From a virus (lineage: Duplodnaviria > Caudoviricetes), in IMG/VR virus record IMGVR_UViG_3300032307_000095, positions 1-62,271 of that record: 62,271 bases of DNA, one strand, 5' to 3'. The translations under genes and the position numbers were made by a program. Positions 1 through 62,271 of the stretch are shown here, one piece after another; within the stretch, counting starts at the first letter, position 1; each line of letters begins with the position of its first letter. A model generated the notes under the pieces. The model made no database searches and was not told where the DNA came from. It saw nothing but the letters and a program-made list of their open reading frames with translations.

Positions 1-123
1 ACGGGACGCAGGCAGAAGCGACATTGAGGAGTTCTTTGCGCTTGAGAAGCTCAAGAAGCAGGAGAACGAGCTGCGGGAGATGATGATCTACCAAGGCCGA
101 GCAGGTATGTGGACAGACTGGCT
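1..123. repeat. Terminal overlap, left copy (circular assembly)
   Basis: 1-123 is identical to 62149-62271 and falls inside a CDS that reads through the junction. Confidence 0.97.
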
Positions 124-304
124 TCAATTCCAAAAGGAAGCCAAGCAAAAGCGGGATGCTGAAGAACGAGCAGAGTTACGCCGAGCAGCCGCACGAAGGG
201 CGAAGTTCTGGATGCTTGCTATGTGGACTGCCATCGGTGTACTGTTTACCGCAATGATGGCCGTCGGCATTTGGGTCGTCGAGCAAATCAAAGGTCATAA
301 GTGA
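1..304 (+). CDS. 3' part of a membrane-anchored protein spanning the circular junction (starts at 62000)
   Basis: The frame from ATG 62000 (MLVELAAANAAF...) continues into ...REMMIYQGRAG...GHK*. C-terminal hydrophobic TM segment; lies next to lysis genes. Confidence 0.8.
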   Translation, partial: RDAGRSDIEEFFALEKLKKQENELREMMIYQGRAGMWTDWLQFQKEAKQKRDAEERAELRRAAARRAKFWMLAMWTAIGVLFTAMMAVGIWVVEQIKGHK

Positions 305-315
305 AAGGAATGTAA

Positions 316-819
316 ATGTTGTCTCTTATCTCAACCCTCGGAGGTCTGCTGATCTCCGGCCTGCCCAAGCTGCTGGAGTATTTCCAGAACAAGGCCGACC
401 AAAAGCACGAGCTGGCGCTGGCCCGAGTCCAGACCGAGCGGGAGCTGCAACTGGCCGCTGCTGGTTTTGCTGCACAAGCCCGTGTCGAAGAGATTCGCAC
501 CGAACAAGTGGCGATGGAGACCGAAGCCCGGATGACCGAGGCAGCTCTGGCCCACGACGCCAAGGTGCTTGAAAAAGCCTCCACATGGGTGTCCAGCTAC
601 GTGGGCACTGTTCGCCCCACGGTGACCTACATCTTCGTGCTGGAGTTGGTCTGCATCAACGCTTTCATGGCTTGGTATCTGTACCAGCAACCGGGCTTGA
701 TCAACAACATTGACGACGTGGTGCGCTATGCCGACCTGATCTTCTCCAGCGACGAGATGGCAATGCTCGGGGGCGTGATTGGCTACTGGTTTGGGTCAAG
801 AGGGTGGGCTAGAAAATGA
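316..819 (+). CDS. Holin-like membrane protein (3TM holin-like)
   Basis: Hydrophobic segments, VRPTVTY and YWFGSR motifs, located upstream of the endolysin. Confidence 0.65.
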   Translation: MLSLISTLGGLLISGLPKLLEYFQNKADQKHELALARVQTERELQLAAAGFAAQARVEEIRTEQVAMETEARMTEAALAHDAKVLEKASTWVSSYVGTVRPTVTYIFVLELVCINAFMAWYLYQQPGLINNIDDVVRYADLIFSSDEMAMLGGVIGYWFGSRGWARK

Positions 820-1517
820 TTGGGGTCTACGCGATTGTCAACGTTGCAGCCCACAAGGCCTATGTTGGCAGCAGCAAGAACGTAAAGAAACGCTTTTTAT
901 GCCACGCATCTTTTTTGAAGCGCGGCAAGCACCACTGCCCACATCTTCAAAGTTCTTTTAGCCTGCACGGAGAAAAAAAGTTTCAGTTTCGTGTTCTTGC
1001 GGAATGCGCAACACGCGAAGAGGCGCAGGCACTTGAGCAGGCCATGCTTGATATTTGGCATGATGACTTCTACAACGCATCAAAAAGAGCAGATCATCTC
1101 CATCGGCTTGGTAGGCCGCTTGATCAGACCACAAAACAAAAGATTGGCATCAAGAACTCGGGCGCATTTAGATCGCCAGAGCAACGAAAGCTAATTTCAG
1201 AATCTTTGAAAAAACGTTATCAAGAGGGTATGCAAAGCCCGCAACTTGGACGAAAACATACCAACGAAGCAAAGGCCAAGATCAAAGCAAAACGTGCCAT
1301 CCAAGCTCCCACAAACCTTGGAAACGTGGCGTCTCAGGAAACCCGTCTAAAGCAGTCTTTGGCAAAAAAGGGCAATCGTTGCCGCGCAAAAACGGTATGC
1401 ACGGATACGGCGTGCTTTTTTGGACTTGATGTTGCAGCCCAGCACTACCAAGTATCAACACCCACTTTCCGCAGAATGATGCAACGGAACGGTTGGAGCT
1501 TTTATGAAAACCTCTGA
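816..1517 (+). CDS. Free-standing GIY-YIG homing endonuclease with NUMOD3-like repeats
   Basis: GVY-AYVG-S..R motif and E/N catalytic pattern (LEQ...FYN); basic repeats such as GRKHTNEAKAKI; AT-richer than its flanks. Confidence 0.88.
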   Translation: MIGVYAIVNVAAHKAYVGSSKNVKKRFLCHASFLKRGKHHCPHLQSSFSLHGEKKFQFRVLAECATREEAQALEQAMLDIWHDDFYNASKRADHLHRLGRPLDQTTKQKIGIKNSGAFRSPEQRKLISESLKKRYQEGMQSPQLGRKHTNEAKAKIKAKRAIQAPTNLGNVASQETRLKQSLAKKGNRCRAKTVCTDTACFFGLDVAAQHYQVSTPTFRRMMQRNGWSFYENL

Positions 1518-2010
1518 TGCTGGCTTGCATTTGATGCACAAGTTTGAAGGTTTTCGCAACCGGCCTTATTTGTGCCCGGCGCACATTTGGACTTGTGGAT
1601 GGGGAACCGTCTTATACCAAGATCAGATCAGGCTGCCAATGGTGCGCGTCGAAGGCAAGGACGTGCCTATGATTCGAAAAGAATACCCGCTACGCCCGGA
1701 GGATAACCGTGTCTGGTCCAAAGAAGAATTGGCTGAGATGTTCAAGGCTGACCTCGCAACTTTTGAGCGTGCTGTTTTACGACTTGTTCCCGGCGTTTCT
1801 GGGTATCAAGGCCGCTTTGACGCTCTGGTATGTCTGGCCTATAACATAGGCAGCGGCAACCTCCAACGCAGCACGATCCGCATGAGAGCCAACCGGGGCG
1901 ACTGGGAGGGTGCAGCCGACGCATTCCGGGCTTGGACCAAGGGCGGGGGTAAAGTCCTGCCGGGACTCGTCAAGCGCCGGGAAGCCGAGATTGCGCTGTT
2001 CCTAAGTTAA
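1504..2010 (+). CDS. Endolysin, GH24 / T4-lysozyme-like muramidase
   Basis: E-x8-C-x5-T triad (FEGFRNRPYLCPAHIWT), FDALVCLAYNIG, C-terminal GLVKRREAE. Confidence 0.93.
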   Translation: MKTSDAGLHLMHKFEGFRNRPYLCPAHIWTCGWGTVLYQDQIRLPMVRVEGKDVPMIRKEYPLRPEDNRVWSKEELAEMFKADLATFERAVLRLVPGVSGYQGRFDALVCLAYNIGSGNLQRSTIRMRANRGDWEGAADAFRAWTKGGGKVLPGLVKRREAEIALFLS

Positions 2011-2041
2011 GTGCGAAAATGTCGCAAAACTGAGGTAAACC

Positions 2042-3949
2042 ATGCCCCTGAAGTCCATACTGTTCCGACCCGGCGTAAATCGGGAAAACACCCGCTACGC
2101 CTCTGAGGCAATCGGTGCGGTGACTGCGTCCACGCAAGTTGCTGGGGGTTGGTACGAATCCGAGAAGGTGCGTTTTCGCGCAGGTACGCCAGAAAAGATT
2201 GGTGGGTGGCAGCGCATTTCGGCAAACACGTTCCTTGGTGTGTGCCGCTCTCTGTGGAACTGGGTGACTCTTGGTGTACTGAACCTTGTTGGCGTCGGTA
2301 CAAACCTGAAGTTTTACATCGAGCGCGGCGGTGCGTATTACGACATCACCCCAATACGAGATACAGCCACCCTGACCAACCCGTTTACTGCAACCAACGG
2401 CTCCCCAATTATCACTGTCGCAGATACGTCGCATGGCTGTGTAACCGGGGATTTTGTGACGTTCAGCGGCTCTACGGGCTTGGGCGGCAACATCACGGCG
2501 GACGTGCTCAACCGAGAGTTTCAAATCACATTGGTAAGCGGCAATGCTTACACAATCAATGTTGGCGTTAATGCTAACGCCACGGATGTATCGGGCTCTC
2601 CCGGTGGCGGCACGGTAACAGCCGCGTATCAAATTAATGTCGGCCCTGAGTTTCAGATTCCAACTACCGGTTGGGGTTCGGGCACTTGGAGCACGGGCAC
2701 TTGGGGTACTGGTGGAACCTCCCAAGCCCCCTTGCGTCTTTGGAGTCAGATTAACTTTGGCGAAGATTTGGTTTTTGCGCCTCGTGACGGCCCAATTTAC
2801 TACTGGGATGCCACCGACGGGATTGAAACCCGTGGGGTTCTGCTGTCCTCTTTGGACGATGCGTCGGATGTGCCGACCGTGCAGAAGTTCATCTTTGTGT
2901 CAGACATCAGCCGATTTGTGTTTGCGTTTGGGTGTAACGAGATCGGCAGTGCGGTTCAAAACCCCATGCTGATTCGCTGGTCTGACCAAGAGTCCGCCGA
3001 AGTTTGGACGCCATCCCCTACGGGTCAGGCTGGAAGCATTCAGTTGTCTGATGGCTCTGAGTTGGTAACCTGCTTGCAAACCCGGCAGGAAATCGTGGTG
3101 TGGACGGACTCAGCCATTTACTCAATCCAGTACGTGGGTGTGCCTGCGGTTTGGAGCACTCAGCTTTTAGCAAGCAACATTTCAATCTATGGGCCAAACG
3201 CAAAAGCCGTGGCCTCTGGCGTTATTTACTGGATGGGTGTGGACAAGTTCTACAAGTACGATGGTCGCACTCAAACCCTGCGCTGCGATCTACGGCAGTA
3301 CATCTTCAGTGACATTAACCAGTCCCAAAACCAGCAAGTGTTTGCCAGCACGAACGAGGGCTTCAATGAGGTCTGGTGGTTCTACTGCTCCTCTGGAAGC
3401 ACTGTGGTGGACAAGTATGTGGTGTACAACTACGCGGAGGACATTTGGTACTACGGCACGATGGGCCGTACGGCGTGGCTGGACTCTGGACTGCGCGACT
3501 ATCCACTGGCCGCAACGTACAGCCGCAATCTGGTGAACCACGAACAAGGCGTGGATGACAATGAAACAGCTACTCCTTTGCCTATTGCGGCGTCAATTGG
3601 CTCGTCTGAGTTTGATATTGATGACGGGCACAACTTTGGCTTTATTTGGCGCGTACTGCCGGACTTGACATTCCGGGGGTCTACGGGAAACCTGACACCG
3701 CAGTGCACTATGACACTGATCCCTTTGCGCAACTCTGGCTCGGGGTTTACAACTCCAGCCTCTACAAACGGCACCAGCTCTGCGGAAATTCAACGCATCG
3801 CTACAGCTCCAATTGAGGAGTTTACGGGTCAGGTTTACATTCGTGTGCGCGGCAGGCAGCTCATCTTTAAGGTGGACTCCAACCGATTGGGTACTGCATG
3901 GCAGCTTGGTGCGCCTCGGATCGACATCAAATCTGACGGACGCAGATGA
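2042..3949 (+). CDS. Tail hub/nozzle (P22 gp10-like stabilisation protein)
   Basis: 635 aa, beta-rich, IRWSDQE motif, immediately precedes the ejection-type genes. Confidence 0.65.
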   Translation: MPLKSILFRPGVNRENTRYASEAIGAVTASTQVAGGWYESEKVRFRAGTPEKIGGWQRISANTFLGVCRSLWNWVTLGVLNLVGVGTNLKFYIERGGAYYDITPIRDTATLTNPFTATNGSPIITVADTSHGCVTGDFVTFSGSTGLGGNITADVLNREFQITLVSGNAYTINVGVNANATDVSGSPGGGTVTAAYQINVGPEFQIPTTGWGSGTWSTGTWGTGGTSQAPLRLWSQINFGEDLVFAPRDGPIYYWDATDGIETRGVLLSSLDDASDVPTVQKFIFVSDISRFVFAFGCNEIGSAVQNPMLIRWSDQESAEVWTPSPTGQAGSIQLSDGSELVTCLQTRQEIVVWTDSAIYSIQYVGVPAVWSTQLLASNISIYGPNAKAVASGVIYWMGVDKFYKYDGRTQTLRCDLRQYIFSDINQSQNQQVFASTNEGFNEVWWFYCSSGSTVVDKYVVYNYAEDIWYYGTMGRTAWLDSGLRDYPLAATYSRNLVNHEQGVDDNETATPLPIAASIGSSEFDIDDGHNFGFIWRVLPDLTFRGSTGNLTPQCTMTLIPLRNSGSGFTTPASTNGTSSAEIQRIATAPIEEFTGQVYIRVRGRQLIFKVDSNRLGTAWQLGAPRIDIKSDGRR

Positions 3950-4590
3950 CACAACTTCAGCAAACAGCAGTACCGAACCTGCCGCTGTCGCCGGAACAGT
4001 TTGGGCGGTCCTATCAGGATCAGCTCAATAACATTCTGCGCCTGTATTTCAACCTGCTCAATGGCAATGTCAACAGCCTGATTGGCCCCAATGGTGGTCA
4101 GTATGTAGACTGCCCGAACGGTTTATTTTTCAGCACCACAGATCAGCCGATTGTTTCTGCGAACGTGGCTCAGCCAATCGACTTCCCGCTGGAGTATCTA
4201 AACAACGCCGTGTATGTAAACGCAGGGACGGAAAGCCGCATATATGTAGATATTCCCGGTGTGTACAACTTTCAGTTCTCCGGGCAGCTTCGCAGCGGGT
4301 CGAGCAGCGCAAAGCAGGTCTACATTTGGATCAGACGCAATACGACCGACATCGGCTACTCCACCCACCAGTACACGCTGTCCGGCAGCAATACGCACCT
4401 GAACATCTCTTGGAACTTCAATATCGACCTTGATGAAGGCGAGTACATCGAGATGCGCTGGACCGCTGATGACACCAATGTTGTCTTGGAAGCTACGGCT
4501 CCAACAGCACCGCATCCGGGTATGCCGTCGGCGGTCATAGCTGTAAACTTCGTTGCGCCGCTGCCAGTTCCACGGCCCACCCCACCGTAA
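3946..4590 (+). CDS. Virion structural protein (beta-sandwich C-terminal domain)
   Basis: ATGA overlap with the upstream gene; GVYNFQFSGQL beta pattern. Confidence 0.55.
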   Translation: MTQLQQTAVPNLPLSPEQFGRSYQDQLNNILRLYFNLLNGNVNSLIGPNGGQYVDCPNGLFFSTTDQPIVSANVAQPIDFPLEYLNNAVYVNAGTESRIYVDIPGVYNFQFSGQLRSGSSSAKQVYIWIRRNTTDIGYSTHQYTLSGSNTHLNISWNFNIDLDEGEYIEMRWTADDTNVVLEATAPTAPHPGMPSAVIAVNFVAPLPVPRPTPP

Positions 4591-4599
4591 GGACAAGAA

Positions 4600-7407
4600 A
4601 TGTCTACAAGATTTACAGATGCACAGGTTGCGTCGTACATTCAAAACAACGCACTAAGCGGCTCAGGACTTCAAGCTGCCGCGCAAGCCTTTCAGCTCGA
4701 CCCAGCGCAAGTGGCAAGGGCGCAGAGTCTTCTTTCCTCTGGTGACGCTTCTGTCGCAGCCGCAAGCAACGCATACAACCAGCAAGTGGCTGGTCGCCCA
4801 GACTTGGTTGCACAAAATCTGGCAACGTATAACCCAGCTACAGGCACTGGAAGCATTGTCCAGCCGGTAGCGGCAACAGCGGCTCCTGTTGTGACAACCG
4901 CTGCAGCAAACAATACCGCCAAAACGACGACCGCTCCCAGCCTTATTGGAGATGTTGCAAGCGCAGCAAACGTGCATTTGGCAAGGCCCAACATCAAAGA
5001 GTTCATGGATGCAACGGGCGCTGACTTCACCACTGCCTCAAACACCATATACGGAAACATTGGTGCAAACCTTGATACGCGCAATTGGAGTGCCATCATG
5101 GCATCCAGCAACCCTGCTGAAGCAGCAAGGCAAGCAACCATACAAATGTATTCTGATCCAAACTATCGGGAGGCGAATACTCGGCACGTTGTTGCTCAGG
5201 GCTATACCCCGGAAGGAGCTGCGAGCACCTACAGTCAAGTTTTGGATAGGGTTAAAGCGCCTATAACCTCAGGCACTGGCGTAGCGTCACTTGGTCAGAA
5301 CGTTAATACGGGTAGCGGAACGACTGGAGTAGCTAAAGATGGTGGTTACACGGGTGGTGCCACGCCAGTGGGGATGGGCATAGCTGCGAGTGAGCCACTG
5401 TACAAAAGCCTCACAGCAAATAGCACGTCAGACGACATTGCTCGGGCCTACTACCAATTAACAAGCGGCGCTGGTGGGGATACTCAAGCAAACCAGCAAG
5501 AAGCCGTTGCGTATCTCAAGAAATTGGGTATTTCTGACCCGATGATCGAGAGCGGCTACAAAGACTACAGAGAAATGGCTGGACTGAAGTCCAGCTTTGG
5601 GTTGACCGATGCTGCAGCCGCCCCCACCACGGAGGGCATTCTGTCTGGGTTCAAGTACGCAAACGAAAATGGTCTTGACGAAAACACCATGAAGCAGGTG
5701 TTGGGCAATGACGCTTTCAACACGTACAAGACTGGGTTTGCCGACTACGCCAAAACCGGGATTGCTAACATCCTTGCCGACAAGCAACTGTCCTTTGATG
5801 AGGCGCGTACTGCGGTTAAGTTCGGTCGTGACTACGGCTACGATGCGCAGAAGCTGGCTGACCTGACGGGCACAGACAAAAAGGTGTTCGACGCCATATT
5901 CAAAAACTACGACGACAGAACAAACCAAATCGTTGATAGCGTGCTTGGGGCTGAAGACGTCAAGACTCAAGACGATCAAGTTGTCCGAGCTTTGGCTCTG
6001 CAGCAAAAGTTTGGCTTTACCGATGAAGACTTGGCAAAAGCTACCGACCTTTCTGTGGATCAAGTAAAAGGGTTCTTGAACCCAGTCAGAAACTTTGAAA
6101 CCGAGTTCCGCAAAGTCCTGACCAACACTGACGCTACAACAGCAGACATCAAAAAGTTTGCCGAGGATGCCCGGTCTAACGGTGCAGTATCTCAGTTGTA
6201 TAGCAAGGGTCTTAATGACTTGGATACAAAAATCACGGAGCTGGAAGACAGGTGGAAGGACTACGGCGGGGTAGACCCATTTCAAGCTCAGCGCGTCTAT
6301 GACCAGCTTGATGCGCAGCGCAAAGCGATTAATAACCCAAACCTGTTCCGTGGCTCATTCGCCGACCCCATGAAAACAGCCGCCACTCTGGCTAAGCTGG
6401 GCATCGACACGCTTGCAGACATCGGCCAGAAGGAAAAGTTTGAGGCTGTACCTGCGGAGAAGCGCCACTTTGCGCCAGATGGCACACCCGTACAGGACTT
6501 TGGCAACGGCACGTTTGGAGTTGCGGACGGCGAGGGCGGCTACTCGTCTGTAGTGCCCAAGAACCAAGTCAAAACTGTGTATGGCCGCACCGAGTCCACT
6601 CTCAATCCTGATGGTGAGACTTCTACCAGCACATTCGTTGAGATACCCGAAAGCGAAATAGACAAGGACGGCAACTACCAGCAAAAGATTGGCACTGTTG
6701 CCATCGACAAAGACACGGGCAAAGAGATTGCTGGCGTAGACGGAACCATCGACGCAGAAAAAAGCGGCAGGTGGAACAACAGAAAGCGCAACGAGCTGAA
6801 CGTCGGGTTTACCAAAGAAGGTGTTCCCGTTCTGTATTCGACGCAGGAAAAGACAGGCTTCGGCGCACTCGTGCAAGACCTCGCACCGATCATTTCTATG
6901 GCGCTGCCGTTTGTGCTGCCCGGCGTGGGCGCTGCATTGAGTAGTGGGCTGGCAAGCGCTGGCGGGTCCGCTCTGGCTACGGGTTCTCTGGCAAACGCAG
7001 CGCTGACTCAGGGTATTTTGAGTGGCGGCATGACCGCGCTTGGCGGCGGTCAGTTTGAAAAGGGCTTCCTCGGTGGTGCTGTGTCTCCCTTTGTGAGCTC
7101 AGGCATCTCAAACCTCCTGCCGACTGGTATGAACCCAGACTTGGCTAAAGCTATCACAGGGGCTGGAACCGGGGCGGTGAGGGGTGCGCTCCAAGGTAAT
7201 GCCAACTTTGGGGATTTACTCCAGACCGGCATTCTGGAGGGCGTCTCAAATTACGGTCTAAACACAGCTTTGGGTAGTTCCGGTTTGACCCCACAACAGT
7301 TAAACTTTGCCACAGGGATTGCGGTGCCGCTGCTCCAAGGCGAGAAAGTCAACCCAATCAAGGTGTTTGGTACGGCAGCAAACTACCTCTCATCGCAACC
7401 GAGATAA
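4600..7407 (+). CDS. Putative internal virion/ejection protein
   Basis: 935 aa, A/G/T-rich, Gly-rich hydrophobic C-terminus, position after the tail hub. Confidence 0.6.
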   Translation: MSTRFTDAQVASYIQNNALSGSGLQAAAQAFQLDPAQVARAQSLLSSGDASVAAASNAYNQQVAGRPDLVAQNLATYNPATGTGSIVQPVAATAAPVVTTAAANNTAKTTTAPSLIGDVASAANVHLARPNIKEFMDATGADFTTASNTIYGNIGANLDTRNWSAIMASSNPAEAARQATIQMYSDPNYREANTRHVVAQGYTPEGAASTYSQVLDRVKAPITSGTGVASLGQNVNTGSGTTGVAKDGGYTGGATPVGMGIAASEPLYKSLTANSTSDDIARAYYQLTSGAGGDTQANQQEAVAYLKKLGISDPMIESGYKDYREMAGLKSSFGLTDAAAAPTTEGILSGFKYANENGLDENTMKQVLGNDAFNTYKTGFADYAKTGIANILADKQLSFDEARTAVKFGRDYGYDAQKLADLTGTDKKVFDAIFKNYDDRTNQIVDSVLGAEDVKTQDDQVVRALALQQKFGFTDEDLAKATDLSVDQVKGFLNPVRNFETEFRKVLTNTDATTADIKKFAEDARSNGAVSQLYSKGLNDLDTKITELEDRWKDYGGVDPFQAQRVYDQLDAQRKAINNPNLFRGSFADPMKTAATLAKLGIDTLADIGQKEKFEAVPAEKRHFAPDGTPVQDFGNGTFGVADGEGGYSSVVPKNQVKTVYGRTESTLNPDGETSTSTFVEIPESEIDKDGNYQQKIGTVAIDKDTGKEIAGVDGTIDAEKSGRWNNRKRNELNVGFTKEGVPVLYSTQEKTGFGALVQDLAPIISMALPFVLPGVGAALSSGLASAGGSALATGSLANAALTQGILSGGMTALGGGQFEKGFLGGAVSPFVSSGISNLLPTGMNPDLAKAITGAGTGAVRGALQGNANFGDLLQTGILEGVSNYGLNTALGSSGLTPQQLNFATGIAVPLLQGEKVNPIKVFGTAANYLSSQPR

Positions 7408-7418
7408 GGAAAAACACC

Positions 7419-8933
7419 ATGAGCGATTACGCTTTCAGCTATGACGACCTCGACAGCATGATCGACTCGGCGTCGAGCGATTTTGATTTCAGCAACTACT
7501 TCACTGACGGTGGCGAAAACTTTGATTTCGGTACGCTCGACTCAAACGCTTTTAGCTTTGATGACCTCGACTCGATGCTGGCTGATTTTTCCAACGTTGA
7601 TTTTGGCAGTAACTTCGACCTTGGTTCGTTTGAAGACTTGGCTGCGGTTGAGGGCTTGGACCTTGGTTCTGCTTTGGGTGGTGGCGACACTGGCCTTTCC
7701 AGAAGCCTGAGCAACATCGATCTCTCCAGCGGAATGGACCTTGGTGGTCTTGGCCTCACACCCACTGGTCGTGGGCAGATGTCTATCCGGGACCCCGAAA
7801 CCGGTGCAACCGGCCTGACTGCAGAAGGCTTCACGAGCCTTAAAGACTTGCTTGGCTCAGGCACGGCAGAAGAGATTGCACGCTACACACCCGGAACCGC
7901 AGACTACTCCATTCGTTCGGGCCTTGAGACCGCTGACGGTCAGGGCTTGTCTACGGACGCCACTCGCGGCATGGGGCTTGACTTTATGGGCGGCGGTCAA
8001 GGCATCTCCAAGTACATACCTGCCGAGTACGGTAGCAGCGTGCTGGAAGACTTGATTAGAAACAATCCGGGTAAATTTGACTCAATCGAAGACTACGTCA
8101 ACAACACTATTTTTGGCGACAGAGGTTTGACCCCATTCAGAGGTACAGGGGGTACGTTGTCTCAGACTGGATTCCTGTCGCAGAGCAGTGCTCAGAATCC
8201 CTTGGGCGCAAAGTATTCACTCGGCGATCCAAAGTCGCTCATCAATCGCCCATCTATTACAGGGCAGCAGGCCACAGTGTCTCCCGACCGCACTGTGATT
8301 AACAATGGTGACGGCACGTACAAAGTTGTAACTGTCGGTGATGACGGCAAAGTAATCACGAAAACTATCGACAACACCAAAACAATCGATAACACCAAAA
8401 CAACCACCACGCCCGGCGGCAGAACAAACACTCAGCAAGGCGGTTTGGGTGCGCTGCTCCCTCTGTTGCTGGCCCTGCTGGCGATGAATCGAGGTGGTGG
8501 CAGCGGCGAGAGCAAAGGCACGGTTATTCCCGGTCTGACAGCTACGCAAAGACAGACTCCCTACGCCCAGCAGCAACGCGCTCCGGGCTACCGTCCGGGC
8601 CAAGGCGGGGTCACTTACTTCGACCAGACCCAATACGCCCCAAGGATGGCTGCTGGTGGTGGGATTGCTCGACTGCTTGACGGTCCCGGCGACGGTGTAT
8701 CTGACAGCATCCCTGCGGTAATCGACGATGAAGGTATGGCCGGTGGCGGTCAGCCCGCCAAGCTCGCTCGTGGGGAGTATGTGATTGACGCACGCACTGT
8801 TGCCGCTCTGGGCAACGGATCGACTGACGCAGGAGCCGAAAGACTCGATAAAATGCGCAAAGACATCCTGCGTGACGACAGAAAAGCTGGGGTCGGCAAA
8901 GACTCTAAAGCCTACCGCCACCTGCTGGCATAA
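7419..8933 (+). CDS. Putative internal virion protein with acidic N-terminus, one TM segment and a C-terminal GPGDGVSDSIPA...GEYVI domain
   Basis: RBS AAGGA; D/F-rich first ~75 aa; LLPLLLALLAM; MAAGG motif. Confidence 0.65.
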   Translation: MSDYAFSYDDLDSMIDSASSDFDFSNYFTDGGENFDFGTLDSNAFSFDDLDSMLADFSNVDFGSNFDLGSFEDLAAVEGLDLGSALGGGDTGLSRSLSNIDLSSGMDLGGLGLTPTGRGQMSIRDPETGATGLTAEGFTSLKDLLGSGTAEEIARYTPGTADYSIRSGLETADGQGLSTDATRGMGLDFMGGGQGISKYIPAEYGSSVLEDLIRNNPGKFDSIEDYVNNTIFGDRGLTPFRGTGGTLSQTGFLSQSSAQNPLGAKYSLGDPKSLINRPSITGQQATVSPDRTVINNGDGTYKVVTVGDDGKVITKTIDNTKTIDNTKTTTTPGGRTNTQQGGLGALLPLLLALLAMNRGGGSGESKGTVIPGLTATQRQTPYAQQQRAPGYRPGQGGVTYFDQTQYAPRMAAGGGIARLLDGPGDGVSDSIPAVIDDEGMAGGGQPAKLARGEYVIDARTVAALGNGSTDAGAERLDKMRKDILRDDRKAGVGKDSKAYRHLLA

Positions 8934-8942
8934 GGAAACAAA

Positions 8943-9848
8943 ATGGCAACCACTGGAACTACAGGTACTGCGGGCTCTGCGCTCGGCACAACAGGCGGCA
9001 CGTCGATGGCAGGTTTGGCCGACTGGGCCTCGCCTTACATCACAAACTACCTCGGTCAAGCCCAAGCTCTGGGCAGCACCCCATACCAGACCTATCAGGG
9101 TCCGCTGACTGCAGGTACTTCTGGCCTGCAAACTCAGGCGTTCCAAGGTATCGGCGGTCTGACTGTACCAAACCAAGGCCAGTACACCCCGGTCGGAGGT
9201 ACGTTCGACTCCACGCAGGCTCAGGCGTACATGAACCCGTACCTGCAAAAAGCGCTCGACCCGCAGTTGGCAGAACTCAAGCGCCAGTCTGACATCGCCC
9301 GTCTGGATGATGCTGCACGCCTAACCCGTGCCGGTGCGTTTGGTGGTAGCCGTCAGGCCATCATGGAGTCCGAAGCTCGCCGCAACCTGCTGGACAAGCA
9401 GTCCAACGTTCTGGGTCAAGGCTACGCCTCTGCCTACGACAAGGCGATGCAGCAGTTTAATGCCGACCAGCAGCGCAAGGTTCAAGAAGCTCAGTTCGGT
9501 GCGGACTTTGGCCTCAAGGGTCTGGGCGCTGAGCGCGACATTTTGAACCAGCAGCTTACTGCGGGTGGAGTCCAGCGCGGCATTACGTCAGAAGGCATCG
9601 CAGCAGACTTGGGCGAGTTCAACGCTCAGCGCGAGTTCCCCTACAAACAGATTCAGTTCCAACGCGACATGATCTCTGGCTTGCCGACTGGCTCGGTAAC
9701 CAACACCCCTGCGCAGCTTTCCGGCATCGCTCAGTTGATCTCCTCTGTTGGAGGTATTGACAAGCTGCTGCAGCAAACAGGTCAGGGTGACCTCGGAACC
9801 ATGCTGAGAAATTTGGGGCTTAACTTTGGTGGCGGAGAAGCTGTATGA
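8943..9848 (+). CDS. DNA ejection/pilot-like protein
   Basis: Q/A/G-rich; YMNPY and AGAFGGSRQA motifs typical of podovirus ejection proteins. Confidence 0.65.
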   Translation: MATTGTTGTAGSALGTTGGTSMAGLADWASPYITNYLGQAQALGSTPYQTYQGPLTAGTSGLQTQAFQGIGGLTVPNQGQYTPVGGTFDSTQAQAYMNPYLQKALDPQLAELKRQSDIARLDDAARLTRAGAFGGSRQAIMESEARRNLLDKQSNVLGQGYASAYDKAMQQFNADQQRKVQEAQFGADFGLKGLGAERDILNQQLTAGGVQRGITSEGIAADLGEFNAQREFPYKQIQFQRDMISGLPTGSVTNTPAQLSGIAQLISSVGGIDKLLQQTGQGDLGTMLRNLGLNFGGGEAV

Positions 9849-11491
9849 ACCTGATTCAAATCCAAGACAAGTTGAAAAGCCTGCCCAATGATCCTCGGGT
9901 CATGCAGCTACTGACGTCTTACGCCAACGGCCAGAACCCACAAGTTCCTCCGTACCTTGCCCTTGGTGAGCTGAACCGCCGCAAAGGCGAGATGGAGCGT
10001 GCGCAGATGGAGAAGGCTGGGCAACCCCCTACCGGCACAGTCAAAGACCAGATCGAGCAGCAGGCAGGCGTCATGGCTCTCCAGCAAGGGCGTCAGCAGC
10101 AGGCCATGCAGAACATGATGCGCCAAGGTATGGCTGCTCCAACCCCCGTGCCTCAAGGCATTGCTCAACCACAACCCCAAGCACAGGCTATGGCCGCTGG
10201 GGGTCTCGCTTCTTTGCGCCCCGGCTATCGCTCAGGCGGCGTGATTGCATTCAGAGAGGGAGACTTGGTTGACCCAGAAGACGATGACGATGACGACGAA
10301 AAGTTGGTTGATGAGCTAAAGACAACCGAAAAAGAAGCTGCACCAACAGCTTTAGCCGGGGGTCCAGTCGACGCAGAGGCTGAGTTGGCTCGGTTGTTGC
10401 GGTTGCGCGAGGCGCGCTCTGGCGCGAAACCGGCTTCCATGATGTCTCTGGCCGATAGACGAAATATGATGGCAGAGAAAGACCCAGAGCGCTACGGCAT
10501 TCTGAACACTCCAATCGGTCGGGATGCAATCCAGCGCCTGCAAGACTTGCAACGCGCACAGCGTTCGGAGTTTGCTACCCAACGAGAGGAGCTTGCCAAG
10601 TCCAAGCCCGGCGTCTTGCAGTTGCTCGGCCAAGCGGCTATGGGCACTCGCGGTCAAAAGGGCGGCAGCGCTCTGGCTTCCATCCTCGGCGGTTATTCTG
10701 AGTTGGCTTCCGGTGCAGATGCCAAGCAGTTGCAGCAAGAGCAGGCTTTGCGCATGAAAGAGCTTGAGCTTCAAAAGGTTGAGGCGGAAGCGCGTAACAA
10801 AATTGATGAGATTAAGCAAGCTCGTGCGGACGGCGATCTTGCCAAGGAAGAAAAGCGTGAGATGGAATTGGCGAAGCTCGCCAAAGACTACAACATCTCT
10901 GAGAACTCTGCGCTCGGCAGACAGATTGCCGCTATCAGTTCTATTGTGGCTGGGGATCGGAAATCCAAGATTGCCGCAAAAGCAAGAGTGGATGCCGCTA
11001 GGCTCAACAAAGACAAGCCCGACAAGCCAACCGATTTGGGCAACATGATCCAAATCCAATTCGACGCGCTGGTAGCCAACGGGGCCGACCCCAAAGACCC
11101 AAACACAAGGCGGATTGCTGCTGATAACGCTACACGGGCTTTGAGCAAGTCGGCTGGCACTACTCGTGCTGAAACAGATGCAATCGACAAAGCCAACACT
11201 GCGTTTGAAAACAAAGTCCTGATGGACCGCAATCTGCGTAAACTGCGCACAACAGACCCCGCAGCGTACGAAACACGACTCGAAGAAATCCGCAAGGAAG
11301 TCGAGACGCAGTACAAAGTCCGTCCTGATGCAGCCGCCGCCCCCGCTACTGGTGGCGCACCCGCAAAACCTGCCGCAGCTCCTACTTCGTCCCCGCCAGT
11401 TAGCCTTCTGAAAGAAGGTGTTGAAACTAAGTTCAAAAACGGGCAAACTTGGACTCTTAAAAACGGCAAACCTGTACAGGTAGTGAAGTAA
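9845..11491 (+). CDS. Putative internal virion/ejection protein (coiled coil)
   Basis: 548 aa helical protein, MAAGG and YRSGG motifs, acidic tract. Confidence 0.6.
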   Translation: MNLIQIQDKLKSLPNDPRVMQLLTSYANGQNPQVPPYLALGELNRRKGEMERAQMEKAGQPPTGTVKDQIEQQAGVMALQQGRQQQAMQNMMRQGMAAPTPVPQGIAQPQPQAQAMAAGGLASLRPGYRSGGVIAFREGDLVDPEDDDDDDEKLVDELKTTEKEAAPTALAGGPVDAEAELARLLRLREARSGAKPASMMSLADRRNMMAEKDPERYGILNTPIGRDAIQRLQDLQRAQRSEFATQREELAKSKPGVLQLLGQAAMGTRGQKGGSALASILGGYSELASGADAKQLQQEQALRMKELELQKVEAEARNKIDEIKQARADGDLAKEEKREMELAKLAKDYNISENSALGRQIAAISSIVAGDRKSKIAAKARVDAARLNKDKPDKPTDLGNMIQIQFDALVANGADPKDPNTRRIAADNATRALSKSAGTTRAETDAIDKANTAFENKVLMDRNLRKLRTTDPAAYETRLEEIRKEVETQYKVRPDAAAAPATGGAPAKPAAAPTSSPPVSLLKEGVETKFKNGQTWTLKNGKPVQVVK

Positions 11492-11492
11492 C

Positions 11493-14400
11493 ATGGCAAA
11501 AGACGAATGGTCGGTTGTTTCCGAAACTCCAGTCGGTGCAACCGATAATTCGGGTTGGGAGGTCGCGTCCGAGACCCCTATTGCCGCGCCCGAAGAGAAG
11601 CCGGGGTTTTTCGGGCAGTTGAAAAAGTCCTTTATGGACGTCGGCATCCCCCAAGCGCAGGCGGGCTTGCAGGGCCTCACGGTGGTTGCGCAGGGCAACC
11701 AGATTGCAAAGACTGCCGACCGACTCAAAGCACTCGAGGCCAAAGGCGAAGGCGAGTCCAGAGAAGCGCAGGGCTTGCGCAAGACGCTTGACTTCTACAC
11801 CAACCGACAAGGCACGTATTTCAAAGACTTGGCGGCAAAGCAAAAAGAACTGCAGGGGGCTCCAACCTATTCGGGCGTTCGCGATCTGAGCGAAGCCAAG
11901 ACCTTTTCAGAAGGCTTCAAAACTTTCGCCAAAGACCCAGTAAACATTGTTGCCAACCTCACGGCGCAGTCATTGCCGACGGCAGTTCCCGGCTTGATCG
12001 CTGGCGTTATAAACCCCGCACTTGGGGCGGCTGTGTTAGGTGGTAGCTCGTTCGGTGTCGAGTTTGGTAACTCCTTTCTGGAGTTCGCAAGAGACAACGG
12101 GATCGACACAACCGACCCCAAGCAAATGGCTGCGCTGTTTGAAAACAAAGAGCTGCTGCGCGAGGGCGTGAATAAAGCGGGTACACGAGCGGGCATCATC
12201 GGTGCAGGGGACTTGTTCTTGGGTGGGCTAGCCAGCAAGACTCTGGTGCCGAAACGAATCACGGGCCCCGTAGCTAAGAACGTTACTAACATCGGTGCGC
12301 AAGTTGGCGCTCAGGCAGTTGGCGGTGGCGGGTTCGAGGCTGCTGCACAAGTGGCAACCGAAGGGAAAGTTAGTAAGCCCGGAGAAATCTTGGCCGAAGC
12401 CTTCGGCGGTCTTGGCACTGCGCCCTTAGAGGTCTATACGCAAACGCGTGCAGCGGCTCGCGACGCAAAGAAAGCACAGCCTGCGGAAACCAAAGAGCGG
12501 GTTGAGCCCGAGATGGGCGACTGGGAAGTCGAAGCAGAAACACCCACCGCCGAGACCCGCACCGCCGAGCTGACCGAGAAGTACCGTGGCATGGGCATGA
12601 TGAAGGACGACGCCGAGATGCTGGCGCGTCGGACTGTTGCCGAGCAAGATGCAGAAGCCGCAAAAGCAGCCGAAGCTGAGGCCGAGTTTGTCGTGGATGA
12701 AACACCTGCCGAAACAACCGTTGCTCCTACTGTAGAACCCACGGATGTTGAAGCGGCACCGACACTGGAGTCGCTCACTGCCGAGCTCGTTGACCAAGGC
12801 TTGCCGGAAGAAGAAGCGCGTGTGTTGGCCCAGATGCGTCTCGACAGAGAAAAGCCCGTCATCACGCAGCCAGTGCAGGCTCCGTCGGCGATCATTAGCC
12901 GCGAGGCCCCTCCGACACTGGAGTCCCTCACCACAGAATTTATCGACCAAGGGCTGACCGAGGACGAAGCTCGCGTTCAGGCTCAACTATTTTTGGATCG
13001 GAGCAAGAGTGCGCCAACTGAAGGGAGACAAGATGTTGCAAGACCTGACACAGAGCCAAGTGGAGTCAGCACTACAGTATCTGCACCTGCAGCCGACGAG
13101 CTTTCCACCGCCGAACGACCTGAAGGGGCTCAACGAGATGGAGTGGTTCCTGCTCGACAGGATGCTGGAGTCGTTGCTGAAAGAGAAGGAACACAGCCAA
13201 GTGCAGTGACCGAAGCTGAAGCCGAGCGGATTAAAGCGGAAGACGAGCAAAATGCGGCGTACGAAGCCAAGAAGGCCAAAGCCCAAGATATTGCTCGTAG
13301 GAACGCAAGCACTGCGTTTGATCAAGTGGGTGAGTACGCTGATCTCGATGAAGCGCTAGATTCGTACCGCACAAACATGGCAGACACTCTGGCGGAAGAA
13401 GGGCTCAGAACCGACCCCGACTACGACAGTCTGCTCAACGCTGCAAACCGCGCATTTGACGCCGAAGTTAACAAGCAAAGAGGAACCACGACCGATGGCA
13501 CTGCGACCACTGAAACCGTCCAAGCAAAAGAAGAAGGACAAGAAGCACCAGCAACCAAGCGAGGCCGTCCGATAACGCTCACGCCCGAGCAAAAGGCTCA
13601 GCGAGACAAAGAGCGCAAAGAGGACCGAGCCTCTCGTGGTCGGCACGAGCGTGCGGTAAACAAAGCAGAGGCGTCTCTGCAAAAAGCCCTAGCTCCGCTG
13701 GACGAAGGCGAGTTTGCCAACGAGGCCGAACTCAAAGAGGCTCAGGATGACCAGCGTGCCGAGCGCCGCAACGCGGTCAAAGAACTCCTGCGCGTGTCTG
13801 AGGAGTCCGGGCTCAAGCCAGAGGGCAAGCGTGCACGCAAGATTCTCAAGGATGCCAACATCCCTCAGACCGAGATCGACGACATCAAGCGTGGGCTAGC
13901 TCGCGCCAAGAAAGCACTCTCGGACAAGACCAACTTGCTGGGCCCAGTATCTTCTACTGAGCGCAAGGGCGCAGCGGTTACCAAAGCAGACCCAGCCTTC
14001 GGCGCGTTCAAGACGGGCGCACAGGCCATCGGCCACATCATCAAGACTGGCACCCGGTTCCAGAAAGCCGTCGCCCAGCGCCTGCGCAATTTTGTGCGTG
14101 ACGTTGATTTCGTTGTGCTTGAGCAAGATTCTGAAATCCCTGCGCAGCTTCAACAAGCCAAATACGCACCCCAGTGGGAACGGTCACGCGCTCTGTATAT
14201 CGAGAATTTCAAGACCGGCAAGCGCGTGGTCTACGTGCGCGGTGCATCCTTCGGCAACTCCCAAGGGGTGAACAACGTCACTGTGCTGCACGAGCTGCTG
14301 CACGCCGCCACGGTCAAGAAGATCGCACTGGCGCAGGAATACATCAACAAGGGCATCAACCTCAACACTCCACTGGTACGTGCGTATCAGGACCTGCTCG

Positions 14401-17400
14401 ACACCATGCGGGCAGCGCAGGACCGCCTGATTGAGATGAGCGACAACGGTGAGGTAACCGACGCGCTTGCTGATTTGTACGAGAGCACAGACGGCGAGAT
14501 CGTTGCAGACCCCCGCGAGTTCTTGGCGTATGGCATGTCGGACGAGCAGTTCCAAGAGTTCCTCATGTCTGCTGAGGGCGTGCAGGAAGACACATCGTTC
14601 TTCACACGTTTCGTGGACTCCATCCGCCGCATGTTCGGCATGGACGACTCGGACATCAACGCCCTGTCTGACCTCATCATCGCCACTGACTCCTTGCTCA
14701 CTTCCCGTGTCCCTCGCGGCGAGAGCCTGCCCGGCACTGGGTTGCTGTCGCAGGTCAAGAAAAAGTCGGTCAAGATTTCCGCAGCCGAGCGCAAGCTCAT
14801 GCGCAGCAGGGACGCACAGGAAGTCGCCGAAGACATCGGCATCCTCACCACACTGCGCGACCCCCAGTTGTTTGTGGATACGCTTGGCGCTCTATGGGCT
14901 ACGGCTAACACCACCAAGCTGAAGGCACTCCTGCCTGCAATCCAGACCAGTAACTTGGTGGAGTGGGCACAAAATTTAGGTATCCCCGAGCTGGGCCGTA
15001 CTTGGCGCATGAGCCAAGACATGAGCGCGATGCGCAACAAGATGCTGTCTGCGTCTTCTGACGTAGTGCAGGAGTGGCTGAAGATTCAACCCGGCGTGGT
15101 CGGCAAGCTGCGCGGCAAGAAGAACGAGCTGACTGCACTGGCTGATGTCATGCACTACTCGACCGACCAGCGGATCGACCCAACCAAGAGCACCAAGGAC
15201 CCAGTGCTCAACAAGATGTGGAAGGCTTTGAGCCCACAAGCTCAGAAGGTTTACGCTGAAGTCCGTGATTTCTACCAAGCGCAGTACGACTTGTACCGTG
15301 GCTTGCTCGACGCCCGTATTGCCGAGTCTAGTATCCCCGGCGAAGTTGACGACCCAGACACACCCAAGGGTCAGTTGATGGCGGAGATCAAGAAGGCGTA
15401 CGAGAACGGCAAGGGCATGGCCCCGTACTTCCCACTGATGCGCTACGGTAACTTCTGGGTGCGCGTCGGCAGCGGCAAGTCCAAAGAGTTTTACATGTTC
15501 GAGAGCCAAGTGGCTCGGGAGCTGTTCATCAAGAAGCGCGTGCGTCAGTTGCAAGCCGCTGGAGATAGCCGCACCGAGGCGCAGATGCGTGAAGACCAAG
15601 ACCTCGACAGCGGTAACGAGCTGTCCGGCCTGCGCAAGTCCAGCATCGAGAACAGCACCATGCTCAAGAACATCTTTGAGCTGCTCGACGTGCCCGGAGC
15701 CAACCAAGACATTGAGGCGCTCAAGGACCAGATTTACCAGTTGTATCTGACCACGATGCCAGAGAACAACTTCCGCAGGCAGTTCATCCACCGCAAGGGT
15801 ACTGCTGGTTTCTCCGGTGACGCACTGCGCAACTTCATCACGTCGTCCGTGAACATGGCGAACCAGTTGTCGCGGATCAAGTACGGCTACCAGATGCTCA
15901 ACTCTATCGACACTGCACAAGCGTCGCTAGATGGAAACCCAGACAAGCCACGGCTGGAGATGCTGGTCAAGGAGATGGGCAAGCGCGTGGAGCTGGACGT
16001 GTACCCGGAGGTGGACAGCCCGTTCTTGAACAACGCAGCCAACTTCTTGAACAAGTCGGCGTTCCTGTACTTCATGACCTCGGTGAAGACTGCCCTTGTG
16101 CAGCTCTCGTCGCTGCCTATCTTCGGTGCGCCAGTGCTCATGTCTCGACACAACCCGCTGCAGGTGGTCAAGGAGATGGGCCGCTTCATGCTGGTCTACA
16201 ACCAATTCGGTGTGGTCAAGGACGGCAAGCTGGTGATGCCGACTATCGAGGCATCCAAAGAGATCAACATGAACGCAGACGAGCGTGCGGCTATCGAGGC
16301 TATGCACGATCGGGGTATCGCGGAAGTCACGCTGACGTACGACTTGATGGACCGCCAAGATAAGCCGACTACCAAGTACACCAGTGCGTTCAACACTGGA
16401 ACCAACTTGATGGGCGCACTGTTCCATCACACCGAGCGTCTCAACCGCGAGATCATGTTCATGTCTTCGTTCCGCTTGAGCCGCAACGAGGGGATGAGTG
16501 TTGAGGATGCCATCGAGCAAGCGGTTAGCGATACGTATGCAGCCCTTGGTAACTTCACCGCTCAGAACCGCCCCCGTGTCATGCGAGCCCCTGCTGGGCG
16601 CGTGCTGCTGCAGTTCAAGATGTTCCCGATGTTCCTAACTACCTACCTGTTGCGCAACGGGTATCGTGCTACTGCCGGTATGGACGCAGCCACAAAGAAG
16701 GAAGCGCGGATTCAGTTGCTCGGCACGCTGGGCATGTCACTGTTGCTTGCAGGTTACGTCGGTGTCCCCGGTGCAAGCATGGCGCTCGGCGCAGCTCAGG
16801 CGTTTATCAACGCAATGCGAGATGAAGAGGACGAGGAAGACGATCCGCTGGAGAAGCGCGACTTGGAGTTTTGGTTCCGGTCGGTGTACTTGCCCAACCT
16901 GTTCGGTGATGTGAAGATCGGCGATCAAAAGCTCGGCGAGGTTATTGAGGCAGGTGGTCTGGATTCGCTCACTGGGTACGACATGTCCAGCAGTTTGTCC
17001 ATGAACAACATGTGGATGCCCGAGCTCAAAGAGCAGCGCACTGCGCAAGCCACAATGATGGACTACGCCATGTCTCTCTTGGGGCCAAGCGCAAGTTTGT
17101 ACCTCAAGCAGTTCCCTGCAGCCTACGATGACTTTGCCGCTGGTAAGACTATGCAAGGGTTTGAGAAGCTGCTGCCAGCGTTGTTCCGACAGCCTCTCAC
17201 TTCGTATCGGTACTCGCAAGAAGGCGCACGTACAGCTACTGGGGCCGTGCTCAAGGAAGCCGACGAGTTCACAAATGGACAGCTCGTTGCTCAGGCTTTG
17301 GGTTTCCGCACCGAGGGTCTGGCTGCTGTGCAAGAAGCAAACTTCAAAGCCGAGGCGATTCGCCAGAAGGTTGTGCAGGAAAAGGGCAAAGTACGCGCCC

Positions 17401-17660
17401 GCCTAGACCGCGAGCTTGAGCTGGGTTCCGACGAGGGTGTGGATGACGCGATGGAGAATCTGCTGAAGTTCAACGCCAAGAATCCGCAGTCGGCGATCAA
17501 AGCCAGCGAGCTGCCCAAGCAGTTGCTCAACCGGGCCAAGCAGCGTGCGATGTCGGACCGTGGGTTCAAGGTGGACAAGGACATGTACCCCTACCTTGCC
17601 GAGCTGCTCGACTTGTCACGCGAGAAGATTGAGCGGGAAGCTGCCAAGCCCGAGGAATAA
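11493..17660 (+). CDS. Giant ejection/polyvalent-type protein with a zincin HExxH domain
   Basis: 2055 aa; HELLH with downstream EFLAYG; last gene of the late arm. Confidence 0.7.
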   Translation: MAKDEWSVVSETPVGATDNSGWEVASETPIAAPEEKPGFFGQLKKSFMDVGIPQAQAGLQGLTVVAQGNQIAKTADRLKALEAKGEGESREAQGLRKTLDFYTNRQGTYFKDLAAKQKELQGAPTYSGVRDLSEAKTFSEGFKTFAKDPVNIVANLTAQSLPTAVPGLIAGVINPALGAAVLGGSSFGVEFGNSFLEFARDNGIDTTDPKQMAALFENKELLREGVNKAGTRAGIIGAGDLFLGGLASKTLVPKRITGPVAKNVTNIGAQVGAQAVGGGGFEAAAQVATEGKVSKPGEILAEAFGGLGTAPLEVYTQTRAAARDAKKAQPAETKERVEPEMGDWEVEAETPTAETRTAELTEKYRGMGMMKDDAEMLARRTVAEQDAEAAKAAEAEAEFVVDETPAETTVAPTVEPTDVEAAPTLESLTAELVDQGLPEEEARVLAQMRLDREKPVITQPVQAPSAIISREAPPTLESLTTEFIDQGLTEDEARVQAQLFLDRSKSAPTEGRQDVARPDTEPSGVSTTVSAPAADELSTAERPEGAQRDGVVPARQDAGVVAEREGTQPSAVTEAEAERIKAEDEQNAAYEAKKAKAQDIARRNASTAFDQVGEYADLDEALDSYRTNMADTLAEEGLRTDPDYDSLLNAANRAFDAEVNKQRGTTTDGTATTETVQAKEEGQEAPATKRGRPITLTPEQKAQRDKERKEDRASRGRHERAVNKAEASLQKALAPLDEGEFANEAELKEAQDDQRAERRNAVKELLRVSEESGLKPEGKRARKILKDANIPQTEIDDIKRGLARAKKALSDKTNLLGPVSSTERKGAAVTKADPAFGAFKTGAQAIGHIIKTGTRFQKAVAQRLRNFVRDVDFVVLEQDSEIPAQLQQAKYAPQWERSRALYIENFKTGKRVVYVRGASFGNSQGVNNVTVLHELLHAATVKKIALAQEYINKGINLNTPLVRAYQDLLDTMRAAQDRLIEMSDNGEVTDALADLYESTDGEIVADPREFLAYGMSDEQFQEFLMSAEGVQEDTSFFTRFVDSIRRMFGMDDSDINALSDLIIATDSLLTSRVPRGESLPGTGLLSQVKKKSVKISAAERKLMRSRDAQEVAEDIGILTTLRDPQLFVDTLGALWATANTTKLKALLPAIQTSNLVEWAQNLGIPELGRTWRMSQDMSAMRNKMLSASSDVVQEWLKIQPGVVGKLRGKKNELTALADVMHYSTDQRIDPTKSTKDPVLNKMWKALSPQAQKVYAEVRDFYQAQYDLYRGLLDARIAESSIPGEVDDPDTPKGQLMAEIKKAYENGKGMAPYFPLMRYGNFWVRVGSGKSKEFYMFESQVARELFIKKRVRQLQAAGDSRTEAQMREDQDLDSGNELSGLRKSSIENSTMLKNIFELLDVPGANQDIEALKDQIYQLYLTTMPENNFRRQFIHRKGTAGFSGDALRNFITSSVNMANQLSRIKYGYQMLNSIDTAQASLDGNPDKPRLEMLVKEMGKRVELDVYPEVDSPFLNNAANFLNKSAFLYFMTSVKTALVQLSSLPIFGAPVLMSRHNPLQVVKEMGRFMLVYNQFGVVKDGKLVMPTIEASKEINMNADERAAIEAMHDRGIAEVTLTYDLMDRQDKPTTKYTSAFNTGTNLMGALFHHTERLNREIMFMSSFRLSRNEGMSVEDAIEQAVSDTYAALGNFTAQNRPRVMRAPAGRVLLQFKMFPMFLTTYLLRNGYRATAGMDAATKKEARIQLLGTLGMSLLLAGYVGVPGASMALGAAQAFINAMRDEEDEEDDPLEKRDLEFWFRSVYLPNLFGDVKIGDQKLGEVIEAGGLDSLTGYDMSSSLSMNNMWMPELKEQRTAQATMMDYAMSLLGPSASLYLKQFPAAYDDFAAGKTMQGFEKLLPALFRQPLTSYRYSQEGARTATGAVLKEADEFTNGQLVAQALGFRTEGLAAVQEANFKAEAIRQKVVQEKGKVRARLDRELELGSDEGVDDAMENLLKFNAKNPQSAIKASELPKQLLNRAKQRAMSDRGFKVDKDMYPYLAELLDLSREKIEREAAKPEE
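13033..13209 (+). CDS. Candidate overprinted 58-aa protein in the +1 frame of the giant gene
   Basis: AGGGAG 5 nt before the ATG; amphipathic helical product (LNEMEWFLLDRMLESLLKEKE), while the host frame here is a disordered linker. Confidence 0.5.
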   Translation: MLQDLTQSQVESALQYLHLQPTSFPPPNDLKGLNEMEWFLLDRMLESLLKEKEHSQVQ

Positions 17661-17684
17661 AAAACCCCCGGACTTGCCGGGGGT
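17659..17684. terminator. Intrinsic terminator at the convergence of the two arms
   Basis: ACCCCCGG-acttg-CCGGGGGT stem with a preceding A-run (U-tract on the minus strand). Confidence 0.75.
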
Positions 17685-17764
17685 GAAGGGGAGTTTCCAG
17701 CGGAAGGAGCTAACTTCGTCGGAAGTGTTGGCAACTGCGATGTAACCAACAAAAATAGTGTAGC

Positions 17765-17959
17765 TCAAACGCGCCACACCCGCAATCCCTTCACGCCGTC
17801 CTCAACTACCACCTTCGTTACTACCTCCATGCGTAGGCGTTTGACTACGCGAGCAACTGTTGCGCGAGCTGCCACGGTGTCGATGCAGGGGACAAAGAAC
17901 GATCGCCCCCTGCGGAACTTCTGCCAGTTAATTTGATACGTCACTGTCTCGATCTTCAT
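17765..17959 (-). CDS. Small hypothetical protein
   Basis: Overlaps the end of the primase gene; compact 64-aa ORF ending GLRVWRV. Confidence 0.65.
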   Translation of the reverse strand: MKIETVTYQINWQKFRRGRSFFVPCIDTVAARATVARVVKRLRMEVVTKVVVEDGVKGLRVWRV

Positions 17960-20783
17960 CGCTTGGCGCAGGTTGGTCGATGTGGATAAAGTCGAAGTTC
18001 TCGGCGTTGAAGCGCAGCACGCGCACAGCAGGAGACAACACTTTCATGCCCTTGGCCATCCGCTTGTTCGTTGCTTCTTTGAAGGCCCCGGTGGTTGTCA
18101 GCTCTCTGATCGTGTCCTTGTAATTTATCTGGTACTTGACGCAGTAGTCCTTGAAGCTCTTAGCCGCAATGAAGAGTTCTTTTGTGTCTGGCTCGTAACG
18201 TACCAGCAACTCCCCCTTCGGCTCCATAAGAGGCATCGACGACAGGTTTGTCCGAGCGTCGTTCAGACCGTTGACCACAAGCGTGTTTGCCATGTGCGCG
18301 TTGATGTATTCGCCGAGGACGGATGCGGTTGAGTTGAACTCTGCAGGCTTTACGTCGCCGCGCATCTCGTTGAGCATCTTGATCGTCCACTCGTAGATCG
18401 CACGCATGTCGTAGTCGTGGAGCCCGAGGTTCTTGGCGATCAGGCCCCCTGCGATATTGCAAGCTGCTGTGGCCGACCAGAAGCGTTCTTTGGCTGTGAC
18501 CTGCAAGTCTTTGTCGATGCGTGCTTGGACTTTTCGGACCAAGTCGGTTGCCGATTCCAAGTTGTTGACGAGCCACTGCAAGTAGACTTCCCCGGCATGG
18601 CCGAAGTTCTGCATCAACTGGTGGTCGAACATGTGCTTACCCTCGGCTACCGAGATCACCGTGGTGGGGGCAATCTTGTACTCAAGCAGACGCATGTTCT
18701 CGCCGTCGGGGGAGTTCTTGGCCGCACCCAGTTTTTCGTAGAACGATGCGTTCGATGAGGTAAGCGTGATGCCCTGCCACTTGGTGTTGTTGATCCGCAT
18801 CTCGTTGCTCTGCGACTTCATGCGGTCTTTGCCTCGGCCTTGACTGATACCGTAGATCAGGTCGGAGAACTCCATTGCTGGGATGTTCGTGATCTCGTCG
18901 ATCGTATTTGCCAAGTTGTTCATGACACCGAGGCGGAACATCTTGGAGTTGGCTGTGTCTTTCCAGATAGACGCAAGCTCAGAGGGGTGCCCCATGATGC
19001 TGTTGCATACATACAACGTAGTTGACTTGCCCGTACCGGAGTCTTTGTGGATCAGGTTGATGATCGCGCCCTTCATCCCGGTGAACTTGAGCAGCGGAGA
19101 ACCAAAGCCTGTGAGCGCAGCAAACGCATTGGGCTCCAGCCCCGGCCTGTTGTACATGTTGAACACATCTTTCCAAGCGTCCATGTTGCCTTCAGCGCGG
19201 ATGTTGGCCGATATGTCTCTGGTTGTCGCAGACGGAGGGCTGTAGAAAACGCCGTCCTTGGTGATCTCCCGGTCCCCCAGAATGAACTTGCTGTCGTCGT
19301 CGATCCACCCAAATTGTGTCCTCATAATTTCAGCTTTCTTTTTGAACTGCAGGTTCTTGATGAACGTAGTCAGGTAGTTCGACAGAGAAGTCATTTGCTT
19401 CGTAGTCGGCACCACACCGTAATGCGCCAGAACCTCACGTAATTTTTCTTTGACCACGATGGCCGTTGCGGGGACGGCAAACTCTTTGACCCCGTCTTGT
19501 GGAAGGTGCAGTCGCATCAGCGCGACCTCGCCCATCTCTGAATGTTTCATGCGCTTGACCACATACAGGTCGTGCTCGTACACAAGTGTCGGCTCTTCTT
19601 CGTCGTCTTCAGCCTTCTTGTACACACCGCCGTTCTTGCCACGGAAATAAGGAAACGGATACTCTGGAATCCGTACCGTTTCAACTACGCCGTCTTCGTC
19701 TTCCACCTCAACTTCGCCGTCATCGTCGGCTTCAGCTATCTCCATACCCAGAACGATCGGGGACTTGATCTTCCCTTCGTGGGGGCATCCGGTGCAACCG
19801 CTGGGGTTAAGTTTCTTGAACGTAGCGCAGTGGTGCGGGCCACCGCTTTTGTGAATGTTTGCGAGTTTGCGGTCTACCTCGGCAGCGTCGTAGCCTGCGT
19901 ATTGATCTGACAGCTTATGTGCAGCCCACGGACCGTCAATACAGTGTGCAGCGATCGACAGCGCGGAGAACCACAGGGGCTCTTCTATGTCGTTTTGGTT
20001 TTCGTAGCAATGCAGCAGTTGGTTGCATCCGTCGCCTTGGGCCGAGCGGATCATGATGGTCTGAAACTTCTTGACCTTGTTGCCCATCAGGGCTTCCATC
20101 ATAGGGCTGACCGTGCGCGGCAGAAAGTCAGGGATGCTGTCTTTTGGCTCCGGCGCTCCGAGCAGTTCTTTCAGTTCTTCGTACGTGAAGCGGGGGGTGT
20201 CTGTGTTCCACACTTCGACAGGCTTGGGGTTTGCCTTGTCCTTGAAGTTGAACGAGTTCAGTGGGCGCAGTACCCGAGACGCCTCAAACACGGAGGAGTC
20301 AACGATCAGATTGTTTTCTTCGCACAGCTCACGTAGGCGTTGCGACAGTGGCTCCCACTCGCGGCGGGAGATGGTTTTATCAAGCAGCCAGTAGGCGTGT
20401 ATGCCGTTACCAGAGTTGATCAGAATGGGTTTGGGTAGGCCGACTGCCTTGCAAAAACGGGAGAACTCTGTAAGTCCGATCTGTTGGTCGAGATAGCCCT
20501 TGATGATGCCCTTCTCGTCGGGCACGCCCTTTGTGGGGCCGCAGTCGATGTCCATCCACAGTGCCTTGAAGAACTGGGCGTTCTCGTGCGTGCGGTTGTT
20601 CTCGGGGCCAAACTTGGCGCACCCGAAATAGGCATCGATTTTGTTCTGGACGAACTCTTGGATCAGCTCCTCAGCTTCTTCTCTTGTGTCTGCAAACCGC
20701 TGGTCTGCGTACCGACTAATCCCCATCACGCAGTACCGGCCTTCTGGCGGCAGTACCACGTCTAGTAGGTCGAAGTTGTGCAT
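17928..20783 (-). CDS. Primase-helicase (AEP/RepB-like primase + Cys-rich domain + DUF927-like helicase)
   Basis: WMDID and SGNGIHAYW primase motifs; C..HC..CATF..CTGCPH cluster; Walker A GTGKST and Walker B TIDE. Confidence 0.85.
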   Translation of the reverse strand: MHNFDLLDVVLPPEGRYCVMGISRYADQRFADTREEAEELIQEFVQNKIDAYFGCAKFGPENNRTHENAQFFKALWMDIDCGPTKGVPDEKGIIKGYLDQQIGLTEFSRFCKAVGLPKPILINSGNGIHAYWLLDKTISRREWEPLSQRLRELCEENNLIVDSSVFEASRVLRPLNSFNFKDKANPKPVEVWNTDTPRFTYEELKELLGAPEPKDSIPDFLPRTVSPMMEALMGNKVKKFQTIMIRSAQGDGCNQLLHCYENQNDIEEPLWFSALSIAAHCIDGPWAAHKLSDQYAGYDAAEVDRKLANIHKSGGPHHCATFKKLNPSGCTGCPHEGKIKSPIVLGMEIAEADDDGEVEVEDEDGVVETVRIPEYPFPYFRGKNGGVYKKAEDDEEEPTLVYEHDLYVVKRMKHSEMGEVALMRLHLPQDGVKEFAVPATAIVVKEKLREVLAHYGVVPTTKQMTSLSNYLTTFIKNLQFKKKAEIMRTQFGWIDDDSKFILGDREITKDGVFYSPPSATTRDISANIRAEGNMDAWKDVFNMYNRPGLEPNAFAALTGFGSPLLKFTGMKGAIINLIHKDSGTGKSTTLYVCNSIMGHPSELASIWKDTANSKMFRLGVMNNLANTIDEITNIPAMEFSDLIYGISQGRGKDRMKSQSNEMRINNTKWQGITLTSSNASFYEKLGAAKNSPDGENMRLLEYKIAPTTVISVAEGKHMFDHQLMQNFGHAGEVYLQWLVNNLESATDLVRKVQARIDKDLQVTAKERFWSATAACNIAGGLIAKNLGLHDYDMRAIYEWTIKMLNEMRGDVKPAEFNSTASVLGEYINAHMANTLVVNGLNDARTNLSSMPLMEPKGELLVRYEPDTKELFIAAKSFKDYCVKYQINYKDTIRELTTTGAFKEATNKRMAKGMKVLSPAVRVLRFNAENFDFIHIDQPAPSDEDRDSDVSN

Positions 20784-20786
20784 GGG

Positions 20787-21041
20787 TCAGTCTAGCCAGT
20801 TGTGAGTTTTGTTTTTCAGTGCAGCGATGTGCTCGCGGATGTACCCATGCCGAGAAGGGAGGGGAACACCGTCCCCCTTGAACCAGTTGTAAATCGTCAT
20901 ACGGCTTACGCCGAACGCATCTGCTACGCGATCTACACTTATGTTGGCACGGATGCACTCACGGCCCAAGGCCACACCCAGAGACCTAGCACTTGCTTTC
21001 TTGTTCGCTTGCACCAAGCTCTGGCTGTAACCGTGGCTCAT
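20787..21041 (-). CDS. Cro/XRE-like HTH DNA-binding protein
   Basis: VADAFGVSRMTIYNWFKG helix-turn-helix. Confidence 0.8.
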   Translation of the reverse strand: MSHGYSQSLVQANKKASARSLGVALGRECIRANISVDRVADAFGVSRMTIYNWFKGDGVPLPSRHGYIREHIAALKNKTHNWLD

Positions 21042-21043
21042 GA

Positions 21044-21958
21044 TTACTCCTCTTTAGTCCATGCGTCGAGCACAGAGTTCAAGTCCTTCTTAGCCTCGGG
21101 CGCAGGTGCTGCAGCCTTCTTGCTAGGGCGAACTGTTGGCTCGGGCTCGGCGGTCTCCTCGGCAGCTTGGGGCGCAGGAGCAGCGGCTTGGGGCGCAGCC
21201 TTGGGGGCTTCCAACTTCTGCTGACGGCCAGACGCATCCGCTTGGTACGGAGTCATCACGACCATCTTGTGCACTTCAGGCTTCTGCACGGCCACGCTCG
21301 TGACTGCGTACTCGTTCTTGTTGATGAACCGCGCTGGAGTGAACAGCACCGACTGGTTGTCGTTGTCTTCATTGAAGCTGATCTGGGTAACGACGTAGTC
21401 CAAACTCTTGCCGTTGTTGGCCAGATACTTCGCGTAGTTCTCGAACGTGTGCGAGTTGTCGCCACTGCCTTCACCGAACAGAGACTTGGATGCCAAGTTC
21501 ATCTGGTAGACCTCACCCTCAAGCGATGTGCCGAAATCTTCTTCGAGCACAAGAGCCAGTCGGCGGGAGTAGCGGCATGCCTTGGAGTTACCCATGCCAG
21601 AGCCCTTGATGTTTTGGGGGCAGGCATCGCAGCGAGCTGCTTGTGGGTTTTGCGAGCCAGCATCTGGTGTCGCGCCGTCATTGCTGAAGCAGTCAGGTGC
21701 GCTAGGCTCAGCATCTGGAGTCCATTGCTTGACGTAGAAGATACGTCCGACTTTGGGGGATGCGCTGACCACGATGGCATTGAGGTTGCCCTTGATCTTG
21801 CCCATTTCTTCTTTGCCGACGACTTTGCGGAAGATGCCGTTTTTGGGCACGATGCGCTTGACGCCGGAGTTGCCAGCCAGTTGCTTGGTGAGTTCACTGA
21901 CGCCAGCAGTTTGCAGGAAGTCAGGCAGGTTTTGGTCGATCACTGTAATGTTGCTCAT
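21044..21958 (-). CDS. Putative ssDNA-binding/recombination protein
   Basis: In the replication module; Cys cluster (C..CDACP..KAC), Pro/Ala linker and acidic C-tail. Start MSNITV preferred. Confidence 0.6.
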   Translation of the reverse strand: MSNITVIDQNLPDFLQTAGVSELTKQLAGNSGVKRIVPKNGIFRKVVGKEEMGKIKGNLNAIVVSASPKVGRIFYVKQWTPDAEPSAPDCFSNDGATPDAGSQNPQAARCDACPQNIKGSGMGNSKACRYSRRLALVLEEDFGTSLEGEVYQMNLASKSLFGEGSGDNSHTFENYAKYLANNGKSLDYVVTQISFNEDNDNQSVLFTPARFINKNEYAVTSVAVQKPEVHKMVVMTPYQADASGRQQKLEAPKAAPQAAAPAPQAAEETAEPEPTVRPSKKAAAPAPEAKKDLNSVLDAWTKEE

Positions 21959-21959
21959 T

Positions 21960-22391
21960 TCATTTTTCCTTTGCACGTCTAACAACCACGGTATATTGAC
22001 TTTCGACATTCAGCCCTTGCGGGTAAACGTCTGGATTCTCTGAGAGGAAGTCCTTCATGTTGGTTTGATGAAGTCTCTTCTCAAGCAGGCCGAATGCACC
22101 AGTCTCCTCGATGAAGCTGTACATTGAATCCCAATCATTCGTCCAGTACCGTGATTTCACTGAGCGGATGATCGTGCCGTGCGGGGTGCGGATGCTGTCG
22201 GCATCCATGTCTTTGCAGATGTCCAGCATTTTTTCTGCCAGAAGGTTCTGTTGATCTTCGAGGTCTTTGTCTTGAGCCTCGAATTGTTTTTTGAGGTCAG
22301 CGCGGTGGTCGCGAATCTTGATGTAAACCGCAGTCAAATCGCCTACGTTGCGGTCTTCGGAGGGAGTTCCCCCCTGAACTTCGTCGTTCAT
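21960..22391 (-). CDS. Replication-module hypothetical protein (N-terminal coiled coil)
   Basis: RBS AAGGAG; lies downstream of a consensus promoter. Confidence 0.7.
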   Translation of the reverse strand: MNDEVQGGTPSEDRNVGDLTAVYIKIRDHRADLKKQFEAQDKDLEDQQNLLAEKMLDICKDMDADSIRTPHGTIIRSVKSRYWTNDWDSMYSFIEETGAFGLLEKRLHQTNMKDFLSENPDVYPQGLNVESQYTVVVRRAKEK

Positions 22392-22419
22392 GCTAGCTCC
22401 TTCGTGTTGTGGTGGGGTT

Positions 22420-22447
22420 ATTATAGGGCTTCTGTTGACACTGTCAA
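22420..22447 (-). promoter_or_regulatory. Sigma70-type promoter TTGACA-16-TATAAT
   Basis: Plus-strand TGTCAA 22442-22447 and ATTATA 22420-22425. The -35 lies in the palindrome TTGACACTGTCAA. Confidence 0.7.
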
Positions 22448-23830
22448 TAGGTCATCAGAAATTTCTTCGCGGTAGAGGTCAATTATTTTTGAGTGGTTGT
22501 CGATGTTGTTCTGCAACATGTTGTACAGACGCTGCTCAACTGCACTGCCCTTGATGTGCACCACTGTCATATTGTTCTTTTGACCGGGGCGATCGATCCG
22601 TGCGTTGGCTTGCAGATAGGTCTCAACGCTGGAGACGGGAGCGTACCAGATAACAGTGTTAGCCGCAGTCAAGGTTAACCCGTGGGAGGCCGCTTGCGGC
22701 TGGATAATGAGCACCTTTGGATCAGTCTGGTTCTGGAAGCGTTGCACTGCGTCACTGCGCTTGTTCAAGCTCACTTCGCCGTTAATGACGTCGCAGGTTA
22801 TGCCGCTTTTTTCGAGGTGCGTCTTCAGCAGGTTGATGGTGTGCGTGAACGGCACAAAGACGAGCACCTTGTGTGACGACTCCTCGATCACTTCCTGCAC
22901 CACGTTGAGACGGTTTGATACATCAAAATCCACCACCTCGCCCGTGTCGGTGTAGATGGAGCCGCAAGATATTTGCAGCAGCTTGTTGATTGCCACTGCT
23001 GCGTTAATCGCAGAGATTTCTTCTCCACCGGCTTCAATCATGAGCTGCGACTTGAGCTTGTTGTAAAACTTTACTTGTTGCGACGTGAGGGGGGCGTCAC
23101 GCTCTACGAACGTAACTGGTGGCAGGTCAAGACACTGGGCCTTCTCAAACCGAATTGCTGGCTGCAGTGCTTTGTGCACCACATGGATGGCTGTTGGTTT
23201 CGGCACCCACTTGTACATCGTTATCTTGTTCATGACGGAGTCACGAAACTGTCCGAAGAAGGGGGGCACGCCCGTGGGGTTCACGAGTTTTGCCAAGCCA
23301 TACGCATCCGCAGGGGACTGAGCAGCAGGTGTGCCTGTCAGCATCCACAGCCCTTTGACCTTGCGGTTGATGTCACGCAAAATTTTCCAACGGTCTGTCT
23401 GCGCGTTTTTGTACGCAGACGCTTCATCTACGACGATCAGATCGAAGCCGCCATTGATAACCTCGTCTTTGACAATACCGAGCCCGTCGAAATTAATGAC
23501 GACATACTCGGCACTGCCGTTGACGATTTCTTTGCGCTTGGTCCGAGACCCATGAGCTACGGCTACGGTGCGATGCAGAGCAAACTTGAACAGGTCGTTC
23601 TGCCACGCTGACTTCATGATCGACAGGGGGCACACAACCAAGACGCGCTTGATCGCACCCACGCTCATGAGGTAGTCGGTCGCCCAAATCACTGATGCTG
23701 TTTTGCCAGTGCCCTGCTCGTTGAAGCAGAACGCTTTGCGATTACTAACAAGGAACTCGGCAGTTAACTTCTGATGGTCGAACGGTTGAAACCCATGAGG
23801 GCGGGGCCATTCGTATTCTGATAGGTTCAT
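22421..23830 (-). CDS. SNF2-family (SF2) helicase
   Basis: EQGTGKT, VVDEAS, LTGTP, HGLTLT and QANARIDRPGQ motifs. Confidence 0.93.
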   Translation of the reverse strand: MNLSEYEWPRPHGFQPFDHQKLTAEFLVSNRKAFCFNEQGTGKTASVIWATDYLMSVGAIKRVLVVCPLSIMKSAWQNDLFKFALHRTVAVAHGSRTKRKEIVNGSAEYVVINFDGLGIVKDEVINGGFDLIVVDEASAYKNAQTDRWKILRDINRKVKGLWMLTGTPAAQSPADAYGLAKLVNPTGVPPFFGQFRDSVMNKITMYKWVPKPTAIHVVHKALQPAIRFEKAQCLDLPPVTFVERDAPLTSQQVKFYNKLKSQLMIEAGGEEISAINAAVAINKLLQISCGSIYTDTGEVVDFDVSNRLNVVQEVIEESSHKVLVFVPFTHTINLLKTHLEKSGITCDVINGEVSLNKRSDAVQRFQNQTDPKVLIIQPQAASHGLTLTAANTVIWYAPVSSVETYLQANARIDRPGQKNNMTVVHIKGSAVEQRLYNMLQNNIDNHSKIIDLYREEISDDLLTVSTEAL

Positions 23831-24129
23831 TTTGCTTTGCGCTCTCTTGTGCTGGTTTGGGATACGAGGTCGTGGCCGGAGTTGCGTTTGAACGAACGGT
23901 TAGCTGACGCAGATACAGCACGTAGGTTTGACTTGGTTGTCTCGCCGCCGTTGGACAGAGCCTTCTTGTGGTCCACGTCCTTGCCATCGCCTTTGCTGAC
24001 TTTGCCAGCGGCCTCCATGAGTCGCCGCGCTTTGTTGCGCTGGGCTCGCTTCTTCTTGACAGCTTCAGTGCCGTCGTAGTTCTCGTACTCTTTTTTGTAC
24101 GGGCGGGGTTTGTTTACGTAGGGCATCAT
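23827..24129 (-). CDS. Small HNH-motif protein
   Basis: GDGKDVDH..LSNGG..SNLR...ANR. Confidence 0.75.
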   Translation of the reverse strand: MMPYVNKPRPYKKEYENYDGTEAVKKKRAQRNKARRLMEAAGKVSKGDGKDVDHKKALSNGGETTKSNLRAVSASANRSFKRNSGHDLVSQTSTRERKAK

Positions 24130-24791
24130 TCACTCCTGTTGTGCTCACATTGTTTGACCGGACAGAATCGGCACAGCGGTCCAGTCACGGGGTTCCAAAC
24201 ACCATTTTCTAACGCCGCTTCGATCCGATCAAGGTCCGGCACGAATTTGTTCAGGTAGGCTTCCTTCAGGTCGGCGACGTGCTCGGCGCGTACGAACTCT
24301 TTGCTCACCACAAACAGCAGCGCAGACTTGACTCGCTTGATCTTCGGGAAGTGGGCGAACAGGGCCGCAGCTACCAAGTCCAACTGTTGCTTGTCGGCGT
24401 AGCGTGCTGACTTGCTGGTCTTGTAGTCCACAGAGTGCGCGAGCCCCTTCTCCTCCGAGATAACGACGAAGTCGGCGATGCCCCTCCACCACACGTTCGG
24501 TGCGTCAAACTTACAGGGCTCGAAGTCACGGGTCAGGCCAAGCTGCAGCTCTACATGCTTCTCACCGGGTATGGCCGAGAGCGTTTCCACAAACGGACGG
24601 ATGTACTCGAACTTCTCCGGTATTGGCGTGCCGTCTTTGACAAAGTCCTCAGCAGCTTTGTGCACCGCTTGGCCGTACAGCGTGGCCGTGGTTGGCGGGT
24701 CCTTGATGTCCTTTGCCACCTTGAGGTGGTAGTACTTCTTGGGGCACTGCTGAAATGTCTTCAGGCTGCTGTATGACCATGTAACGCTCAT
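24126..24791 (-). CDS. PD-(D/E)xK exonuclease, Cas4/AddB-like
   Basis: SYSSL..CP, G.AVH, RGIAD, DYKT, Q motif and C-terminal CRFC..C. Confidence 0.88.
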   Translation of the reverse strand: MSVTWSYSSLKTFQQCPKKYYHLKVAKDIKDPPTTATLYGQAVHKAAEDFVKDGTPIPEKFEYIRPFVETLSAIPGEKHVELQLGLTRDFEPCKFDAPNVWWRGIADFVVISEEKGLAHSVDYKTSKSARYADKQQLDLVAAALFAHFPKIKRVKSALLFVVSKEFVRAEHVADLKEAYLNKFVPDLDRIEAALENGVWNPVTGPLCRFCPVKQCEHNRSE

Positions 24792-26617
24792 TAACAATCT
24801 CCGTAGCTTTTACCAAAACCGGACTCACAGTTTAGCGGGAGTTCAGGCCCCCATGTAGGGCGTATCTTCATGCAAATCTCGACGTACTCCTGCGCACGTT
24901 CGACTTCCGCCTCGGGCACGATACAGGCGATCGCGTCATGCACCGTCATGACCACTTTGTATTTCTTGGCAACCATAAGCATTTGCTCGCCGATGATGAT
25001 CCGCGCAAGGGCTTGGCACACGTTCTCCACCACCTTGCCGCCGTAGATGCGGTTGGGGATAATGGCTTTGCCCTTCTTGGTGTCGTAGACGTACTCGGGT
25101 TTGCCGTCTTGCTCGTTGGTGGCCCAGCGCAGGTTGGGGTACTTCAAATACAAGCCGTTGGGCAGGCGTATGCCTTTTGTACCTTCTACCTTGAGCAGAC
25201 CGCCTCGGCCCAGCTCGGTCAGTTGGTCGCCGATAACTGCACCAAGGATGTTGTTGGCAGCTCTCCACAGCTCCGTGATCTTCGGATACGTTTGGCGGTA
25301 CGTGGCGATGATGCGTTGAGCTTCTTCCAGTTCAACATCCACGCCAAAGTTTTTGAGCTGCGCCTTGAACTTAGCCGCTCCCATGCCGTACCCCGCCCCA
25401 AGGATCGTCGTTTTACCAACGAACCGTTCGTCTTTCGTAATCTGCGATATATCCTTGCCGTAGATAGCAGATGCCATGATTTTGTATACGTCCTCGCCAC
25501 GATCGAATGCCTCCACCAAGTCGTCTTGCCCAGCTAGCCATGCCAGCGTACGCGCTTCAATCTGCGAAGAGTCTGAGTCGATCATCATGTACCCCGCTGG
25601 GGCAACGATCGCCTTCTTCAGCGGAGAGCTCCTCGGCAGGTTCTGCAGGTTGAGTTTGTCGTCACCACCCCAACGCCCGGTGTGTGCAGCGTAGTAGCGC
25701 AGTGGTACAGGCAGCTTGCCCCTTTCTGCGATAGAGATGAAACGCTCGGTGCGAGTCTCCTCCAGCGTAGACTTTGTGCCAAGCCTAGCAGCCACAAGTG
25801 TCTGTACGTAAACGTCATCATGGTCGAGCAGTGCCTTGAACTCCTCGTCGTTCTTGGCAAAGGCGTAGGTCTCTTTGCCCGTTGCCGCACTGATCTTCAT
25901 CGGGGGCACAACGCCATGCGAACGCAGCAGCTCGGCAAACTTCGGGTTGCTCATCAGCTCTTCTTTGCTGTGCACGATGGTGTCCATCAACGCCTGCTTC
26001 TTCTCACGCACAGATATGATGTGGTCGGCGAGGACTTTCGTGTCCAGCTCCAGCGTGGGCTGTGTGTACATGCGCAGCGTCAAGTCAATCAGGCGCAGCT
26101 CCGTAGCGGGAAAGCCCTGTGCCATGTGTCGGAACAGTTGGTACGTCATGGCAACGTCGTTCTTGCAGTACTCCCCGTACGTGGCTAGGTGCTCCGGCGT
26201 GAAGTCTGCGCGATGGAAGCCCTTGGCATCGTTGACCTCTGTGCCCTTGACGCCGACGTTGTAGTGCTCCGCAAGTACCTTCAAGCTGCCGCCCACCTCG
26301 GTGCCGTGCAGTGCACGCCCCATGCTCAGCGTGTCGAGCAAGCCCTTGGGGTGTATGTCAAACAGCCAGCCCATGATGGCTCCGTCGAATGCCGTGTTGT
26401 GCGCCAACATCAGCGAGTTCTCCCAGTCGTACTGCTTGAGGAACTTCTCGGTCTGCAGCATGGAGCCGCTAAACCAAACTGGCTCGCCGTCATCCTCCTG
26501 CACTGATACGCCGATCACTTCAAACTCGGGGCCGCGCACGTACTCCTCGGTGGTCATGCGACTCAGGCTGTACTCGGTGGAGTAGAAGGTCTCGAAATCG
26601 AGTGTGATGATTTTCAT
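24791..26617 (-). CDS. polA: Family A DNA polymerase with 3'-5' exonuclease
   Basis: DFET, AHN..FD, NLQNLP, motif A DSSQIEAR, motif B RFVGKTTILGAGYG, motif C VHD. Confidence 0.96.
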   Translation of the reverse strand: MKIITLDFETFYSTEYSLSRMTTEEYVRGPEFEVIGVSVQEDDGEPVWFSGSMLQTEKFLKQYDWENSLMLAHNTAFDGAIMGWLFDIHPKGLLDTLSMGRALHGTEVGGSLKVLAEHYNVGVKGTEVNDAKGFHRADFTPEHLATYGEYCKNDVAMTYQLFRHMAQGFPATELRLIDLTLRMYTQPTLELDTKVLADHIISVREKKQALMDTIVHSKEELMSNPKFAELLRSHGVVPPMKISAATGKETYAFAKNDEEFKALLDHDDVYVQTLVAARLGTKSTLEETRTERFISIAERGKLPVPLRYYAAHTGRWGGDDKLNLQNLPRSSPLKKAIVAPAGYMMIDSDSSQIEARTLAWLAGQDDLVEAFDRGEDVYKIMASAIYGKDISQITKDERFVGKTTILGAGYGMGAAKFKAQLKNFGVDVELEEAQRIIATYRQTYPKITELWRAANNILGAVIGDQLTELGRGGLLKVEGTKGIRLPNGLYLKYPNLRWATNEQDGKPEYVYDTKKGKAIIPNRIYGGKVVENVCQALARIIIGEQMLMVAKKYKVVMTVHDAIACIVPEAEVERAQEYVEICMKIRPTWGPELPLNCESGFGKSYGDC

Positions 26618-27006
26618 TTGGAGCTTCCGTTTCCGTACAGTACACGGGGGTCAACGTGTTGCCGGTACTGGGCTAGTTGTTGCTGTATCTGCATGTCAAG
26701 CTGGGCGTGTTGATGCAGAGCTGTCGTAAAGTTACCGTGGGTTGAGAGGCCCCACTTATCTTTCGGTGTCGGGTTAATCACTTCGTTGGTGATAAGGCTC
26801 AGCAACTCACGGCGCTTTTGGGTCTTCTTGAACTTGGCCCACTCTTTGTCCAGCACCTTGCGTTCGGCCCAAGTGAAACCATGCTTCATTTCTACCAAGT
26901 CTCTCCACCTGCTGCCATACTCAAAGTCTTCGGGCCGCTCGTGCATACGCGCAACCATGACGCGCACTTCGGATGCGCAGAAACGGATAAGGAATTTCTC
27001 GACCAT
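26614..27006 (-). CDS. Hypothetical protein, paralog of 27006-27332
   Basis: ARMHERPEDF..RWR motif shared with the neighbouring gene. Confidence 0.7.
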   Translation of the reverse strand: MVEKFLIRFCASEVRVMVARMHERPEDFEYGSRWRDLVEMKHGFTWAERKVLDKEWAKFKKTQKRRELLSLITNEVINPTPKDKWGLSTHGNFTTALHQHAQLDMQIQQQLAQYRQHVDPRVLYGNGSSK

Positions 27007-27332
27007 CAGAAAATCCCCCGTTTGATTAGTCCGCCCTCGGCTTTGGGTATTGCTTGGTTGTAGTACTCTTTTTTTATCGCTTGTTCTTTCTCGTCCTCTT
27101 CGCCTCGGAGCACTGTGGCTGCTGCCCTAGATGTAATCTCCAGACGTCGAACTTCTTTGAGGCCTTCAAAGATAGCGGCCTTCTCGATCTCAGTCATCAC
27201 CTCGCGCAGTGTGTCCTTGAAAATCCACCGCCACCGACCACCATCATCAAAGAATTCTTCGGGGTTGGTCTTCATACGGTTCAGGATGATCTGCACGCCG
27301 TTGTTCAGGTCGTAGTCTTCTTTGTCGCTCAT
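27006..27332 (-). CDS. Hypothetical protein (start MSDKEDY)
   Basis: NRMKTNPEEF..RWR; ATGA overlap with the VRR-NUC gene. Confidence 0.7.
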   Translation of the reverse strand: MSDKEDYDLNNGVQIILNRMKTNPEEFFDDGGRWRWIFKDTLREVMTEIEKAAIFEGLKEVRRLEITSRAAATVLRGEEDEKEQAIKKEYYNQAIPKAEGGLIKRGIF

Positions 27333-27625
27333 TGCATGCACTCCGCTATTACGTTTTTGAGGTAGTCGAGGTTGGTCTCGTTGATGATGCAGGCGTACCC
27401 GCCAGCTTTGTTGACTTGGTCGAGGTTCTTGAGTTGGAGGGCCGTTGCTAAGCCCTTGCCTGCCTTGGCTTCGATCGCCACAAACTTGCCGTTCACACAG
27501 CACAGGAAGTCGGGCACGCCGCTGTTGCCGTAGCCAGTGCCGATAGGCATGGCGTAGTAGACGTTGTGTTCTTTGAGTATGGCCTTGATCTTGGCCTTGA
27601 CCTTGGCCTCTGGGGTCGTAGCCAT
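27329..27625 (-). CDS. VRR-NUC nuclease / Holliday junction resolvase-like
   Basis: PEAKVK, GVPDF, AIEAKA, T.LQ motifs. Confidence 0.88.
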   Translation of the reverse strand: MATTPEAKVKAKIKAILKEHNVYYAMPIGTGYGNSGVPDFLCCVNGKFVAIEAKAGKGLATALQLKNLDQVNKAGGYACIINETNLDYLKNVIAECMQ

Positions 27626-27978
27626 CAGTCAACCCATTCCATGAACGTGTTGCCCTTGTGCTGGAAGATAGCCAGTCGAAATACTTTACCAACTGTTGGG
27701 TCGTTCTCGCCGTCGTAGTTGTAACTACACTGCTCGCAAGTGAACTCGATGAGCATGCCGTGCCTGCGTGGGCTTGGGTTGCAGGTGTCTCGTGCGGGGA
27801 ACTTGGTCGCTTGCACGTTGTGGCCGTCTTGTGCAATGACTGTGACTGTCTCGGGGTCCTCACCACATTCAAAGATCGTGGTGTTGCCTTGGTGAATGTT
27901 GCCGCCGCTCCCGCATGGGCAGCGTAGCTCGCCGTAGTTATCGCTGTCAACCACAGCGGGGTTTAAACCGAATGCCAT
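27625..27978 (-). CDS. Zn-binding hypothetical protein
   Basis: CPCG...CEQC; first gene downstream of a promoter. Confidence 0.6.
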   Translation of the reverse strand: MAFGLNPAVVDSDNYGELRCPCGSGGNIHQGNTTIFECGEDPETVTVIAQDGHNVQATKFPARDTCNPSPRRHGMLIEFTCEQCSYNYDGENDPTVGKVFRLAIFQHKGNTFMEWVD

Positions 27979-28008
27979 CTAATACTCCAATCTGTTTAGG
28001 GAACGGTC

Positions 28009-28036
28009 ATCATATCATCGCTCTTTACTTTGTCAA
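28009..28036 (-). promoter_or_regulatory. Sigma70-type promoter TTGACA-16-TATGAT for the replication genes
   Basis: Plus-strand TGTCAA 28031-28036 and ATCATA 28009-28014, just downstream of a terminator. Confidence 0.55.
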
Positions 28037-28046
28037 CACCCAGACG

Positions 28047-28071
28047 AAAAAAAGCCCGCACTTGGCGGGCT
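28047..28071 (-). terminator. Intrinsic terminator ending the early block
   Basis: Minus strand AGCCCGC-caagt-GCGGGCT followed by a T-run. Confidence 0.8.
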
Positions 28072-28097
28072 AGTAGTTTCCCTAACAATGTTAGGTG

Positions 28098-28607
28098 TCA
28101 GACAGAATGTTCAATCTCGCGCTTGAGATACCAGATTGCTTTCTCAAGGTCTTGCTTGCGACTGCCTTTGTGGTCGGCACGGGTGATGTACTTCACTGCG
28201 TTGCCCATGTTGTAGTTCAAACGCTTGGCCTCGATGAAGTCGATGGTCTCGATACCGCCTACCTTGTAATGGGCAGGGTGGTTGACCGGGTCGGACTTGG
28301 GTTCAATCATTTCGATTTGCGGGTTACGAATTCGGCCCTTACCTGCCTGATACGCTAGCTCCATCTCCTTCTCAACGCTGTTGTCAGACGTGCTGATATG
28401 CAGGGTCTTCCACTTCTTCGGCACAGGTCGTGGTGTTCTGGGCACGGGCATTGTTTTCTCCCCTGCTTTTTTCATTTCATATTTGATTACTGAAACGTGC
28501 TGTGCGGTAACGTTTAGCACTTCGGCTACCTTCTTAGGTGTAGCTGTTGGGTTGTTTCGCAGGTATGCACGGATTTTTGCTGCGGTTGAGTTTGCGTGTT
28601 TAGACAT
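28098..28607 (-). CDS. DUF3310 (T7 gp1.7-like) protein with N-terminal HTH-like extension
   Basis: DPVNHPAHY..IETIDFI..GNAVKY..R..K..DLEKAIWYL. Confidence 0.85.
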   Translation of the reverse strand: MSKHANSTAAKIRAYLRNNPTATPKKVAEVLNVTAQHVSVIKYEMKKAGEKTMPVPRTPRPVPKKWKTLHISTSDNSVEKEMELAYQAGKGRIRNPQIEMIEPKSDPVNHPAHYKVGGIETIDFIEAKRLNYNMGNAVKYITRADHKGSRKQDLEKAIWYLKREIEHSV

Positions 28608-28803
28608 TGTTTGCTCCAGTCTGTTGGTTAACGTAGTTCACTAAAATCTCCCTGATCTTTGCTTGTTTTGAATACTCGTGGTGCTTGCCAAAGTAGTCCA
28701 GCACATGCGCAGGTAGCCGTAGGCTTGTGCACAACATGCGTGGCTTCTTGCCGGGGCCCCGCCCCTTGCGTTCTTTTTTAGGTTCGATTGCTTCTGTGTT
28801 CAT
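28600..28803 (-). CDS. Small ribbon-helix-helix protein (BrnA-like)
   Basis: RGPGKK..SLRLP..VLDYF....QAKIREIL. Confidence 0.65.
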   Translation of the reverse strand: MNTEAIEPKKERKGRGPGKKPRMLCTSLRLPAHVLDYFGKHHEYSKQAKIREILVNYVNQQTGANNV

Positions 28804-28821
28804 AGCAGTGCTTCGGGTTGG

Positions 28822-29067
28822 TTAGTTGTCGGTTTCCGTCTTTCGACGATAGACAGGTGCATCAAGTTCAAGACCTTGGGATCGGCCCGATCGAACGGCC
28901 ACCACGCTTTTGTTACGAGGGCGTGGAGTTGTTCCCGCTGCGACTTGTTCAAGCGTGATGAATATGTGTGTGTTGCCGCATTCTTTTCTGCGCCAGATTT
29001 CGTTGGTGTCTTCATTGACTCGTGTCTCCAGTGTGCGGGTCCATACGCCACAGATAGGGCATTTCAT
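28822..29067 (-). CDS. NrdR-N-terminal-like zinc-ribbon protein
   Basis: MKCPICG..TLETR...WRRKECGNTHIFITLE. Confidence 0.7.
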   Translation of the reverse strand: MKCPICGVWTRTLETRVNEDTNEIWRRKECGNTHIFITLEQVAAGTTPRPRNKSVVAVRSGRSQGLELDAPVYRRKTETDN

Positions 29068-29324
29068 AGTTCGTGTTTGTTGAGGTAGGGTTTGATGTGG
29101 GGGGTGGCCCGGCTGTAAATGCCGAACGCTTTGTAGTCTGTGCTTACGACCGCACCCTTAGCACGAAACGCAACGTCTTGCAAAAAGATGCTGGGTTGCT
29201 TGTTGTACGCCCAATGAAAAGGCGAGTTGGGGTGGCAGTTGCAAGCTAGTTTTTTCATGGTGCCTTTCAAAACGAAACAGTTACGTTCAGGGTCGTAGCG
29301 CGTGAGCGCGATGGTGTCGATCAT
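29064..29324 (-). CDS. Hypothetical protein
   Basis: Stop/start overlaps with both neighbours. Confidence 0.55.
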   Translation of the reverse strand: MIDTIALTRYDPERNCFVLKGTMKKLACNCHPNSPFHWAYNKQPSIFLQDVAFRAKGAVVSTDYKAFGIYSRATPHIKPYLNKHEL

Positions 29325-29512
29325 TTCTTCATGTTCCTCACGTATGCCGCAAAGGATGCTGCGGTATCTCCAAGCACCTTCATCTTGTCGAACTCTCGGG
29401 CAACTTCTTCCAGTGTTGCGTTGCGCAGGTTGCGCTCGTAGTCGTGCTCCCGCTCCACTGCTTTGTTCCTTGAACTCACGTAGTCTTGAATGTCGTCGTC
29501 ATCTTCTCTCAT
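29321..29512 (-). CDS. Hypothetical protein
   Basis: Coupled ORF; RNATLEEVA motif common in small phage genes. Confidence 0.6.
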   Translation of the reverse strand: MREDDDDIQDYVSSRNKAVEREHDYERNLRNATLEEVAREFDKMKVLGDTAASFAAYVRNMKK

Positions 29513-29898
29513 AGTGCTCTCCTTATTTCTCTTACCTTGTCACGGGTCAAGCCCATGTTGAATACGCTGGTCATGCGAATTACTTTGATGGTCTTTTGCG
29601 CACTGCGTTTGCGGTTTGCCCGAATGTCAGGCTTGGGCTTTGGCTTGTCTTCCTTATCTCCAAGCATGTACACCGCCCGTGGGTAGCGCCGCGCATCGTC
29701 GTGCTCGTAGGTCCAGTTGGCAACGTGTATGCGCTTCTCACCAGCCTTGGTGCGTTTGTTCATGCGGTTCAGTACAGCATGTGCATCGTAGCGTCCAATG
29801 TCGGCGTAGTCGGCAAACTCCTGCGCAGTCATGCGCTTGAACTCCGCGAACGCTTCCAGTGCCTTGATGACATGCACGCCTGTGTTGGTTGTCCCCAT
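29509..29898 (-). CDS. Winged-HTH-like DNA-binding protein
   Basis: MTAQEFADYADI..YDAHAVLNRM and a basic C-terminus. Confidence 0.55.
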   Translation of the reverse strand: MGTTNTGVHVIKALEAFAEFKRMTAQEFADYADIGRYDAHAVLNRMNKRTKAGEKRIHVANWTYEHDDARRYPRAVYMLGDKEDKPKPKPDIRANRKRSAQKTIKVIRMTSVFNMGLTRDKVREIRRAL

Positions 29899-30188
29899 TA
29901 CTCTTGCTTCTCCTCAAGTATTGCTTTGATGAAGTTGCCGCAGCGTGTGCAGCAGTACCAGTAGCTGTTAGGCGGCAGGTTCTTGATGTAGGTGACTTGT
30001 TCCCAGCGGTGTTTGCATTCAGTCATAGTCCAGCCCCAACTCTCTGGCGTTCTCTGCCTTCTTGTCGAGGGCACGGGCTTGCTTGATGGCATCTCTTGCT
30101 TCAATCCAAGGCAGAACAGGCGCTCCGTTATGGTTTGCCAATACGCTTTCCAACGCCTCCAGCGCTAAGTCCAGTGCTTCGTCTTTGG

Positions 30189-30518
30189 TCATACCCCACT
30201 CCCTCTCTTGGCGCACGGCCAGCGGTTAGCCAGCGTGACCTGAACATATACGTCCGCAGCCAGATGCCGCTCGGACGGGATGCGCTCCAAAGATTGCTTG
30301 ACCATGTCAGTCATTTGGCCCACTGTCACAACCCCCGGTGGGATGCAGATCGTCACACCCGATTGAGAGTCGGCAACCCCTGCGATGTAGCCAAACACCC
30401 ACATGCGGTTGTCGCCCATGCGGGTGAGTAGCTCTTGCCCCGTAATCAGGGTGGACGACTGCTGAGCATGGACGGAGCAAGACAACAACAGTCCAGCAAT
30501 GGTTAAAAGTTTCCTCAT
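30189..30518 (-). CDS. Rap1a-like (T6SS amidase immunity family) exported protein
   Basis: Signal peptide ending VHA; TGQELL, GYIAGVAD, ICIP, TVGQM and terminal WPC. Confidence 0.75.
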   Translation of the reverse strand: MRKLLTIAGLLLSCSVHAQQSSTLITGQELLTRMGDNRMWVFGYIAGVADSQSGVTICIPPGVVTVGQMTDMVKQSLERIPSERHLAADVYVQVTLANRWPCAKRGSGV

Positions 30519-30700
30519 ACTGTCTCTCCTAGTATCTGTGCAACGATCTTCTTGATCCTGCTGTGTGCGTCTGCTTTCGTAAACGGCGCAGTCAGGATGT
30601 TGTCGATAGAGACGAGCGCCTCGTAGTATTCAGTGCCTTTCAGGGCATGCTCTAGTTTGTGCTCGTCTTCGGGGTAGTTGAACTCAAGGACGGCTTTCAT
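30515..30700 (-). CDS. Hypothetical protein
   Basis: MKAVLEFNYPED start, coupled to neighbours. Confidence 0.6.
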   Translation of the reverse strand: MKAVLEFNYPEDEHKLEHALKGTEYYEALVSIDNILTAPFTKADAHSRIKKIVAQILGETV

Positions 30701-30876
30701 TTAATCCGCCGCACTAGGTTTACCCACATGGGTTCTTCGCTCACCACAGGTGGGGGCACTATCTTCTCGCTCGGCGGTGTCCAGCCGTACTTGCGCCACA
30801 GTGCTTGCACATCGGAGCCACTGCTCCATTTGAAATCAGGATGACCCACGGGTATCCAAGGGATAGTCTTCTTCAT
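30697..30876 (-). CDS. Hypothetical 59-aa protein (not in the ORF track)
   Basis: MKKTIPW...DVQALWRKYGWTPPSE; ATGA overlaps on both sides. Confidence 0.6.
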   Translation of the reverse strand: MKKTIPWIPVGHPDFKWSSGSDVQALWRKYGWTPPSEKIVPPPVVSEEPMWVNLVRRIK

Positions 30877-31736
30877 TTGTTTGCTCCTTCTGCATCTAAC
30901 ACAACAACGAACACTTCACTGCTTACTCTGCAACCAGCATTCGTCACCATCTGTCTGTACTCGACCAGCTTCAGCAGACCCAGTCGGCCCCGTATTTGTT
31001 CGGGGAGGTCATTATCATCAAACAGTTGTACGTTGTCACCTGTTTTAACTATGTATTTACCCTGATCCAACACAACAAGCGCAGCATTGTTCGCGGAGTA
31101 TTTGCTCCGCACTTCCTCAATAGTGTCTGCGTCCAACTTCTTCTTGTCGTAACTCTCTAACATTGTTAGGTTCTCTGGCGCAAGCACTTTGGAAAACTGC
31201 TCGAACGCTTCGCGGTTGTGCTCCATAACAAACTTGAGGCATGCGGTCTCCAGCTTGTACTTGACTGCTTGCGTCTCGTGGTTAGACCGATTCACAGCGG
31301 AGGTGATTGCATCGCTCGCATCGCGTTCCGCTTTATCGAGTCGCTCGTTGAGATTACGCTTAACAAAGTACTTCTTAATGGCACTGAGCGCACGCTTGTC
31401 GTTGCTCGTGCGCATGCGGCTGTTGTTCACCCGGTGGTTGTATATGCCCACGCCGTGGTTACCACGGAAATAATCTGTCTCTATGTAGCCCAGCTTCTCA
31501 CCGTCGCAACTGATGTGAATTGTCTTGGGTGTAGCTGCGCTGGTGTCATTGTAGACAAGCCCCTCTAGCTGAAACCGCCATGTCGGGTTAGCCAAGTAAA
31601 GCGCATTGAACAGCTCGCCCATCATGGTCGATCTGAATTTGAAGTCGCCGCCCCAGTTGTTGTACCGTTGGTTGACCCGATTCAATGTCTCGGGCTCGAA
31701 CGATACGTTGGGCAGGTTGCGTGTGTTGAATCTCAT
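30873..31736 (-). CDS. Hypothetical early protein
   Basis: RBS AAGGAG before MRFNTRN; 287 aa. Confidence 0.7.
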   Translation of the reverse strand: MRFNTRNLPNVSFEPETLNRVNQRYNNWGGDFKFRSTMMGELFNALYLANPTWRFQLEGLVYNDTSAATPKTIHISCDGEKLGYIETDYFRGNHGVGIYNHRVNNSRMRTSNDKRALSAIKKYFVKRNLNERLDKAERDASDAITSAVNRSNHETQAVKYKLETACLKFVMEHNREAFEQFSKVLAPENLTMLESYDKKKLDADTIEEVRSKYSANNAALVVLDQGKYIVKTGDNVQLFDDNDLPEQIRGRLGLLKLVEYRQMVTNAGCRVSSEVFVVVLDAEGANK

Positions 31737-31746
31737 TGTGTTCTCC

Positions 31747-32601
31747 TTACCATTCAAACTTCTTGAGGATGTTGTCCACCTTGGACTTCAGCTCGCTTCG
31801 TGCATCGCTGCTTTCCTTGATGACTTCTATGTTTGCCCCTAACATTGTTAGCTCTAGCTGTCGGCGAGCTTCTTCGAGCAGGGGGTTGTTGGTCACGTTC
31901 AGCTTTGTCAGCAGCCCGCATAACTCCAGAGGGTTACTGATAAGTGAGTCGTGGTAACGCTTCTTGGCGTCGTCGCCTTCAACGTCTGTCAGCTTCTCCG
32001 ACATGGTTGTCAGCATGTTGTGTAGGCGGTTCCACGGCTCGCGCACTGCGTCAGCCAGTCGCTCCTTGAACTTGTCCTCGAACTCCTCGCGCATCTCTGC
32101 CAAGTCATCCGCAGGTATGTCCAATCGGAAGTCACCTGACTCGGGCATGGGGTTCACGGCTCGGCGGAAACCGAACTTGGCTTTGACTGTCTCCAAGTCT
32201 GGATAGTCCTCGGCCTTGTACATCGTGCCAAGATTCTTCTGCGCCTCGCCCACCAGTCGTGGGTACTCGGTGTAAAAGTTGTGGCACATCATGTCGAACG
32301 TGCGCTCAAAGTCATTCATGGTCTGCTTGTATTCCATGAACAGCTTGGTCGGCAGCATGCGCTCGCCCTTGTCAGCCCACGGTAGGGTGTGCTGGTTGTG
32401 GTACAGGCGAACGCGAGCCGCGAACTTCTCAATGTCTTTGCGCAGGCTCGTACCCGCAAACAGATTCTTCTTGGTCTGCGATGCCCCGGCCACTGCCGAT
32501 GCGTCTGCATTCACTTTGTCCGTAACCTCTCGGTCGATCTTCGACGCAGGCCACACACTGATGTTCAATTCAACTAACACTGCTGATGCGCTGATACTCA
32601 T
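31747..32601 (-). CDS. DUF3150-like protein
   Basis: Start MSISASAV after AGGAG; TLPW, DYP..V..KF and LNVTNNP motifs; adjacent to vWA/AAA genes. Confidence 0.65.
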   Translation of the reverse strand: MSISASAVLVELNISVWPASKIDREVTDKVNADASAVAGASQTKKNLFAGTSLRKDIEKFAARVRLYHNQHTLPWADKGERMLPTKLFMEYKQTMNDFERTFDMMCHNFYTEYPRLVGEAQKNLGTMYKAEDYPDLETVKAKFGFRRAVNPMPESGDFRLDIPADDLAEMREEFEDKFKERLADAVREPWNRLHNMLTTMSEKLTDVEGDDAKKRYHDSLISNPLELCGLLTKLNVTNNPLLEEARRQLELTMLGANIEVIKESSDARSELKSKVDNILKKFEW

Positions 32602-32629
32602 TTGGTTTCTCCTAACATTGTTACTCGGA

Positions 32630-32854
32630 TCACTTCTTGTCTGGCTTGCCAGCCATACGTGCCATGTTCGCAACCTCGTCGGGCACGATCTTCATCGTGA
32701 AGTCCCGCTCGGATGGGTACGCAAAGTAGGCGGTGTTGCCTTCTGCATACTTCTCCTCCCATACATGCGCCTTCGACAGAATCTCGGCCACAGTCACTGC
32801 GTCCTTGACAGACAGCAGCACCTGCGTATCCCAGCCCAACTTTAATACCATCAT
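32630..32854 (-). CDS. Hypothetical protein
   Basis: GGAG RBS before MMVLKLG. Confidence 0.6.
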   Translation of the reverse strand: MMVLKLGWDTQVLLSVKDAVTVAEILSKAHVWEEKYAEGNTAYFAYPSERDFTMKIVPDEVANMARMAGKPDKK

Positions 32855-32864
32855 GTTGATCTCC

Positions 32865-34067
32865 TCAGTTGCTGATGTGAATTGTTTTGCCGTTTGGAGC
32901 GACACTTGTGTTACCTCCTGTGATGGCCCACATAACCGGAGCAGTCCAGTCACTGCCCCAGTCATTGCCGACATAGCCATCTGTGAGAACGATGATGCAC
33001 TCAGGAACAATCTTCTTCTCCTTCAGATACTCAGACATGCAGCTTGGGCTTGTGCCCCCGCCACCCTTGGGTTTGGTAGAGCTAACAATGTTAGATACGT
33101 CAGCGTCGGCATACTCCTCGTGCGCCGCCACGTCACTGTCCCAATAGATCAGGTCAACCTTCTCGGGGTTTACTTCTTCCGCGATACCCTTTACCTCGGA
33201 CAGAAACTCTGCGAGCTCAGGCCCACCGATCGAACCCGATGTGTCGATACCCACAACGATGTGGCCCACCTTCTCACCCACCATTGATGGCATGTAGATA
33301 CCAGTAGACAGGAAGCGCCGGTTGACCCTGCGCCAGCTTGATGTGTCTTTGGCTCGGCAGATTGCTTTCACATACTCACGCAACTCCTCGCGCCAGTTGA
33401 CCTTGGGCTCCAGCAAGTCTTGCAACTCGCGGTCGAGTCCACCCGCACCCTTGCCGTTGATCTTCTGGTGCGCCATCAACCCCTGCCGGATAGCTTGGTC
33501 AATGTCCCGCGCCAGTTCCTTCTTCTGCTCGTCGGTCATCTCCTTCGCACCATCCCAGTCGTGCTCGTCGATACCATCGCCATCATCGCCGCCGCCTTCG
33601 CCATCCTTTTGCTCTTGCTTGAGAATGTCGAACACTTGCTTCGTGTTCATGCCACGGAACCGCTCGTCGATCAAGCCTATCTTCTTGCCAGCATGTGGCC
33701 CATCCCTGTACATAGGCATGGCGATGACGTTCTCGCCCGGATCGAGGTCTCTGAGCATGAGGTTAATAACGTAGTCACAAGCCCGATTGGCTAACGCGTG
33801 ATCTTCGTCATGTAACTTCTTCCACGTAGTCATGTGGCGGTACATCTTGTGCCCCGCCTCGTGTGCAATCACAAAGGCAAGCTCGGAGTCACGTAGCTTG
33901 CGCACAAACTCACGACCATAAATCTCATCGCGACCGTTGGTGCATGCAGTCGGCACGTTGTCGGCTACCTTCGTCTTGCCCACCATCAAGATACCTTGCA
34001 ACAATGCAAACTTGGGGTGTCGCATCAAGGTGATCTTGGCCTTCTGAACCTTGCGTTCCTCTAACAT
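32865..34067 (-). CDS. DUF2201-like metallopeptidase + vWA domain protein
   Basis: HEAGH, acidic linker, MIDAS DTSGS, GGGT and LTDG. Confidence 0.88.
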   Translation of the reverse strand: MLEERKVQKAKITLMRHPKFALLQGILMVGKTKVADNVPTACTNGRDEIYGREFVRKLRDSELAFVIAHEAGHKMYRHMTTWKKLHDEDHALANRACDYVINLMLRDLDPGENVIAMPMYRDGPHAGKKIGLIDERFRGMNTKQVFDILKQEQKDGEGGGDDGDGIDEHDWDGAKEMTDEQKKELARDIDQAIRQGLMAHQKINGKGAGGLDRELQDLLEPKVNWREELREYVKAICRAKDTSSWRRVNRRFLSTGIYMPSMVGEKVGHIVVGIDTSGSIGGPELAEFLSEVKGIAEEVNPEKVDLIYWDSDVAAHEEYADADVSNIVSSTKPKGGGGTSPSCMSEYLKEKKIVPECIIVLTDGYVGNDWGSDWTAPVMWAITGGNTSVAPNGKTIHISN

Positions 34068-34081
34068 TGTTAGCTCCTTGT

Positions 34082-34456
34082 TTAAAAATCAACTTCGATA
34101 TGACGAACGACTCTGATAACGTAGTCAGCGTTAAATGAATTTCTTTCTTCAATGTCGTTAGTCTCTTCCCCAATACGTACGAACTCGCAAGCCCACGTAC
34201 CGTCTTGGCACTTCTCCATGCTTGTGAACTTATCCTCGAACTCGTTGAACGCCTGCACTTCGGGGTAGCTGTCGTACCATTTGTAGTGAGGCACACGGAA
34301 CACGAACCCCCGCCGCTTGCATGGCTCCTCGCACTCCTCTTCTAAGTATTTGTCCAAGTCCTTCGGAAAGTTCTCGTTAACGAACAGCTTGAGCAGCGGC
34401 CATTCGTCTTTCTCGTTGGTGTAGAACACCGCAGTTATCTCGCTTCTATACCCCAT
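34082..34456 (-). CDS. Hypothetical acidic protein (MGYRS start)
   Basis: KWY..YPEV and FVRIGEE..D motifs; GGAG RBS. Confidence 0.7.
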   Translation of the reverse strand: MGYRSEITAVFYTNEKDEWPLLKLFVNENFPKDLDKYLEEECEEPCKRRGFVFRVPHYKWYDSYPEVQAFNEFEDKFTSMEKCQDGTWACEFVRIGEETNDIEERNSFNADYVIRVVRHIEVDF

Positions 34457-34474
34457 GTCTTGCTCCTAACATTG

Positions 34475-34771
34475 TTAGCTCCTCATGTGTTGTTTATCTT
34501 CCTCTGCTGTCAACAGCAAAGTAACGAATCCGAGCACGGCGTAGTAGTCGTGCCCTTCGTACAGCACCTCTCTCGGTGCCGCTGTGTGTATGCTTGGCCT
34601 GACGCCCCACCGAATCAAAGTGAACCGATACGGCGGAGCCTTCAGGCTAAACACCTGCTGTGCTATGTCCAAGTCATACCCCCAAACGATTTGCCGGAGC
34701 TTGCGCATCTTCCACTCAAGCTCCTCCCATCCAAGCGGGTAGTTCTGAAATGCAATGGTTGCGTATAACAT
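34475..34771 (-). CDS. Hypothetical protein (start MLYATIAF)
   Basis: Starts immediately after the AAA gene; its TAA stop lies inside a palindrome copy. Confidence 0.55.
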   Translation of the reverse strand: MLYATIAFQNYPLGWEELEWKMRKLRQIVWGYDLDIAQQVFSLKAPPYRFTLIRWGVRPSIHTAAPREVLYEGHDYYAVLGFVTLLLTAEEDKQHMRS

Positions 34772-34772
34772 C

Positions 34773-35837
34773 TCAAAGCAGGTCTTGATTCTTCGCAACC
34801 CAGTCCGAGAACGCCTTGCAACTGAACGCAATGGATTGTTTGGATGGTGTACGTGCGATGTTGATAGCAAAGCATGCTTGCCACTCGGGCTCGAACCTCT
34901 CCAGATAGGACATGAACGGAGCGATCGTTGTCTTGTCCACACGGGCGATAGCACCGAACACCACGATGGCACATGCGCCGGGGCTTGTGGGTACAGTCGT
35001 AGTCTTTGGATGCTCGATGGTTGACTCCCATGTTGGCAGTTGGTCCGAGAACTCGATGTACGCCTGCATGTCACGGGCTGCACTCTCACCGATCGCACCA
35101 GTCAGCGCGGCAATCACTGCGTCACTGTCGTTGTCCTTGCGTGTCCTAACAATGTTAGATGCAGTCTCAAGTGAGCGTGGTGATACGAACGCTGTCTGTG
35201 TCTTCCTTGGGTTGTAGATGTAAGGGTTGTCGCCCTGTCCACCATCCGTGTAGCTTGCCAGTGCATGAGGGAAACGATTCACCCACGCAATCACCTCGGG
35301 CTCGATGCCTTTATTGATGGCCCAGTCGATCCACTGGTCTGCGTCAGGCTTGCTGATCGTCACCGGAACCAGTCGGTTACGGCTGTGTGCTTTGAGGGAG
35401 TCGCCCACGCCGTCCGTGCTCAGGTTACCCGTCAAGAATACGATCGTGTCCTTGGTCAGTGGGATGTCACCGAGTCGTGGGTTGGCCTTCTCAAGCATGG
35501 GGTGCAGCATGTTCTTCACCGGGTCGGCACCCTTGGTGAACTCGTCGAGCATGATGACCAGTGGCTTGTTCTCGTGGATGCGGAAGCGTGCGTTGGGGTA
35601 GTAGCGTGTTGTCTTCGTGTCGTGGTCGATCACGGGCATGGCAATGTCGCCCAAGTCCATGTTCGGTACGTCTATGTACGCATACTCAAACCCGAGCGAG
35701 TCGGCAATGTTTTCCAGCAGTGATGACTTGCCGATGCCGGGCTCGCCTTGCAACAGGAAGCGGGTGGTTGGGTTGGTGCGGATCAAGTTGGCCGCTTGCT
35801 TGAGCGTGATGCTCTTACCGAAAGATACTTCTGACAT
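34773..35837 (-). CDS. MoxR-like AAA+ ATPase
   Basis: GEPGIGKS, MLDEF, TGN, Arg finger RNRL and SPRS. Confidence 0.9.
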   Translation of the reverse strand: MSEVSFGKSITLKQAANLIRTNPTTRFLLQGEPGIGKSSLLENIADSLGFEYAYIDVPNMDLGDIAMPVIDHDTKTTRYYPNARFRIHENKPLVIMLDEFTKGADPVKNMLHPMLEKANPRLGDIPLTKDTIVFLTGNLSTDGVGDSLKAHSRNRLVPVTISKPDADQWIDWAINKGIEPEVIAWVNRFPHALASYTDGGQGDNPYIYNPRKTQTAFVSPRSLETASNIVRTRKDNDSDAVIAALTGAIGESAARDMQAYIEFSDQLPTWESTIEHPKTTTVPTSPGACAIVVFGAIARVDKTTIAPFMSYLERFEPEWQACFAINIARTPSKQSIAFSCKAFSDWVAKNQDLL

Positions 35838-35932
35838 TTTGATTTCCTTCTAATGAACTCTGATTGAACTCTGATGTGAACCTAACATTGTTAGGTGGAT
35901 TTGGCGGGACGCATTTGTCCTCACCAGCTTAT

Positions 35933-35961
35933 ATTGTAACACAGATAGATACCTAAGTCAA
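35933..35961 (-). promoter_or_regulatory. Early sigma70 promoter TTGACT-17-TACAAT (copy 1)
   Basis: Part of a ~50-bp repeat 35923-35972 / 38643-38692. Confidence 0.85.
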
Positions 35962-35966
35962 GCAAT

Positions 35967-36191
35967 CTAGTCATTGGTCGTGACTAAATCTCTAGCCCTT
36001 ACGTACCTGTCTGTTAGCTGGGCCATCGCTTGCATGGCCCCGTGGTCGTCGCTCTCAGCAGCGATCCACCACATCTGATCACGGCCTCGCTTCTTGGCTA
36101 TACCTACGAAGTCGTACCATTGGCGCTCAACGACAATGAAGTTGCCGAACTTCCCGCGCAGCAGCATCCATTTCTTTTTGCGCCTCGGCAT
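35967..36191 (-). CDS. Hypothetical early protein
   Basis: Coupled ORF with GAGGAG RBS. Confidence 0.55.
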   Translation of the reverse strand: MPRRKKKWMLLRGKFGNFIVVERQWYDFVGIAKKRGRDQMWWIAAESDDHGAMQAMAQLTDRYVRARDLVTTND

Positions 36192-36385
36192 CAATGCTCC
36201 TCGAAGTAATAGCCGTCATCCTTGTGGACGATCCTGCCCTTGTTCTCGTACACACTCATCAGCCAGCGTGAATACTTGTTGGCTCTCGCCTCCTCTCTCG
36301 CTGCGTTCAGGTTGGCCGATGCGTTGCGCCACAGCAGTGCGAACACTGCAATCATGAGCACGTACTCCAGATCAGTGAAGCTCAT
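36191..36385 (-). CDS. Small membrane protein
   Basis: N-terminal TM segment YVLMIAVFALLW. Confidence 0.6.
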   Translation of the reverse strand: MSFTDLEYVLMIAVFALLWRNASANLNAAREEARANKYSRWLMSVYENKGRIVHKDDGYYFEEH

Positions 36386-36630
36386 TTCATCACCATCGCT
36401 TTCCTTGTGACTATCTCGGCTACCACAGTGGGTAACACTGTTAGGGGCTCGGACTCGCCGAACTCATCGCGCAAGCGTGTCCACACCGTGGCGTTCCACT
36501 TCGCTGTGCGTTGGTTGGGGACGTGCATCCACCGACCGCTTGCCCTGTCCACCACATCGAACCCATCATTGACGGGCACGATGATGCATCCCTTGTAGCC
36601 TGTCGGCACTCCGATGTTTACTTGTTTCAT
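36382..36630 (-). CDS. Hypothetical early protein
   Basis: RBS GGAGAAGG; coupled to the next ORF. Confidence 0.6.
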   Translation of the reverse strand: MKQVNIGVPTGYKGCIIVPVNDGFDVVDRASGRWMHVPNQRTAKWNATVWTRLRDEFGESEPLTVLPTVVAEIVTRKAMVMK

Positions 36631-36642
36631 TTACCTTCTCCT

Positions 36643-36813
36643 TTAACTGAATATTTCTTCGACTGATTCGACGTCCCATTGGGAGTCGTTGATGTTTACG
36701 TTGTCGGCTTCAATCCGTGCCCATGCTTTGGCCTCGGCATCGTCTTCGTTCTCAGCCTCCACAGTCACAGTGATGTAACTCGTGCGGCGCAACTCCACTT
36801 CAAATGTCTTCAT
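36643..36813 (-). CDS. Small acidic 56-aa protein (not in the ORF track)
   Basis: MKTFEVELRRTSYITVTVEAENEDDAEAKAW...; ATGA overlap with the upstream gene. Confidence 0.65.
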   Translation of the reverse strand: MKTFEVELRRTSYITVTVEAENEDDAEAKAWARIEADNVNINDSQWDVESVEEIFS

Positions 36814-37958
36814 GCTTTCTCTCCTTGCTGTTTAAAGTCCTCGAACAACATCTCTGCATAGTTTGTCGTAGGCACATGGCCCACGGGCATCTGCTTGAGC
36901 TCCATAATCTCCTCGGCGAACACAAGCGTTAGGAACTTGCTCACTGCTGTTGATGCAGTGGAATAGCTAAGCTCGACGGGGATGTTCGAGGCATGCACCC
37001 CCATGCTGAACGACCGCACACCTGACGCCACGCACATGAGTCCCAGCGATGCCTTGAGAAAGTTGGCATGCTTGGTCTCCTCGGGCTGGTCACTGCGCAT
37101 GAGGTCCAACACCTCGTGGCATTTGCCGTACCACTCAGCTCTGCGCTTCTGTGATTCCTGCACCCGTGCTTCGTGCTCAGGGCTTCCCGCTTCAAAGTGG
37201 TAGCCATACCCCGACCATGTCGGCTTGTTGTTGAACGCCGACGCGAACACCTGTGTGTTGACGTACGCATGCTCAACCTCCCTGTGCTGGCCTTGGCCCT
37301 GATACCGGCGCTCCATCCTCGTCGTTACTCCGAGCGTGTCGGCAAGCATCGTCTTGGGCAGTGCCAGTATCTTCTTTGCCTCGAACGGGTCGTCCTCGTT
37401 GGACTTCTCGCGCTCTTGTGTGAGCAGTGAGACCATGCCCTTGTGGTAGTTCAGCATCTCTTTGTACTTGGCCCTAACATTGTTAGCCTTGGCCCGGTTG
37501 GGTGCCCATACGCGCACACCCTCAGCGTTCCTGACTTCCCACTTACCAGCACGGCCCGGCTCCACGGGTACGCGCACCAGCTCGATGCTCTGGCCTTGCT
37601 TGAGTGGGTGCTTGTTGTCCCGGCGGTTGAGGTACAGGATGAGCATGCCCTTCGTTCTGTTTGCGCTCGTATCGGGCAGCAACCCTGTGATGAACGCGCA
37701 CGTAAACGATGACGGCCACTTGCCCGGCGTGACCACCACACCGCCGTCTTGCTTGAATGTCACCACCGCCGTGTCGTAGAGCACGCACTCGAGACTACCC
37801 TCTGCGTTCTCTTGTATATACATGTGCGCATCCCTGCGTGCGCCCAGTGGCTTGCGCCCCATACGTGCACCGCTTCGCAGTGGCTTGATCTGATCGAACC
37901 ACTTCTTGGCCCCTTCGTAGCTGTATATGTACGGCAGTCTGCGTGTTGATTGAAACAT
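36810..37958 (-). CDS. Hypothetical early protein, 382 aa
   Basis: Long ORF with AAGGAG RBS. Confidence 0.75.
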   Translation of the reverse strand: MFQSTRRLPYIYSYEGAKKWFDQIKPLRSGARMGRKPLGARRDAHMYIQENAEGSLECVLYDTAVVTFKQDGGVVVTPGKWPSSFTCAFITGLLPDTSANRTKGMLILYLNRRDNKHPLKQGQSIELVRVPVEPGRAGKWEVRNAEGVRVWAPNRAKANNVRAKYKEMLNYHKGMVSLLTQEREKSNEDDPFEAKKILALPKTMLADTLGVTTRMERRYQGQGQHREVEHAYVNTQVFASAFNNKPTWSGYGYHFEAGSPEHEARVQESQKRRAEWYGKCHEVLDLMRSDQPEETKHANFLKASLGLMCVASGVRSFSMGVHASNIPVELSYSTASTAVSKFLTLVFAEEIMELKQMPVGHVPTTNYAEMLFEDFKQQGEKA

Positions 37959-37959
37959 G

Positions 37960-38127
37960 TCAATTCTCCTTGTTGAGTCGGTAAACCTTGATCTGCTTCA
38001 AGGTCGGGTGGCTGGTCTGGTATCGCTTCTTGGCGATCTCCATCGTTGCACATTCCATAGTCTCTGCAACCCACATGCCGAACCTTGCGCTCCAGCCTGT
38101 GACGTAATATCTATTGAGTCCGCTCAT
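37960..38127 (-). CDS. Hypothetical protein (start MSGLNRYY)
   Basis: ATGA overlap with the upstream ORF. Confidence 0.55.
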   Translation of the reverse strand: MSGLNRYYVTGWSARFGMWVAETMECATMEIAKKRYQTSHPTLKQIKVYRLNKEN

Positions 38128-38309
38128 ACACCACTCCCATCTAACAGCCCGAGGGCTAACATTGTTAGGAACACCACAGCGAGCACAACAAACCAGATCA
38201 GCTCGGCTCGGTCGCTCATTGACTCCCTGTGCGTTGGTATGGGCTCGGCTGGCCCCGTGTATTTGACGGGGGGCTTGGTTTGGGGTTTGGGTTTGTTTGG
38301 TGCAGTCAT
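38124..38309 (-). CDS. Small membrane protein
   Basis: C-terminal TM LIWFVVLAVVFLTMLALGLL; LTML is encoded by a palindrome copy. Confidence 0.55.
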   Translation of the reverse strand: MTAPNKPKPQTKPPVKYTGPAEPIPTHRESMSDRAELIWFVVLAVVFLTMLALGLLDGSGV

Positions 38310-38539
38310 GAGCGTGTCTGCTTCTGGTTGGTGTTGCGCAGGGTGGTGGGTGCACTCTGGGTGGTAACGTATTGGTAGTTACCCTTGCCGTACTCTTGGA
38401 CAACGCACCAACTCATGCGCTCCATACGGGCAGCTTCTTCGCCGCAGAACTTGCACAGGCGGTAGCCGAGGGCCCAACGCTCGATGTGCACATCGTCGCC
38501 GCACTCGCGGCACTCTTTCCAATCGTGATCGACTGACAT
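38306..38539 (-). CDS. TraR/DksA-like C4 zinc-finger protein
   Basis: CRECGDDVHIERWALGYRLCKFC fits C-x2-C-G...R...C-x2-C; first gene after an early promoter. Confidence 0.6.
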   Translation of the reverse strand: MSVDHDWKECRECGDDVHIERWALGYRLCKFCGEEAARMERMSWCVVQEYGKGNYQYVTTQSAPTTLRNTNQKQTRS

Positions 38540-38652
38540 GTCTAACCTTTCTAATTGACTTCTGATGGGCCTAACATTGTTAGGTGAGGACTGGATGGGG
38601 CTTGGTACGTGCGAGCCTGAACCCACATTTACTTTTCTCCCAACCAGCTTAT

Positions 38653-38681
38653 ATTGTAACACATTATAAGACCTAAGTCAA
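38653..38681 (-). promoter_or_regulatory. Early sigma70 promoter TTGACT-17-TACAAT (copy 2)
   Basis: Same -35/-10 and flanks as copy 1; only the middle of the spacer and one upstream base differ. Confidence 0.85.
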
Positions 38682-38716
38682 GCGATCTAGTCTTGGCCGA
38701 GACTAAAGCTCCCCTC

Positions 38717-39157
38717 TCATTTCTGCTTTGGTTTGGGCAGTGCAGCAAGGGGTTGGTCGCCCCATGCGTCGAGCAGCAGCTCGGGAATCACCGCAGCTTC
38801 ACCTCCACTCCCCTTTGTGTATTCGTAGATAGCACGGCGCATGATGGACGAGTTGGGCAGCAGGGTGGCTCGGGAGAGGGCGTCGAGTGGGGCGCGGTCG
38901 GTGGGTGGCAGTGTCAGGACGATGGTGCGGTTGCGGGTGATGCGGGTGGGCAGTGAGGGGTCGGCACGGAGCAGGGCGGGGATGTTGGGTGGGCGGTAGC
39001 TGTCGGGGTCGTGGGTGAAGGCGTTGATGGCATCGCGTACGGTGGCGGCGATGGTGCGCTTGTGGGTGGCGGCGTGGTGCTTGACCTGTTTGTGCAGGAG
39101 GGCAGTGATGTTGACGCTAACAATGTTAGATAGGCGGAAGGGTTCGAGAGGGCGCAT
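38717..39157 (-). CDS. Tandem ribbon-helix-helix DNA-binding protein
   Basis: Two RHH-like units: IVSVNI..LHKQV..A..KRTIAATVRDAINAF and TIVLTL..DRAPLDALS..LPNSSIMRRAIYEY. GGAG RBS. Confidence 0.6.
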   Translation of the reverse strand: MRPLEPFRLSNIVSVNITALLHKQVKHHAATHKRTIAATVRDAINAFTHDPDSYRPPNIPALLRADPSLPTRITRNRTIVLTLPPTDRAPLDALSRATLLPNSSIMRRAIYEYTKGSGGEAAVIPELLLDAWGDQPLAALPKPKQK

Positions 39158-39228
39158 TGTGTACTCCAGTAAAGTGCAAAAAGAGGGTGTTGGGAGCATA
39201 ACATATATGTAATGGTGAGGTCAAGCGT

Positions 39229-39705
39229 GTTACGTAACGCGGGATTACATATAATCTGAAAACGTAACGCGCTAAGTTGTTGATTTGATTGAAGAAAAAG
39301 ATGGTTGGGGGTGTTTATGTTTTAAAGTTTTAAGAAATAATATTGAACAGGAGTTTTTTTTCTTCGGAGATTTGCCTCGTTGCGTCGCACTTGCTGGAAG
39401 GCCTTGCCGATCTCAGAAAAAAAAGTCCACTCTCAATTTTTAAAACGCATAACATTTCCCAATCTAGCATCCATGCGGGTTTCAAGAGGTTTTTGCCCTT
39501 AAAAAACGTAACGCGAAGTTTCACACGGCCCCCCAAAAACGTAACGCGCCCCGCTACTGCCGCCCAGAGAACGGTCATCGGGAAAATTTAGGCAAAAAAG
39601 AGTTTGACGAAAGCCAAAAATAGTGATATGCTGCACGCAGCATATCAGTCAGGGCAACGGTGCAACGCCGCTACTGCCGACCAGAGAACGGTCATCAGAA
39701 AATTT
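39229..39705. other. Non-coding iteron-like region, candidate replication origin
   Basis: ACGTAACGCG at 39232, 39262, 39506, 39539; 29-bp direct repeat 39551-39579 / 39668-39696; IHF-consensus site 39273-39285; AT-rich core. Confidence 0.55.
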
Positions 39706-39763
39706 CTGACCAACCCCCAAAGACAAAAGCCCCGCCTAACAATGTTAGGGCAGGGCCAGACGC

Positions 39764-39788
39764 AAAAAAGCCCCGGACATGCCGGGGC
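39764..39788 (-). terminator. Intrinsic terminator after the first early transcript
   Basis: Minus strand GCCCCGG-catgt-CCGGGGC followed by TTTTTT. Confidence 0.8.
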
Positions 39789-39805
39789 GTTGGAAGGTGG
39801 AAGGG

Positions 39806-39994
39806 TTACTCGAAACGCAAACCAGATGATGGGTCAATCAGGCCGACGATGTTGCGAACGTTGACGGCCCGCCCGATTTCGCTGATTGCTTGCGTTAGCT
39901 CAGGCAAGGTAATCAAGCCACTCGCATACATTTGGATTTGATCCATCGCCATGTTGTGCAGGGTTTGCATTTGGTTTTGTGTCATGGTTTCCAT
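39806..39994 (-). CDS. Hypothetical early protein
   Basis: RBS AGGAG overlapping the end of palindrome 40005. Confidence 0.6.
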   Translation of the reverse strand: METMTQNQMQTLHNMAMDQIQMYASGLITLPELTQAISEIGRAVNVRNIVGLIDPSSGLRFE

Positions 39995-40038
39995 TTGGTT
40001 TCTCCTAACAATGTTAGGGGGCCAAGGCCCCCCGTGGT

Positions 40039-40557
40039 TTACAGCATGCTCAGGTCAACACCCAAGGCGATCAAAGCCCCGCCGATTTTGGTCAGCGCAT
40101 CGGATTCTTTATCGCTCAGAGACTCAGCACGTTTGCCAGCCTTATAAAGTACGGTCAATTCCTCGATGTATCGGCGCGCCAGCGAACGGGTTTCGCGAGT
40201 ATTGCCACCCTCAGACTCGCCAGCCTCAGCGCCAGCCTCAGACTTTTCAGGCACGCCCTCGATGTATTCCTGTGCATACTTACGCACACGCGCCCAGATT
40301 GTGGAAGGGTTCGAGTGTTGCGCCGCCTTGAGCACCGCGAACAATGCTTTCTTTTCGGCATGCACAGGCTTGGCCGTGTCGCTGGTGTCATTGTGCTCGA
40401 CCAGATACCACTCAGCAGGAAGGACAGCGCACAGGGTTTGCGCATACTCGCGCATAGCACCATACGAGGAGGCGAGGGCATCGCCGACCGCGAGACGCTT
40501 GGCATTGAGAACGTCAGCAGTGACGGGGGAAACGGAAGTGATGTTGACTTGAGACAT
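40039..40557 (-). CDS. First early gene, helical hypothetical protein
   Basis: 172 aa; promoter and palindromes upstream. Confidence 0.7.
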   Translation of the reverse strand: MSQVNITSVSPVTADVLNAKRLAVGDALASSYGAMREYAQTLCAVLPAEWYLVEHNDTSDTAKPVHAEKKALFAVLKAAQHSNPSTIWARVRKYAQEYIEGVPEKSEAGAEAGESEGGNTRETRSLARRYIEELTVLYKAGKRAESLSDKESDALTKIGGALIALGVDLSML

Positions 40558-40645
40558 TTTCTAACCTTCTAACAATGTTAGCCCTTGCAATGTGCGCCCG
40601 GCTATCTGAGGCATCGAGACAACCCTTCGCTGTCTTGATGTGTCC

Positions 40646-40674
40646 ATTGTAGCAAAACGCACCACACTATGCAA
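40646..40674 (-). promoter_or_regulatory. Early promoter TTGCAT-17-TACAAT
   Basis: Bracketed by palindrome copies at 40569 and 40698. Confidence 0.65.
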
Positions 40675-41101
40675 GCAGAACGTGAACAATAAATGGGCTA
40701 ACAATGTTAGGTCATGACCAGAGATGAAGACCAAAGCCGGGGCCAACGCCAAAAAAATCCCAAAAACGAAGACCCCACCGTACCGGCACCCCCCAAATAG
40801 GCCAAAAGGGGACCCGAAATCCACTACACACTGTGCCGCACAATCGATGAGCTGTTTTCAAACTCGGATACCGCGGTTTTAAAATTCATTCGGGTTTACC
40901 CCACCCCCGCCATACAGGGAACACACCCCCTTCCAAAATAAACGGGTCGGCCAAAAAAAATTTTGCAAAAATTTTGGGTTTGATGTTACATTTCAGTCGT
41001 TGGTTAAGCGTCTGATCCGAACTCAACAGCGGCAGGGTCGCGTAGGATTGGGGGAACCCGGTCGCCAACACCCCATTCATTTTCATTGGTGCGGTTACCC
41101 G

Positions 41102-41746
41102 ATGATTCCTATTGAGCCAGTGGCAGACGTCCCTCTGCCGTTTGATCTGTCCGATGAGCAGCCCAAGACTCATGCGGATGCTATTTCTGTTGCTGTGAAC
41201 ACTGCTGACCTGATCGGACAATTAGGCGGCTCGCTCGACTTCACAAGCGACGACCTTACCAAAGCAACCAGCCTCATCAGCGGCACCAAAAAGACCGGTG
41301 CGCCCACACACGTAAAGCTCTCAGGCGAAGCTGCTGCTGCGTCAGCAGTCATAAAGAGATTCGACTTTCAAGCTTTTGCCGATGCCCAGCAAGCGCGGAA
41401 CTTTGTCACGAACAAACTCATTCAGATCGCAGACTGCGGAGACACCAAGCTCGAGCTCAAGGCTCTGGAGCTGCTCGGCAAGCACAGCGACGTGGGTCTG
41501 TTCACTGAGCGCAGTGAGATTACTGTGCACCACACAACGTCCAGCTCTCTGGAGCAGTCGATTAAGGAACGCGTCAAGCGCCTGCTCAATACAGAGGTCA
41601 CAGACATCACGCCACTGGACGACTTGGACGAGCAGCTCGGACCGCCGCTCGAGATTGAGCCGATCAGATACGAGGAAAAGGCCGAGGGCTCCGAAGAAAA
41701 AGACCTAGACCCCGAAAATCCAGACGCTGAGGGCGACGGCAAATGA
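41102..41746 (+). CDS. Terminase small subunit (probable)
   Basis: Directly upstream of TerL; ELKALELLGKH..VGLF motif. Start codon uncertain. Confidence 0.65.
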   Translation: MIPIEPVADVPLPFDLSDEQPKTHADAISVAVNTADLIGQLGGSLDFTSDDLTKATSLISGTKKTGAPTHVKLSGEAAAASAVIKRFDFQAFADAQQARNFVTNKLIQIADCGDTKLELKALELLGKHSDVGLFTERSEITVHHTTSSSLEQSIKERVKRLLNTEVTDITPLDDLDEQLGPPLEIEPIRYEEKAEGSEEKDLDPENPDAEGDGK

Positions 41747-43260
41747 GTGACATCTCACTCAAGGACATTGAGACCCTGCTCGCCAGTGGCAAGCTGTCAG
41801 ATTCTGATATGCGCGTGCTCGAAGCGCAGCTAACCAAGCTGGAGCAGTTGAAAGCCCGTGAGCTGAGCCAGACGAAGTTCATCAAATTCGTGGAAAAGGT
41901 GTGGCCGACCTTCATTTCTGGGCGGCACCACAAGCGGATGGCGGAAGCCTTCGAGCGGGTGGCCAACGGCCAGACAAAACGCCTCATTATTAATATGCCA
42001 CCCCGGCATACCAAGTCAGAATTTGCGTCCTATCTGCTGCCAGCGTGGTTTTTGGGCAAATTTCCACACAAAAAAGTCATTCAAAGCTCCAACACGGGCG
42101 AATTGGCGGTCGGTTTCGGTCGAAAAGTGCGAAATTTGGTGGATTCTGAGGTCTACAAGAGCGTTTTTCCCGATCTGAGCCTGCAGTCCGACTCGAAAGC
42201 TGCGGGCCGATGGAACACCAGCAAGGGTGGTGACTATTTTGCGATCGGTGTGGGTGGTACGGTGACTGGTAAAGGCGCTGACTTGCTCATCATCGACGAT
42301 CCACACTCAGAACAAGAGGCTGCTATGGCAGCTTCGAACCCAGAAGTCTATGACAAGGTGTTCGAGTGGTACACGTCAGGTCCGCGTCAGCGTCTGCAGC
42401 CGGGTGGGTCGATCATCATCGTGATGACACGCTGGGCTCAGCGAGATTTGACGGGTCAGGTGCTGAAGTCCGCTGCTCAGCGCGGGGGTGAGGAGTGGGA
42501 GGTCATCGAGTTTCCTGCCATCTTGCCTTCGGGTAATCCCCTATGGCCGGAGTTCTGGTCCAAGGAAGAACTCGAAGCGCTGCACGAGGAATTGCCCAAC
42601 GCCAAGTGGCAGGCGCAGTACCAGCAGAACCCCGTGGGTAACGAGAGTGCGATCGTTAAACGGGACTGGTGGAAGTGGTGGGAGAAGGACGAGCCGCCTG
42701 AGTGCGACTACATCTTGCAGACATGGGACACGGCGTTCGAGAAAACGCAGCGGGCCGACTACTCCGCTGGGACGACGTGGGGGGTGTTTACAAATGACGA
42801 GGACAACTCCTCAGCCAACATCATCTTGCTCGACACATATAAGAAGCGTGTTGAGTGGGTGGACCTGAAAAAAGACGTGTTGCGCCAGTACAACGACTGG
42901 GAGCCCGATGGCATGCTGGTCGAGAAAAAGGCGTCGGGTGCTCCGCTGATCTATGAGTTGCGGGCGATGGGCATACCGGTCCAAGAATACACGCCAGGTA
43001 AGGGGCAGGACAAAATTGCCCGTCTTAACTCGGTCTCAGACATAATTGCGTCGGGCAAAGTGTGGGTTCCGCGCACCCGATGGGCCGAAGAGCTGGTGGA
43101 TGAAATCGCTGCTTTTCCTTCTGGTGAACACGACGACTTGGTTGACGCCACAACATTGGCGCTCATGAGGTTCCGACAAGGTGGGTTCTTGAGGTTGCCG
43201 AGCGACGAGCCGGAGCCAGTTCGACTCTTCAAGTCCCACCGACGAACCGCTTACTATTAA
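41743..43260 (+). CDS. terL: Terminase large subunit
   Basis: NMPPRHTKS, IIDDP, MTRW, WDTA and HDDLVD motifs. Confidence 0.96.
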   Translation: MSDISLKDIETLLASGKLSDSDMRVLEAQLTKLEQLKARELSQTKFIKFVEKVWPTFISGRHHKRMAEAFERVANGQTKRLIINMPPRHTKSEFASYLLPAWFLGKFPHKKVIQSSNTGELAVGFGRKVRNLVDSEVYKSVFPDLSLQSDSKAAGRWNTSKGGDYFAIGVGGTVTGKGADLLIIDDPHSEQEAAMAASNPEVYDKVFEWYTSGPRQRLQPGGSIIIVMTRWAQRDLTGQVLKSAAQRGGEEWEVIEFPAILPSGNPLWPEFWSKEELEALHEELPNAKWQAQYQQNPVGNESAIVKRDWWKWWEKDEPPECDYILQTWDTAFEKTQRADYSAGTTWGVFTNDEDNSSANIILLDTYKKRVEWVDLKKDVLRQYNDWEPDGMLVEKKASGAPLIYELRAMGIPVQEYTPGKGQDKIARLNSVSDIIASGKVWVPRTRWAEELVDEIAAFPSGEHDDLVDATTLALMRFRQGGFLRLPSDEPEPVRLFKSHRRTAYY

Positions 43261-43269
43261 GGACTGGAT

Positions 43270-45768
43270 ATGGCAACGAGCATGATGGACAAATCCCTGT
43301 ACGCAGCACCTCAAGGGCTGGATGAATCGGGGGACGAGAGCGTACTGGAGATTGAGATCGAGGATCCAGAAGGTGTAAAGATTGGCATCGACGGACTTGA
43401 GATTGACCTCATGCCCGAGGAAGATACCAGCGGCGCTGCGTTCGACGACAACTTGGCCGAGTTCATTGATGAAGATGAGCTGGGCAAAATTGGCTCTGAC
43501 ATCATGGGGCTCGTTGAGGCCGACATCTCCTCACGCAAAGACTGGACAGAGATGTATGTCAAGGGCCTCGAAGTCCTTGGCATGAAGTATGAAGAGCGCA
43601 CGGAGCCTTGGACCAACGCTTGTGGTGTGTTCTCGACACTGCTGACCGAAGCTGCAGTTCGCTTCCAGTCCGAGACCATCATTGAGACGTTCCCAGCTCA
43701 GGGTCCGGTCAAGACGCAGATCATCGGTGCGATCGACCAGCTCAAGGAAGAAGCAGCCAGCCGCGTCAAGGACGACATGAACTTCCGACTGACGGAGGAG
43801 ATGCCCGAGTACCGGCCAGAGCACGAGCGCATGCTGTTCAACTTGGGTCTGATTGGCTCTGCGTTCAAGAAGGTCTACTACGATCCCAGCTTGGGACGCC
43901 AGACATCGGTGTTCATCCCGGCTGAAGATGTGATCATCCCCTACGGCTCGTCCGGTGCACGTACCGCTGAGCGCGTGACACACATCATGCGCAAAACCGA
44001 GAACGACGTGAAGAAGCTGCAGGTGGCAGGCTTCTACCGTGACGTTGAGTTGGGCGAGCCCACGCAGACGCACACAGACGTCGAGAAGAAAAAGGCTGAC
44101 GAGCAGGGTTACTCTATCACGGACGACGAGCGTTACCAGTTCTGTGAGATACAGATCGACTACAACCTGCCGGGCTTTGAAGACAAAGACGGCATCGCGC
44201 TGCCCTACATCATCACGATCGACAAGGGCACAACTAAGGTTCTGTCGATCTACCGCAACTACAAAGAGGACGACGAGCTCAAGCTTAAGCGTGACCACTT
44301 TGTTCAGTACGACTACGTGCCGGGCTTCGGTGCTTATGGCTTCGGTTACATCCACTTGATCGGTGGCTACGCTCGTGCTGGTACATCATTGATCCGCCAG
44401 TTGGTAGATGCTGGTACGCTGTCCAACTTGCCCGGTGGCTTGAAGACTCGTGGTCTGCGCATCAAGGGTGATGACACTCCGATCGCTCCCGGTGAGTTCC
44501 GTGACGTGGACGTGCCGAGCGGCTCAGTGCGTGACAACATCATGGCGCTGCCGTACAAAGAGCCGTCGATGGTGCTGGCTGGCTTGCTGGACAAGATCAC
44601 AGAAGAAGGTCGCCGACTGGGCTCCATCGCTGATATGAAGATCAGCGACATGAGCGCTAACTCGCCTGTGGGCACGACACTGGCTCTGCTTGAGCGTCAA
44701 CTCAAGACCATGAGTGCTGTGCAGGCCCGTGTTCACTACTCGATGAAGCAGGAGTTCAAGCTCCTGAAGGCCATCATCCGCGACTACGCTCCCACTGAGT
44801 ATGAGTACGACCCACAGTATGGTGACAAGCGTGCCAAGCAGGCCGACTACGATCTGGTTGAGGTCATTCCTGTCAGCGATCCAAACAGCTCGACGATGGC
44901 TCAGCGGATCATGCAGTACCAAGCTGTCATTCAGTTGGCCGCACAAGCACCGCAGATTTATGACCTGCCTCAGTTGCACCGTCAGATGATTGAGGTGCTG
45001 GGCATCAAGAATGCTGAGAAGCTCGTGCCCGTTGAGGAAGACGAGAAGCCACGCGATCCGATCAGCGAGAACATGTCCCTGCTGCGCGGCAAGCCAGTCA
45101 AGGCGTTCATCTACCAAGACCACGACGCGCACATCGCTGCACACACGTCGTTCCTGCAAGACCCGATGATTGCTCAGCAGATAGGTCAGAACCCGATGGC
45201 TCAGCAGATGATGGCGGCGGCTCAGGCACACATTGCCGAGCACTTGGCGTTCCTGTATCGCAAGAAGATCGAAGAGAAGATGGGCGTCCCGCTCCCACCT
45301 CCAGACGAGAAGCTGCCAGAGGACATCGAGGTGCAGTTGTCACGCTTGGTGGCGCAGGCCTCTACGCAGCTCATGCAGCAGAACATTCAGCAAGCACAGC
45401 AGGCGCAAGCCCAGCAGCAGGCTCAGGACCCCATCATCCAGATGCAGCAGCAAGAGTTGCAGATCAAGATGCAGGACGCCCAGACCAAAGCTCAGAAGGT
45501 GCAGGGCGACTTGGCTATCAAGCAGCAAGAGTTGCAGCTCAAGGCGCAAGAAGTTGCAAGCCGTCAGGGCGAGAACCCAGAACTTGCCGTCGCAAAAGCT
45601 CAGCAAGAGATGGCTATGGACCGCCAGATGCACGAGGTTGAGATGGAGCAGCGCCAGCGAGAGTTTGACCAGAAGATGGCTCAAAAGCAGCAGGAAGCGG
45701 CCATAAATCTGCGCACCAAAATGATGGCGAGCGCAGCCAAACCATCAACCAATGAGGGTGAAAAATGA
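43270..45768 (+). CDS. Portal protein (P22-like, long C-terminal Q-rich barrel)
   Basis: 832 aa after TerL; GSAFKKVYYD; long Gln-rich coiled coil. Confidence 0.88.
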   Translation: MATSMMDKSLYAAPQGLDESGDESVLEIEIEDPEGVKIGIDGLEIDLMPEEDTSGAAFDDNLAEFIDEDELGKIGSDIMGLVEADISSRKDWTEMYVKGLEVLGMKYEERTEPWTNACGVFSTLLTEAAVRFQSETIIETFPAQGPVKTQIIGAIDQLKEEAASRVKDDMNFRLTEEMPEYRPEHERMLFNLGLIGSAFKKVYYDPSLGRQTSVFIPAEDVIIPYGSSGARTAERVTHIMRKTENDVKKLQVAGFYRDVELGEPTQTHTDVEKKKADEQGYSITDDERYQFCEIQIDYNLPGFEDKDGIALPYIITIDKGTTKVLSIYRNYKEDDELKLKRDHFVQYDYVPGFGAYGFGYIHLIGGYARAGTSLIRQLVDAGTLSNLPGGLKTRGLRIKGDDTPIAPGEFRDVDVPSGSVRDNIMALPYKEPSMVLAGLLDKITEEGRRLGSIADMKISDMSANSPVGTTLALLERQLKTMSAVQARVHYSMKQEFKLLKAIIRDYAPTEYEYDPQYGDKRAKQADYDLVEVIPVSDPNSSTMAQRIMQYQAVIQLAAQAPQIYDLPQLHRQMIEVLGIKNAEKLVPVEEDEKPRDPISENMSLLRGKPVKAFIYQDHDAHIAAHTSFLQDPMIAQQIGQNPMAQQMMAAAQAHIAEHLAFLYRKKIEEKMGVPLPPPDEKLPEDIEVQLSRLVAQASTQLMQQNIQQAQQAQAQQQAQDPIIQMQQQELQIKMQDAQTKAQKVQGDLAIKQQELQLKAQEVASRQGENPELAVAKAQQEMAMDRQMHEVEMEQRQREFDQKMAQKQQEAAINLRTKMMASAAKPSTNEGEK

Positions 45769-45962
45769 ACGACCAAACCCTTGAACTGGCCCTGAAAAAG
45801 ATCGAGAACGAAAAGAAACTCGTCATTGAGAATTTGGCGGACGGCGTAGCTAAAGACTATGCCGAATACCAAAACCTGTGCGGCGTTATCCGAGGTCTGT
45901 TGACCGCACAGCGAGAAATAAACGACCTTCTGCGTAAACTGAAAGACGATGACGATGAATGA
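45765..45962 (+). CDS. Small head-module protein
   Basis: Coupled ORF; DYAEYQNLCGVIRGL. Confidence 0.7.
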   Translation: MNDQTLELALKKIENEKKLVIENLADGVAKDYAEYQNLCGVIRGLLTAQREINDLLRKLKDDDDE

Positions 45963-46353
45963 CTTTAATGTTCAGGCGGTCGATTTGTCTGGCCTACTCA
46001 ACAAGCCTGTTGAGGACAAGGCCCGGCAGATTCCAGACCCTAAAACCTATCACCTTCTGTGCATGCTTCCAGAAGCCAAAGAGGAATACGAGGGCGGCTT
46101 GCTAAAAGCCAACCAGACGATGCAGTATGAAGAGCTGCTGTCACCCGTATTGTTCGTGGCGAAGATGGGGCCTGACGCGTTCAAAGATGAAAAACGCTTT
46201 CCAAGCGGACCGAGCTGCGAAGTAGGTGACTTTGTGATCGTGCGGCCTAACAGCGGCACACGCATGAAGATTCACGGCACTGAGTGGCGGATCATCAACG
46301 ACGATTCTGTCGAAGCCGTGGTTCAAGACCCTCGCGGCATCCAACGCGTATAA
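45949..46353 (+). CDS. groES: GroES/Cpn10-like co-chaperonin
   Basis: Mobile-loop-like EEYEGGLL, VAKMGPDA, VGDFV and IINDDSVEAVV. Confidence 0.8.
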   Translation: MTMNDFNVQAVDLSGLLNKPVEDKARQIPDPKTYHLLCMLPEAKEEYEGGLLKANQTMQYEELLSPVLFVAKMGPDAFKDEKRFPSGPSCEVGDFVIVRPNSGTRMKIHGTEWRIINDDSVEAVVQDPRGIQRV

Positions 46354-46362
46354 GGAGCAATC

Positions 46363-47319
46363 ATGGCAGAAATGGAAAAAGTCGAGTTCGAGTTTCCCGA
46401 TGAAAAAGGGGAAGCCGAAGAGAAAGTAAACGCGGAAGTGGAGAACAAAGACGAGATTGAAATCGTCGATGACACCCCTCCAGAAGACCGTAATCGCACT
46501 CCGATGGTGGAACCACCCAAGGAGTTTGCCGACGACGAATTGGCAAAGTACGACTCCAGCGTTCAGCAGCGAATCAAGCACTTTACGAAGGGCTACCACG
46601 AGGAGCGCCGAGCCAAAGAGGCTGCACTGCGCGAGCGCGAGGAAGCTCTGCGACTGGCGCAGACCATCGTTGAGGAGAACAAGAAGCTCAAGGGCTCTTT
46701 GGGGCAGAACCAAGCTGCCGTCCTCGACAGCTACAGAAAACTTGCTGCAAACGATCTTGAAAAGGCTAAGGCCAAGTACAAGGAAGCGTACGAGTCTGGT
46801 GATTCTGAAGCAATTACAGAAGCACAGGCTAACCTAACTACAGCAGCATTGCGTGCTGAGCGCGTGAACAATATTAAGTCACCCGCTTTACAGCCGGAAA
46901 AAACTGATGTACAAACGCAACAAGAAGAAAGAAGTGAACCTGTTGCTACCCCTGAACCTGACTACAAGGCGCAGGAATGGCAGCGGAAAAATCAGTGGTT
47001 TGGGAAAGATGAAGAGATGACCAGCTTCGCCCTTGGGCTGCACACAAAGCTGATTAACTCTGGTATCAACCCTAAGTCAGATGAGTATTACGAGCGGCTT
47101 AACAGCCGTATTCGTCAAGTTTTCCCGGAGTCGTTTGAATCTGAGAAGACCGTGGATGCGCCCCCTCCACGCCCTGCAAAATCAAACGTTGCACCTGCAA
47201 CCCGTAGCACAGCGCCCAAAAAGATCGTGCTTACGCAAACACAGGTAAATCTCGCTAAGCGGCTTGGCGTTCCTTTGGAACTCTATGCTCGTAAGGTTGC
47301 TGAAGAAATGAGGAAATGA
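46363..47319 (+). CDS. Scaffolding protein
   Basis: Acidic N-terminus, coiled coil, C-terminal LAKRLGVPLELYA. Confidence 0.75.
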   Translation: MAEMEKVEFEFPDEKGEAEEKVNAEVENKDEIEIVDDTPPEDRNRTPMVEPPKEFADDELAKYDSSVQQRIKHFTKGYHEERRAKEAALREREEALRLAQTIVEENKKLKGSLGQNQAAVLDSYRKLAANDLEKAKAKYKEAYESGDSEAITEAQANLTTAALRAERVNNIKSPALQPEKTDVQTQQEERSEPVATPEPDYKAQEWQRKNQWFGKDEEMTSFALGLHTKLINSGINPKSDEYYERLNSRIRQVFPESFESEKTVDAPPPRPAKSNVAPATRSTAPKKIVLTQTQVNLAKRLGVPLELYARKVAEEMRK

Positions 47320-47777
47320 AAATGAGTGAAGTTAAATCTCGCCTTGACCGCGAACTCGACACCCGCGAAGTAACCAAGCGTCCAACAAAATGGATGCCAC
47401 CCCAGCTTCTGCCTGATCCGAAGCCTGAACCCGGTTATGCGTTTCGCTGGATTCGTATTGCAGTACAAGGAAAAGACGACGCCACGAACTATTCCTCAAA
47501 ATTGACCGAAGGCTGGGAGCCCGTTAAGGCATCGGATCACCCCGAAGTGCGTTTGTTTGGCGGAGATAAAAACCGCTTCCCAAACAGCATCGAAGTCGGT
47601 GGCCTGCTGCTTTGCAAAACACCTGTGGAGTTCGTTGATCAGCGTAATGCGTACTACGGCCAGCAGGCTGAGTCGCAGATGCAGTCAGTGGACAACACTT
47701 TTATGCGTGAAAATGATCCGCGTATGCCGCTCTACAAAGAGCGCAGCACGAAGGTCACTTTCGGCAAAGGCACTTAA
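47316..47777 (+). CDS. Head-module hypothetical protein
   Basis: PGYAFRWIR, EGWEPV and VGGLLLC; between scaffold and capsid genes. Confidence 0.7.
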   Translation: MKMSEVKSRLDRELDTREVTKRPTKWMPPQLLPDPKPEPGYAFRWIRIAVQGKDDATNYSSKLTEGWEPVKASDHPEVRLFGGDKNRFPNSIEVGGLLLCKTPVEFVDQRNAYYGQQAESQMQSVDNTFMRENDPRMPLYKERSTKVTFGKGT

Positions 47778-47795
47778 CTTTTTTGGAGTCCAAAC

Positions 47796-48392
47796 ATGGC
47801 TTACCCCACCGTTTCGGCACCCTATGGCTTGCAACCTATCAATCGTATTGATGGCATGCCATACGCAGGTGCAATCCGTCAGATTCCCGTAGCTGCTGGC
47901 TTCGGCACCGCCATTTTTGATGGCGACACCGTTTTGCTCAACAGCGATGGTTATCTGGTCAAATCCACCACAACCAACTCCGGCGGCATCGTTGGCGTTT
48001 GCGTTGGCGGTCAGTACGTGAACTCGAGCGGCCAAACCGTTCAAGGTCAGTACATCCCCGCTCTGGCATCTACTTCCAGCAACTTGGCTTACGCCTACGT
48101 TGTGGATGATCCAATGGCTCTGTTCAAAGTCGCTGTCGTGACTTCGGGCACTACTATGGGCACCGCTGGTCGTACCGTTGTTGGCTCGAACCTTCCTTTG
48201 GTTCTGAACGCTGGCAGCACTAACACCGGCAACTCCGCTTTCGCCGTCACTTTGACTGGCGCTGGCACTACTGCCACTATCCCTGTGCGTGTTATCGATG
48301 TTGTGCCAGAAACAGCTACTGCTGCTGACACATACACCGAGCTGTTGGTGAAAATCAACACACACCAGTACAACGACACCACTGGTGTTTAA
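47796..48392 (+). CDS. Capsid decoration/cement protein (probable)
   Basis: APYGLQP, IFDGD; immediately before the MCP. Confidence 0.6.
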   Translation: MAYPTVSAPYGLQPINRIDGMPYAGAIRQIPVAAGFGTAIFDGDTVLLNSDGYLVKSTTTNSGGIVGVCVGGQYVNSSGQTVQGQYIPALASTSSNLAYAYVVDDPMALFKVAVVTSGTTMGTAGRTVVGSNLPLVLNAGSTNTGNSAFAVTLTGAGTTATIPVRVIDVVPETATAADTYTELLVKINTHQYNDTTGV

Positions 48393-48402
48393 GGAGTAAA
48401 AC

Positions 48403-49311
48403 ATGGCTATTTCACGCGCACAACTGCTGAAAGAACTGCTCCCCGGCTTGAACGCTTTGTTCGGCCTTGAGTACGCTAAGTACGGCGAGCAGCACAAGGA
48501 AATCTACGAGACCGAGACTTCGGAGCGTAGCTTTGAAGAGGAAACCAAGCTGTCTGGCTTCTCCGCCGCTCCGGTGAAGAACGAAGGCGCTGCCATTGCT
48601 TATGACAATGCGCAGGAAGCATGGACTGCACGTTACACCCACGAAACCATCGCGATGGGCTTCTCCATCACCGAAGAGGCCGTGGAAGATAACTTGTACG
48701 ACAGCCTCTCCAGCCGCTACACCAAGGCTCTGGCCCGTGGTATGGCTTACACCAAACAGGTCAAGGCAGCAGCCATCCTGAACACAGGTTTCACCGCTGG
48801 CGTAACTTACGGCGACGGCGTGACTTTGTTCTCGACTGCTCACCCTCTGGTCTCCGGTGGCGTCAACAGCAACCGTCCTGCCACAGCAGCCGACTTGAAC
48901 GAGACTTCGTTGGAAAACGCCGTCATTCAGATCGCAGCTTGGACAGACGAACGCGGCCTGCTGATCGCAGCTAAGCCTAAGAAGCTGGTGGTTCCTCCAT
49001 CGCTGCAATTCGTTGCAACCCGCTTGTTGGAAACTGATCTCCGCGTTGGCACTGCTGACAACGACATCAACGCCATCAAGAACAACGGTTCCATCCCCGG
49101 TGGTTATACAGTCAACAACTTCTTGACTGACACCAACGCTTGGTTCCTGTTGACTGATGTGCCCAACGGCCTGAAGCACTTTGTTCGTACCCCGCTGTCT
49201 AACAGCATGGACGGCGATTTCGATACAGGCAACGTGCGTTACAAGGCTCGCGAGCGTTATTCGTTCGGTGTGTCTGACCCACTGGGCGTGTACGGTTCTC
49301 CCGGCGCTTAA
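48403..49311 (+). CDS. Major capsid protein (Mu gpT-like, HK97 fold)
   Basis: KELLPGLNA, FSITEEAVEDNLY, GDGVTLFSTAHP, RERYSFG; biased codon usage; terminator follows. Confidence 0.9.
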   Translation: MAISRAQLLKELLPGLNALFGLEYAKYGEQHKEIYETETSERSFEEETKLSGFSAAPVKNEGAAIAYDNAQEAWTARYTHETIAMGFSITEEAVEDNLYDSLSSRYTKALARGMAYTKQVKAAAILNTGFTAGVTYGDGVTLFSTAHPLVSGGVNSNRPATAADLNETSLENAVIQIAAWTDERGLLIAAKPKKLVVPPSLQFVATRLLETDLRVGTADNDINAIKNNGSIPGGYTVNNFLTDTNAWFLLTDVPNGLKHFVRTPLSNSMDGDFDTGNVRYKARERYSFGVSDPLGVYGSPGA

Positions 49312-49330
49312 TCCCTCGGGATTATTTGAG

Positions 49331-49358
49331 AAGGCCCCCTTGTGGGGCCTTTTCTTTT
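49331..49358 (+). terminator. Intrinsic terminator after the MCP
   Basis: AAGGCCCC-cttgt-GGGGCCTT followed by TTCTTTT. Confidence 0.85.
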
Positions 49359-49375
49359 GGGTTATATTGCACCAA

Positions 49376-49449
49376 CCCCGGACTTTCCGGTGTATCTGAC
49401 GGCTCCGGGCCGACATCATGCAGACAGATACGCCTTAACCGCATGAGGA
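49376..49449 (+). ncRNA. Pseudoknotted RNA downstream of the MCP (candidate Mu-gpT-DE motif)
   Basis: CCCGGA 49377-82 / TCCGGG 49404-09; GGTGTATCTG 49389-98 / CAGATACGCC 49425-34; TCATGC 49416-21 / GCATGA 49441-46. Confidence 0.65.
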
Positions 49450-49456
49450 ATACATC

Positions 49457-49990
49457 ATGGCTCTGACTACTTTCCAAGGCCCAGTCCGTTCATTGGCTGG
49501 CTTCATCACCCAAGGCCCAGCTTCTATTGTGAATCTGGCTAACGGTACAAACACCGTGACTCTGGATGTTGCCAACTACGCTGGCAAGACCATCCGCACC
49601 AACGACGCTACGCTGGTCATCACACTGCCCACCATCAATGCCACACCTAACCCTGTGACATCTGGCCCCGGCCAAGACCCCAGCACTTCCAACAACGTGG
49701 GCACCAGCTATACGTTTGTGATCGAGACTGCCGCCACTGCCGTGGCTATCAAGACCGATGGTACAGACAAGTTTGTTGGCTCCATCTTGATGGTTGCCAC
49801 TGACGCTGCTGGTGCCACTACCGGCTACGCTCCTGCTGCAGCCAATGACGTGATCAACTTGAACGGCACCACCACTGGCGGAGCTGCTGGCTCCGTGATC
49901 ACTGTGACTGTGGTGGCTGCAAACAAGTACATGGTTACCGGCACTTTGCTGGGTTCTGGCACTGTTGCCACACCATTCGCTGACGCTTAA
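49457..49990 (+). CDS. Virion structural protein (beta-rich, decoration-like)
   Basis: MALTTFQGPVRS start; T/A/G-rich. Confidence 0.65.
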   Translation: MALTTFQGPVRSLAGFITQGPASIVNLANGTNTVTLDVANYAGKTIRTNDATLVITLPTINATPNPVTSGPGQDPSTSNNVGTSYTFVIETAATAVAIKTDGTDKFVGSILMVATDAAGATTGYAPAAANDVINLNGTTTGGAAGSVITVTVVAANKYMVTGTLLGSGTVATPFADA

Positions 49991-49997
49991 TTGATCT

Positions 49998-50019
49998 CAG
50001 GGGCTTCGGCCCCTGCTTT
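49998..50019 (+). terminator. Hairpin with cUUCGg tetraloop, probable terminator
   Basis: CAGGGGC-TTCG-GCCCCTG followed by CTTT. Confidence 0.65.
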
Positions 50020-50033
50020 ACAGGAGATTGATT

Positions 50034-50327
50034 ATGGCAATGCAAACCGACGTAAGGTCCGTACGCACTGGTGGCGCTCAGACCAATCAGGCGCTTATTT
50101 CTGGCCGAGTGCGCATTAAATCTGTGATTATCACTGGTGGCGCTGGCGCAGGCACAGCTCGATTCTTGGATGCTGCTGGCGGCAATTTGCTGCTTGAACT
50201 AGACACCGGATCGAACTCCAATATGACTAACGTTATTCTGCCCGGAGAGGGAATTTTGTTCCCTAACGGCGTCTGGTACACAGCCACTTCGGTGGTGCCT
50301 ATCGGTGTAACGGTGGTTTATGGCTGA
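50034..50327 (+). CDS. Small virion protein
   Basis: AGGAG RBS; LPGEGILFPNG. Confidence 0.65.
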   Translation: MAMQTDVRSVRTGGAQTNQALISGRVRIKSVIITGGAGAGTARFLDAAGGNLLLELDTGSNSNMTNVILPGEGILFPNGVWYTATSVVPIGVTVVYG

Positions 50328-51069
50328 AGAGACACGCCCTATGGATGTTGCAGGTCGCAAACTAATGGTTGCGATCCCCGCCTACGACGGCAAGTTGAAC
50401 ATCAAAACTTCTTTTGCCTTGGCCGATTTGGTGGTCAAGGCATCGCAGTTTGGTGTCCAAGTGCAACTGTCGCATCTGTCGGGCTGCTCTCTTATTACCA
50501 AGGCCAGAAACATTCTGGTCGCCAACTTCTTGGAGTCGGACTGCACGGACTTTTTGTTCGTAGATGCCGACATCGTGGTGGACGCAGAGTCTGTGCTTCG
50601 CCTGCTGGCGCTGAGCACTGGCAAGGACATCACAGCCGGGATGTACACCCGCAGAGCTGAGGACCGAAAGTTCTTTTTGGACATCTACATCGACGAGGCC
50701 AACACGCTTGAGTTCGACCAGCACGGTTTGCTGCGGGTTGAGAATGTGGCTACAGGCTTCATGATGATCCAGCGTCATGTGCTGGAGAAGATGGTTGCCA
50801 ACCACCCTGAGTGGACATACTTCAATGACGTGTACAACCGCAACGAGGCCGCGCTGTTTGACTTTGAACTGGTCAACGGGCAGTATGTTGGCGAGGACTA
50901 CACGTTCTGCAAGCGTGCACGCGCAGACGGTTTCACGGTCTTTGTTGACCCCGAGATCACCTTGCCGCATGTTGGCTCGCAGGAATACCACCGCAGCTTC
51001 AAAGAGGCTGTGTTGATGCCGCTGATCGAGCAGCACTGCACTCCCAAACTGAAAGTCGCCAATGGCTAA
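50320..51069 (+). CDS. GT-A fold glycosyltransferase
   Basis: VAIPAY, ARN, LFVDAD (DxD), ATGFMMI, GEDYTFC and H motif. Confidence 0.85.
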   Translation: MAEETRPMDVAGRKLMVAIPAYDGKLNIKTSFALADLVVKASQFGVQVQLSHLSGCSLITKARNILVANFLESDCTDFLFVDADIVVDAESVLRLLALSTGKDITAGMYTRRAEDRKFFLDIYIDEANTLEFDQHGLLRVENVATGFMMIQRHVLEKMVANHPEWTYFNDVYNRNEAALFDFELVNGQYVGEDYTFCKRARADGFTVFVDPEITLPHVGSQEYHRSFKEAVLMPLIEQHCTPKLKVANG

Positions 51070-51316
51070 GAAGACTCCATCCCTTGCAGTCGGTCGTGGT
51101 GAGAAGTTGCCTACCTCCAAAGGAGCCGGGTTGACAGCCAAAGGCCGCGCCAAATACAACCGTGAGACCGGTAGCAACCTAAAAGCCCCGCAGCCGCAGG
51201 GTGGCAAGCGCAAGGATTCGTTCTGCGCACGCATGTCAGGTATGCCCGGTCCCATGAAAGATGAGAAGGGCAAGCCAACCCGCAAGGCGGCTGCTCTCGC
51301 AAGGTGGAAGTGCTGA
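51062..51316 (+). CDS. Small basic protein
   Basis: GLTAKGRAKY..NLKAP..SFCARM..ALARWKC. Confidence 0.75.
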   Translation: MAKKTPSLAVGRGEKLPTSKGAGLTAKGRAKYNRETGSNLKAPQPQGGKRKDSFCARMSGMPGPMKDEKGKPTRKAAALARWKC

Positions 51317-51317
51317 T

Positions 51318-51566
51318 ATGGAATTGCCAGTCTGGAACACCGTCCTGTCGTTTGCTTCGGCGTTGCTTTTGTTTTGGGTGAAGATTTCCCATGACGAAGT
51401 CAAGCGCCTGTCGATCTTGCTGAGCAAGACTCGGGAAGAAAATTCAGACAAGTTTGTGACCAAGCAGGACATGCACAACGATATCAACCGAGTAATCACT
51501 CGTTTGGATCGGCTTGAGAGCAAGATTGATGACTTCATGAAGGAGCAACGAAGTGCCATCAACTAG
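51318..51566 (+). CDS. Small TM + coiled-coil protein
   Basis: N-terminal TM segment; RLDRLESKID. Confidence 0.65.
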   Translation: MELPVWNTVLSFASALLLFWVKISHDEVKRLSILLSKTREENSDKFVTKQDMHNDINRVITRLDRLESKIDDFMKEQRSAIN

Positions 51567-51939
51567 CAAAAAACAACATAATTTCATGGCGGCGGTGGCA
51601 AACAGCCCGTCTTTTGCCAAGAAAGCAGGCGTCCCACAGTCCGTGGGCAAAGAGTTCTTAAACGCGGACAAGGGCCGCAAATTTAAAGAAGGTGGCGATA
51701 TGAAATCCGAAAGCATGATGATGAAAAAAGAAGGCCGCAACATGGCTAAAGCCGACTTGGCAAAACACGCTGCAATGCCTGCATCCAAGGCTCACAAAGG
51801 CCTGAAGGCTGGCGGCTCTGTTGGCACAACCAAGATGGGCATGGTCAAGACTGCTGCTCCTAGCCGTGATGGCGTTGCGACCAAGGGTAAAACCAAAGGC
51901 ACAATGATCAAAATGGCCCGTGGCGGCAAAACCTGCTAA
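51553..51939 (+). CDS. Small basic putative internal head protein
   Basis: MPSTSKKQHNFMAA; FKEGG, LKAGG, MARGG; RDGVATKGKTKG. Confidence 0.7.
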   Translation: MPSTSKKQHNFMAAVANSPSFAKKAGVPQSVGKEFLNADKGRKFKEGGDMKSESMMMKKEGRNMAKADLAKHAAMPASKAHKGLKAGGSVGTTKMGMVKTAAPSRDGVATKGKTKGTMIKMARGGKTC

Positions 51940-51948
51940 GGAGTTGAC

Positions 51949-52164
51949 ATGAGTCCAGCAGAAAAAGAAGCTCGCCAAATGATGGCGGACAAGAAAGCTG
52001 CAGAGGCCGCCGAAAAGGCGTACAACGCAGCCAGCAAAACAGCTCCAGCGCCAGCGGTCAAGAAGGCCAAGGGCGGCAGCGTAACGCGTGCCGATGGCTG
52101 CATTACCAAAGGCCACACCAAGGGCACCATGGTTAAGATGGCCTACGGCGGCAAGGCTTTCTGA
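51949..52164 (+). CDS. Small basic putative internal head protein
   Basis: KAKGG, RADGCITKGHTKG, MAYGG. Confidence 0.7.
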   Translation: MSPAEKEARQMMADKKAAEAAEKAYNAASKTAPAPAVKKAKGGSVTRADGCITKGHTKGTMVKMAYGGKAF

Positions 52165-52165
52165 C

Positions 52166-52414
52166 ATGATGGCGAGCCGCGGCATGGGGGATATCGCCCC
52201 CTCAAAGATGCCCAAAGGTGTGCGTAAGGCTCGCCGGGATGACACCGACTTCACGCAATACGCTGAAGGCGGGAAAGTTGGTCTGTACGACAACATCCAT
52301 GCAAAGAGAAAGCGAATCGCCGCTGGTTCTGGTGAGAAAATGCGCAAGGTTGGTAGCGCTGGCGCTCCGACTGCGAAAGCATTTGCTCAATCGGCCAAGA
52401 CTGCAAAGAAGTAA
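52166..52414 (+). CDS. Small basic protein (start MMASRGMG)
   Basis: YAEGG followed by GLYDNIHAKRKRI..GEKMRK..GAPT. Confidence 0.7.
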   Translation: MMASRGMGDIAPSKMPKGVRKARRDDTDFTQYAEGGKVGLYDNIHAKRKRIAAGSGEKMRKVGSAGAPTAKAFAQSAKTAKK

Positions 52415-52417
52415 ATC

Positions 52418-53032
52418 ATGACCACATCAGACGAATACCTAGCAGGCCTCTTTGATGGAGAGGGGTGCGTTTCTATGCACCTTGCAAAAGCCGGTTACGT
52501 ATCCGTCCATGTCAAGGTTTCAATGTGCGACCGCGCACCAGTGGCTGCTTTTTTTGCAAGATTCGGCGGAAGCATGTCAGACGGCCAGCAGATTACCAAG
52601 ACAGGTAGGCATGTCTACACGTGGTCTGTATTCAATGCCGAATGTGTTGAGGCGCTGCGTGTTTTTTCTGGGCTGTGCTTGGTTAAAAATGCTGTTGCTG
52701 CCGCAGCACTTCCAACCGCCGAAAGCATGGCAAACAATCCCACTCGCGGAGTTTTGTCGCAAGCAGAAAAAAGCGCTCGCGTAGAGGCTGCGAAGTTGAT
52801 TGCCAGAATTAACAAGCCTGTTGGAAAGCGCCGCATATTTGATGCTGGTTTGGTTGATGCATACATGACCCCAAAGAAAATGGGCGGAGGCAAAAGAGTT
52901 CGCCTATCTGATGGTCGTGTTTTTGAGACAACGCTTGCCGCAGCAGAAGCTCTTGGTGTGTCCATTTCTGCGGTATCCTTTGCCAAACGCAAGGGAACCC
53001 GTACAGCGGGCTTATTGGTGGAGGCCGCATGA
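52418..53032 (+). CDS. Free-standing single-motif LAGLIDADG homing endonuclease with NUMOD1-like C-terminal HTH
   Basis: YLAGLFDGEGC; DGRVFETTLAAAEALGV. Confidence 0.85.
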   Translation: MTTSDEYLAGLFDGEGCVSMHLAKAGYVSVHVKVSMCDRAPVAAFFARFGGSMSDGQQITKTGRHVYTWSVFNAECVEALRVFSGLCLVKNAVAAAALPTAESMANNPTRGVLSQAEKSARVEAAKLIARINKPVGKRRIFDAGLVDAYMTPKKMGGGKRVRLSDGRVFETTLAAAEALGVSISAVSFAKRKGTRTAGLLVEAA

Positions 53033-53730
53033 CGACATCTGGAACAGCATCTTTTTCGATGGATTTAACGGAGCTCGTGGAGGAGGCGTTTGAACGCGCT
53101 GGCGGTGAGCTGCGCACTGGCTATGACTTGCGTACGGCAAGCAGGTCTCTGAACTTGATGTTTGCTCAGTGGGCAAACAAAGGTTTGAACATGTTCACGT
53201 ACGAGCAGGGCATGATCAATTTGATCCCCGGTCAAGCAACGTACAACCTGCCTGTTGACACCGTAGATTTGTTGGAACACGTCATTCGTACGGGCGCAGG
53301 CAATGCCTCGACGCAGGCCGATCTGACCATTACTCGTATTAGTGTTTCTACCTATGCCACCATCCCAAACAAACTGCAGCAAGCGCGTCCAATTCAGGTC
53401 TGGATTGAGCGTCTAAACACGCCGCGCATCACAGTTTGGCCGGTGCCAGACAACTCGCAGCCCTACGTATTTGTGTACTGGCGTCTGCGCCGCATTCAGG
53501 ATGCCGGCACGGGCGTGAACACAATGGACATGCCGTTCCGCTTCTATGAAGCTATGACGGCTGGTTTGGCTTACCACCTTGCCCTCAAGATTCCCGGATC
53601 AATGGATCGACTGCCGATTCTGAAGCAGCAGTACGACGAGGCTTGGGACTTGGCTTCGACTGAAGATCGCGAAAAGGCTGCAGTTAGGTTTGTTCCTCGT
53701 GCAATGCACATTGGAAATGGTGGCTACTGA
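53029..53730 (+). CDS. Head-tail adaptor/neck protein
   Basis: LVEEAFERAG..SLNLMFAQWANKG; helical; position in the late arm. Confidence 0.65.
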   Translation: MTTSGTASFSMDLTELVEEAFERAGGELRTGYDLRTASRSLNLMFAQWANKGLNMFTYEQGMINLIPGQATYNLPVDTVDLLEHVIRTGAGNASTQADLTITRISVSTYATIPNKLQQARPIQVWIERLNTPRITVWPVPDNSQPYVFVYWRLRRIQDAGTGVNTMDMPFRFYEAMTAGLAYHLALKIPGSMDRLPILKQQYDEAWDLASTEDREKAAVRFVPRAMHIGNGGY

Positions 53731-54113
53731 TGTCAAACCGGTTTGCAGCAGGCCACAAAGCGATTGCCATGTGCGACCGCTGCGGCCAGCAATACAAACT
53801 CAAACAGCTTAGAACCGAGATCATCAAGCAACGCAAGTATCAGTTGCTGGTGTGCCCGGAATGCTGGGACCCTGATCAGCCGCAGTTGATGCTGGGTACG
53901 TTCCCTGTGGATGACCCGCAGGCGCTGAGAAACCCACGCAGGGATACAACCTACGTGACGTCCGGCTTGAACGACGATGGCAACCTGTCTGGCGGATCAA
54001 GGGACATTCAGTGGGGCTGGAACCCTGTAGGCGGGGCCAGCTTCTTTGACACGGCGCTTACCCCAAACTACTTGGTGGCAACCGCGTTTGTTGGTACAGT
54101 TACGACATCTTGA
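53730..54113 (+). CDS. Zn-finger protein
   Basis: CDRCG...CPECWD. Confidence 0.7.
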   Translation: MSNRFAAGHKAIAMCDRCGQQYKLKQLRTEIIKQRKYQLLVCPECWDPDQPQLMLGTFPVDDPQALRNPRRDTTYVTSGLNDDGNLSGGSRDIQWGWNPVGGASFFDTALTPNYLVATAFVGTVTTS

Positions 54114-54123
54114 AGGAAACGAC

Positions 54124-54390
54124 ATGGCTAAATTCAGTCACAAAATGATGGGCAAAGAAGTTGGTCAAGCCAGCGTCTACGCCGAACCCCACACCATGAA
54201 GGGCAAGGTTGTCAAAGCCTCTACCAATCCCGGCAAGGAGCCGAACCGCAGCAATGTGGATACGGTGAATATGAGCATTGGCGCTCTTAGCAACAAGCCT
54301 GATGGCATGGGCACCAAGACCAGCGGTATCAAAATCCGTGGCACTGGCGCAGCCACCAAAGGTGTGATGGCCCGAGGCCCAATGGCATAA
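54124..54390 (+). CDS. Small basic protein
   Basis: AAGGA RBS; ends KIRGTGAATKGVMARGPMA. Confidence 0.7.
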   Translation: MAKFSHKMMGKEVGQASVYAEPHTMKGKVVKASTNPGKEPNRSNVDTVNMSIGALSNKPDGMGTKTSGIKIRGTGAATKGVMARGPMA

Positions 54391-54393
54391 AAC

Positions 54394-55053
54394 ATGACGT
54401 ACGACGAACTGGTCATTGCTGTTTCAAACTACTGCGAGAACGTATTCTCGACGGTAGACATGGACACGTTTATCCGGCAAGCTGAGCAGCGTATATACAA
54501 CGTTGCTCAGCCAGCCAATCAGCGCAAGAACGTGACCGGATCGTTAACAGCAGGAAACAAGTATCTCCAGTGCCCCGTAGACTTTTTGTCTGTGTACAGC
54601 TTGGCAATTTACCCTGCTGCTGGCGGCGCGTACGAGTATTTGCTGGACAAGGATGTGAACTTCATCCGGCAGGCGTACCCCAACCCAGCCACCACGGGCA
54701 AGCCCAAGCACTACGCTATCTTCGGGCCACGCTCGGACAATGAAGATGAGCTGACGCTGATTCTTGGTCCAACACCTGATGCTGCCTACAGCGCAGAGCT
54801 GCATTACTACGCGTACCCAGAATCCATTGTGGACGCTGCCGATGGTCGCACTTGGTTGGGTGACAACTTCGACTCTGTTCTGCTGTACGGCACTATGAAC
54901 GAAGCGTTGACATACATGAAAGGCGAGACCGAGATGGTCAAGCTGTACCAAGAACGGTATGTTCAGGCGATTGCTCTGTACAAGAACTTGGCAGACGGCA
55001 AACAGCGCGGTGATGCATACCGCAACGGCCAAGTTAGAACGGCGGTCCAATGA
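54394..55053 (+). CDS. Tail adaptor/tubular-like protein
   Basis: MTYDEL..FIRQAEQRI, GPTPD..Y, LLYG. Confidence 0.65.
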   Translation: MTYDELVIAVSNYCENVFSTVDMDTFIRQAEQRIYNVAQPANQRKNVTGSLTAGNKYLQCPVDFLSVYSLAIYPAAGGAYEYLLDKDVNFIRQAYPNPATTGKPKHYAIFGPRSDNEDELTLILGPTPDAAYSAELHYYAYPESIVDAADGRTWLGDNFDSVLLYGTMNEALTYMKGETEMVKLYQERYVQAIALYKNLADGKQRGDAYRNGQVRTAVQ

Positions 55054-55466
55054 GCAACATCGTTCAGACACAGACCACCAGCTTCAAGGCGGAGTTGTAC
55101 GAGGGCATCCACAACTTGCTCACGGACACTTTGCGTATTGCGCTGTACACGGCCAACGCAAACCTCAACGAAGACACCACCGTTTACACGACAACCGCAG
55201 AGGTGTTTGGTACGGGGTACGTGGCTGGCGGGGTTGTATTGACCGGTGTCACGGTCTCCAAGTCTGGTTACACGGCTTACGTGAATTTCAACAACGTTGC
55301 GTTTGGGGCTTCGGTGACTGCACGTTGCGCTTTGATTTACAACGCAAGCAAGGCCAATCGGTCTATCGCTGTGCTGGACTTTGGTTCGGACAAGACATCG
55401 ACCAGCTTTACCATCACCATGCCGCAAAACACTGCAACGACGGCACTCATTCGCAGTTCAATTTAG
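55050..55466 (+). CDS. Tail/fibre-associated structural protein
   Basis: SFKAEL, IALYT, GYVAGG, ALIYN, VLDFG. Confidence 0.65.
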   Translation: MSNIVQTQTTSFKAELYEGIHNLLTDTLRIALYTANANLNEDTTVYTTTAEVFGTGYVAGGVVLTGVTVSKSGYTAYVNFNNVAFGASVTARCALIYNASKANRSIAVLDFGSDKTSTSFTITMPQNTATTALIRSSI

Positions 55467-55474
55467 GAGTCATC

Positions 55475-56038
55475 ATGACCGCAGACCGCATTAATGCCAC
55501 TGACAAGGTGGAAGCTGCTTGCAGCTACAACACACAACCCGTTGATCAGATGAGCATCCACGGCTCGTACCATGCCGTTTGTTACGACGCGCAAGGCAAT
55601 ATTAAGTGGGAAGACGGCATTAAGAATTTGGTGACAACCGTAGGCAAGAACCTGACGCTGGACACCATTCTGGGCAACTCGGCTGCTGGCGCTGTAGTGA
55701 TGGGCCTCAAAGGCACCGGCTCTGCCAACGTAGCGGACACCCAAGCCTCGCACGCAGGCTGGCTGGAAGTGGGTCTGGCTAACGCCCCCACATACTCTGG
55801 CAACCGCAAGACGCCTTCGTTCAGCGCAGCTTCTGCTGGCAGCAAAACCACGTCTTCGGCGGTCAGCTTCTCGATCACATCGACTGGTACAGTGGCTGGC
55901 TGCTTCATTAACATTGGTGGCAGTGCAACAATTGACGATACAACAGGCACCCTGTTTTCGGCTGGCGATTTTTCCAGCTCAAAAGCGGTTGTTTCCGGTG
56001 ATTCGATTGCCGTTACGTACACAGCCACTTTGACCTAA
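55475..56038 (+). CDS. Tail/fibre-associated structural protein (start MTADRI)
   Basis: AGGAG RBS at 55465; NLVTTVG; T/S/G-rich. Confidence 0.65.
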   Translation: MTADRINATDKVEAACSYNTQPVDQMSIHGSYHAVCYDAQGNIKWEDGIKNLVTTVGKNLTLDTILGNSAAGAVVMGLKGTGSANVADTQASHAGWLEVGLANAPTYSGNRKTPSFSAASAGSKTTSSAVSFSITSTGTVAGCFINIGGSATIDDTTGTLFSAGDFSSSKAVVSGDSIAVTYTATLT

Positions 56039-56040
56039 TC

Positions 56041-56952
56041 ATGGCCGTTGGATGGGGCGCAGGCACTTGGGGTTCTAACGCATGGGGCGGGGGTGAGACA
56101 CTCCCAGTCAGCGTTACGGAGACTGCTGCCCTTTCCGAAAGTCAGGCTGCATCGCAAGAGTTTGCGGCCGCAGCAAATGAGACTGTGGCACTTGCAGAGA
56201 ATCAGAACGCAGGTGCTACGTTTCAGGTTTTGATTAGCGAGTCCTTGGCGGCTCAGACCGGCTGGGGCGTTGGTACTTGGGGCAGTAATGCTTGGGGCGG
56301 CAAGAGTACCATCAAAGAAACTCAGACGGTTGCACTAACGATCAACGTCGCGGTATCGGAGACGGCAGAGCTTGCAGAAGCCCAGACAGCCATAACGGAC
56401 TACACGGCGGCAGTTTCGGATACAGCGGCGCTGACAGAAGAGCAGATTGTTGCAGCTACGTTTGCCCTGTCGGTGGACGAAAGCGCAGCAATTACGGAAG
56501 ATCAGGCGGTTGCGGCCACGTTTGCGTTCTCAGTAGACGAGACGATGGAGGCCACAACGGAAGAGATTGTTGGCACGCAGTTCAACGAAACGGTTGAAGA
56601 AAGCGTAGCGACCAGTACTGACGAGGTTGCGGCCACGGCGTATAACAGCTTGTCTGTATCCGAGTCAGCGGCATTTGCGGCTACTCAAGAGGCGGCGGTT
56701 GCGTTTGTTGCTTCGATTAATGAGTTGGCGGCGCTAACGGCGCAAGAATTTGCGGCTACGGCGTACAACGTGAGCAGGCTGGAAACAGCCATAATCACGG
56801 AAACACAGACGGGACGTTATTTCTGGGAACCAGTAGATGACATTCAGGACGCCAACTGGCAAAATGTCGGAAATGTGCAAGCGGCCAACTGGCAAGATAT
56901 TACCAACACACAGAATCCGGCTTGGACGGATGTTGTTACTCAGGAGTCGTAA
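56041..56952 (+). CDS. Acidic repetitive virion protein
   Basis: GWGxGTWGSNAWGG twice and many ~22-aa V-x-E/D-T/S repeats. Confidence 0.65.
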   Translation: MAVGWGAGTWGSNAWGGGETLPVSVTETAALSESQAASQEFAAAANETVALAENQNAGATFQVLISESLAAQTGWGVGTWGSNAWGGKSTIKETQTVALTINVAVSETAELAEAQTAITDYTAAVSDTAALTEEQIVAATFALSVDESAAITEDQAVAATFAFSVDETMEATTEEIVGTQFNETVEESVATSTDEVAATAYNSLSVSESAAFAATQEAAVAFVASINELAALTAQEFAATAYNVSRLETAIITETQTGRYFWEPVDDIQDANWQNVGNVQAANWQDITNTQNPAWTDVVTQES

Positions 56953-57933
56953 ATGACAACAGGAAATACCACGCTGCTCGGACTGGCTCTGCCGGTTGAA
57001 GGCGAACTTGACGGCACATGGGGCGATGTTGTCAATGACTCGATCACCTCGCTGGTGGACTCCGCTGTAGCGGGTACAACTACCCTGAGCGCAGACTCGG
57101 ACGTTACGTTGACCACTACAGTGCTTGCAGCTAACCAAGCCCGTCAGGCAGTTCTTCTGTGGACGGCCAGCAACGGAGCCACGACGCGCAACATCACAGC
57201 GCCTGCTCAGAGCAAACCATACATTGTCATCAACGCGGGCACAGGCTCCGTCGTTCTGCGCGGCGCAGGCCCAACCGCTGGCGTGACGATCGTGTCTGGC
57301 GAGAAATGCTTGGCTGCATGGAACGGTTCGGACTTTGTGAAGATCGCTACCAGCACCGCTGATGGCGTCACGTCTGTCGGCGGCACGGGCACGGTAAACG
57401 GCATTACGCTCACAGGCACTGTGACGTCCACTGGCAACTTAACTTTAGGCGGAACCCTTTCGGGCGTAAGTCTGAGTACGCAAGTTACAGGCACTCTCCC
57501 GATTGCCAACGGCGGTATTGGTGCAACATCTTTTGCTGCTGCGGGTCTTGCTACGTTGACGGGGGCTGAAACACTGACCAACAAAACTGTCGAGGCTGGC
57601 ACGTTCACCAACGGCTACATAGAAGAGACTGTGACCGCCAACACTGGCACGGCCTACACCATTGATCTTGCCAACGGCTCTGTGCAAATCCTGACCTTGA
57701 CAGGCAACTGCACCTTCACATTCCCAACGGCTACAGCGGGACAGTCTTTTATCTTGCTGCTCAAGCAAGACGGTACAGGTGGACGCACAGTGACATGGCC
57801 TGCATCAGTTGAGTGGCCTGGTGCAACAGCACCCACGATCACCAGCACGGCATCCAAGCTGGACAAGTTTGTGTTCACCGCTGCTGATTCAAATTGGTAC
57901 GGTTCGGTTGCTGGGCAGGCATATACCGTCTAA
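56953..57933 (+). CDS. Tail fibre protein
   Basis: T/G-rich; VTGTLPIANGG, ETLTNKT, QDGTGGRTVTWP. Confidence 0.75.
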   Translation: MTTGNTTLLGLALPVEGELDGTWGDVVNDSITSLVDSAVAGTTTLSADSDVTLTTTVLAANQARQAVLLWTASNGATTRNITAPAQSKPYIVINAGTGSVVLRGAGPTAGVTIVSGEKCLAAWNGSDFVKIATSTADGVTSVGGTGTVNGITLTGTVTSTGNLTLGGTLSGVSLSTQVTGTLPIANGGIGATSFAAAGLATLTGAETLTNKTVEAGTFTNGYIEETVTANTGTAYTIDLANGSVQILTLTGNCTFTFPTATAGQSFILLLKQDGTGGRTVTWPASVEWPGATAPTITSTASKLDKFVFTAADSNWYGSVAGQAYTV

Positions 57934-57942
57934 GGGGCTTGA

Positions 57943-60327
57943 ATGTTCAGTTCAAACACAACACAAGTTTCATCTGGCGGCTACGAGATTCAGCGTTCGC
58001 TGCGGTTTAACAGTGCTGACACGGCTTTCTTAAACAGAACTCCATCTACGGCAACCAACCGCAAGACTTGGACGTTTAGTGCGTGGATTAAACGCAGTGG
58101 GTTGGGAGGCTCCAATAATGCTGTAATTTCCGCAGGAACAGCGGGAAATCCTAGAGGTCTTGTGTACTTTACAAACGACCAGTTTGGGTTTTACCAAAAC
58201 AGCATAGGCAGCGAAATGTTTGCGTTGTCTGCGGCAGTATTCCGTGATCCAAGTGCTTGGTATCACTGCGTTGTTGCTTTTGATTCAACGCAAAGCACAG
58301 ATACAAACAGAATAAAAATTTATGTAAACAGTGTGCAGCAAACAATTTCGTCAGGCGCGATTTGGCCTGTGCAAAATTCTGATTCAGTTTTTAACGCCAA
58401 TATTGATCATTTTATTGGTGCTTACATAGGGGGCGCTCATTTCCCCGGCTACATGACCGAGGTGAACTTCATCGACGGTCAAGCCCTGACACCATCATCG
58501 TTTGGCGAGATCAACGCTGACACAGGTGTGTGGCAACCCAAGCCCTACGCTGGCAGCTACGGCACAAACGGCTTCTACCTGAACTTCAGCAACAACAGCA
58601 ACACCACTGCTGCAACTCTTGGTGCTGACTACTCAGGCAACGGCAACAACTGGACACCCAACAACTTCAGCGTGAGTGCGGGTGCTGGTAATGACTCTCT
58701 GGTGGATGTGCCAACGAACTGGGGTTCAGACTCTGGTGTAGGCGGGACTGTGCGGGGGAATTACTGCACGTTGAATCCTTTGTCTAATCCCGGCGCTTCA
58801 ACGCTATCAAATGGCAATTTGGATTGCGTTACATCGGCAGGCAATACTGGCCGTGTTGTTGGCACAACCAGCATGAGTTCTGGGAAATGGTATTGGGAAT
58901 ACAGCAAAACAGCAGCAAACACTTACAATTTGCTTGGCGGTATTGCCCCAGACTATGAATTTACGTCTGCTGAGCCGGGTAGAACTGCGGCTTCTTATGG
59001 TTATTACGGGGGCACTGGTCAAAAGTACAACAATGCAACCTTAACCTCTTATGGATCATCCTACACAAATGGCGACATTATTGGTGTTGCTTTGGACATG
59101 GATGCTGGAACACTGACTTTTTATAAGAATGGAGTTAGTCAAGGTGTTGCATTTAGCGGGTTAACTGGATCATTTGTCCCTGCAATTTCTGCTGAAAACG
59201 CGTCTTCAATTAGCCTGTCTGTCAACTTCGGTCAGCGCCCCTTTGCTTATACAGCCCCATCAGGCTTCAAAGCACTGAACACGCAGAACCTGCCAACTCC
59301 AACGATTGGGGCTACTCCAACGACTCAGGCGGGGAAGTTCTTTAATCCTGTGCTGTGGACAGGTAATGGCGCAAATAACCGTGCTGTTACTGGTGTTGGA
59401 TTTCAGCCTGATTTTGTTTGGGCCAAATCAAGAAGCGCAGCCACAAGCAACGTGTTGAACGATGTCATTCGTGGCGGTAGCCGTACTCTGTTTTCAAACA
59501 CAACAGAAGCTGAGTATTACGATCCTGACGCTTTCGTGCAGTCATTTACCTCGGATGGCTTCACTGTCGGCCAGCTAGGTGGCGTGAACGAAAATACAAG
59601 CACCTACGTCGCATGGAACTGGAAAGCCAACGGCGCTGGCGTAACCAACACAGCAGGCTCCATCACCAGCACGGTGAGCGCCAACACGACTTCAGGGTTT
59701 AGTGTGGTGAACGCCTTGATGAACACTGGCACAAACCAGTCAGTTGGTCACGGCTTGGGCGCTCGACCTGCAATGGTTATTTTGAAGAACAGGGCCATTT
59801 CTGACGATTGGTATGTGTGGCATCAGTCTTTTACAAATCAGACAGATAGTTTTTTGCGACTGAATACAACTGCTGCTGTTAGCGACATCCCCGGTCTTTG
59901 GGGTTCTGGCATGACCAGCACAGTCATTGGAGTACGTCCTTCTTCGTTTGTGACTGCCTCGCAAAATGTGATCATGTACGCGTTCGCAGAAGTCCCCGGC
60001 TATTCACGTTTCGGCAGTTACACAGGCAACGGCAGTACTGATGGGCCTTTTGTGTTCTGCGGGTTTAGGCCAGCGTATGTGCTGATTAAGGCATCATCAA
60101 TAGCGAATGATTGGGTTGTTTTTGATGATGCTCGAAACACATCCAACGCTGCCACACAAGGTCTTTATCCAAACCTGAATATTGCAGAGCAGTCATTTGC
60201 TGGAATTGACATTTTGTCAAACGGATTTAAGTTGCGGAATTCCACCCAGTTAGCCAACCAGAGTGGAACCACCTACATCTTCGCAGCCTTCGCAGAGTTT
60301 CCTCAGAAATTTTCGCTTGCCCGATAG
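57943..60327 (+). CDS. Receptor-binding/fibre protein with ConA-like lectin and SPRY domains
   Basis: RSLRFN, FRDPSAWYH, SSGKWYWE, GVALDMDAGTLTFYKNG, NFGQ. Confidence 0.8.
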   Translation: MFSSNTTQVSSGGYEIQRSLRFNSADTAFLNRTPSTATNRKTWTFSAWIKRSGLGGSNNAVISAGTAGNPRGLVYFTNDQFGFYQNSIGSEMFALSAAVFRDPSAWYHCVVAFDSTQSTDTNRIKIYVNSVQQTISSGAIWPVQNSDSVFNANIDHFIGAYIGGAHFPGYMTEVNFIDGQALTPSSFGEINADTGVWQPKPYAGSYGTNGFYLNFSNNSNTTAATLGADYSGNGNNWTPNNFSVSAGAGNDSLVDVPTNWGSDSGVGGTVRGNYCTLNPLSNPGASTLSNGNLDCVTSAGNTGRVVGTTSMSSGKWYWEYSKTAANTYNLLGGIAPDYEFTSAEPGRTAASYGYYGGTGQKYNNATLTSYGSSYTNGDIIGVALDMDAGTLTFYKNGVSQGVAFSGLTGSFVPAISAENASSISLSVNFGQRPFAYTAPSGFKALNTQNLPTPTIGATPTTQAGKFFNPVLWTGNGANNRAVTGVGFQPDFVWAKSRSAATSNVLNDVIRGGSRTLFSNTTEAEYYDPDAFVQSFTSDGFTVGQLGGVNENTSTYVAWNWKANGAGVTNTAGSITSTVSANTTSGFSVVNALMNTGTNQSVGHGLGARPAMVILKNRAISDDWYVWHQSFTNQTDSFLRLNTTAAVSDIPGLWGSGMTSTVIGVRPSSFVTASQNVIMYAFAEVPGYSRFGSYTGNGSTDGPFVFCGFRPAYVLIKASSIANDWVVFDDARNTSNAATQGLYPNLNIAEQSFAGIDILSNGFKLRNSTQLANQSGTTYIFAAFAEFPQKFSLAR

Positions 60328-60336
60328 GTAAATAAA

Positions 60337-60876
60337 ATGCCACAAGGAAGATTTCATCAAGACCAAAGCGGAACAAAGTTAAATATGTTGACTTTGCTTT
60401 TCCGCACAGGAGAACAGACAAAAAACAGCAGTTATAAATACATGACTCGTTGTGACTGTGGTGCTGAAAAAGTTATTGCTTATAGCCAAATGAAAAATGG
60501 CAAAGCAAATTCATGTGGATGTTTGCAGCGCCGCAAAGGGAAAGATAGCCCTAACTTCAAGCATGGGCTTTCTCAGAATAGAGAGACAGGGCAGTACAAG
60601 CGCTACCAAAGGGAGTGCTTTGATCGCTTCAAGTACGGACTTGAGCCGGAGCATAAACAGGCAATGCTTGACGCACAGTCTGGTGGTTGCGCCATTTGTG
60701 GCTACAAGTTTGGTCAAAAAAAAGGTGATATGCGGGTCGATCACTGCCACGCAACCGGAGTAGTTCGTGGACTGCTCTGCGACCATTGCAACCGAGGTTT
60801 AGGGTTTTTCAGAGACAATTCACAATCGCTGGAAAATGCTTCGGCTTACGTCCAAAAATTCGCACTCGCACGTTAA
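60337..60876 (+). CDS. Free-standing Endonuclease VII-type HNH homing endonuclease
   Basis: CDCG..SCGC N-terminal domain; CAICG..VDHCH..VRGLLCDHCNRGLG. Confidence 0.88.
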   Translation: MPQGRFHQDQSGTKLNMLTLLFRTGEQTKNSSYKYMTRCDCGAEKVIAYSQMKNGKANSCGCLQRRKGKDSPNFKHGLSQNRETGQYKRYQRECFDRFKYGLEPEHKQAMLDAQSGGCAICGYKFGQKKGDMRVDHCHATGVVRGLLCDHCNRGLGFFRDNSQSLENASAYVQKFALAR

Positions 60877-60885
60877 GGAGCAACC

Positions 60886-61404
60886 ATGTTTGCATTGATT
60901 CAAGATTCCCAAGTCACCCAAGTCGGTGAGCCATCACAACTCTTTCCCAACACCAGTGGAGCCAACGCAGCCTATGCCATTGAGCAAGGTGCTGTGGAAG
61001 TGGTTGAGGGTGAACAGAAAGACCAGCGGTTCTACTGGGTCACGTTCAGCCACTACGAGGTAACAGGCTCCACAGTGACCCGCACCTACACCAACACACC
61101 CAAGGCGCTTGAGGATGTGACCGAGACACCTGAAGGGCAGACAGAGCCTGTGACCACCAAGGGTCTCAAGTCGCAGTGGATTGCTCAGTGCAAGGCTGCT
61201 GCTGGCTCTGCATTGGCTCAGACCGATTGGTGCGTGACTCGCAAGTTTGAGCGTGGCATCGACATTCCAGAAGCCATTGCAGCCGAACGCGCTCAGATCG
61301 TTGCTGACTGCAACGCCAAAGAAGCTGCAATTGCTGCTTGCACTACAGTGGAGGAACTGATGGCTGTGGTTGCGCCTGTGAACACGGCTGCTCCCGGTAT
61401 CTGA
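60886..61404 (+). CDS. Tail fibre assembly-like protein
   Basis: LAQTDW motif; follows the fibre genes. Confidence 0.55.
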   Translation: MFALIQDSQVTQVGEPSQLFPNTSGANAAYAIEQGAVEVVEGEQKDQRFYWVTFSHYEVTGSTVTRTYTNTPKALEDVTETPEGQTEPVTTKGLKSQWIAQCKAAAGSALAQTDWCVTRKFERGIDIPEAIAAERAQIVADCNAKEAAIAACTTVEELMAVVAPVNTAAPGI

Positions 61405-61406
61405 CC

Positions 61407-61499
61407 ATGAAAGACTATGCCGAGGCTCTGGTCGCGGCAGTCTGCGTTGTTGCGCTCATCATCTGGTGCGCTTACTTTATTGTCCCGTTGCTGAGGTGA
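61407..61499 (+). CDS. Small TM peptide
   Basis: MKDYAEALVAAVCVVALIIWCAYFIVPLLR fills the intergenic gap. Confidence 0.4.
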   Translation: MKDYAEALVAAVCVVALIIWCAYFIVPLLR

Positions 61500-61502
61500 T
61501 GT

Positions 61503-61925
61503 ATGGCTGAAGTCTCTGAAATTCAAATGCTCAAGGCGCAAGCGCGTGCTGAGTTAAACCGTCTGGAGGCGCACTCCAGTGCCAAAGAGGTAGCAGGTAA
61601 AGCTGTCGGCAAGCATGGCCTTTTGTACATCACGACCATCGTGATCGTTGGTGTTGGTGCGAGCATCGTTTTGGAGGAGTCCAAGATCGCTGCCGTCATC
61701 GGCCTTGTGTCTGCTGCGCTCACGGCTCTGATCTCCATGCTGAACGGCGTGGCTGGGGCGAACCCCAAGCAAGAGCGTCCTGAGTTTGAGGTCATGAAGC
61801 AGTTGATCGACAAGCTCGACCGACTGGATCGCAAAGAGCAGCCAATGCGGGTTACGGTGGAAGGCGACAAGGTAACGGTTGCCAAGGGCGACGACTCGAT
61901 CACCACCTCCAAGGGTGCTGAGTGA
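61503..61925 (+). CDS. Two-TM membrane protein
   Basis: Two hydrophobic helices; GAGG RBS. Confidence 0.7.
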   Translation: MAEVSEIQMLKAQARAELNRLEAHSSAKEVAGKAVGKHGLLYITTIVIVGVGASIVLEESKIAAVIGLVSAALTALISMLNGVAGANPKQERPEFEVMKQLIDKLDRLDRKEQPMRVTVEGDKVTVAKGDDSITTSKGAE

Positions 61926-61999
61926 AGGTAAAAATAGCCATCATCATCGTAGTGGTGTGGTGGCTTTTGATGGTGGCCCGGTTGTTTATGGGGTGAAGT

Positions 62000-62271
62000 A
62001 TGTTGGTTGAGTTGGCGGCGGCGAATGCAGCTTTCGCTGTGATTAAGGAGGCTGTGCAGAACTCAGGTGATCTGATGAACGCCGGTCAGGCAATCTTTCA
62101 ATACTTCGACAGCAAGTCTGCGATCCAGAAGAAGTACCAGAAGAAGTCACGGGACGCAGGCAGAAGCGACATTGAGGAGTTCTTTGCGCTTGAGAAGCTC
62201 AAGAAGCAGGAGAACGAGCTGCGGGAGATGATGATCTACCAAGGCCGAGCAGGTATGTGGACAGACTGGCT
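62000..62271 (+). CDS. 5' part of the junction-spanning CDS (ends at 304)
   Basis: Open frame from ATG 62000 into the terminal overlap. Confidence 0.8.
   Translation, partial: MLVELAAANAAFAVIKEAVQNSGDLMNAGQAIFQYFDSKSAIQKKYQKKSRDAGRSDIEEFFALEKLKKQENELREMMIYQGRAGMWTDW
62149..62271. repeat. Terminal overlap, right copy
   Basis: Identical to 1-123. Confidence 0.97.

What the first reader, a model, noticed from the sequence alone, without database searches (positions are those of the whole stretch)
28082..40710. Early arm tiled with a 13-bp palindrome, CTAACA(A/T)TGTTAG: candidate undescribed operator or DNA-coating system
Seen: 16 exact copies (28082, 31157, 31839, 33082, 34061, 34466, 35146, 35882, 37474, 38156, 38571, 39117, 39736, 40005, 40569, 40698) plus near copies at 32612 and 36432. 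I found no exact copy in the other ~49.5 kb; chance expectation at equal base frequencies is about 0.002 per genome. The central base is A in 8 and T in 8 on the plus strand, so orientation looks irrelevant, as expected for a dsDNA site bound by a dimer. Seven exact copies lie wholly inside CDSs in two different frames (read as LTML, SNIV or NNV), so the DNA motif is maintained at the expense of protein sequence. From 31.1 to 40.7 kb the sites recur roughly every 0.6 kb regardless of gene boundaries. Known analogues: mycobacteriophage L5 stoperators (asymmetric) and E. coli matS/SlmA sites (palindromic, region-restricted). Inference: a protein coats or roadblocks the whole early block, to silence it, to protect or organise first-entering DNA, or to sponge a host factor.
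Basis: partly seen in the sequence, partly recalled or inferred. Interest (0 to 1): 0.92.

Follow-up and report, generated by a model that had tools for sequence, protein, structure and literature searches.

The report
Palindromic protein-docking sites on phage early arm
A freshwater phage writes one 13-letter mirror-symmetric DNA word about every 600 bases along its early genes, even bending its own protein sequences to hold it, most likely as landing sites for a paired regulator made from its very first gene.

Summary
In detail: there are 16 exact CTAACAWTGTTAG copies, all at 28082-40710, against none in 100 shuffles, plus two near copies. The window is a complete 62-kb phage record with no integrase, ParB or recognisable RNA polymerase.

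Among 80 related contigs the word is under selection at the nucleotide level. The ATPase peptide SNIVR is spelled as a site in 35 of 40 "13-bp" relatives but in only 2 of 26 "14-bp" relatives, which use other codons. Relatives carry their own versions: CTAACA-NN-TGTTAG, CTGACA-NN-TGTCAG and GTAACA-NN-TGTTAC. At shared positions the proteins change to fit the local version.

Site orientation is neutral once copies that supply a start codon are set aside. One copy always lies in untranscribed DNA upstream of the first early promoter.

The first early gene (40039-40557) belongs to an unnamed family. Its two deep subfamilies track the 13- and 14-bp versions, and it is modelled as a symmetric dimer.

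Best reading: these are double-stranded-DNA docking sites of this protein, used for early-gene feedback and roadblock. No binding has been shown. This is a new variant of a known kind (stoperators, Cluster O repeats), and the scan has noted similar arrays on other phage DNA.

The parts
40698..40710 (.). Exact site, 23 nt upstream of the -35 of the first early promoter (centre about -65), in DNA that is not predicted to be transcribed
   Evidence: An equivalent copy lies upstream of the first early promoter in the window and in 29 of 29 relatives shown, degenerate in L047.
40646..40674 (-). First early promoter-like element TTGCAT-17-TACAAT
   Evidence: Read from the sequence. The same layout holds in relatives. 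The consensus scan did not list it because only 3 of 6 bases match in the first hexamer.
40569..40581 (.). Exact site in the 5' leader of the first early gene (about +58 to +70), directly before its ribosome-binding site
   Evidence: Present in some relatives only.
40039..40557 (-). First early gene, 172 aa (P0001): candidate dimeric reader of the sites, member of an unnamed helical family
   Evidence: Co-variation with site version. Dimer model ipSAE 0.77 against best control 0.00. No Pfam, PHROG, PDB or BFVD match.
40005..40017 (.). Exact site between the stop of the first gene and the next start. Its end supplies the GGAG of the next ribosome-binding site.
39736..39748 (.). Exact site at the top of a longer GC-rich hairpin followed by a T-run (terminator-like)
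   Evidence: The flanks CCCTGCC / GGCGGGG were read from the sequence.
39117..39129 (.). Exact site inside ORF 38717-39199 (read SNIV)
38653..38681 (-). Sigma-70-like promoter TTGACT-17-TACAAT
38571..38583 (.). Exact site about +63 to +75 after that promoter, before the next ribosome-binding site
38156..38168 (.). Exact site, probably between two short genes
37474..37486 (.). Exact site inside gene 36810-37958 (GCT AAC AAT GTT AGG, ANNVR). Relatives with the 14-bp version read (L/I/T/V)TNVR here.
36432..36444 (.). Near copy (2 mismatches) inside ORF 36382-36630
35933..35961 (-). Sigma-70-like promoter TTGACT-17-TACAAT
35882..35894 (.). Exact site about +32 to +44 after that promoter, in the leader of the ATPase gene
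35146..35158 (.). Exact site inside the MoxR-type ATPase gene (TCT AAC ATT GTT AGG, SNIVR)
34466..34478. Exact site at a gene junction. The TAA inside it ends the 207-aa GTG-start ORF 34475-35098, a frame that overlaps the ATPase gene. Its end supplies the ribosome-binding site of gene 34082-34456.
34061..34073 (.). Exact site that contains the ATG start of the DUF2201/VWA gene 32865-34067
33082..33094 (.). Exact site inside the DUF2201/VWA gene (TCT AAC ATT GTT AGC, SNIVS). One relative reads SDICQ (TCT GAC ATT TGT CAG) here.
32612..32624 (.). Near copy (1 mismatch) overlapping the ribosome-binding site of gene 31747-32600
31839..31851 (.). Exact site inside gene 31747-32673 (CTA ACA ATG TTA, LTML)
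31157..31169 (.). Exact site inside gene 30873-31757 (LTML)
28082..28094 (.). Last exact site, after the stop of gene 28098-28607, before a terminator-like hairpin and the promoter-like element of the site-free replication block

Best explanation
The 13-bp palindromes are docking sites on double-stranded DNA for a phage-encoded symmetric dimer. The dimer is most likely the 172-aa product of the first early gene (40039-40557). That gene is read by host RNA polymerase from a sigma-70-like promoter that has one site about 65 bases upstream and one in the leader. As the protein accumulates it is expected to occupy these two sites and the others, which lie roughly every 0.6 kb down to 28.1 kb. That would feed back on its own promoter and place roadblocks behind the three early promoters and inside the long genes, shutting down or silencing the early arm, and possibly the early arm of a co-infecting relative with the same site version. 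The replication block beyond 28.0 kb, which has its own promoter and no sites, would be left alone. Shown: the sites are real, under nucleotide-level selection, version-specific, orientation-neutral, partly in untranscribed DNA, and co-vary with the subfamily of the first gene. Inferred: that this protein binds the sites, that it binds as a dimer in the cell, and that the effect is repression or roadblock rather than activation or DNA organisation.
For: (1) Selection on the DNA word. The ATPase peptide SNIV(R/S) is spelled as a site in 35 of 40 13-bp-type loci and in 2 of 26 14-bp-type loci, which keep the peptide with other codons. The sites use the rarest codons: AGG is 6.3% of Arg, CTA 3.9% and TTA 3.4% of Leu.

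(2) Proteins bend to the local version at shared positions. ANNVR (GCT AAC AAT GTT AGG) becomes (L/I/T/V)TNVR (xTA ACA AAT GTT AGG). SNIVS becomes SDICQ (TCT GAC ATT TGT CAG) in the lineage whose sites are CTGACA-NN-TGTCAG.

(3) Concerted change within genomes. L064 has 10 CTGACA-NN-TGTCAG copies and L065 has 9 GTAACA-NN-TGTTAC copies. Single mismatches fall on positions 1 and 6 of the half-site, and TAAC is almost invariant.

(4) Symmetry. Once the copies whose ATG serves as a start codon are set aside, the centre is A 59: T 59 in other intergenic copies and T 81: A 64 in intragenic copies, out of 541 non-redundant copies.

(5) DNA level rather than RNA level. A copy lies 22-37 nt upstream of the -35 of the first early promoter in the window and in 29 of 29 loci shown, degenerate in L047. 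No promoter-like element is predicted upstream of it on that strand. The bare hairpin is worth only -1.1 (RNA) or -0.9 (DNA) kcal/mol.

The family of the first gene splits into two subfamilies that are 15-22% identical. The window's type is found in 27 of 40 13-bp-type loci and 0 of 26 14-bp-type loci. The other type is found in 15 of 26 14-bp-type loci and 1 of 40 13-bp-type loci. Loci without either are mostly cut short of that position. The other shared genes are about equally similar to the window in both types: ATPase 87.2 vs 85.8%, DNA polymerase 72.3 vs 71.1%. L058 has an unrelated first gene and no exact site in its whole 15-kb locus, about 8.8 kb of it early arm downstream of that gene.

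(7) Dimer model: ipSAE 0.77, best of 3 controls 0.00. That mark was reached by 20 of 30 proteins solved as pairs and 1 of 23 solved as single chains. The runs agree in at least 80% of their contacts, and partner pLDDT is at least 79. The interface is symmetric and leaves most of helix 84-100 (WARVRKY) free.

(8) Three of three promoter-like elements in the site-bearing arm are followed by a site at about +32 to +75. The promoter-like element of the replication block is not.
Against: - No binding was measured or modelled.
- The protein has no recognisable DNA-binding domain and no fold match, either for the full model or for the N-domain model (pLDDT 93).
- The gene sits next to the universal site, so co-variation may partly reflect linkage. 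The 80 loci are related metagenome contigs, not independent samples, and other accessory genes also differ between the two types.
- Some genomes mix versions: L057 15+4, L059 5+10, L086 8+6, and L044 and L069 have a 13-bp copy upstream of the promoter in 14-bp-majority genomes. At the universal position the spacing is 1, 2 or 3. A rigid dimer should not tolerate this.
- Lineages with the L075-type first gene (no clear homology: hhalign probability 6%) still hold 3-5 exact copies.
- No site overlaps a -35 or -10 element, so classical operator action is not indicated.
- The direction of the effect is unknown.
Confidence: 0.5

Rival explanations
1. The sites are docking sites on double-stranded DNA for a different protein, either another phage product or a host regulator such as a Crp/Fnr-type dimer. 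The first early gene merely hitch-hikes next to the most conserved site.
For: The first-gene protein has no known DNA-binding fold. The 14-bp version resembles the PrfA box TTAACA-NN-TGTTAA, which appeared among the paper hits (search listing only). Other DNA-binding-looking proteins lie in the arm: an RHH-like 67-aa protein, an HTH plus DUF3310 protein, and a tandem RHH-like ORF. Versions are mixed in some genomes. L075-type lineages keep 3-5 copies without a recognisable family member.
Against: The RHH-like 67-aa protein is conserved in both types with no type-specific change, and it is present in L075. The tandem RHH-like ORF occurs in only 8 of 40 13-bp-type loci and 0 of 26 14-bp-type loci. 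No other gene shows two complementary alleles. A host factor would have to differ in half-site spacing between the hosts of phages whose ATPases are 86-88% identical. The host is unknown, and no relative was found in 185,579 species' genomes.
Confidence: 0.25
2. The same protein-site pairs exist, but their purpose is not transcriptional. Possible purposes are organising, condensing or protecting the arm that enters the cell first, or ratcheting it in.
For: Spacing is more even than random: window CV 0.40, median CV 0.6 over 53 distinct loci, 32 of 53 with p < 0.05. Long genes carry internal copies. The arm starts next to the terminase genes, in a conserved non-coding G-rich stretch. No site overlaps a promoter hexamer.
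Against: No ParB_N domain is present in six frames. The physical genome ends are unknown, because the 123-base terminal overlap only shows that the record closes on itself. Even spacing is also expected from sites placed at gene junctions.
Confidence: 0.12
3. The word acts as a small hairpin in single-stranded DNA or RNA (5-bp stem, 3- or 4-base loop). Candidate roles are a translational operator or processing signal, or a hairpin promoter of the kind recalled for coliphage N4.
For: Changing the spacing from 1 to 2 to 3 bases is a mild change for a loop. Half-site changes are compensatory in L064 and L065. 167 of 541 copies hold a start codon, a stop codon or both. One copy tops a terminator-like hairpin. 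The ATPase is distantly (23-26%) like those of N4-like phages.
Against: The hairpin is barely stable. The universal copy lies upstream of the first promoter, where no transcript is predicted. All copies in a genome share one stem sequence instead of varying by compensated pairs, and hybrid copies such as GTAACA..TGTTAG, which break the outer pair, recur. Orientation is neutral. No RNA polymerase was recognised: the 2055-aa virion protein matches DarB-like, LPD39 and internal-virion-protein families only, and PF00940 was not found, although the control for that search was uninformative.
Confidence: 0.08
4. The identical 13-mers are linkers for recombination that shuffles gene cassettes.
For: Ends of homology with relatives fall within 25 nt of a site centre in 21 of 128 cases, against 9.1 expected. 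Several joints in relatives' contigs lie beside sites.
Against: The excess follows gene junctions, not sites. Junctions without a site have such an end in 11 of 18 cases, junctions with a site in 5 of 7, and intragenic sites in only 1 of 7. The idea does not explain version-specific codon choice.
Confidence: 0.03

Closest known systems
17-bp dyad repeats of Cluster O mycobacteriophages (TGTTCGG-NNN-CCGAACA, 34 copies in Corndog); PMC4351075, passages read
   Same: Both are invariant inverted repeats with an A/T-rich centre, present in dozens of copies. Many copies are intergenic and about a third lie inside genes. They are denser in the non-structural arm and show no meaningful orientation. 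The phage has no integrase and is not obviously temperate. The function is stated as unknown.
   Different: The sequence and length differ, and the host phylum differs. The Cluster O copies occur throughout the genome. The passages read name no reader protein. Here there is a co-varying candidate reader and evidence that coding sequence is adapted to the site.
Stoperators of Cluster A mycobacteriophages (L5 gp71), as characterised in the discussion of PMC4351075; other details recalled
   Same: A 13-bp site occurs in many copies through transcribed DNA and is thought to stop elongating polymerase. As recalled, the site version co-evolves with the repressor.
   Different: Stoperators are asymmetric and oriented with transcription, and they belong to temperate phages with an immunity repressor. 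Here the sites are palindromic and orientation-neutral, no integrase is present, and the candidate reader belongs to no known family.
KorB and its 13-bp palindromic OB operators on plasmid RK2 (recalled; not read here)
   Same: A 13-bp palindrome with a degenerate centre occurs in about a dozen copies at variable distances from promoters, including far from any promoter.
   Different: KorB is a ParB-family protein. No ParB_N domain is present in this genome in six frames.
Repressor c of Streptomyces phage phiC31 and its conserved inverted repeats (recalled)
   Same: Many copies of an inverted repeat across the early region are bound by one phage protein.
   Different: phiC31 is temperate. The protein-atlas lead to this family (score 0.81, below the reliable range) was not borne out: hhalign probability 0.1%.
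Start-associated sequences of Cluster K mycobacteriophages, as mentioned in PMC4351075
   Same: A short repeat is fused to translation starts. Here 123 of 541 copies hold the downstream start codon.
   Different: Start-associated sequences are tied to starts. Here a third of the copies are intragenic and one lies upstream of a promoter.

Membership tests
Cluster A stoperator / immunity-repressor system | Asymmetric site oriented with the direction of transcription | tested here: not met
   The site is a palindrome. The centre is A 59: T 59 in intergenic copies and T 81: A 64 in intragenic copies once the copies that supply a start ATG are set aside.
Cluster A stoperator / immunity-repressor system | Temperate phage with an integrase and an HTH immunity repressor | tested here: not met
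   No PF00589 or PF00239 match in six frames of the whole record. No repressor family was found in the PHROG and Pfam scans of the ORFs tested. No relative was found in bacterial genomes.
Cluster A stoperator / immunity-repressor system | Many dispersed copies in transcribed DNA, with the site version co-evolving with its reader | tested here: met
   16 copies. Site versions follow the subfamily of the first gene.
Cluster O-type dyad repeats | Invariant inverted repeat with a variable A/T centre, in tens of copies, intergenic and intragenic, in a phage that is not obviously temperate | tested here: met
   The sequence itself differs, so this is the same kind of feature, not the same element.
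ParB/KorB with parS- or OB-type palindromes | A ParB-family protein (ParB_N domain) encoded by the element | tested here: not met
   No PF02195 match in six frames. The control search matched in 10 of 14 reference genomes.
phiC31 repressor c with conserved inverted repeats | Reader homologous to repressor c | tested here: not met
   hhalign of A1 against phiC31 gene c gave probability 0.1%.
N4-type hairpin promoters (features recalled) | Short stem with a 3-base loop | tested here: met
   The word folds as a 5-bp stem with a 3-base loop, but weakly (-1.1 kcal/mol).
N4-type hairpin promoters (features recalled) | A virion RNA polymerase, and a few promoters placed upstream of early genes | tested here: not met
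   No polymerase was recognised in the large virion proteins. PF00940 was not found, but the control for that search was uninformative. A third of the copies are intragenic.
Classical operator (repressor occluding the promoter) | Site overlaps the -35 or -10 element or the transcription start | tested here: not met
   Sites lie at about -65 and at +32 to +75 relative to the predicted starts.

The most novel reading that the evidence does not exclude
A large unnamed family of first-expressed phage proteins (325 clusters at 50% identity) has a fold unlike any solved structure. It acts as a self-addressed clamp for the phage's own early arm. The dimer reads a private palindrome whose half-site spacing and sequence switch rapidly between otherwise near-identical phages. 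This would give lytic phages a form of heteroimmunity or kin discrimination (shutting down early genes of co-infecting relatives that share the word), or would ratchet and organise the entering DNA.
Probability: 0.15. Interest if true: 0.85.

Novelty: new variant of a known kind. Interest (0 to 1): 0.6.

Why it matters
Dispersed exact palindromes in apparently lytic phages have been reported without an explanation (Cluster O; PMC4351075). This scan keeps finding them on other phage DNA.

This lineage offers an unusually clean natural experiment:
- hundreds of related contigs;
- at least four site versions;
- coding sequences visibly rewritten to keep a site at the same place;
- one candidate reader gene that switches allele with the site version.

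If the pairing is confirmed it would assign a function to a widespread unnamed protein family: 1474 proteins at E <= 0.001 and 325 representatives at 50% identity. It would add a new DNA-binding fold. It would also give a tractable model of how a regulator and a dozen or more of its sites change specificity together.

Tried and rejected
- Near-identity searches of both arms against deposited phage genomes found nothing. The first-gene protein has no tblastn match there either.
- A literature search for the word itself returned only coincidences (an Aca11 operator, PrfA boxes, primers). I read passages of PMC12658196; the other hits I saw only in the listing.
- A search for follow-up work on the Cluster O repeats found none in the library searched (listing only). 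Supplements were not consulted.
- Fold searches of the full model (PDB and BFVD) and of the N-domain model (PDB) gave no match with E <= 0.001. The profile search of PDB sequences gave nothing below E = 1.7.
- The atlas lead to the phiC31 repressor was not borne out. One source names a family member 'RuvA-like DNA-binding subunit'. I treat this as an unverified label.
- Candidates rejected as the determinant of site spacing: the RHH-like 67-aa protein, the tandem RHH-like ORF, and the accessory clusters that differ between types.
- The recombination-linker idea was rejected.
However, its lineage keeps 3-5 exact copies, and L094 gives a weak, unconvincing similarity to the family. I therefore count only L058 as a clean case, and that is a single lineage, because L090 does not cover the arm.
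- L022 is a rearranged contig and was left out of the argument.
- Public runs: the stretch is held mainly by freshwater metagenomes. Two RNA-library runs hold small shares as contigs of relatives. Contigs cannot show transcript ends, so nothing about roadblocks or processing can be said.
- Distant family members could not be placed on DNA (see below), so the family-wide test of co-variation was not done.

Full report
**Observation.** All lie between 28082 and 40710, and no copy appeared in any of 100 dinucleotide-preserving shuffles. The central base on the + strand is A in 8 and T in 8. Allowing two mismatches gives 20 matches against 0.64 expected. These include the near copies at 32612 and 36432, and two matches at chance level outside the arm. 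With the near copies, the spacing from 31157 to 40710 averages 596 bases with CV 0.40, which is more regular than all but 5e-5 of random placements. With exact copies only the CV is 0.56, p = 0.012.

**Setting.** The window is a whole IMG/VR virus record whose ends overlap by 123 bases.
- Genes from about 40.8 kb down to 17.6 kb run on the minus strand. They include small unknown genes, a MoxR-type AAA ATPase (34773-35837) and a DUF2201/VWA protein (32865-34067). Beyond 28.0 kb they include DNA polymerase, helicase and primase-helicase.
- The plus-strand arm from 41.0 kb holds terminase, portal and virion proteins, including a 2055-aa DarB-like/LPD39 protein.
- In six frames there is no tyrosine or serine integrase and no ParB_N domain.
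- No RNA polymerase was recognised. For PF00940 the control search was uninformative.
- No close relative is in the deposited-phage collection or in 185,579 bacterial and archaeal species genomes.
- The phage therefore looks lytic and dependent on host polymerase. Strong sigma-70-like elements lie on the minus strand at 38681-38653, 35961-35933 and 28036-28009. A TTGCAT-17-TACAAT element lies at 40674-40646.

**Where the copies sit, read on the coding strand.**
- One copy is 23 nt upstream of the first promoter (40698).
- Three copies are 32-75 nt downstream of the three promoter-like elements of the arm (40569, 38571, 35882).
- Several copies are fused to gene junctions. In these, the TAA inside the word serves as a stop, the ATG as a start, or the final TAGG(AG) as a ribosome-binding site (40005, 34466, 34061, 32612).
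- One copy tops a terminator-like hairpin (39736).
- One copy precedes the terminator and promoter of the site-free replication block (28082).
- Six or seven copies are inside genes.
- The 3-kb gap between 28.1 and 31.1 kb coincides with accessory genes that few or no relatives share.

**Relatives.** A scan of IMG/VR with the ATPase found 303 related stretches, of which the best 80 were kept. These are related metagenome contigs, not independent samples.
- Many carry the same 13-bp word in 7-17 copies.
- Others carry none, and instead carry CTAACA-NN-TGTTAG (centre mostly AA or TT).
- L064 carries CTGACA-NN-TGTCAG ten times, L065 carries GTAACA-NN-TGTTAC nine times, and L062 and L047 also use CTAAC-AWA-GTTAG.
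- In 10 of 10 longer records the copies fall in one 7-18-kb stretch, with one or two outliers in four of them.

**Selection on the DNA.**
- The ATPase peptide SNIV(R/S) is conserved throughout. It is spelled TCT AAC ATT GTT AG(G/A/C), which is a site, in 35 of 40 13-bp-type loci. It is spelled that way in only 2 of 26 14-bp-type loci, which use TCG/AGC, GTA/GTC/GTG and CGN codons.
- The sites use the genome's rarest codons: AGG is 6.3% of Arg, CTA 3.9% and TTA 3.4% of Leu.
- At two shared positions the protein itself changes to hold the local version. ANNVR (GCT AAC AAT GTT AGG) becomes (L/I/T/V)TNVR (xTA ACA AAT GTT AGG). SNIVS becomes SDICQ (TCT GAC ATT TGT CAG).
- Single mismatches concentrate on half-site positions 1 and 6, while TAAC is almost invariant.

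**Double-stranded DNA or hairpin?**
- Of 541 non-redundant exact copies, 178 are intragenic, 79 hold the next gene's ATG, 44 hold a stop, 44 hold both, and 196 are otherwise intergenic.
- The excess of A or AA centres on the coding strand comes from the copies that supply a start codon. Elsewhere orientation is neutral.
- A copy, in the genome's own version with a few exceptions, lies 22-37 nt upstream of the -35 of the first early promoter in the window and in all 29 loci shown; it is degenerate in L047. No promoter is predicted upstream of it on that strand. At least this most conserved copy must therefore act as DNA.
- The bare hairpin is marginal, at -1.1 kcal/mol as RNA and -0.9 as DNA.
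- All copies in a genome share one stem sequence, and hybrid copies that break the outer pair recur.
- These points favour a symmetric reader of duplex DNA.
- Against that reading, spacing of 1, 2 and even 3 bases occurs at the same position in different relatives, and some genomes mix versions. A loop would tolerate this more easily than a rigid dimer. In L086 the mixture follows a mosaic of segments, so at least part of the mixing is hitch-hiking through recombination.

**The candidate reader.** The first gene after the first promoter (40039-40557, 172 aa) is the only gene found with two complementary alleles.
- The window's type occurs in 27 of 40 13-bp-type loci and 0 of 26 14-bp-type loci. 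A positional counterpart of 170-183 aa occurs in 15 of 26 14-bp-type loci and 1 of 40 13-bp-type loci (L047).
- Most loci with neither allele stop short of that position. L057's copy was found at the other end of its circularly permuted record and is of the 13-bp clade, matching its majority of 13-bp copies.
- The two types align as one family at 15-22% identity, with two invariant Trp residues and a conserved W-x-R-(V/I)-(K/R) helix. Other shared genes are about equally similar to the window in both types.
- L058 has an unrelated first gene and no exact copy in its whole 15-kb locus, about 8.8 kb of it early arm downstream of that gene. Its ATPase spells SNIVK as AGC AAC ATT GTT AAG.
- Lineages with the L075-type first gene lack the upstream copy and have only 3-5 exact copies. 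Their first gene may be a very remote relative of the family.
- The family is large: 1474 proteins at E <= 0.001 and 325 representatives at 50% identity. It is unnamed, has no Pfam or PHROG match, and has no fold match.
- A homodimer model scored ipSAE 0.77, against 0.00 for the best of three controls. That mark was reached by 20 of 30 proteins solved as pairs and by 1 of 23 proteins solved as single chains. The runs agree in at least 80% of contacts, and partner pLDDT is at least 79. This supports pairing but does not show it.

**Mechanism.** I take the copies to be docking sites of this dimer. The layout has one site at about -65, one at +58 to +70 of its own promoter, and sites at +32 to +75 behind the other two promoters of the arm. 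None lies behind the promoter of the replication block, and infill copies lie inside long genes. This layout fits negative feedback plus roadblock or silencing of the early arm. The fast switching of site version between phages that are otherwise 86-88% identical in their ATPase fits a specificity under conflict, such as exclusion of co-infecting relatives. That is inference. Binding, stoichiometry and the sign of the effect are all untested.

**Comparison with what is known.**
- The closest described case is the 17-bp dyad repeat of Cluster O mycobacteriophages. It has 34 invariant copies with TTT/AAA centres, a third of them inside genes, no orientation, no integrase, and a function stated as unknown (PMC4351075, passages read).
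- Stoperators of Cluster A phages share the logic but are asymmetric, oriented, and belong to temperate phages.
- KorB/OB (recalled) shares the 13-bp palindrome and promoter-distant sites but needs a ParB protein, which is absent here.
- The phiC31 repressor lead failed.
- Earlier notes of this scan describe similar arrays on other phage DNA. One note makes the same claim that a first early protein co-varies with the palindrome. I did not test those notes.

**Verdict.** The protein-site reading is well supported by comparative evidence. I file this as a new variant of a known kind.

Noticed in passing
window 40585-40640 and the matching place in L007, L011, L013, L023, L033, L040, L050, L065 and others: A conserved stem-loop (CATGCAAAC...GTTTGCAT type) lies right after the start of the first early transcript. 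A conserved box ATTATTGTTCACG lies just upstream of the -35, where an UP element would sit.
   Followed up: no
window 40720-41000: A conserved G-rich, T-run-rich non-coding stretch lies between the small-terminase side and the first site. It is shared by both site types and could be a packaging or end region.
   Followed up: no
L075 1038-1200 and 1598-1640 (also L092, L093): Tandem 19-bp iterons (TGCCTATTTTTTAAGCA plus 2 bases), 7 + 2 copies, occur in the lineage whose first early gene is replaced. They look like a replication origin.
   Followed up: partly
window 28800-30876: This block of small accessory genes has no site and few or no counterparts in 80 relatives. It includes a protein with a signal-peptide-like start (30189-30518) and an HTH-like 129-aa protein (29509-29898).
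   Followed up: partly
window 32865-34067 and 34773-35837: A DUF2201 (metallopeptidase-like plus VWA-like) protein is paired with a MoxR-type AAA ATPase. The ATPase is 23-26% identical to those of N4-like Vibrio, Pseudomonas and Alteromonas phages. PHROGs labels the former 'HNH endonuclease', which the Pfam hits do not support.
   Followed up: partly
window 38717-39199: An ORF with two RHH-like units in one chain carries a site in its 5' part. It is found in only 8 of 40 13-bp-type relatives.
   Followed up: partly
window 28600-28803: A 67-aa RHH-like protein with an AT-hook-like KGRGPGKKPR tail is highly conserved in both site types. Its own target is unknown.
   Followed up: partly
window 816-1517 and 52418-53032: Free-standing homing-endonuclease-like genes lie in the structural arm: one GIY-YIG with NUMOD3, and one with a weak Hom_end match.
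   Followed up: no
L022 1-5900: The contig upstream of the ATPase is a different module with a second DUF2201-like gene and no sites. The contig looks rearranged or chimeric.
   Followed up: no
L086 whole locus: This is a mosaic genome in which CTGACA-NN-TGTCAG copies sit in L064-like segments and 13-bp copies sit in segments that resemble other lineages. One hybrid copy, CTGACAAATGTTAG, is present.
   Followed up: yes
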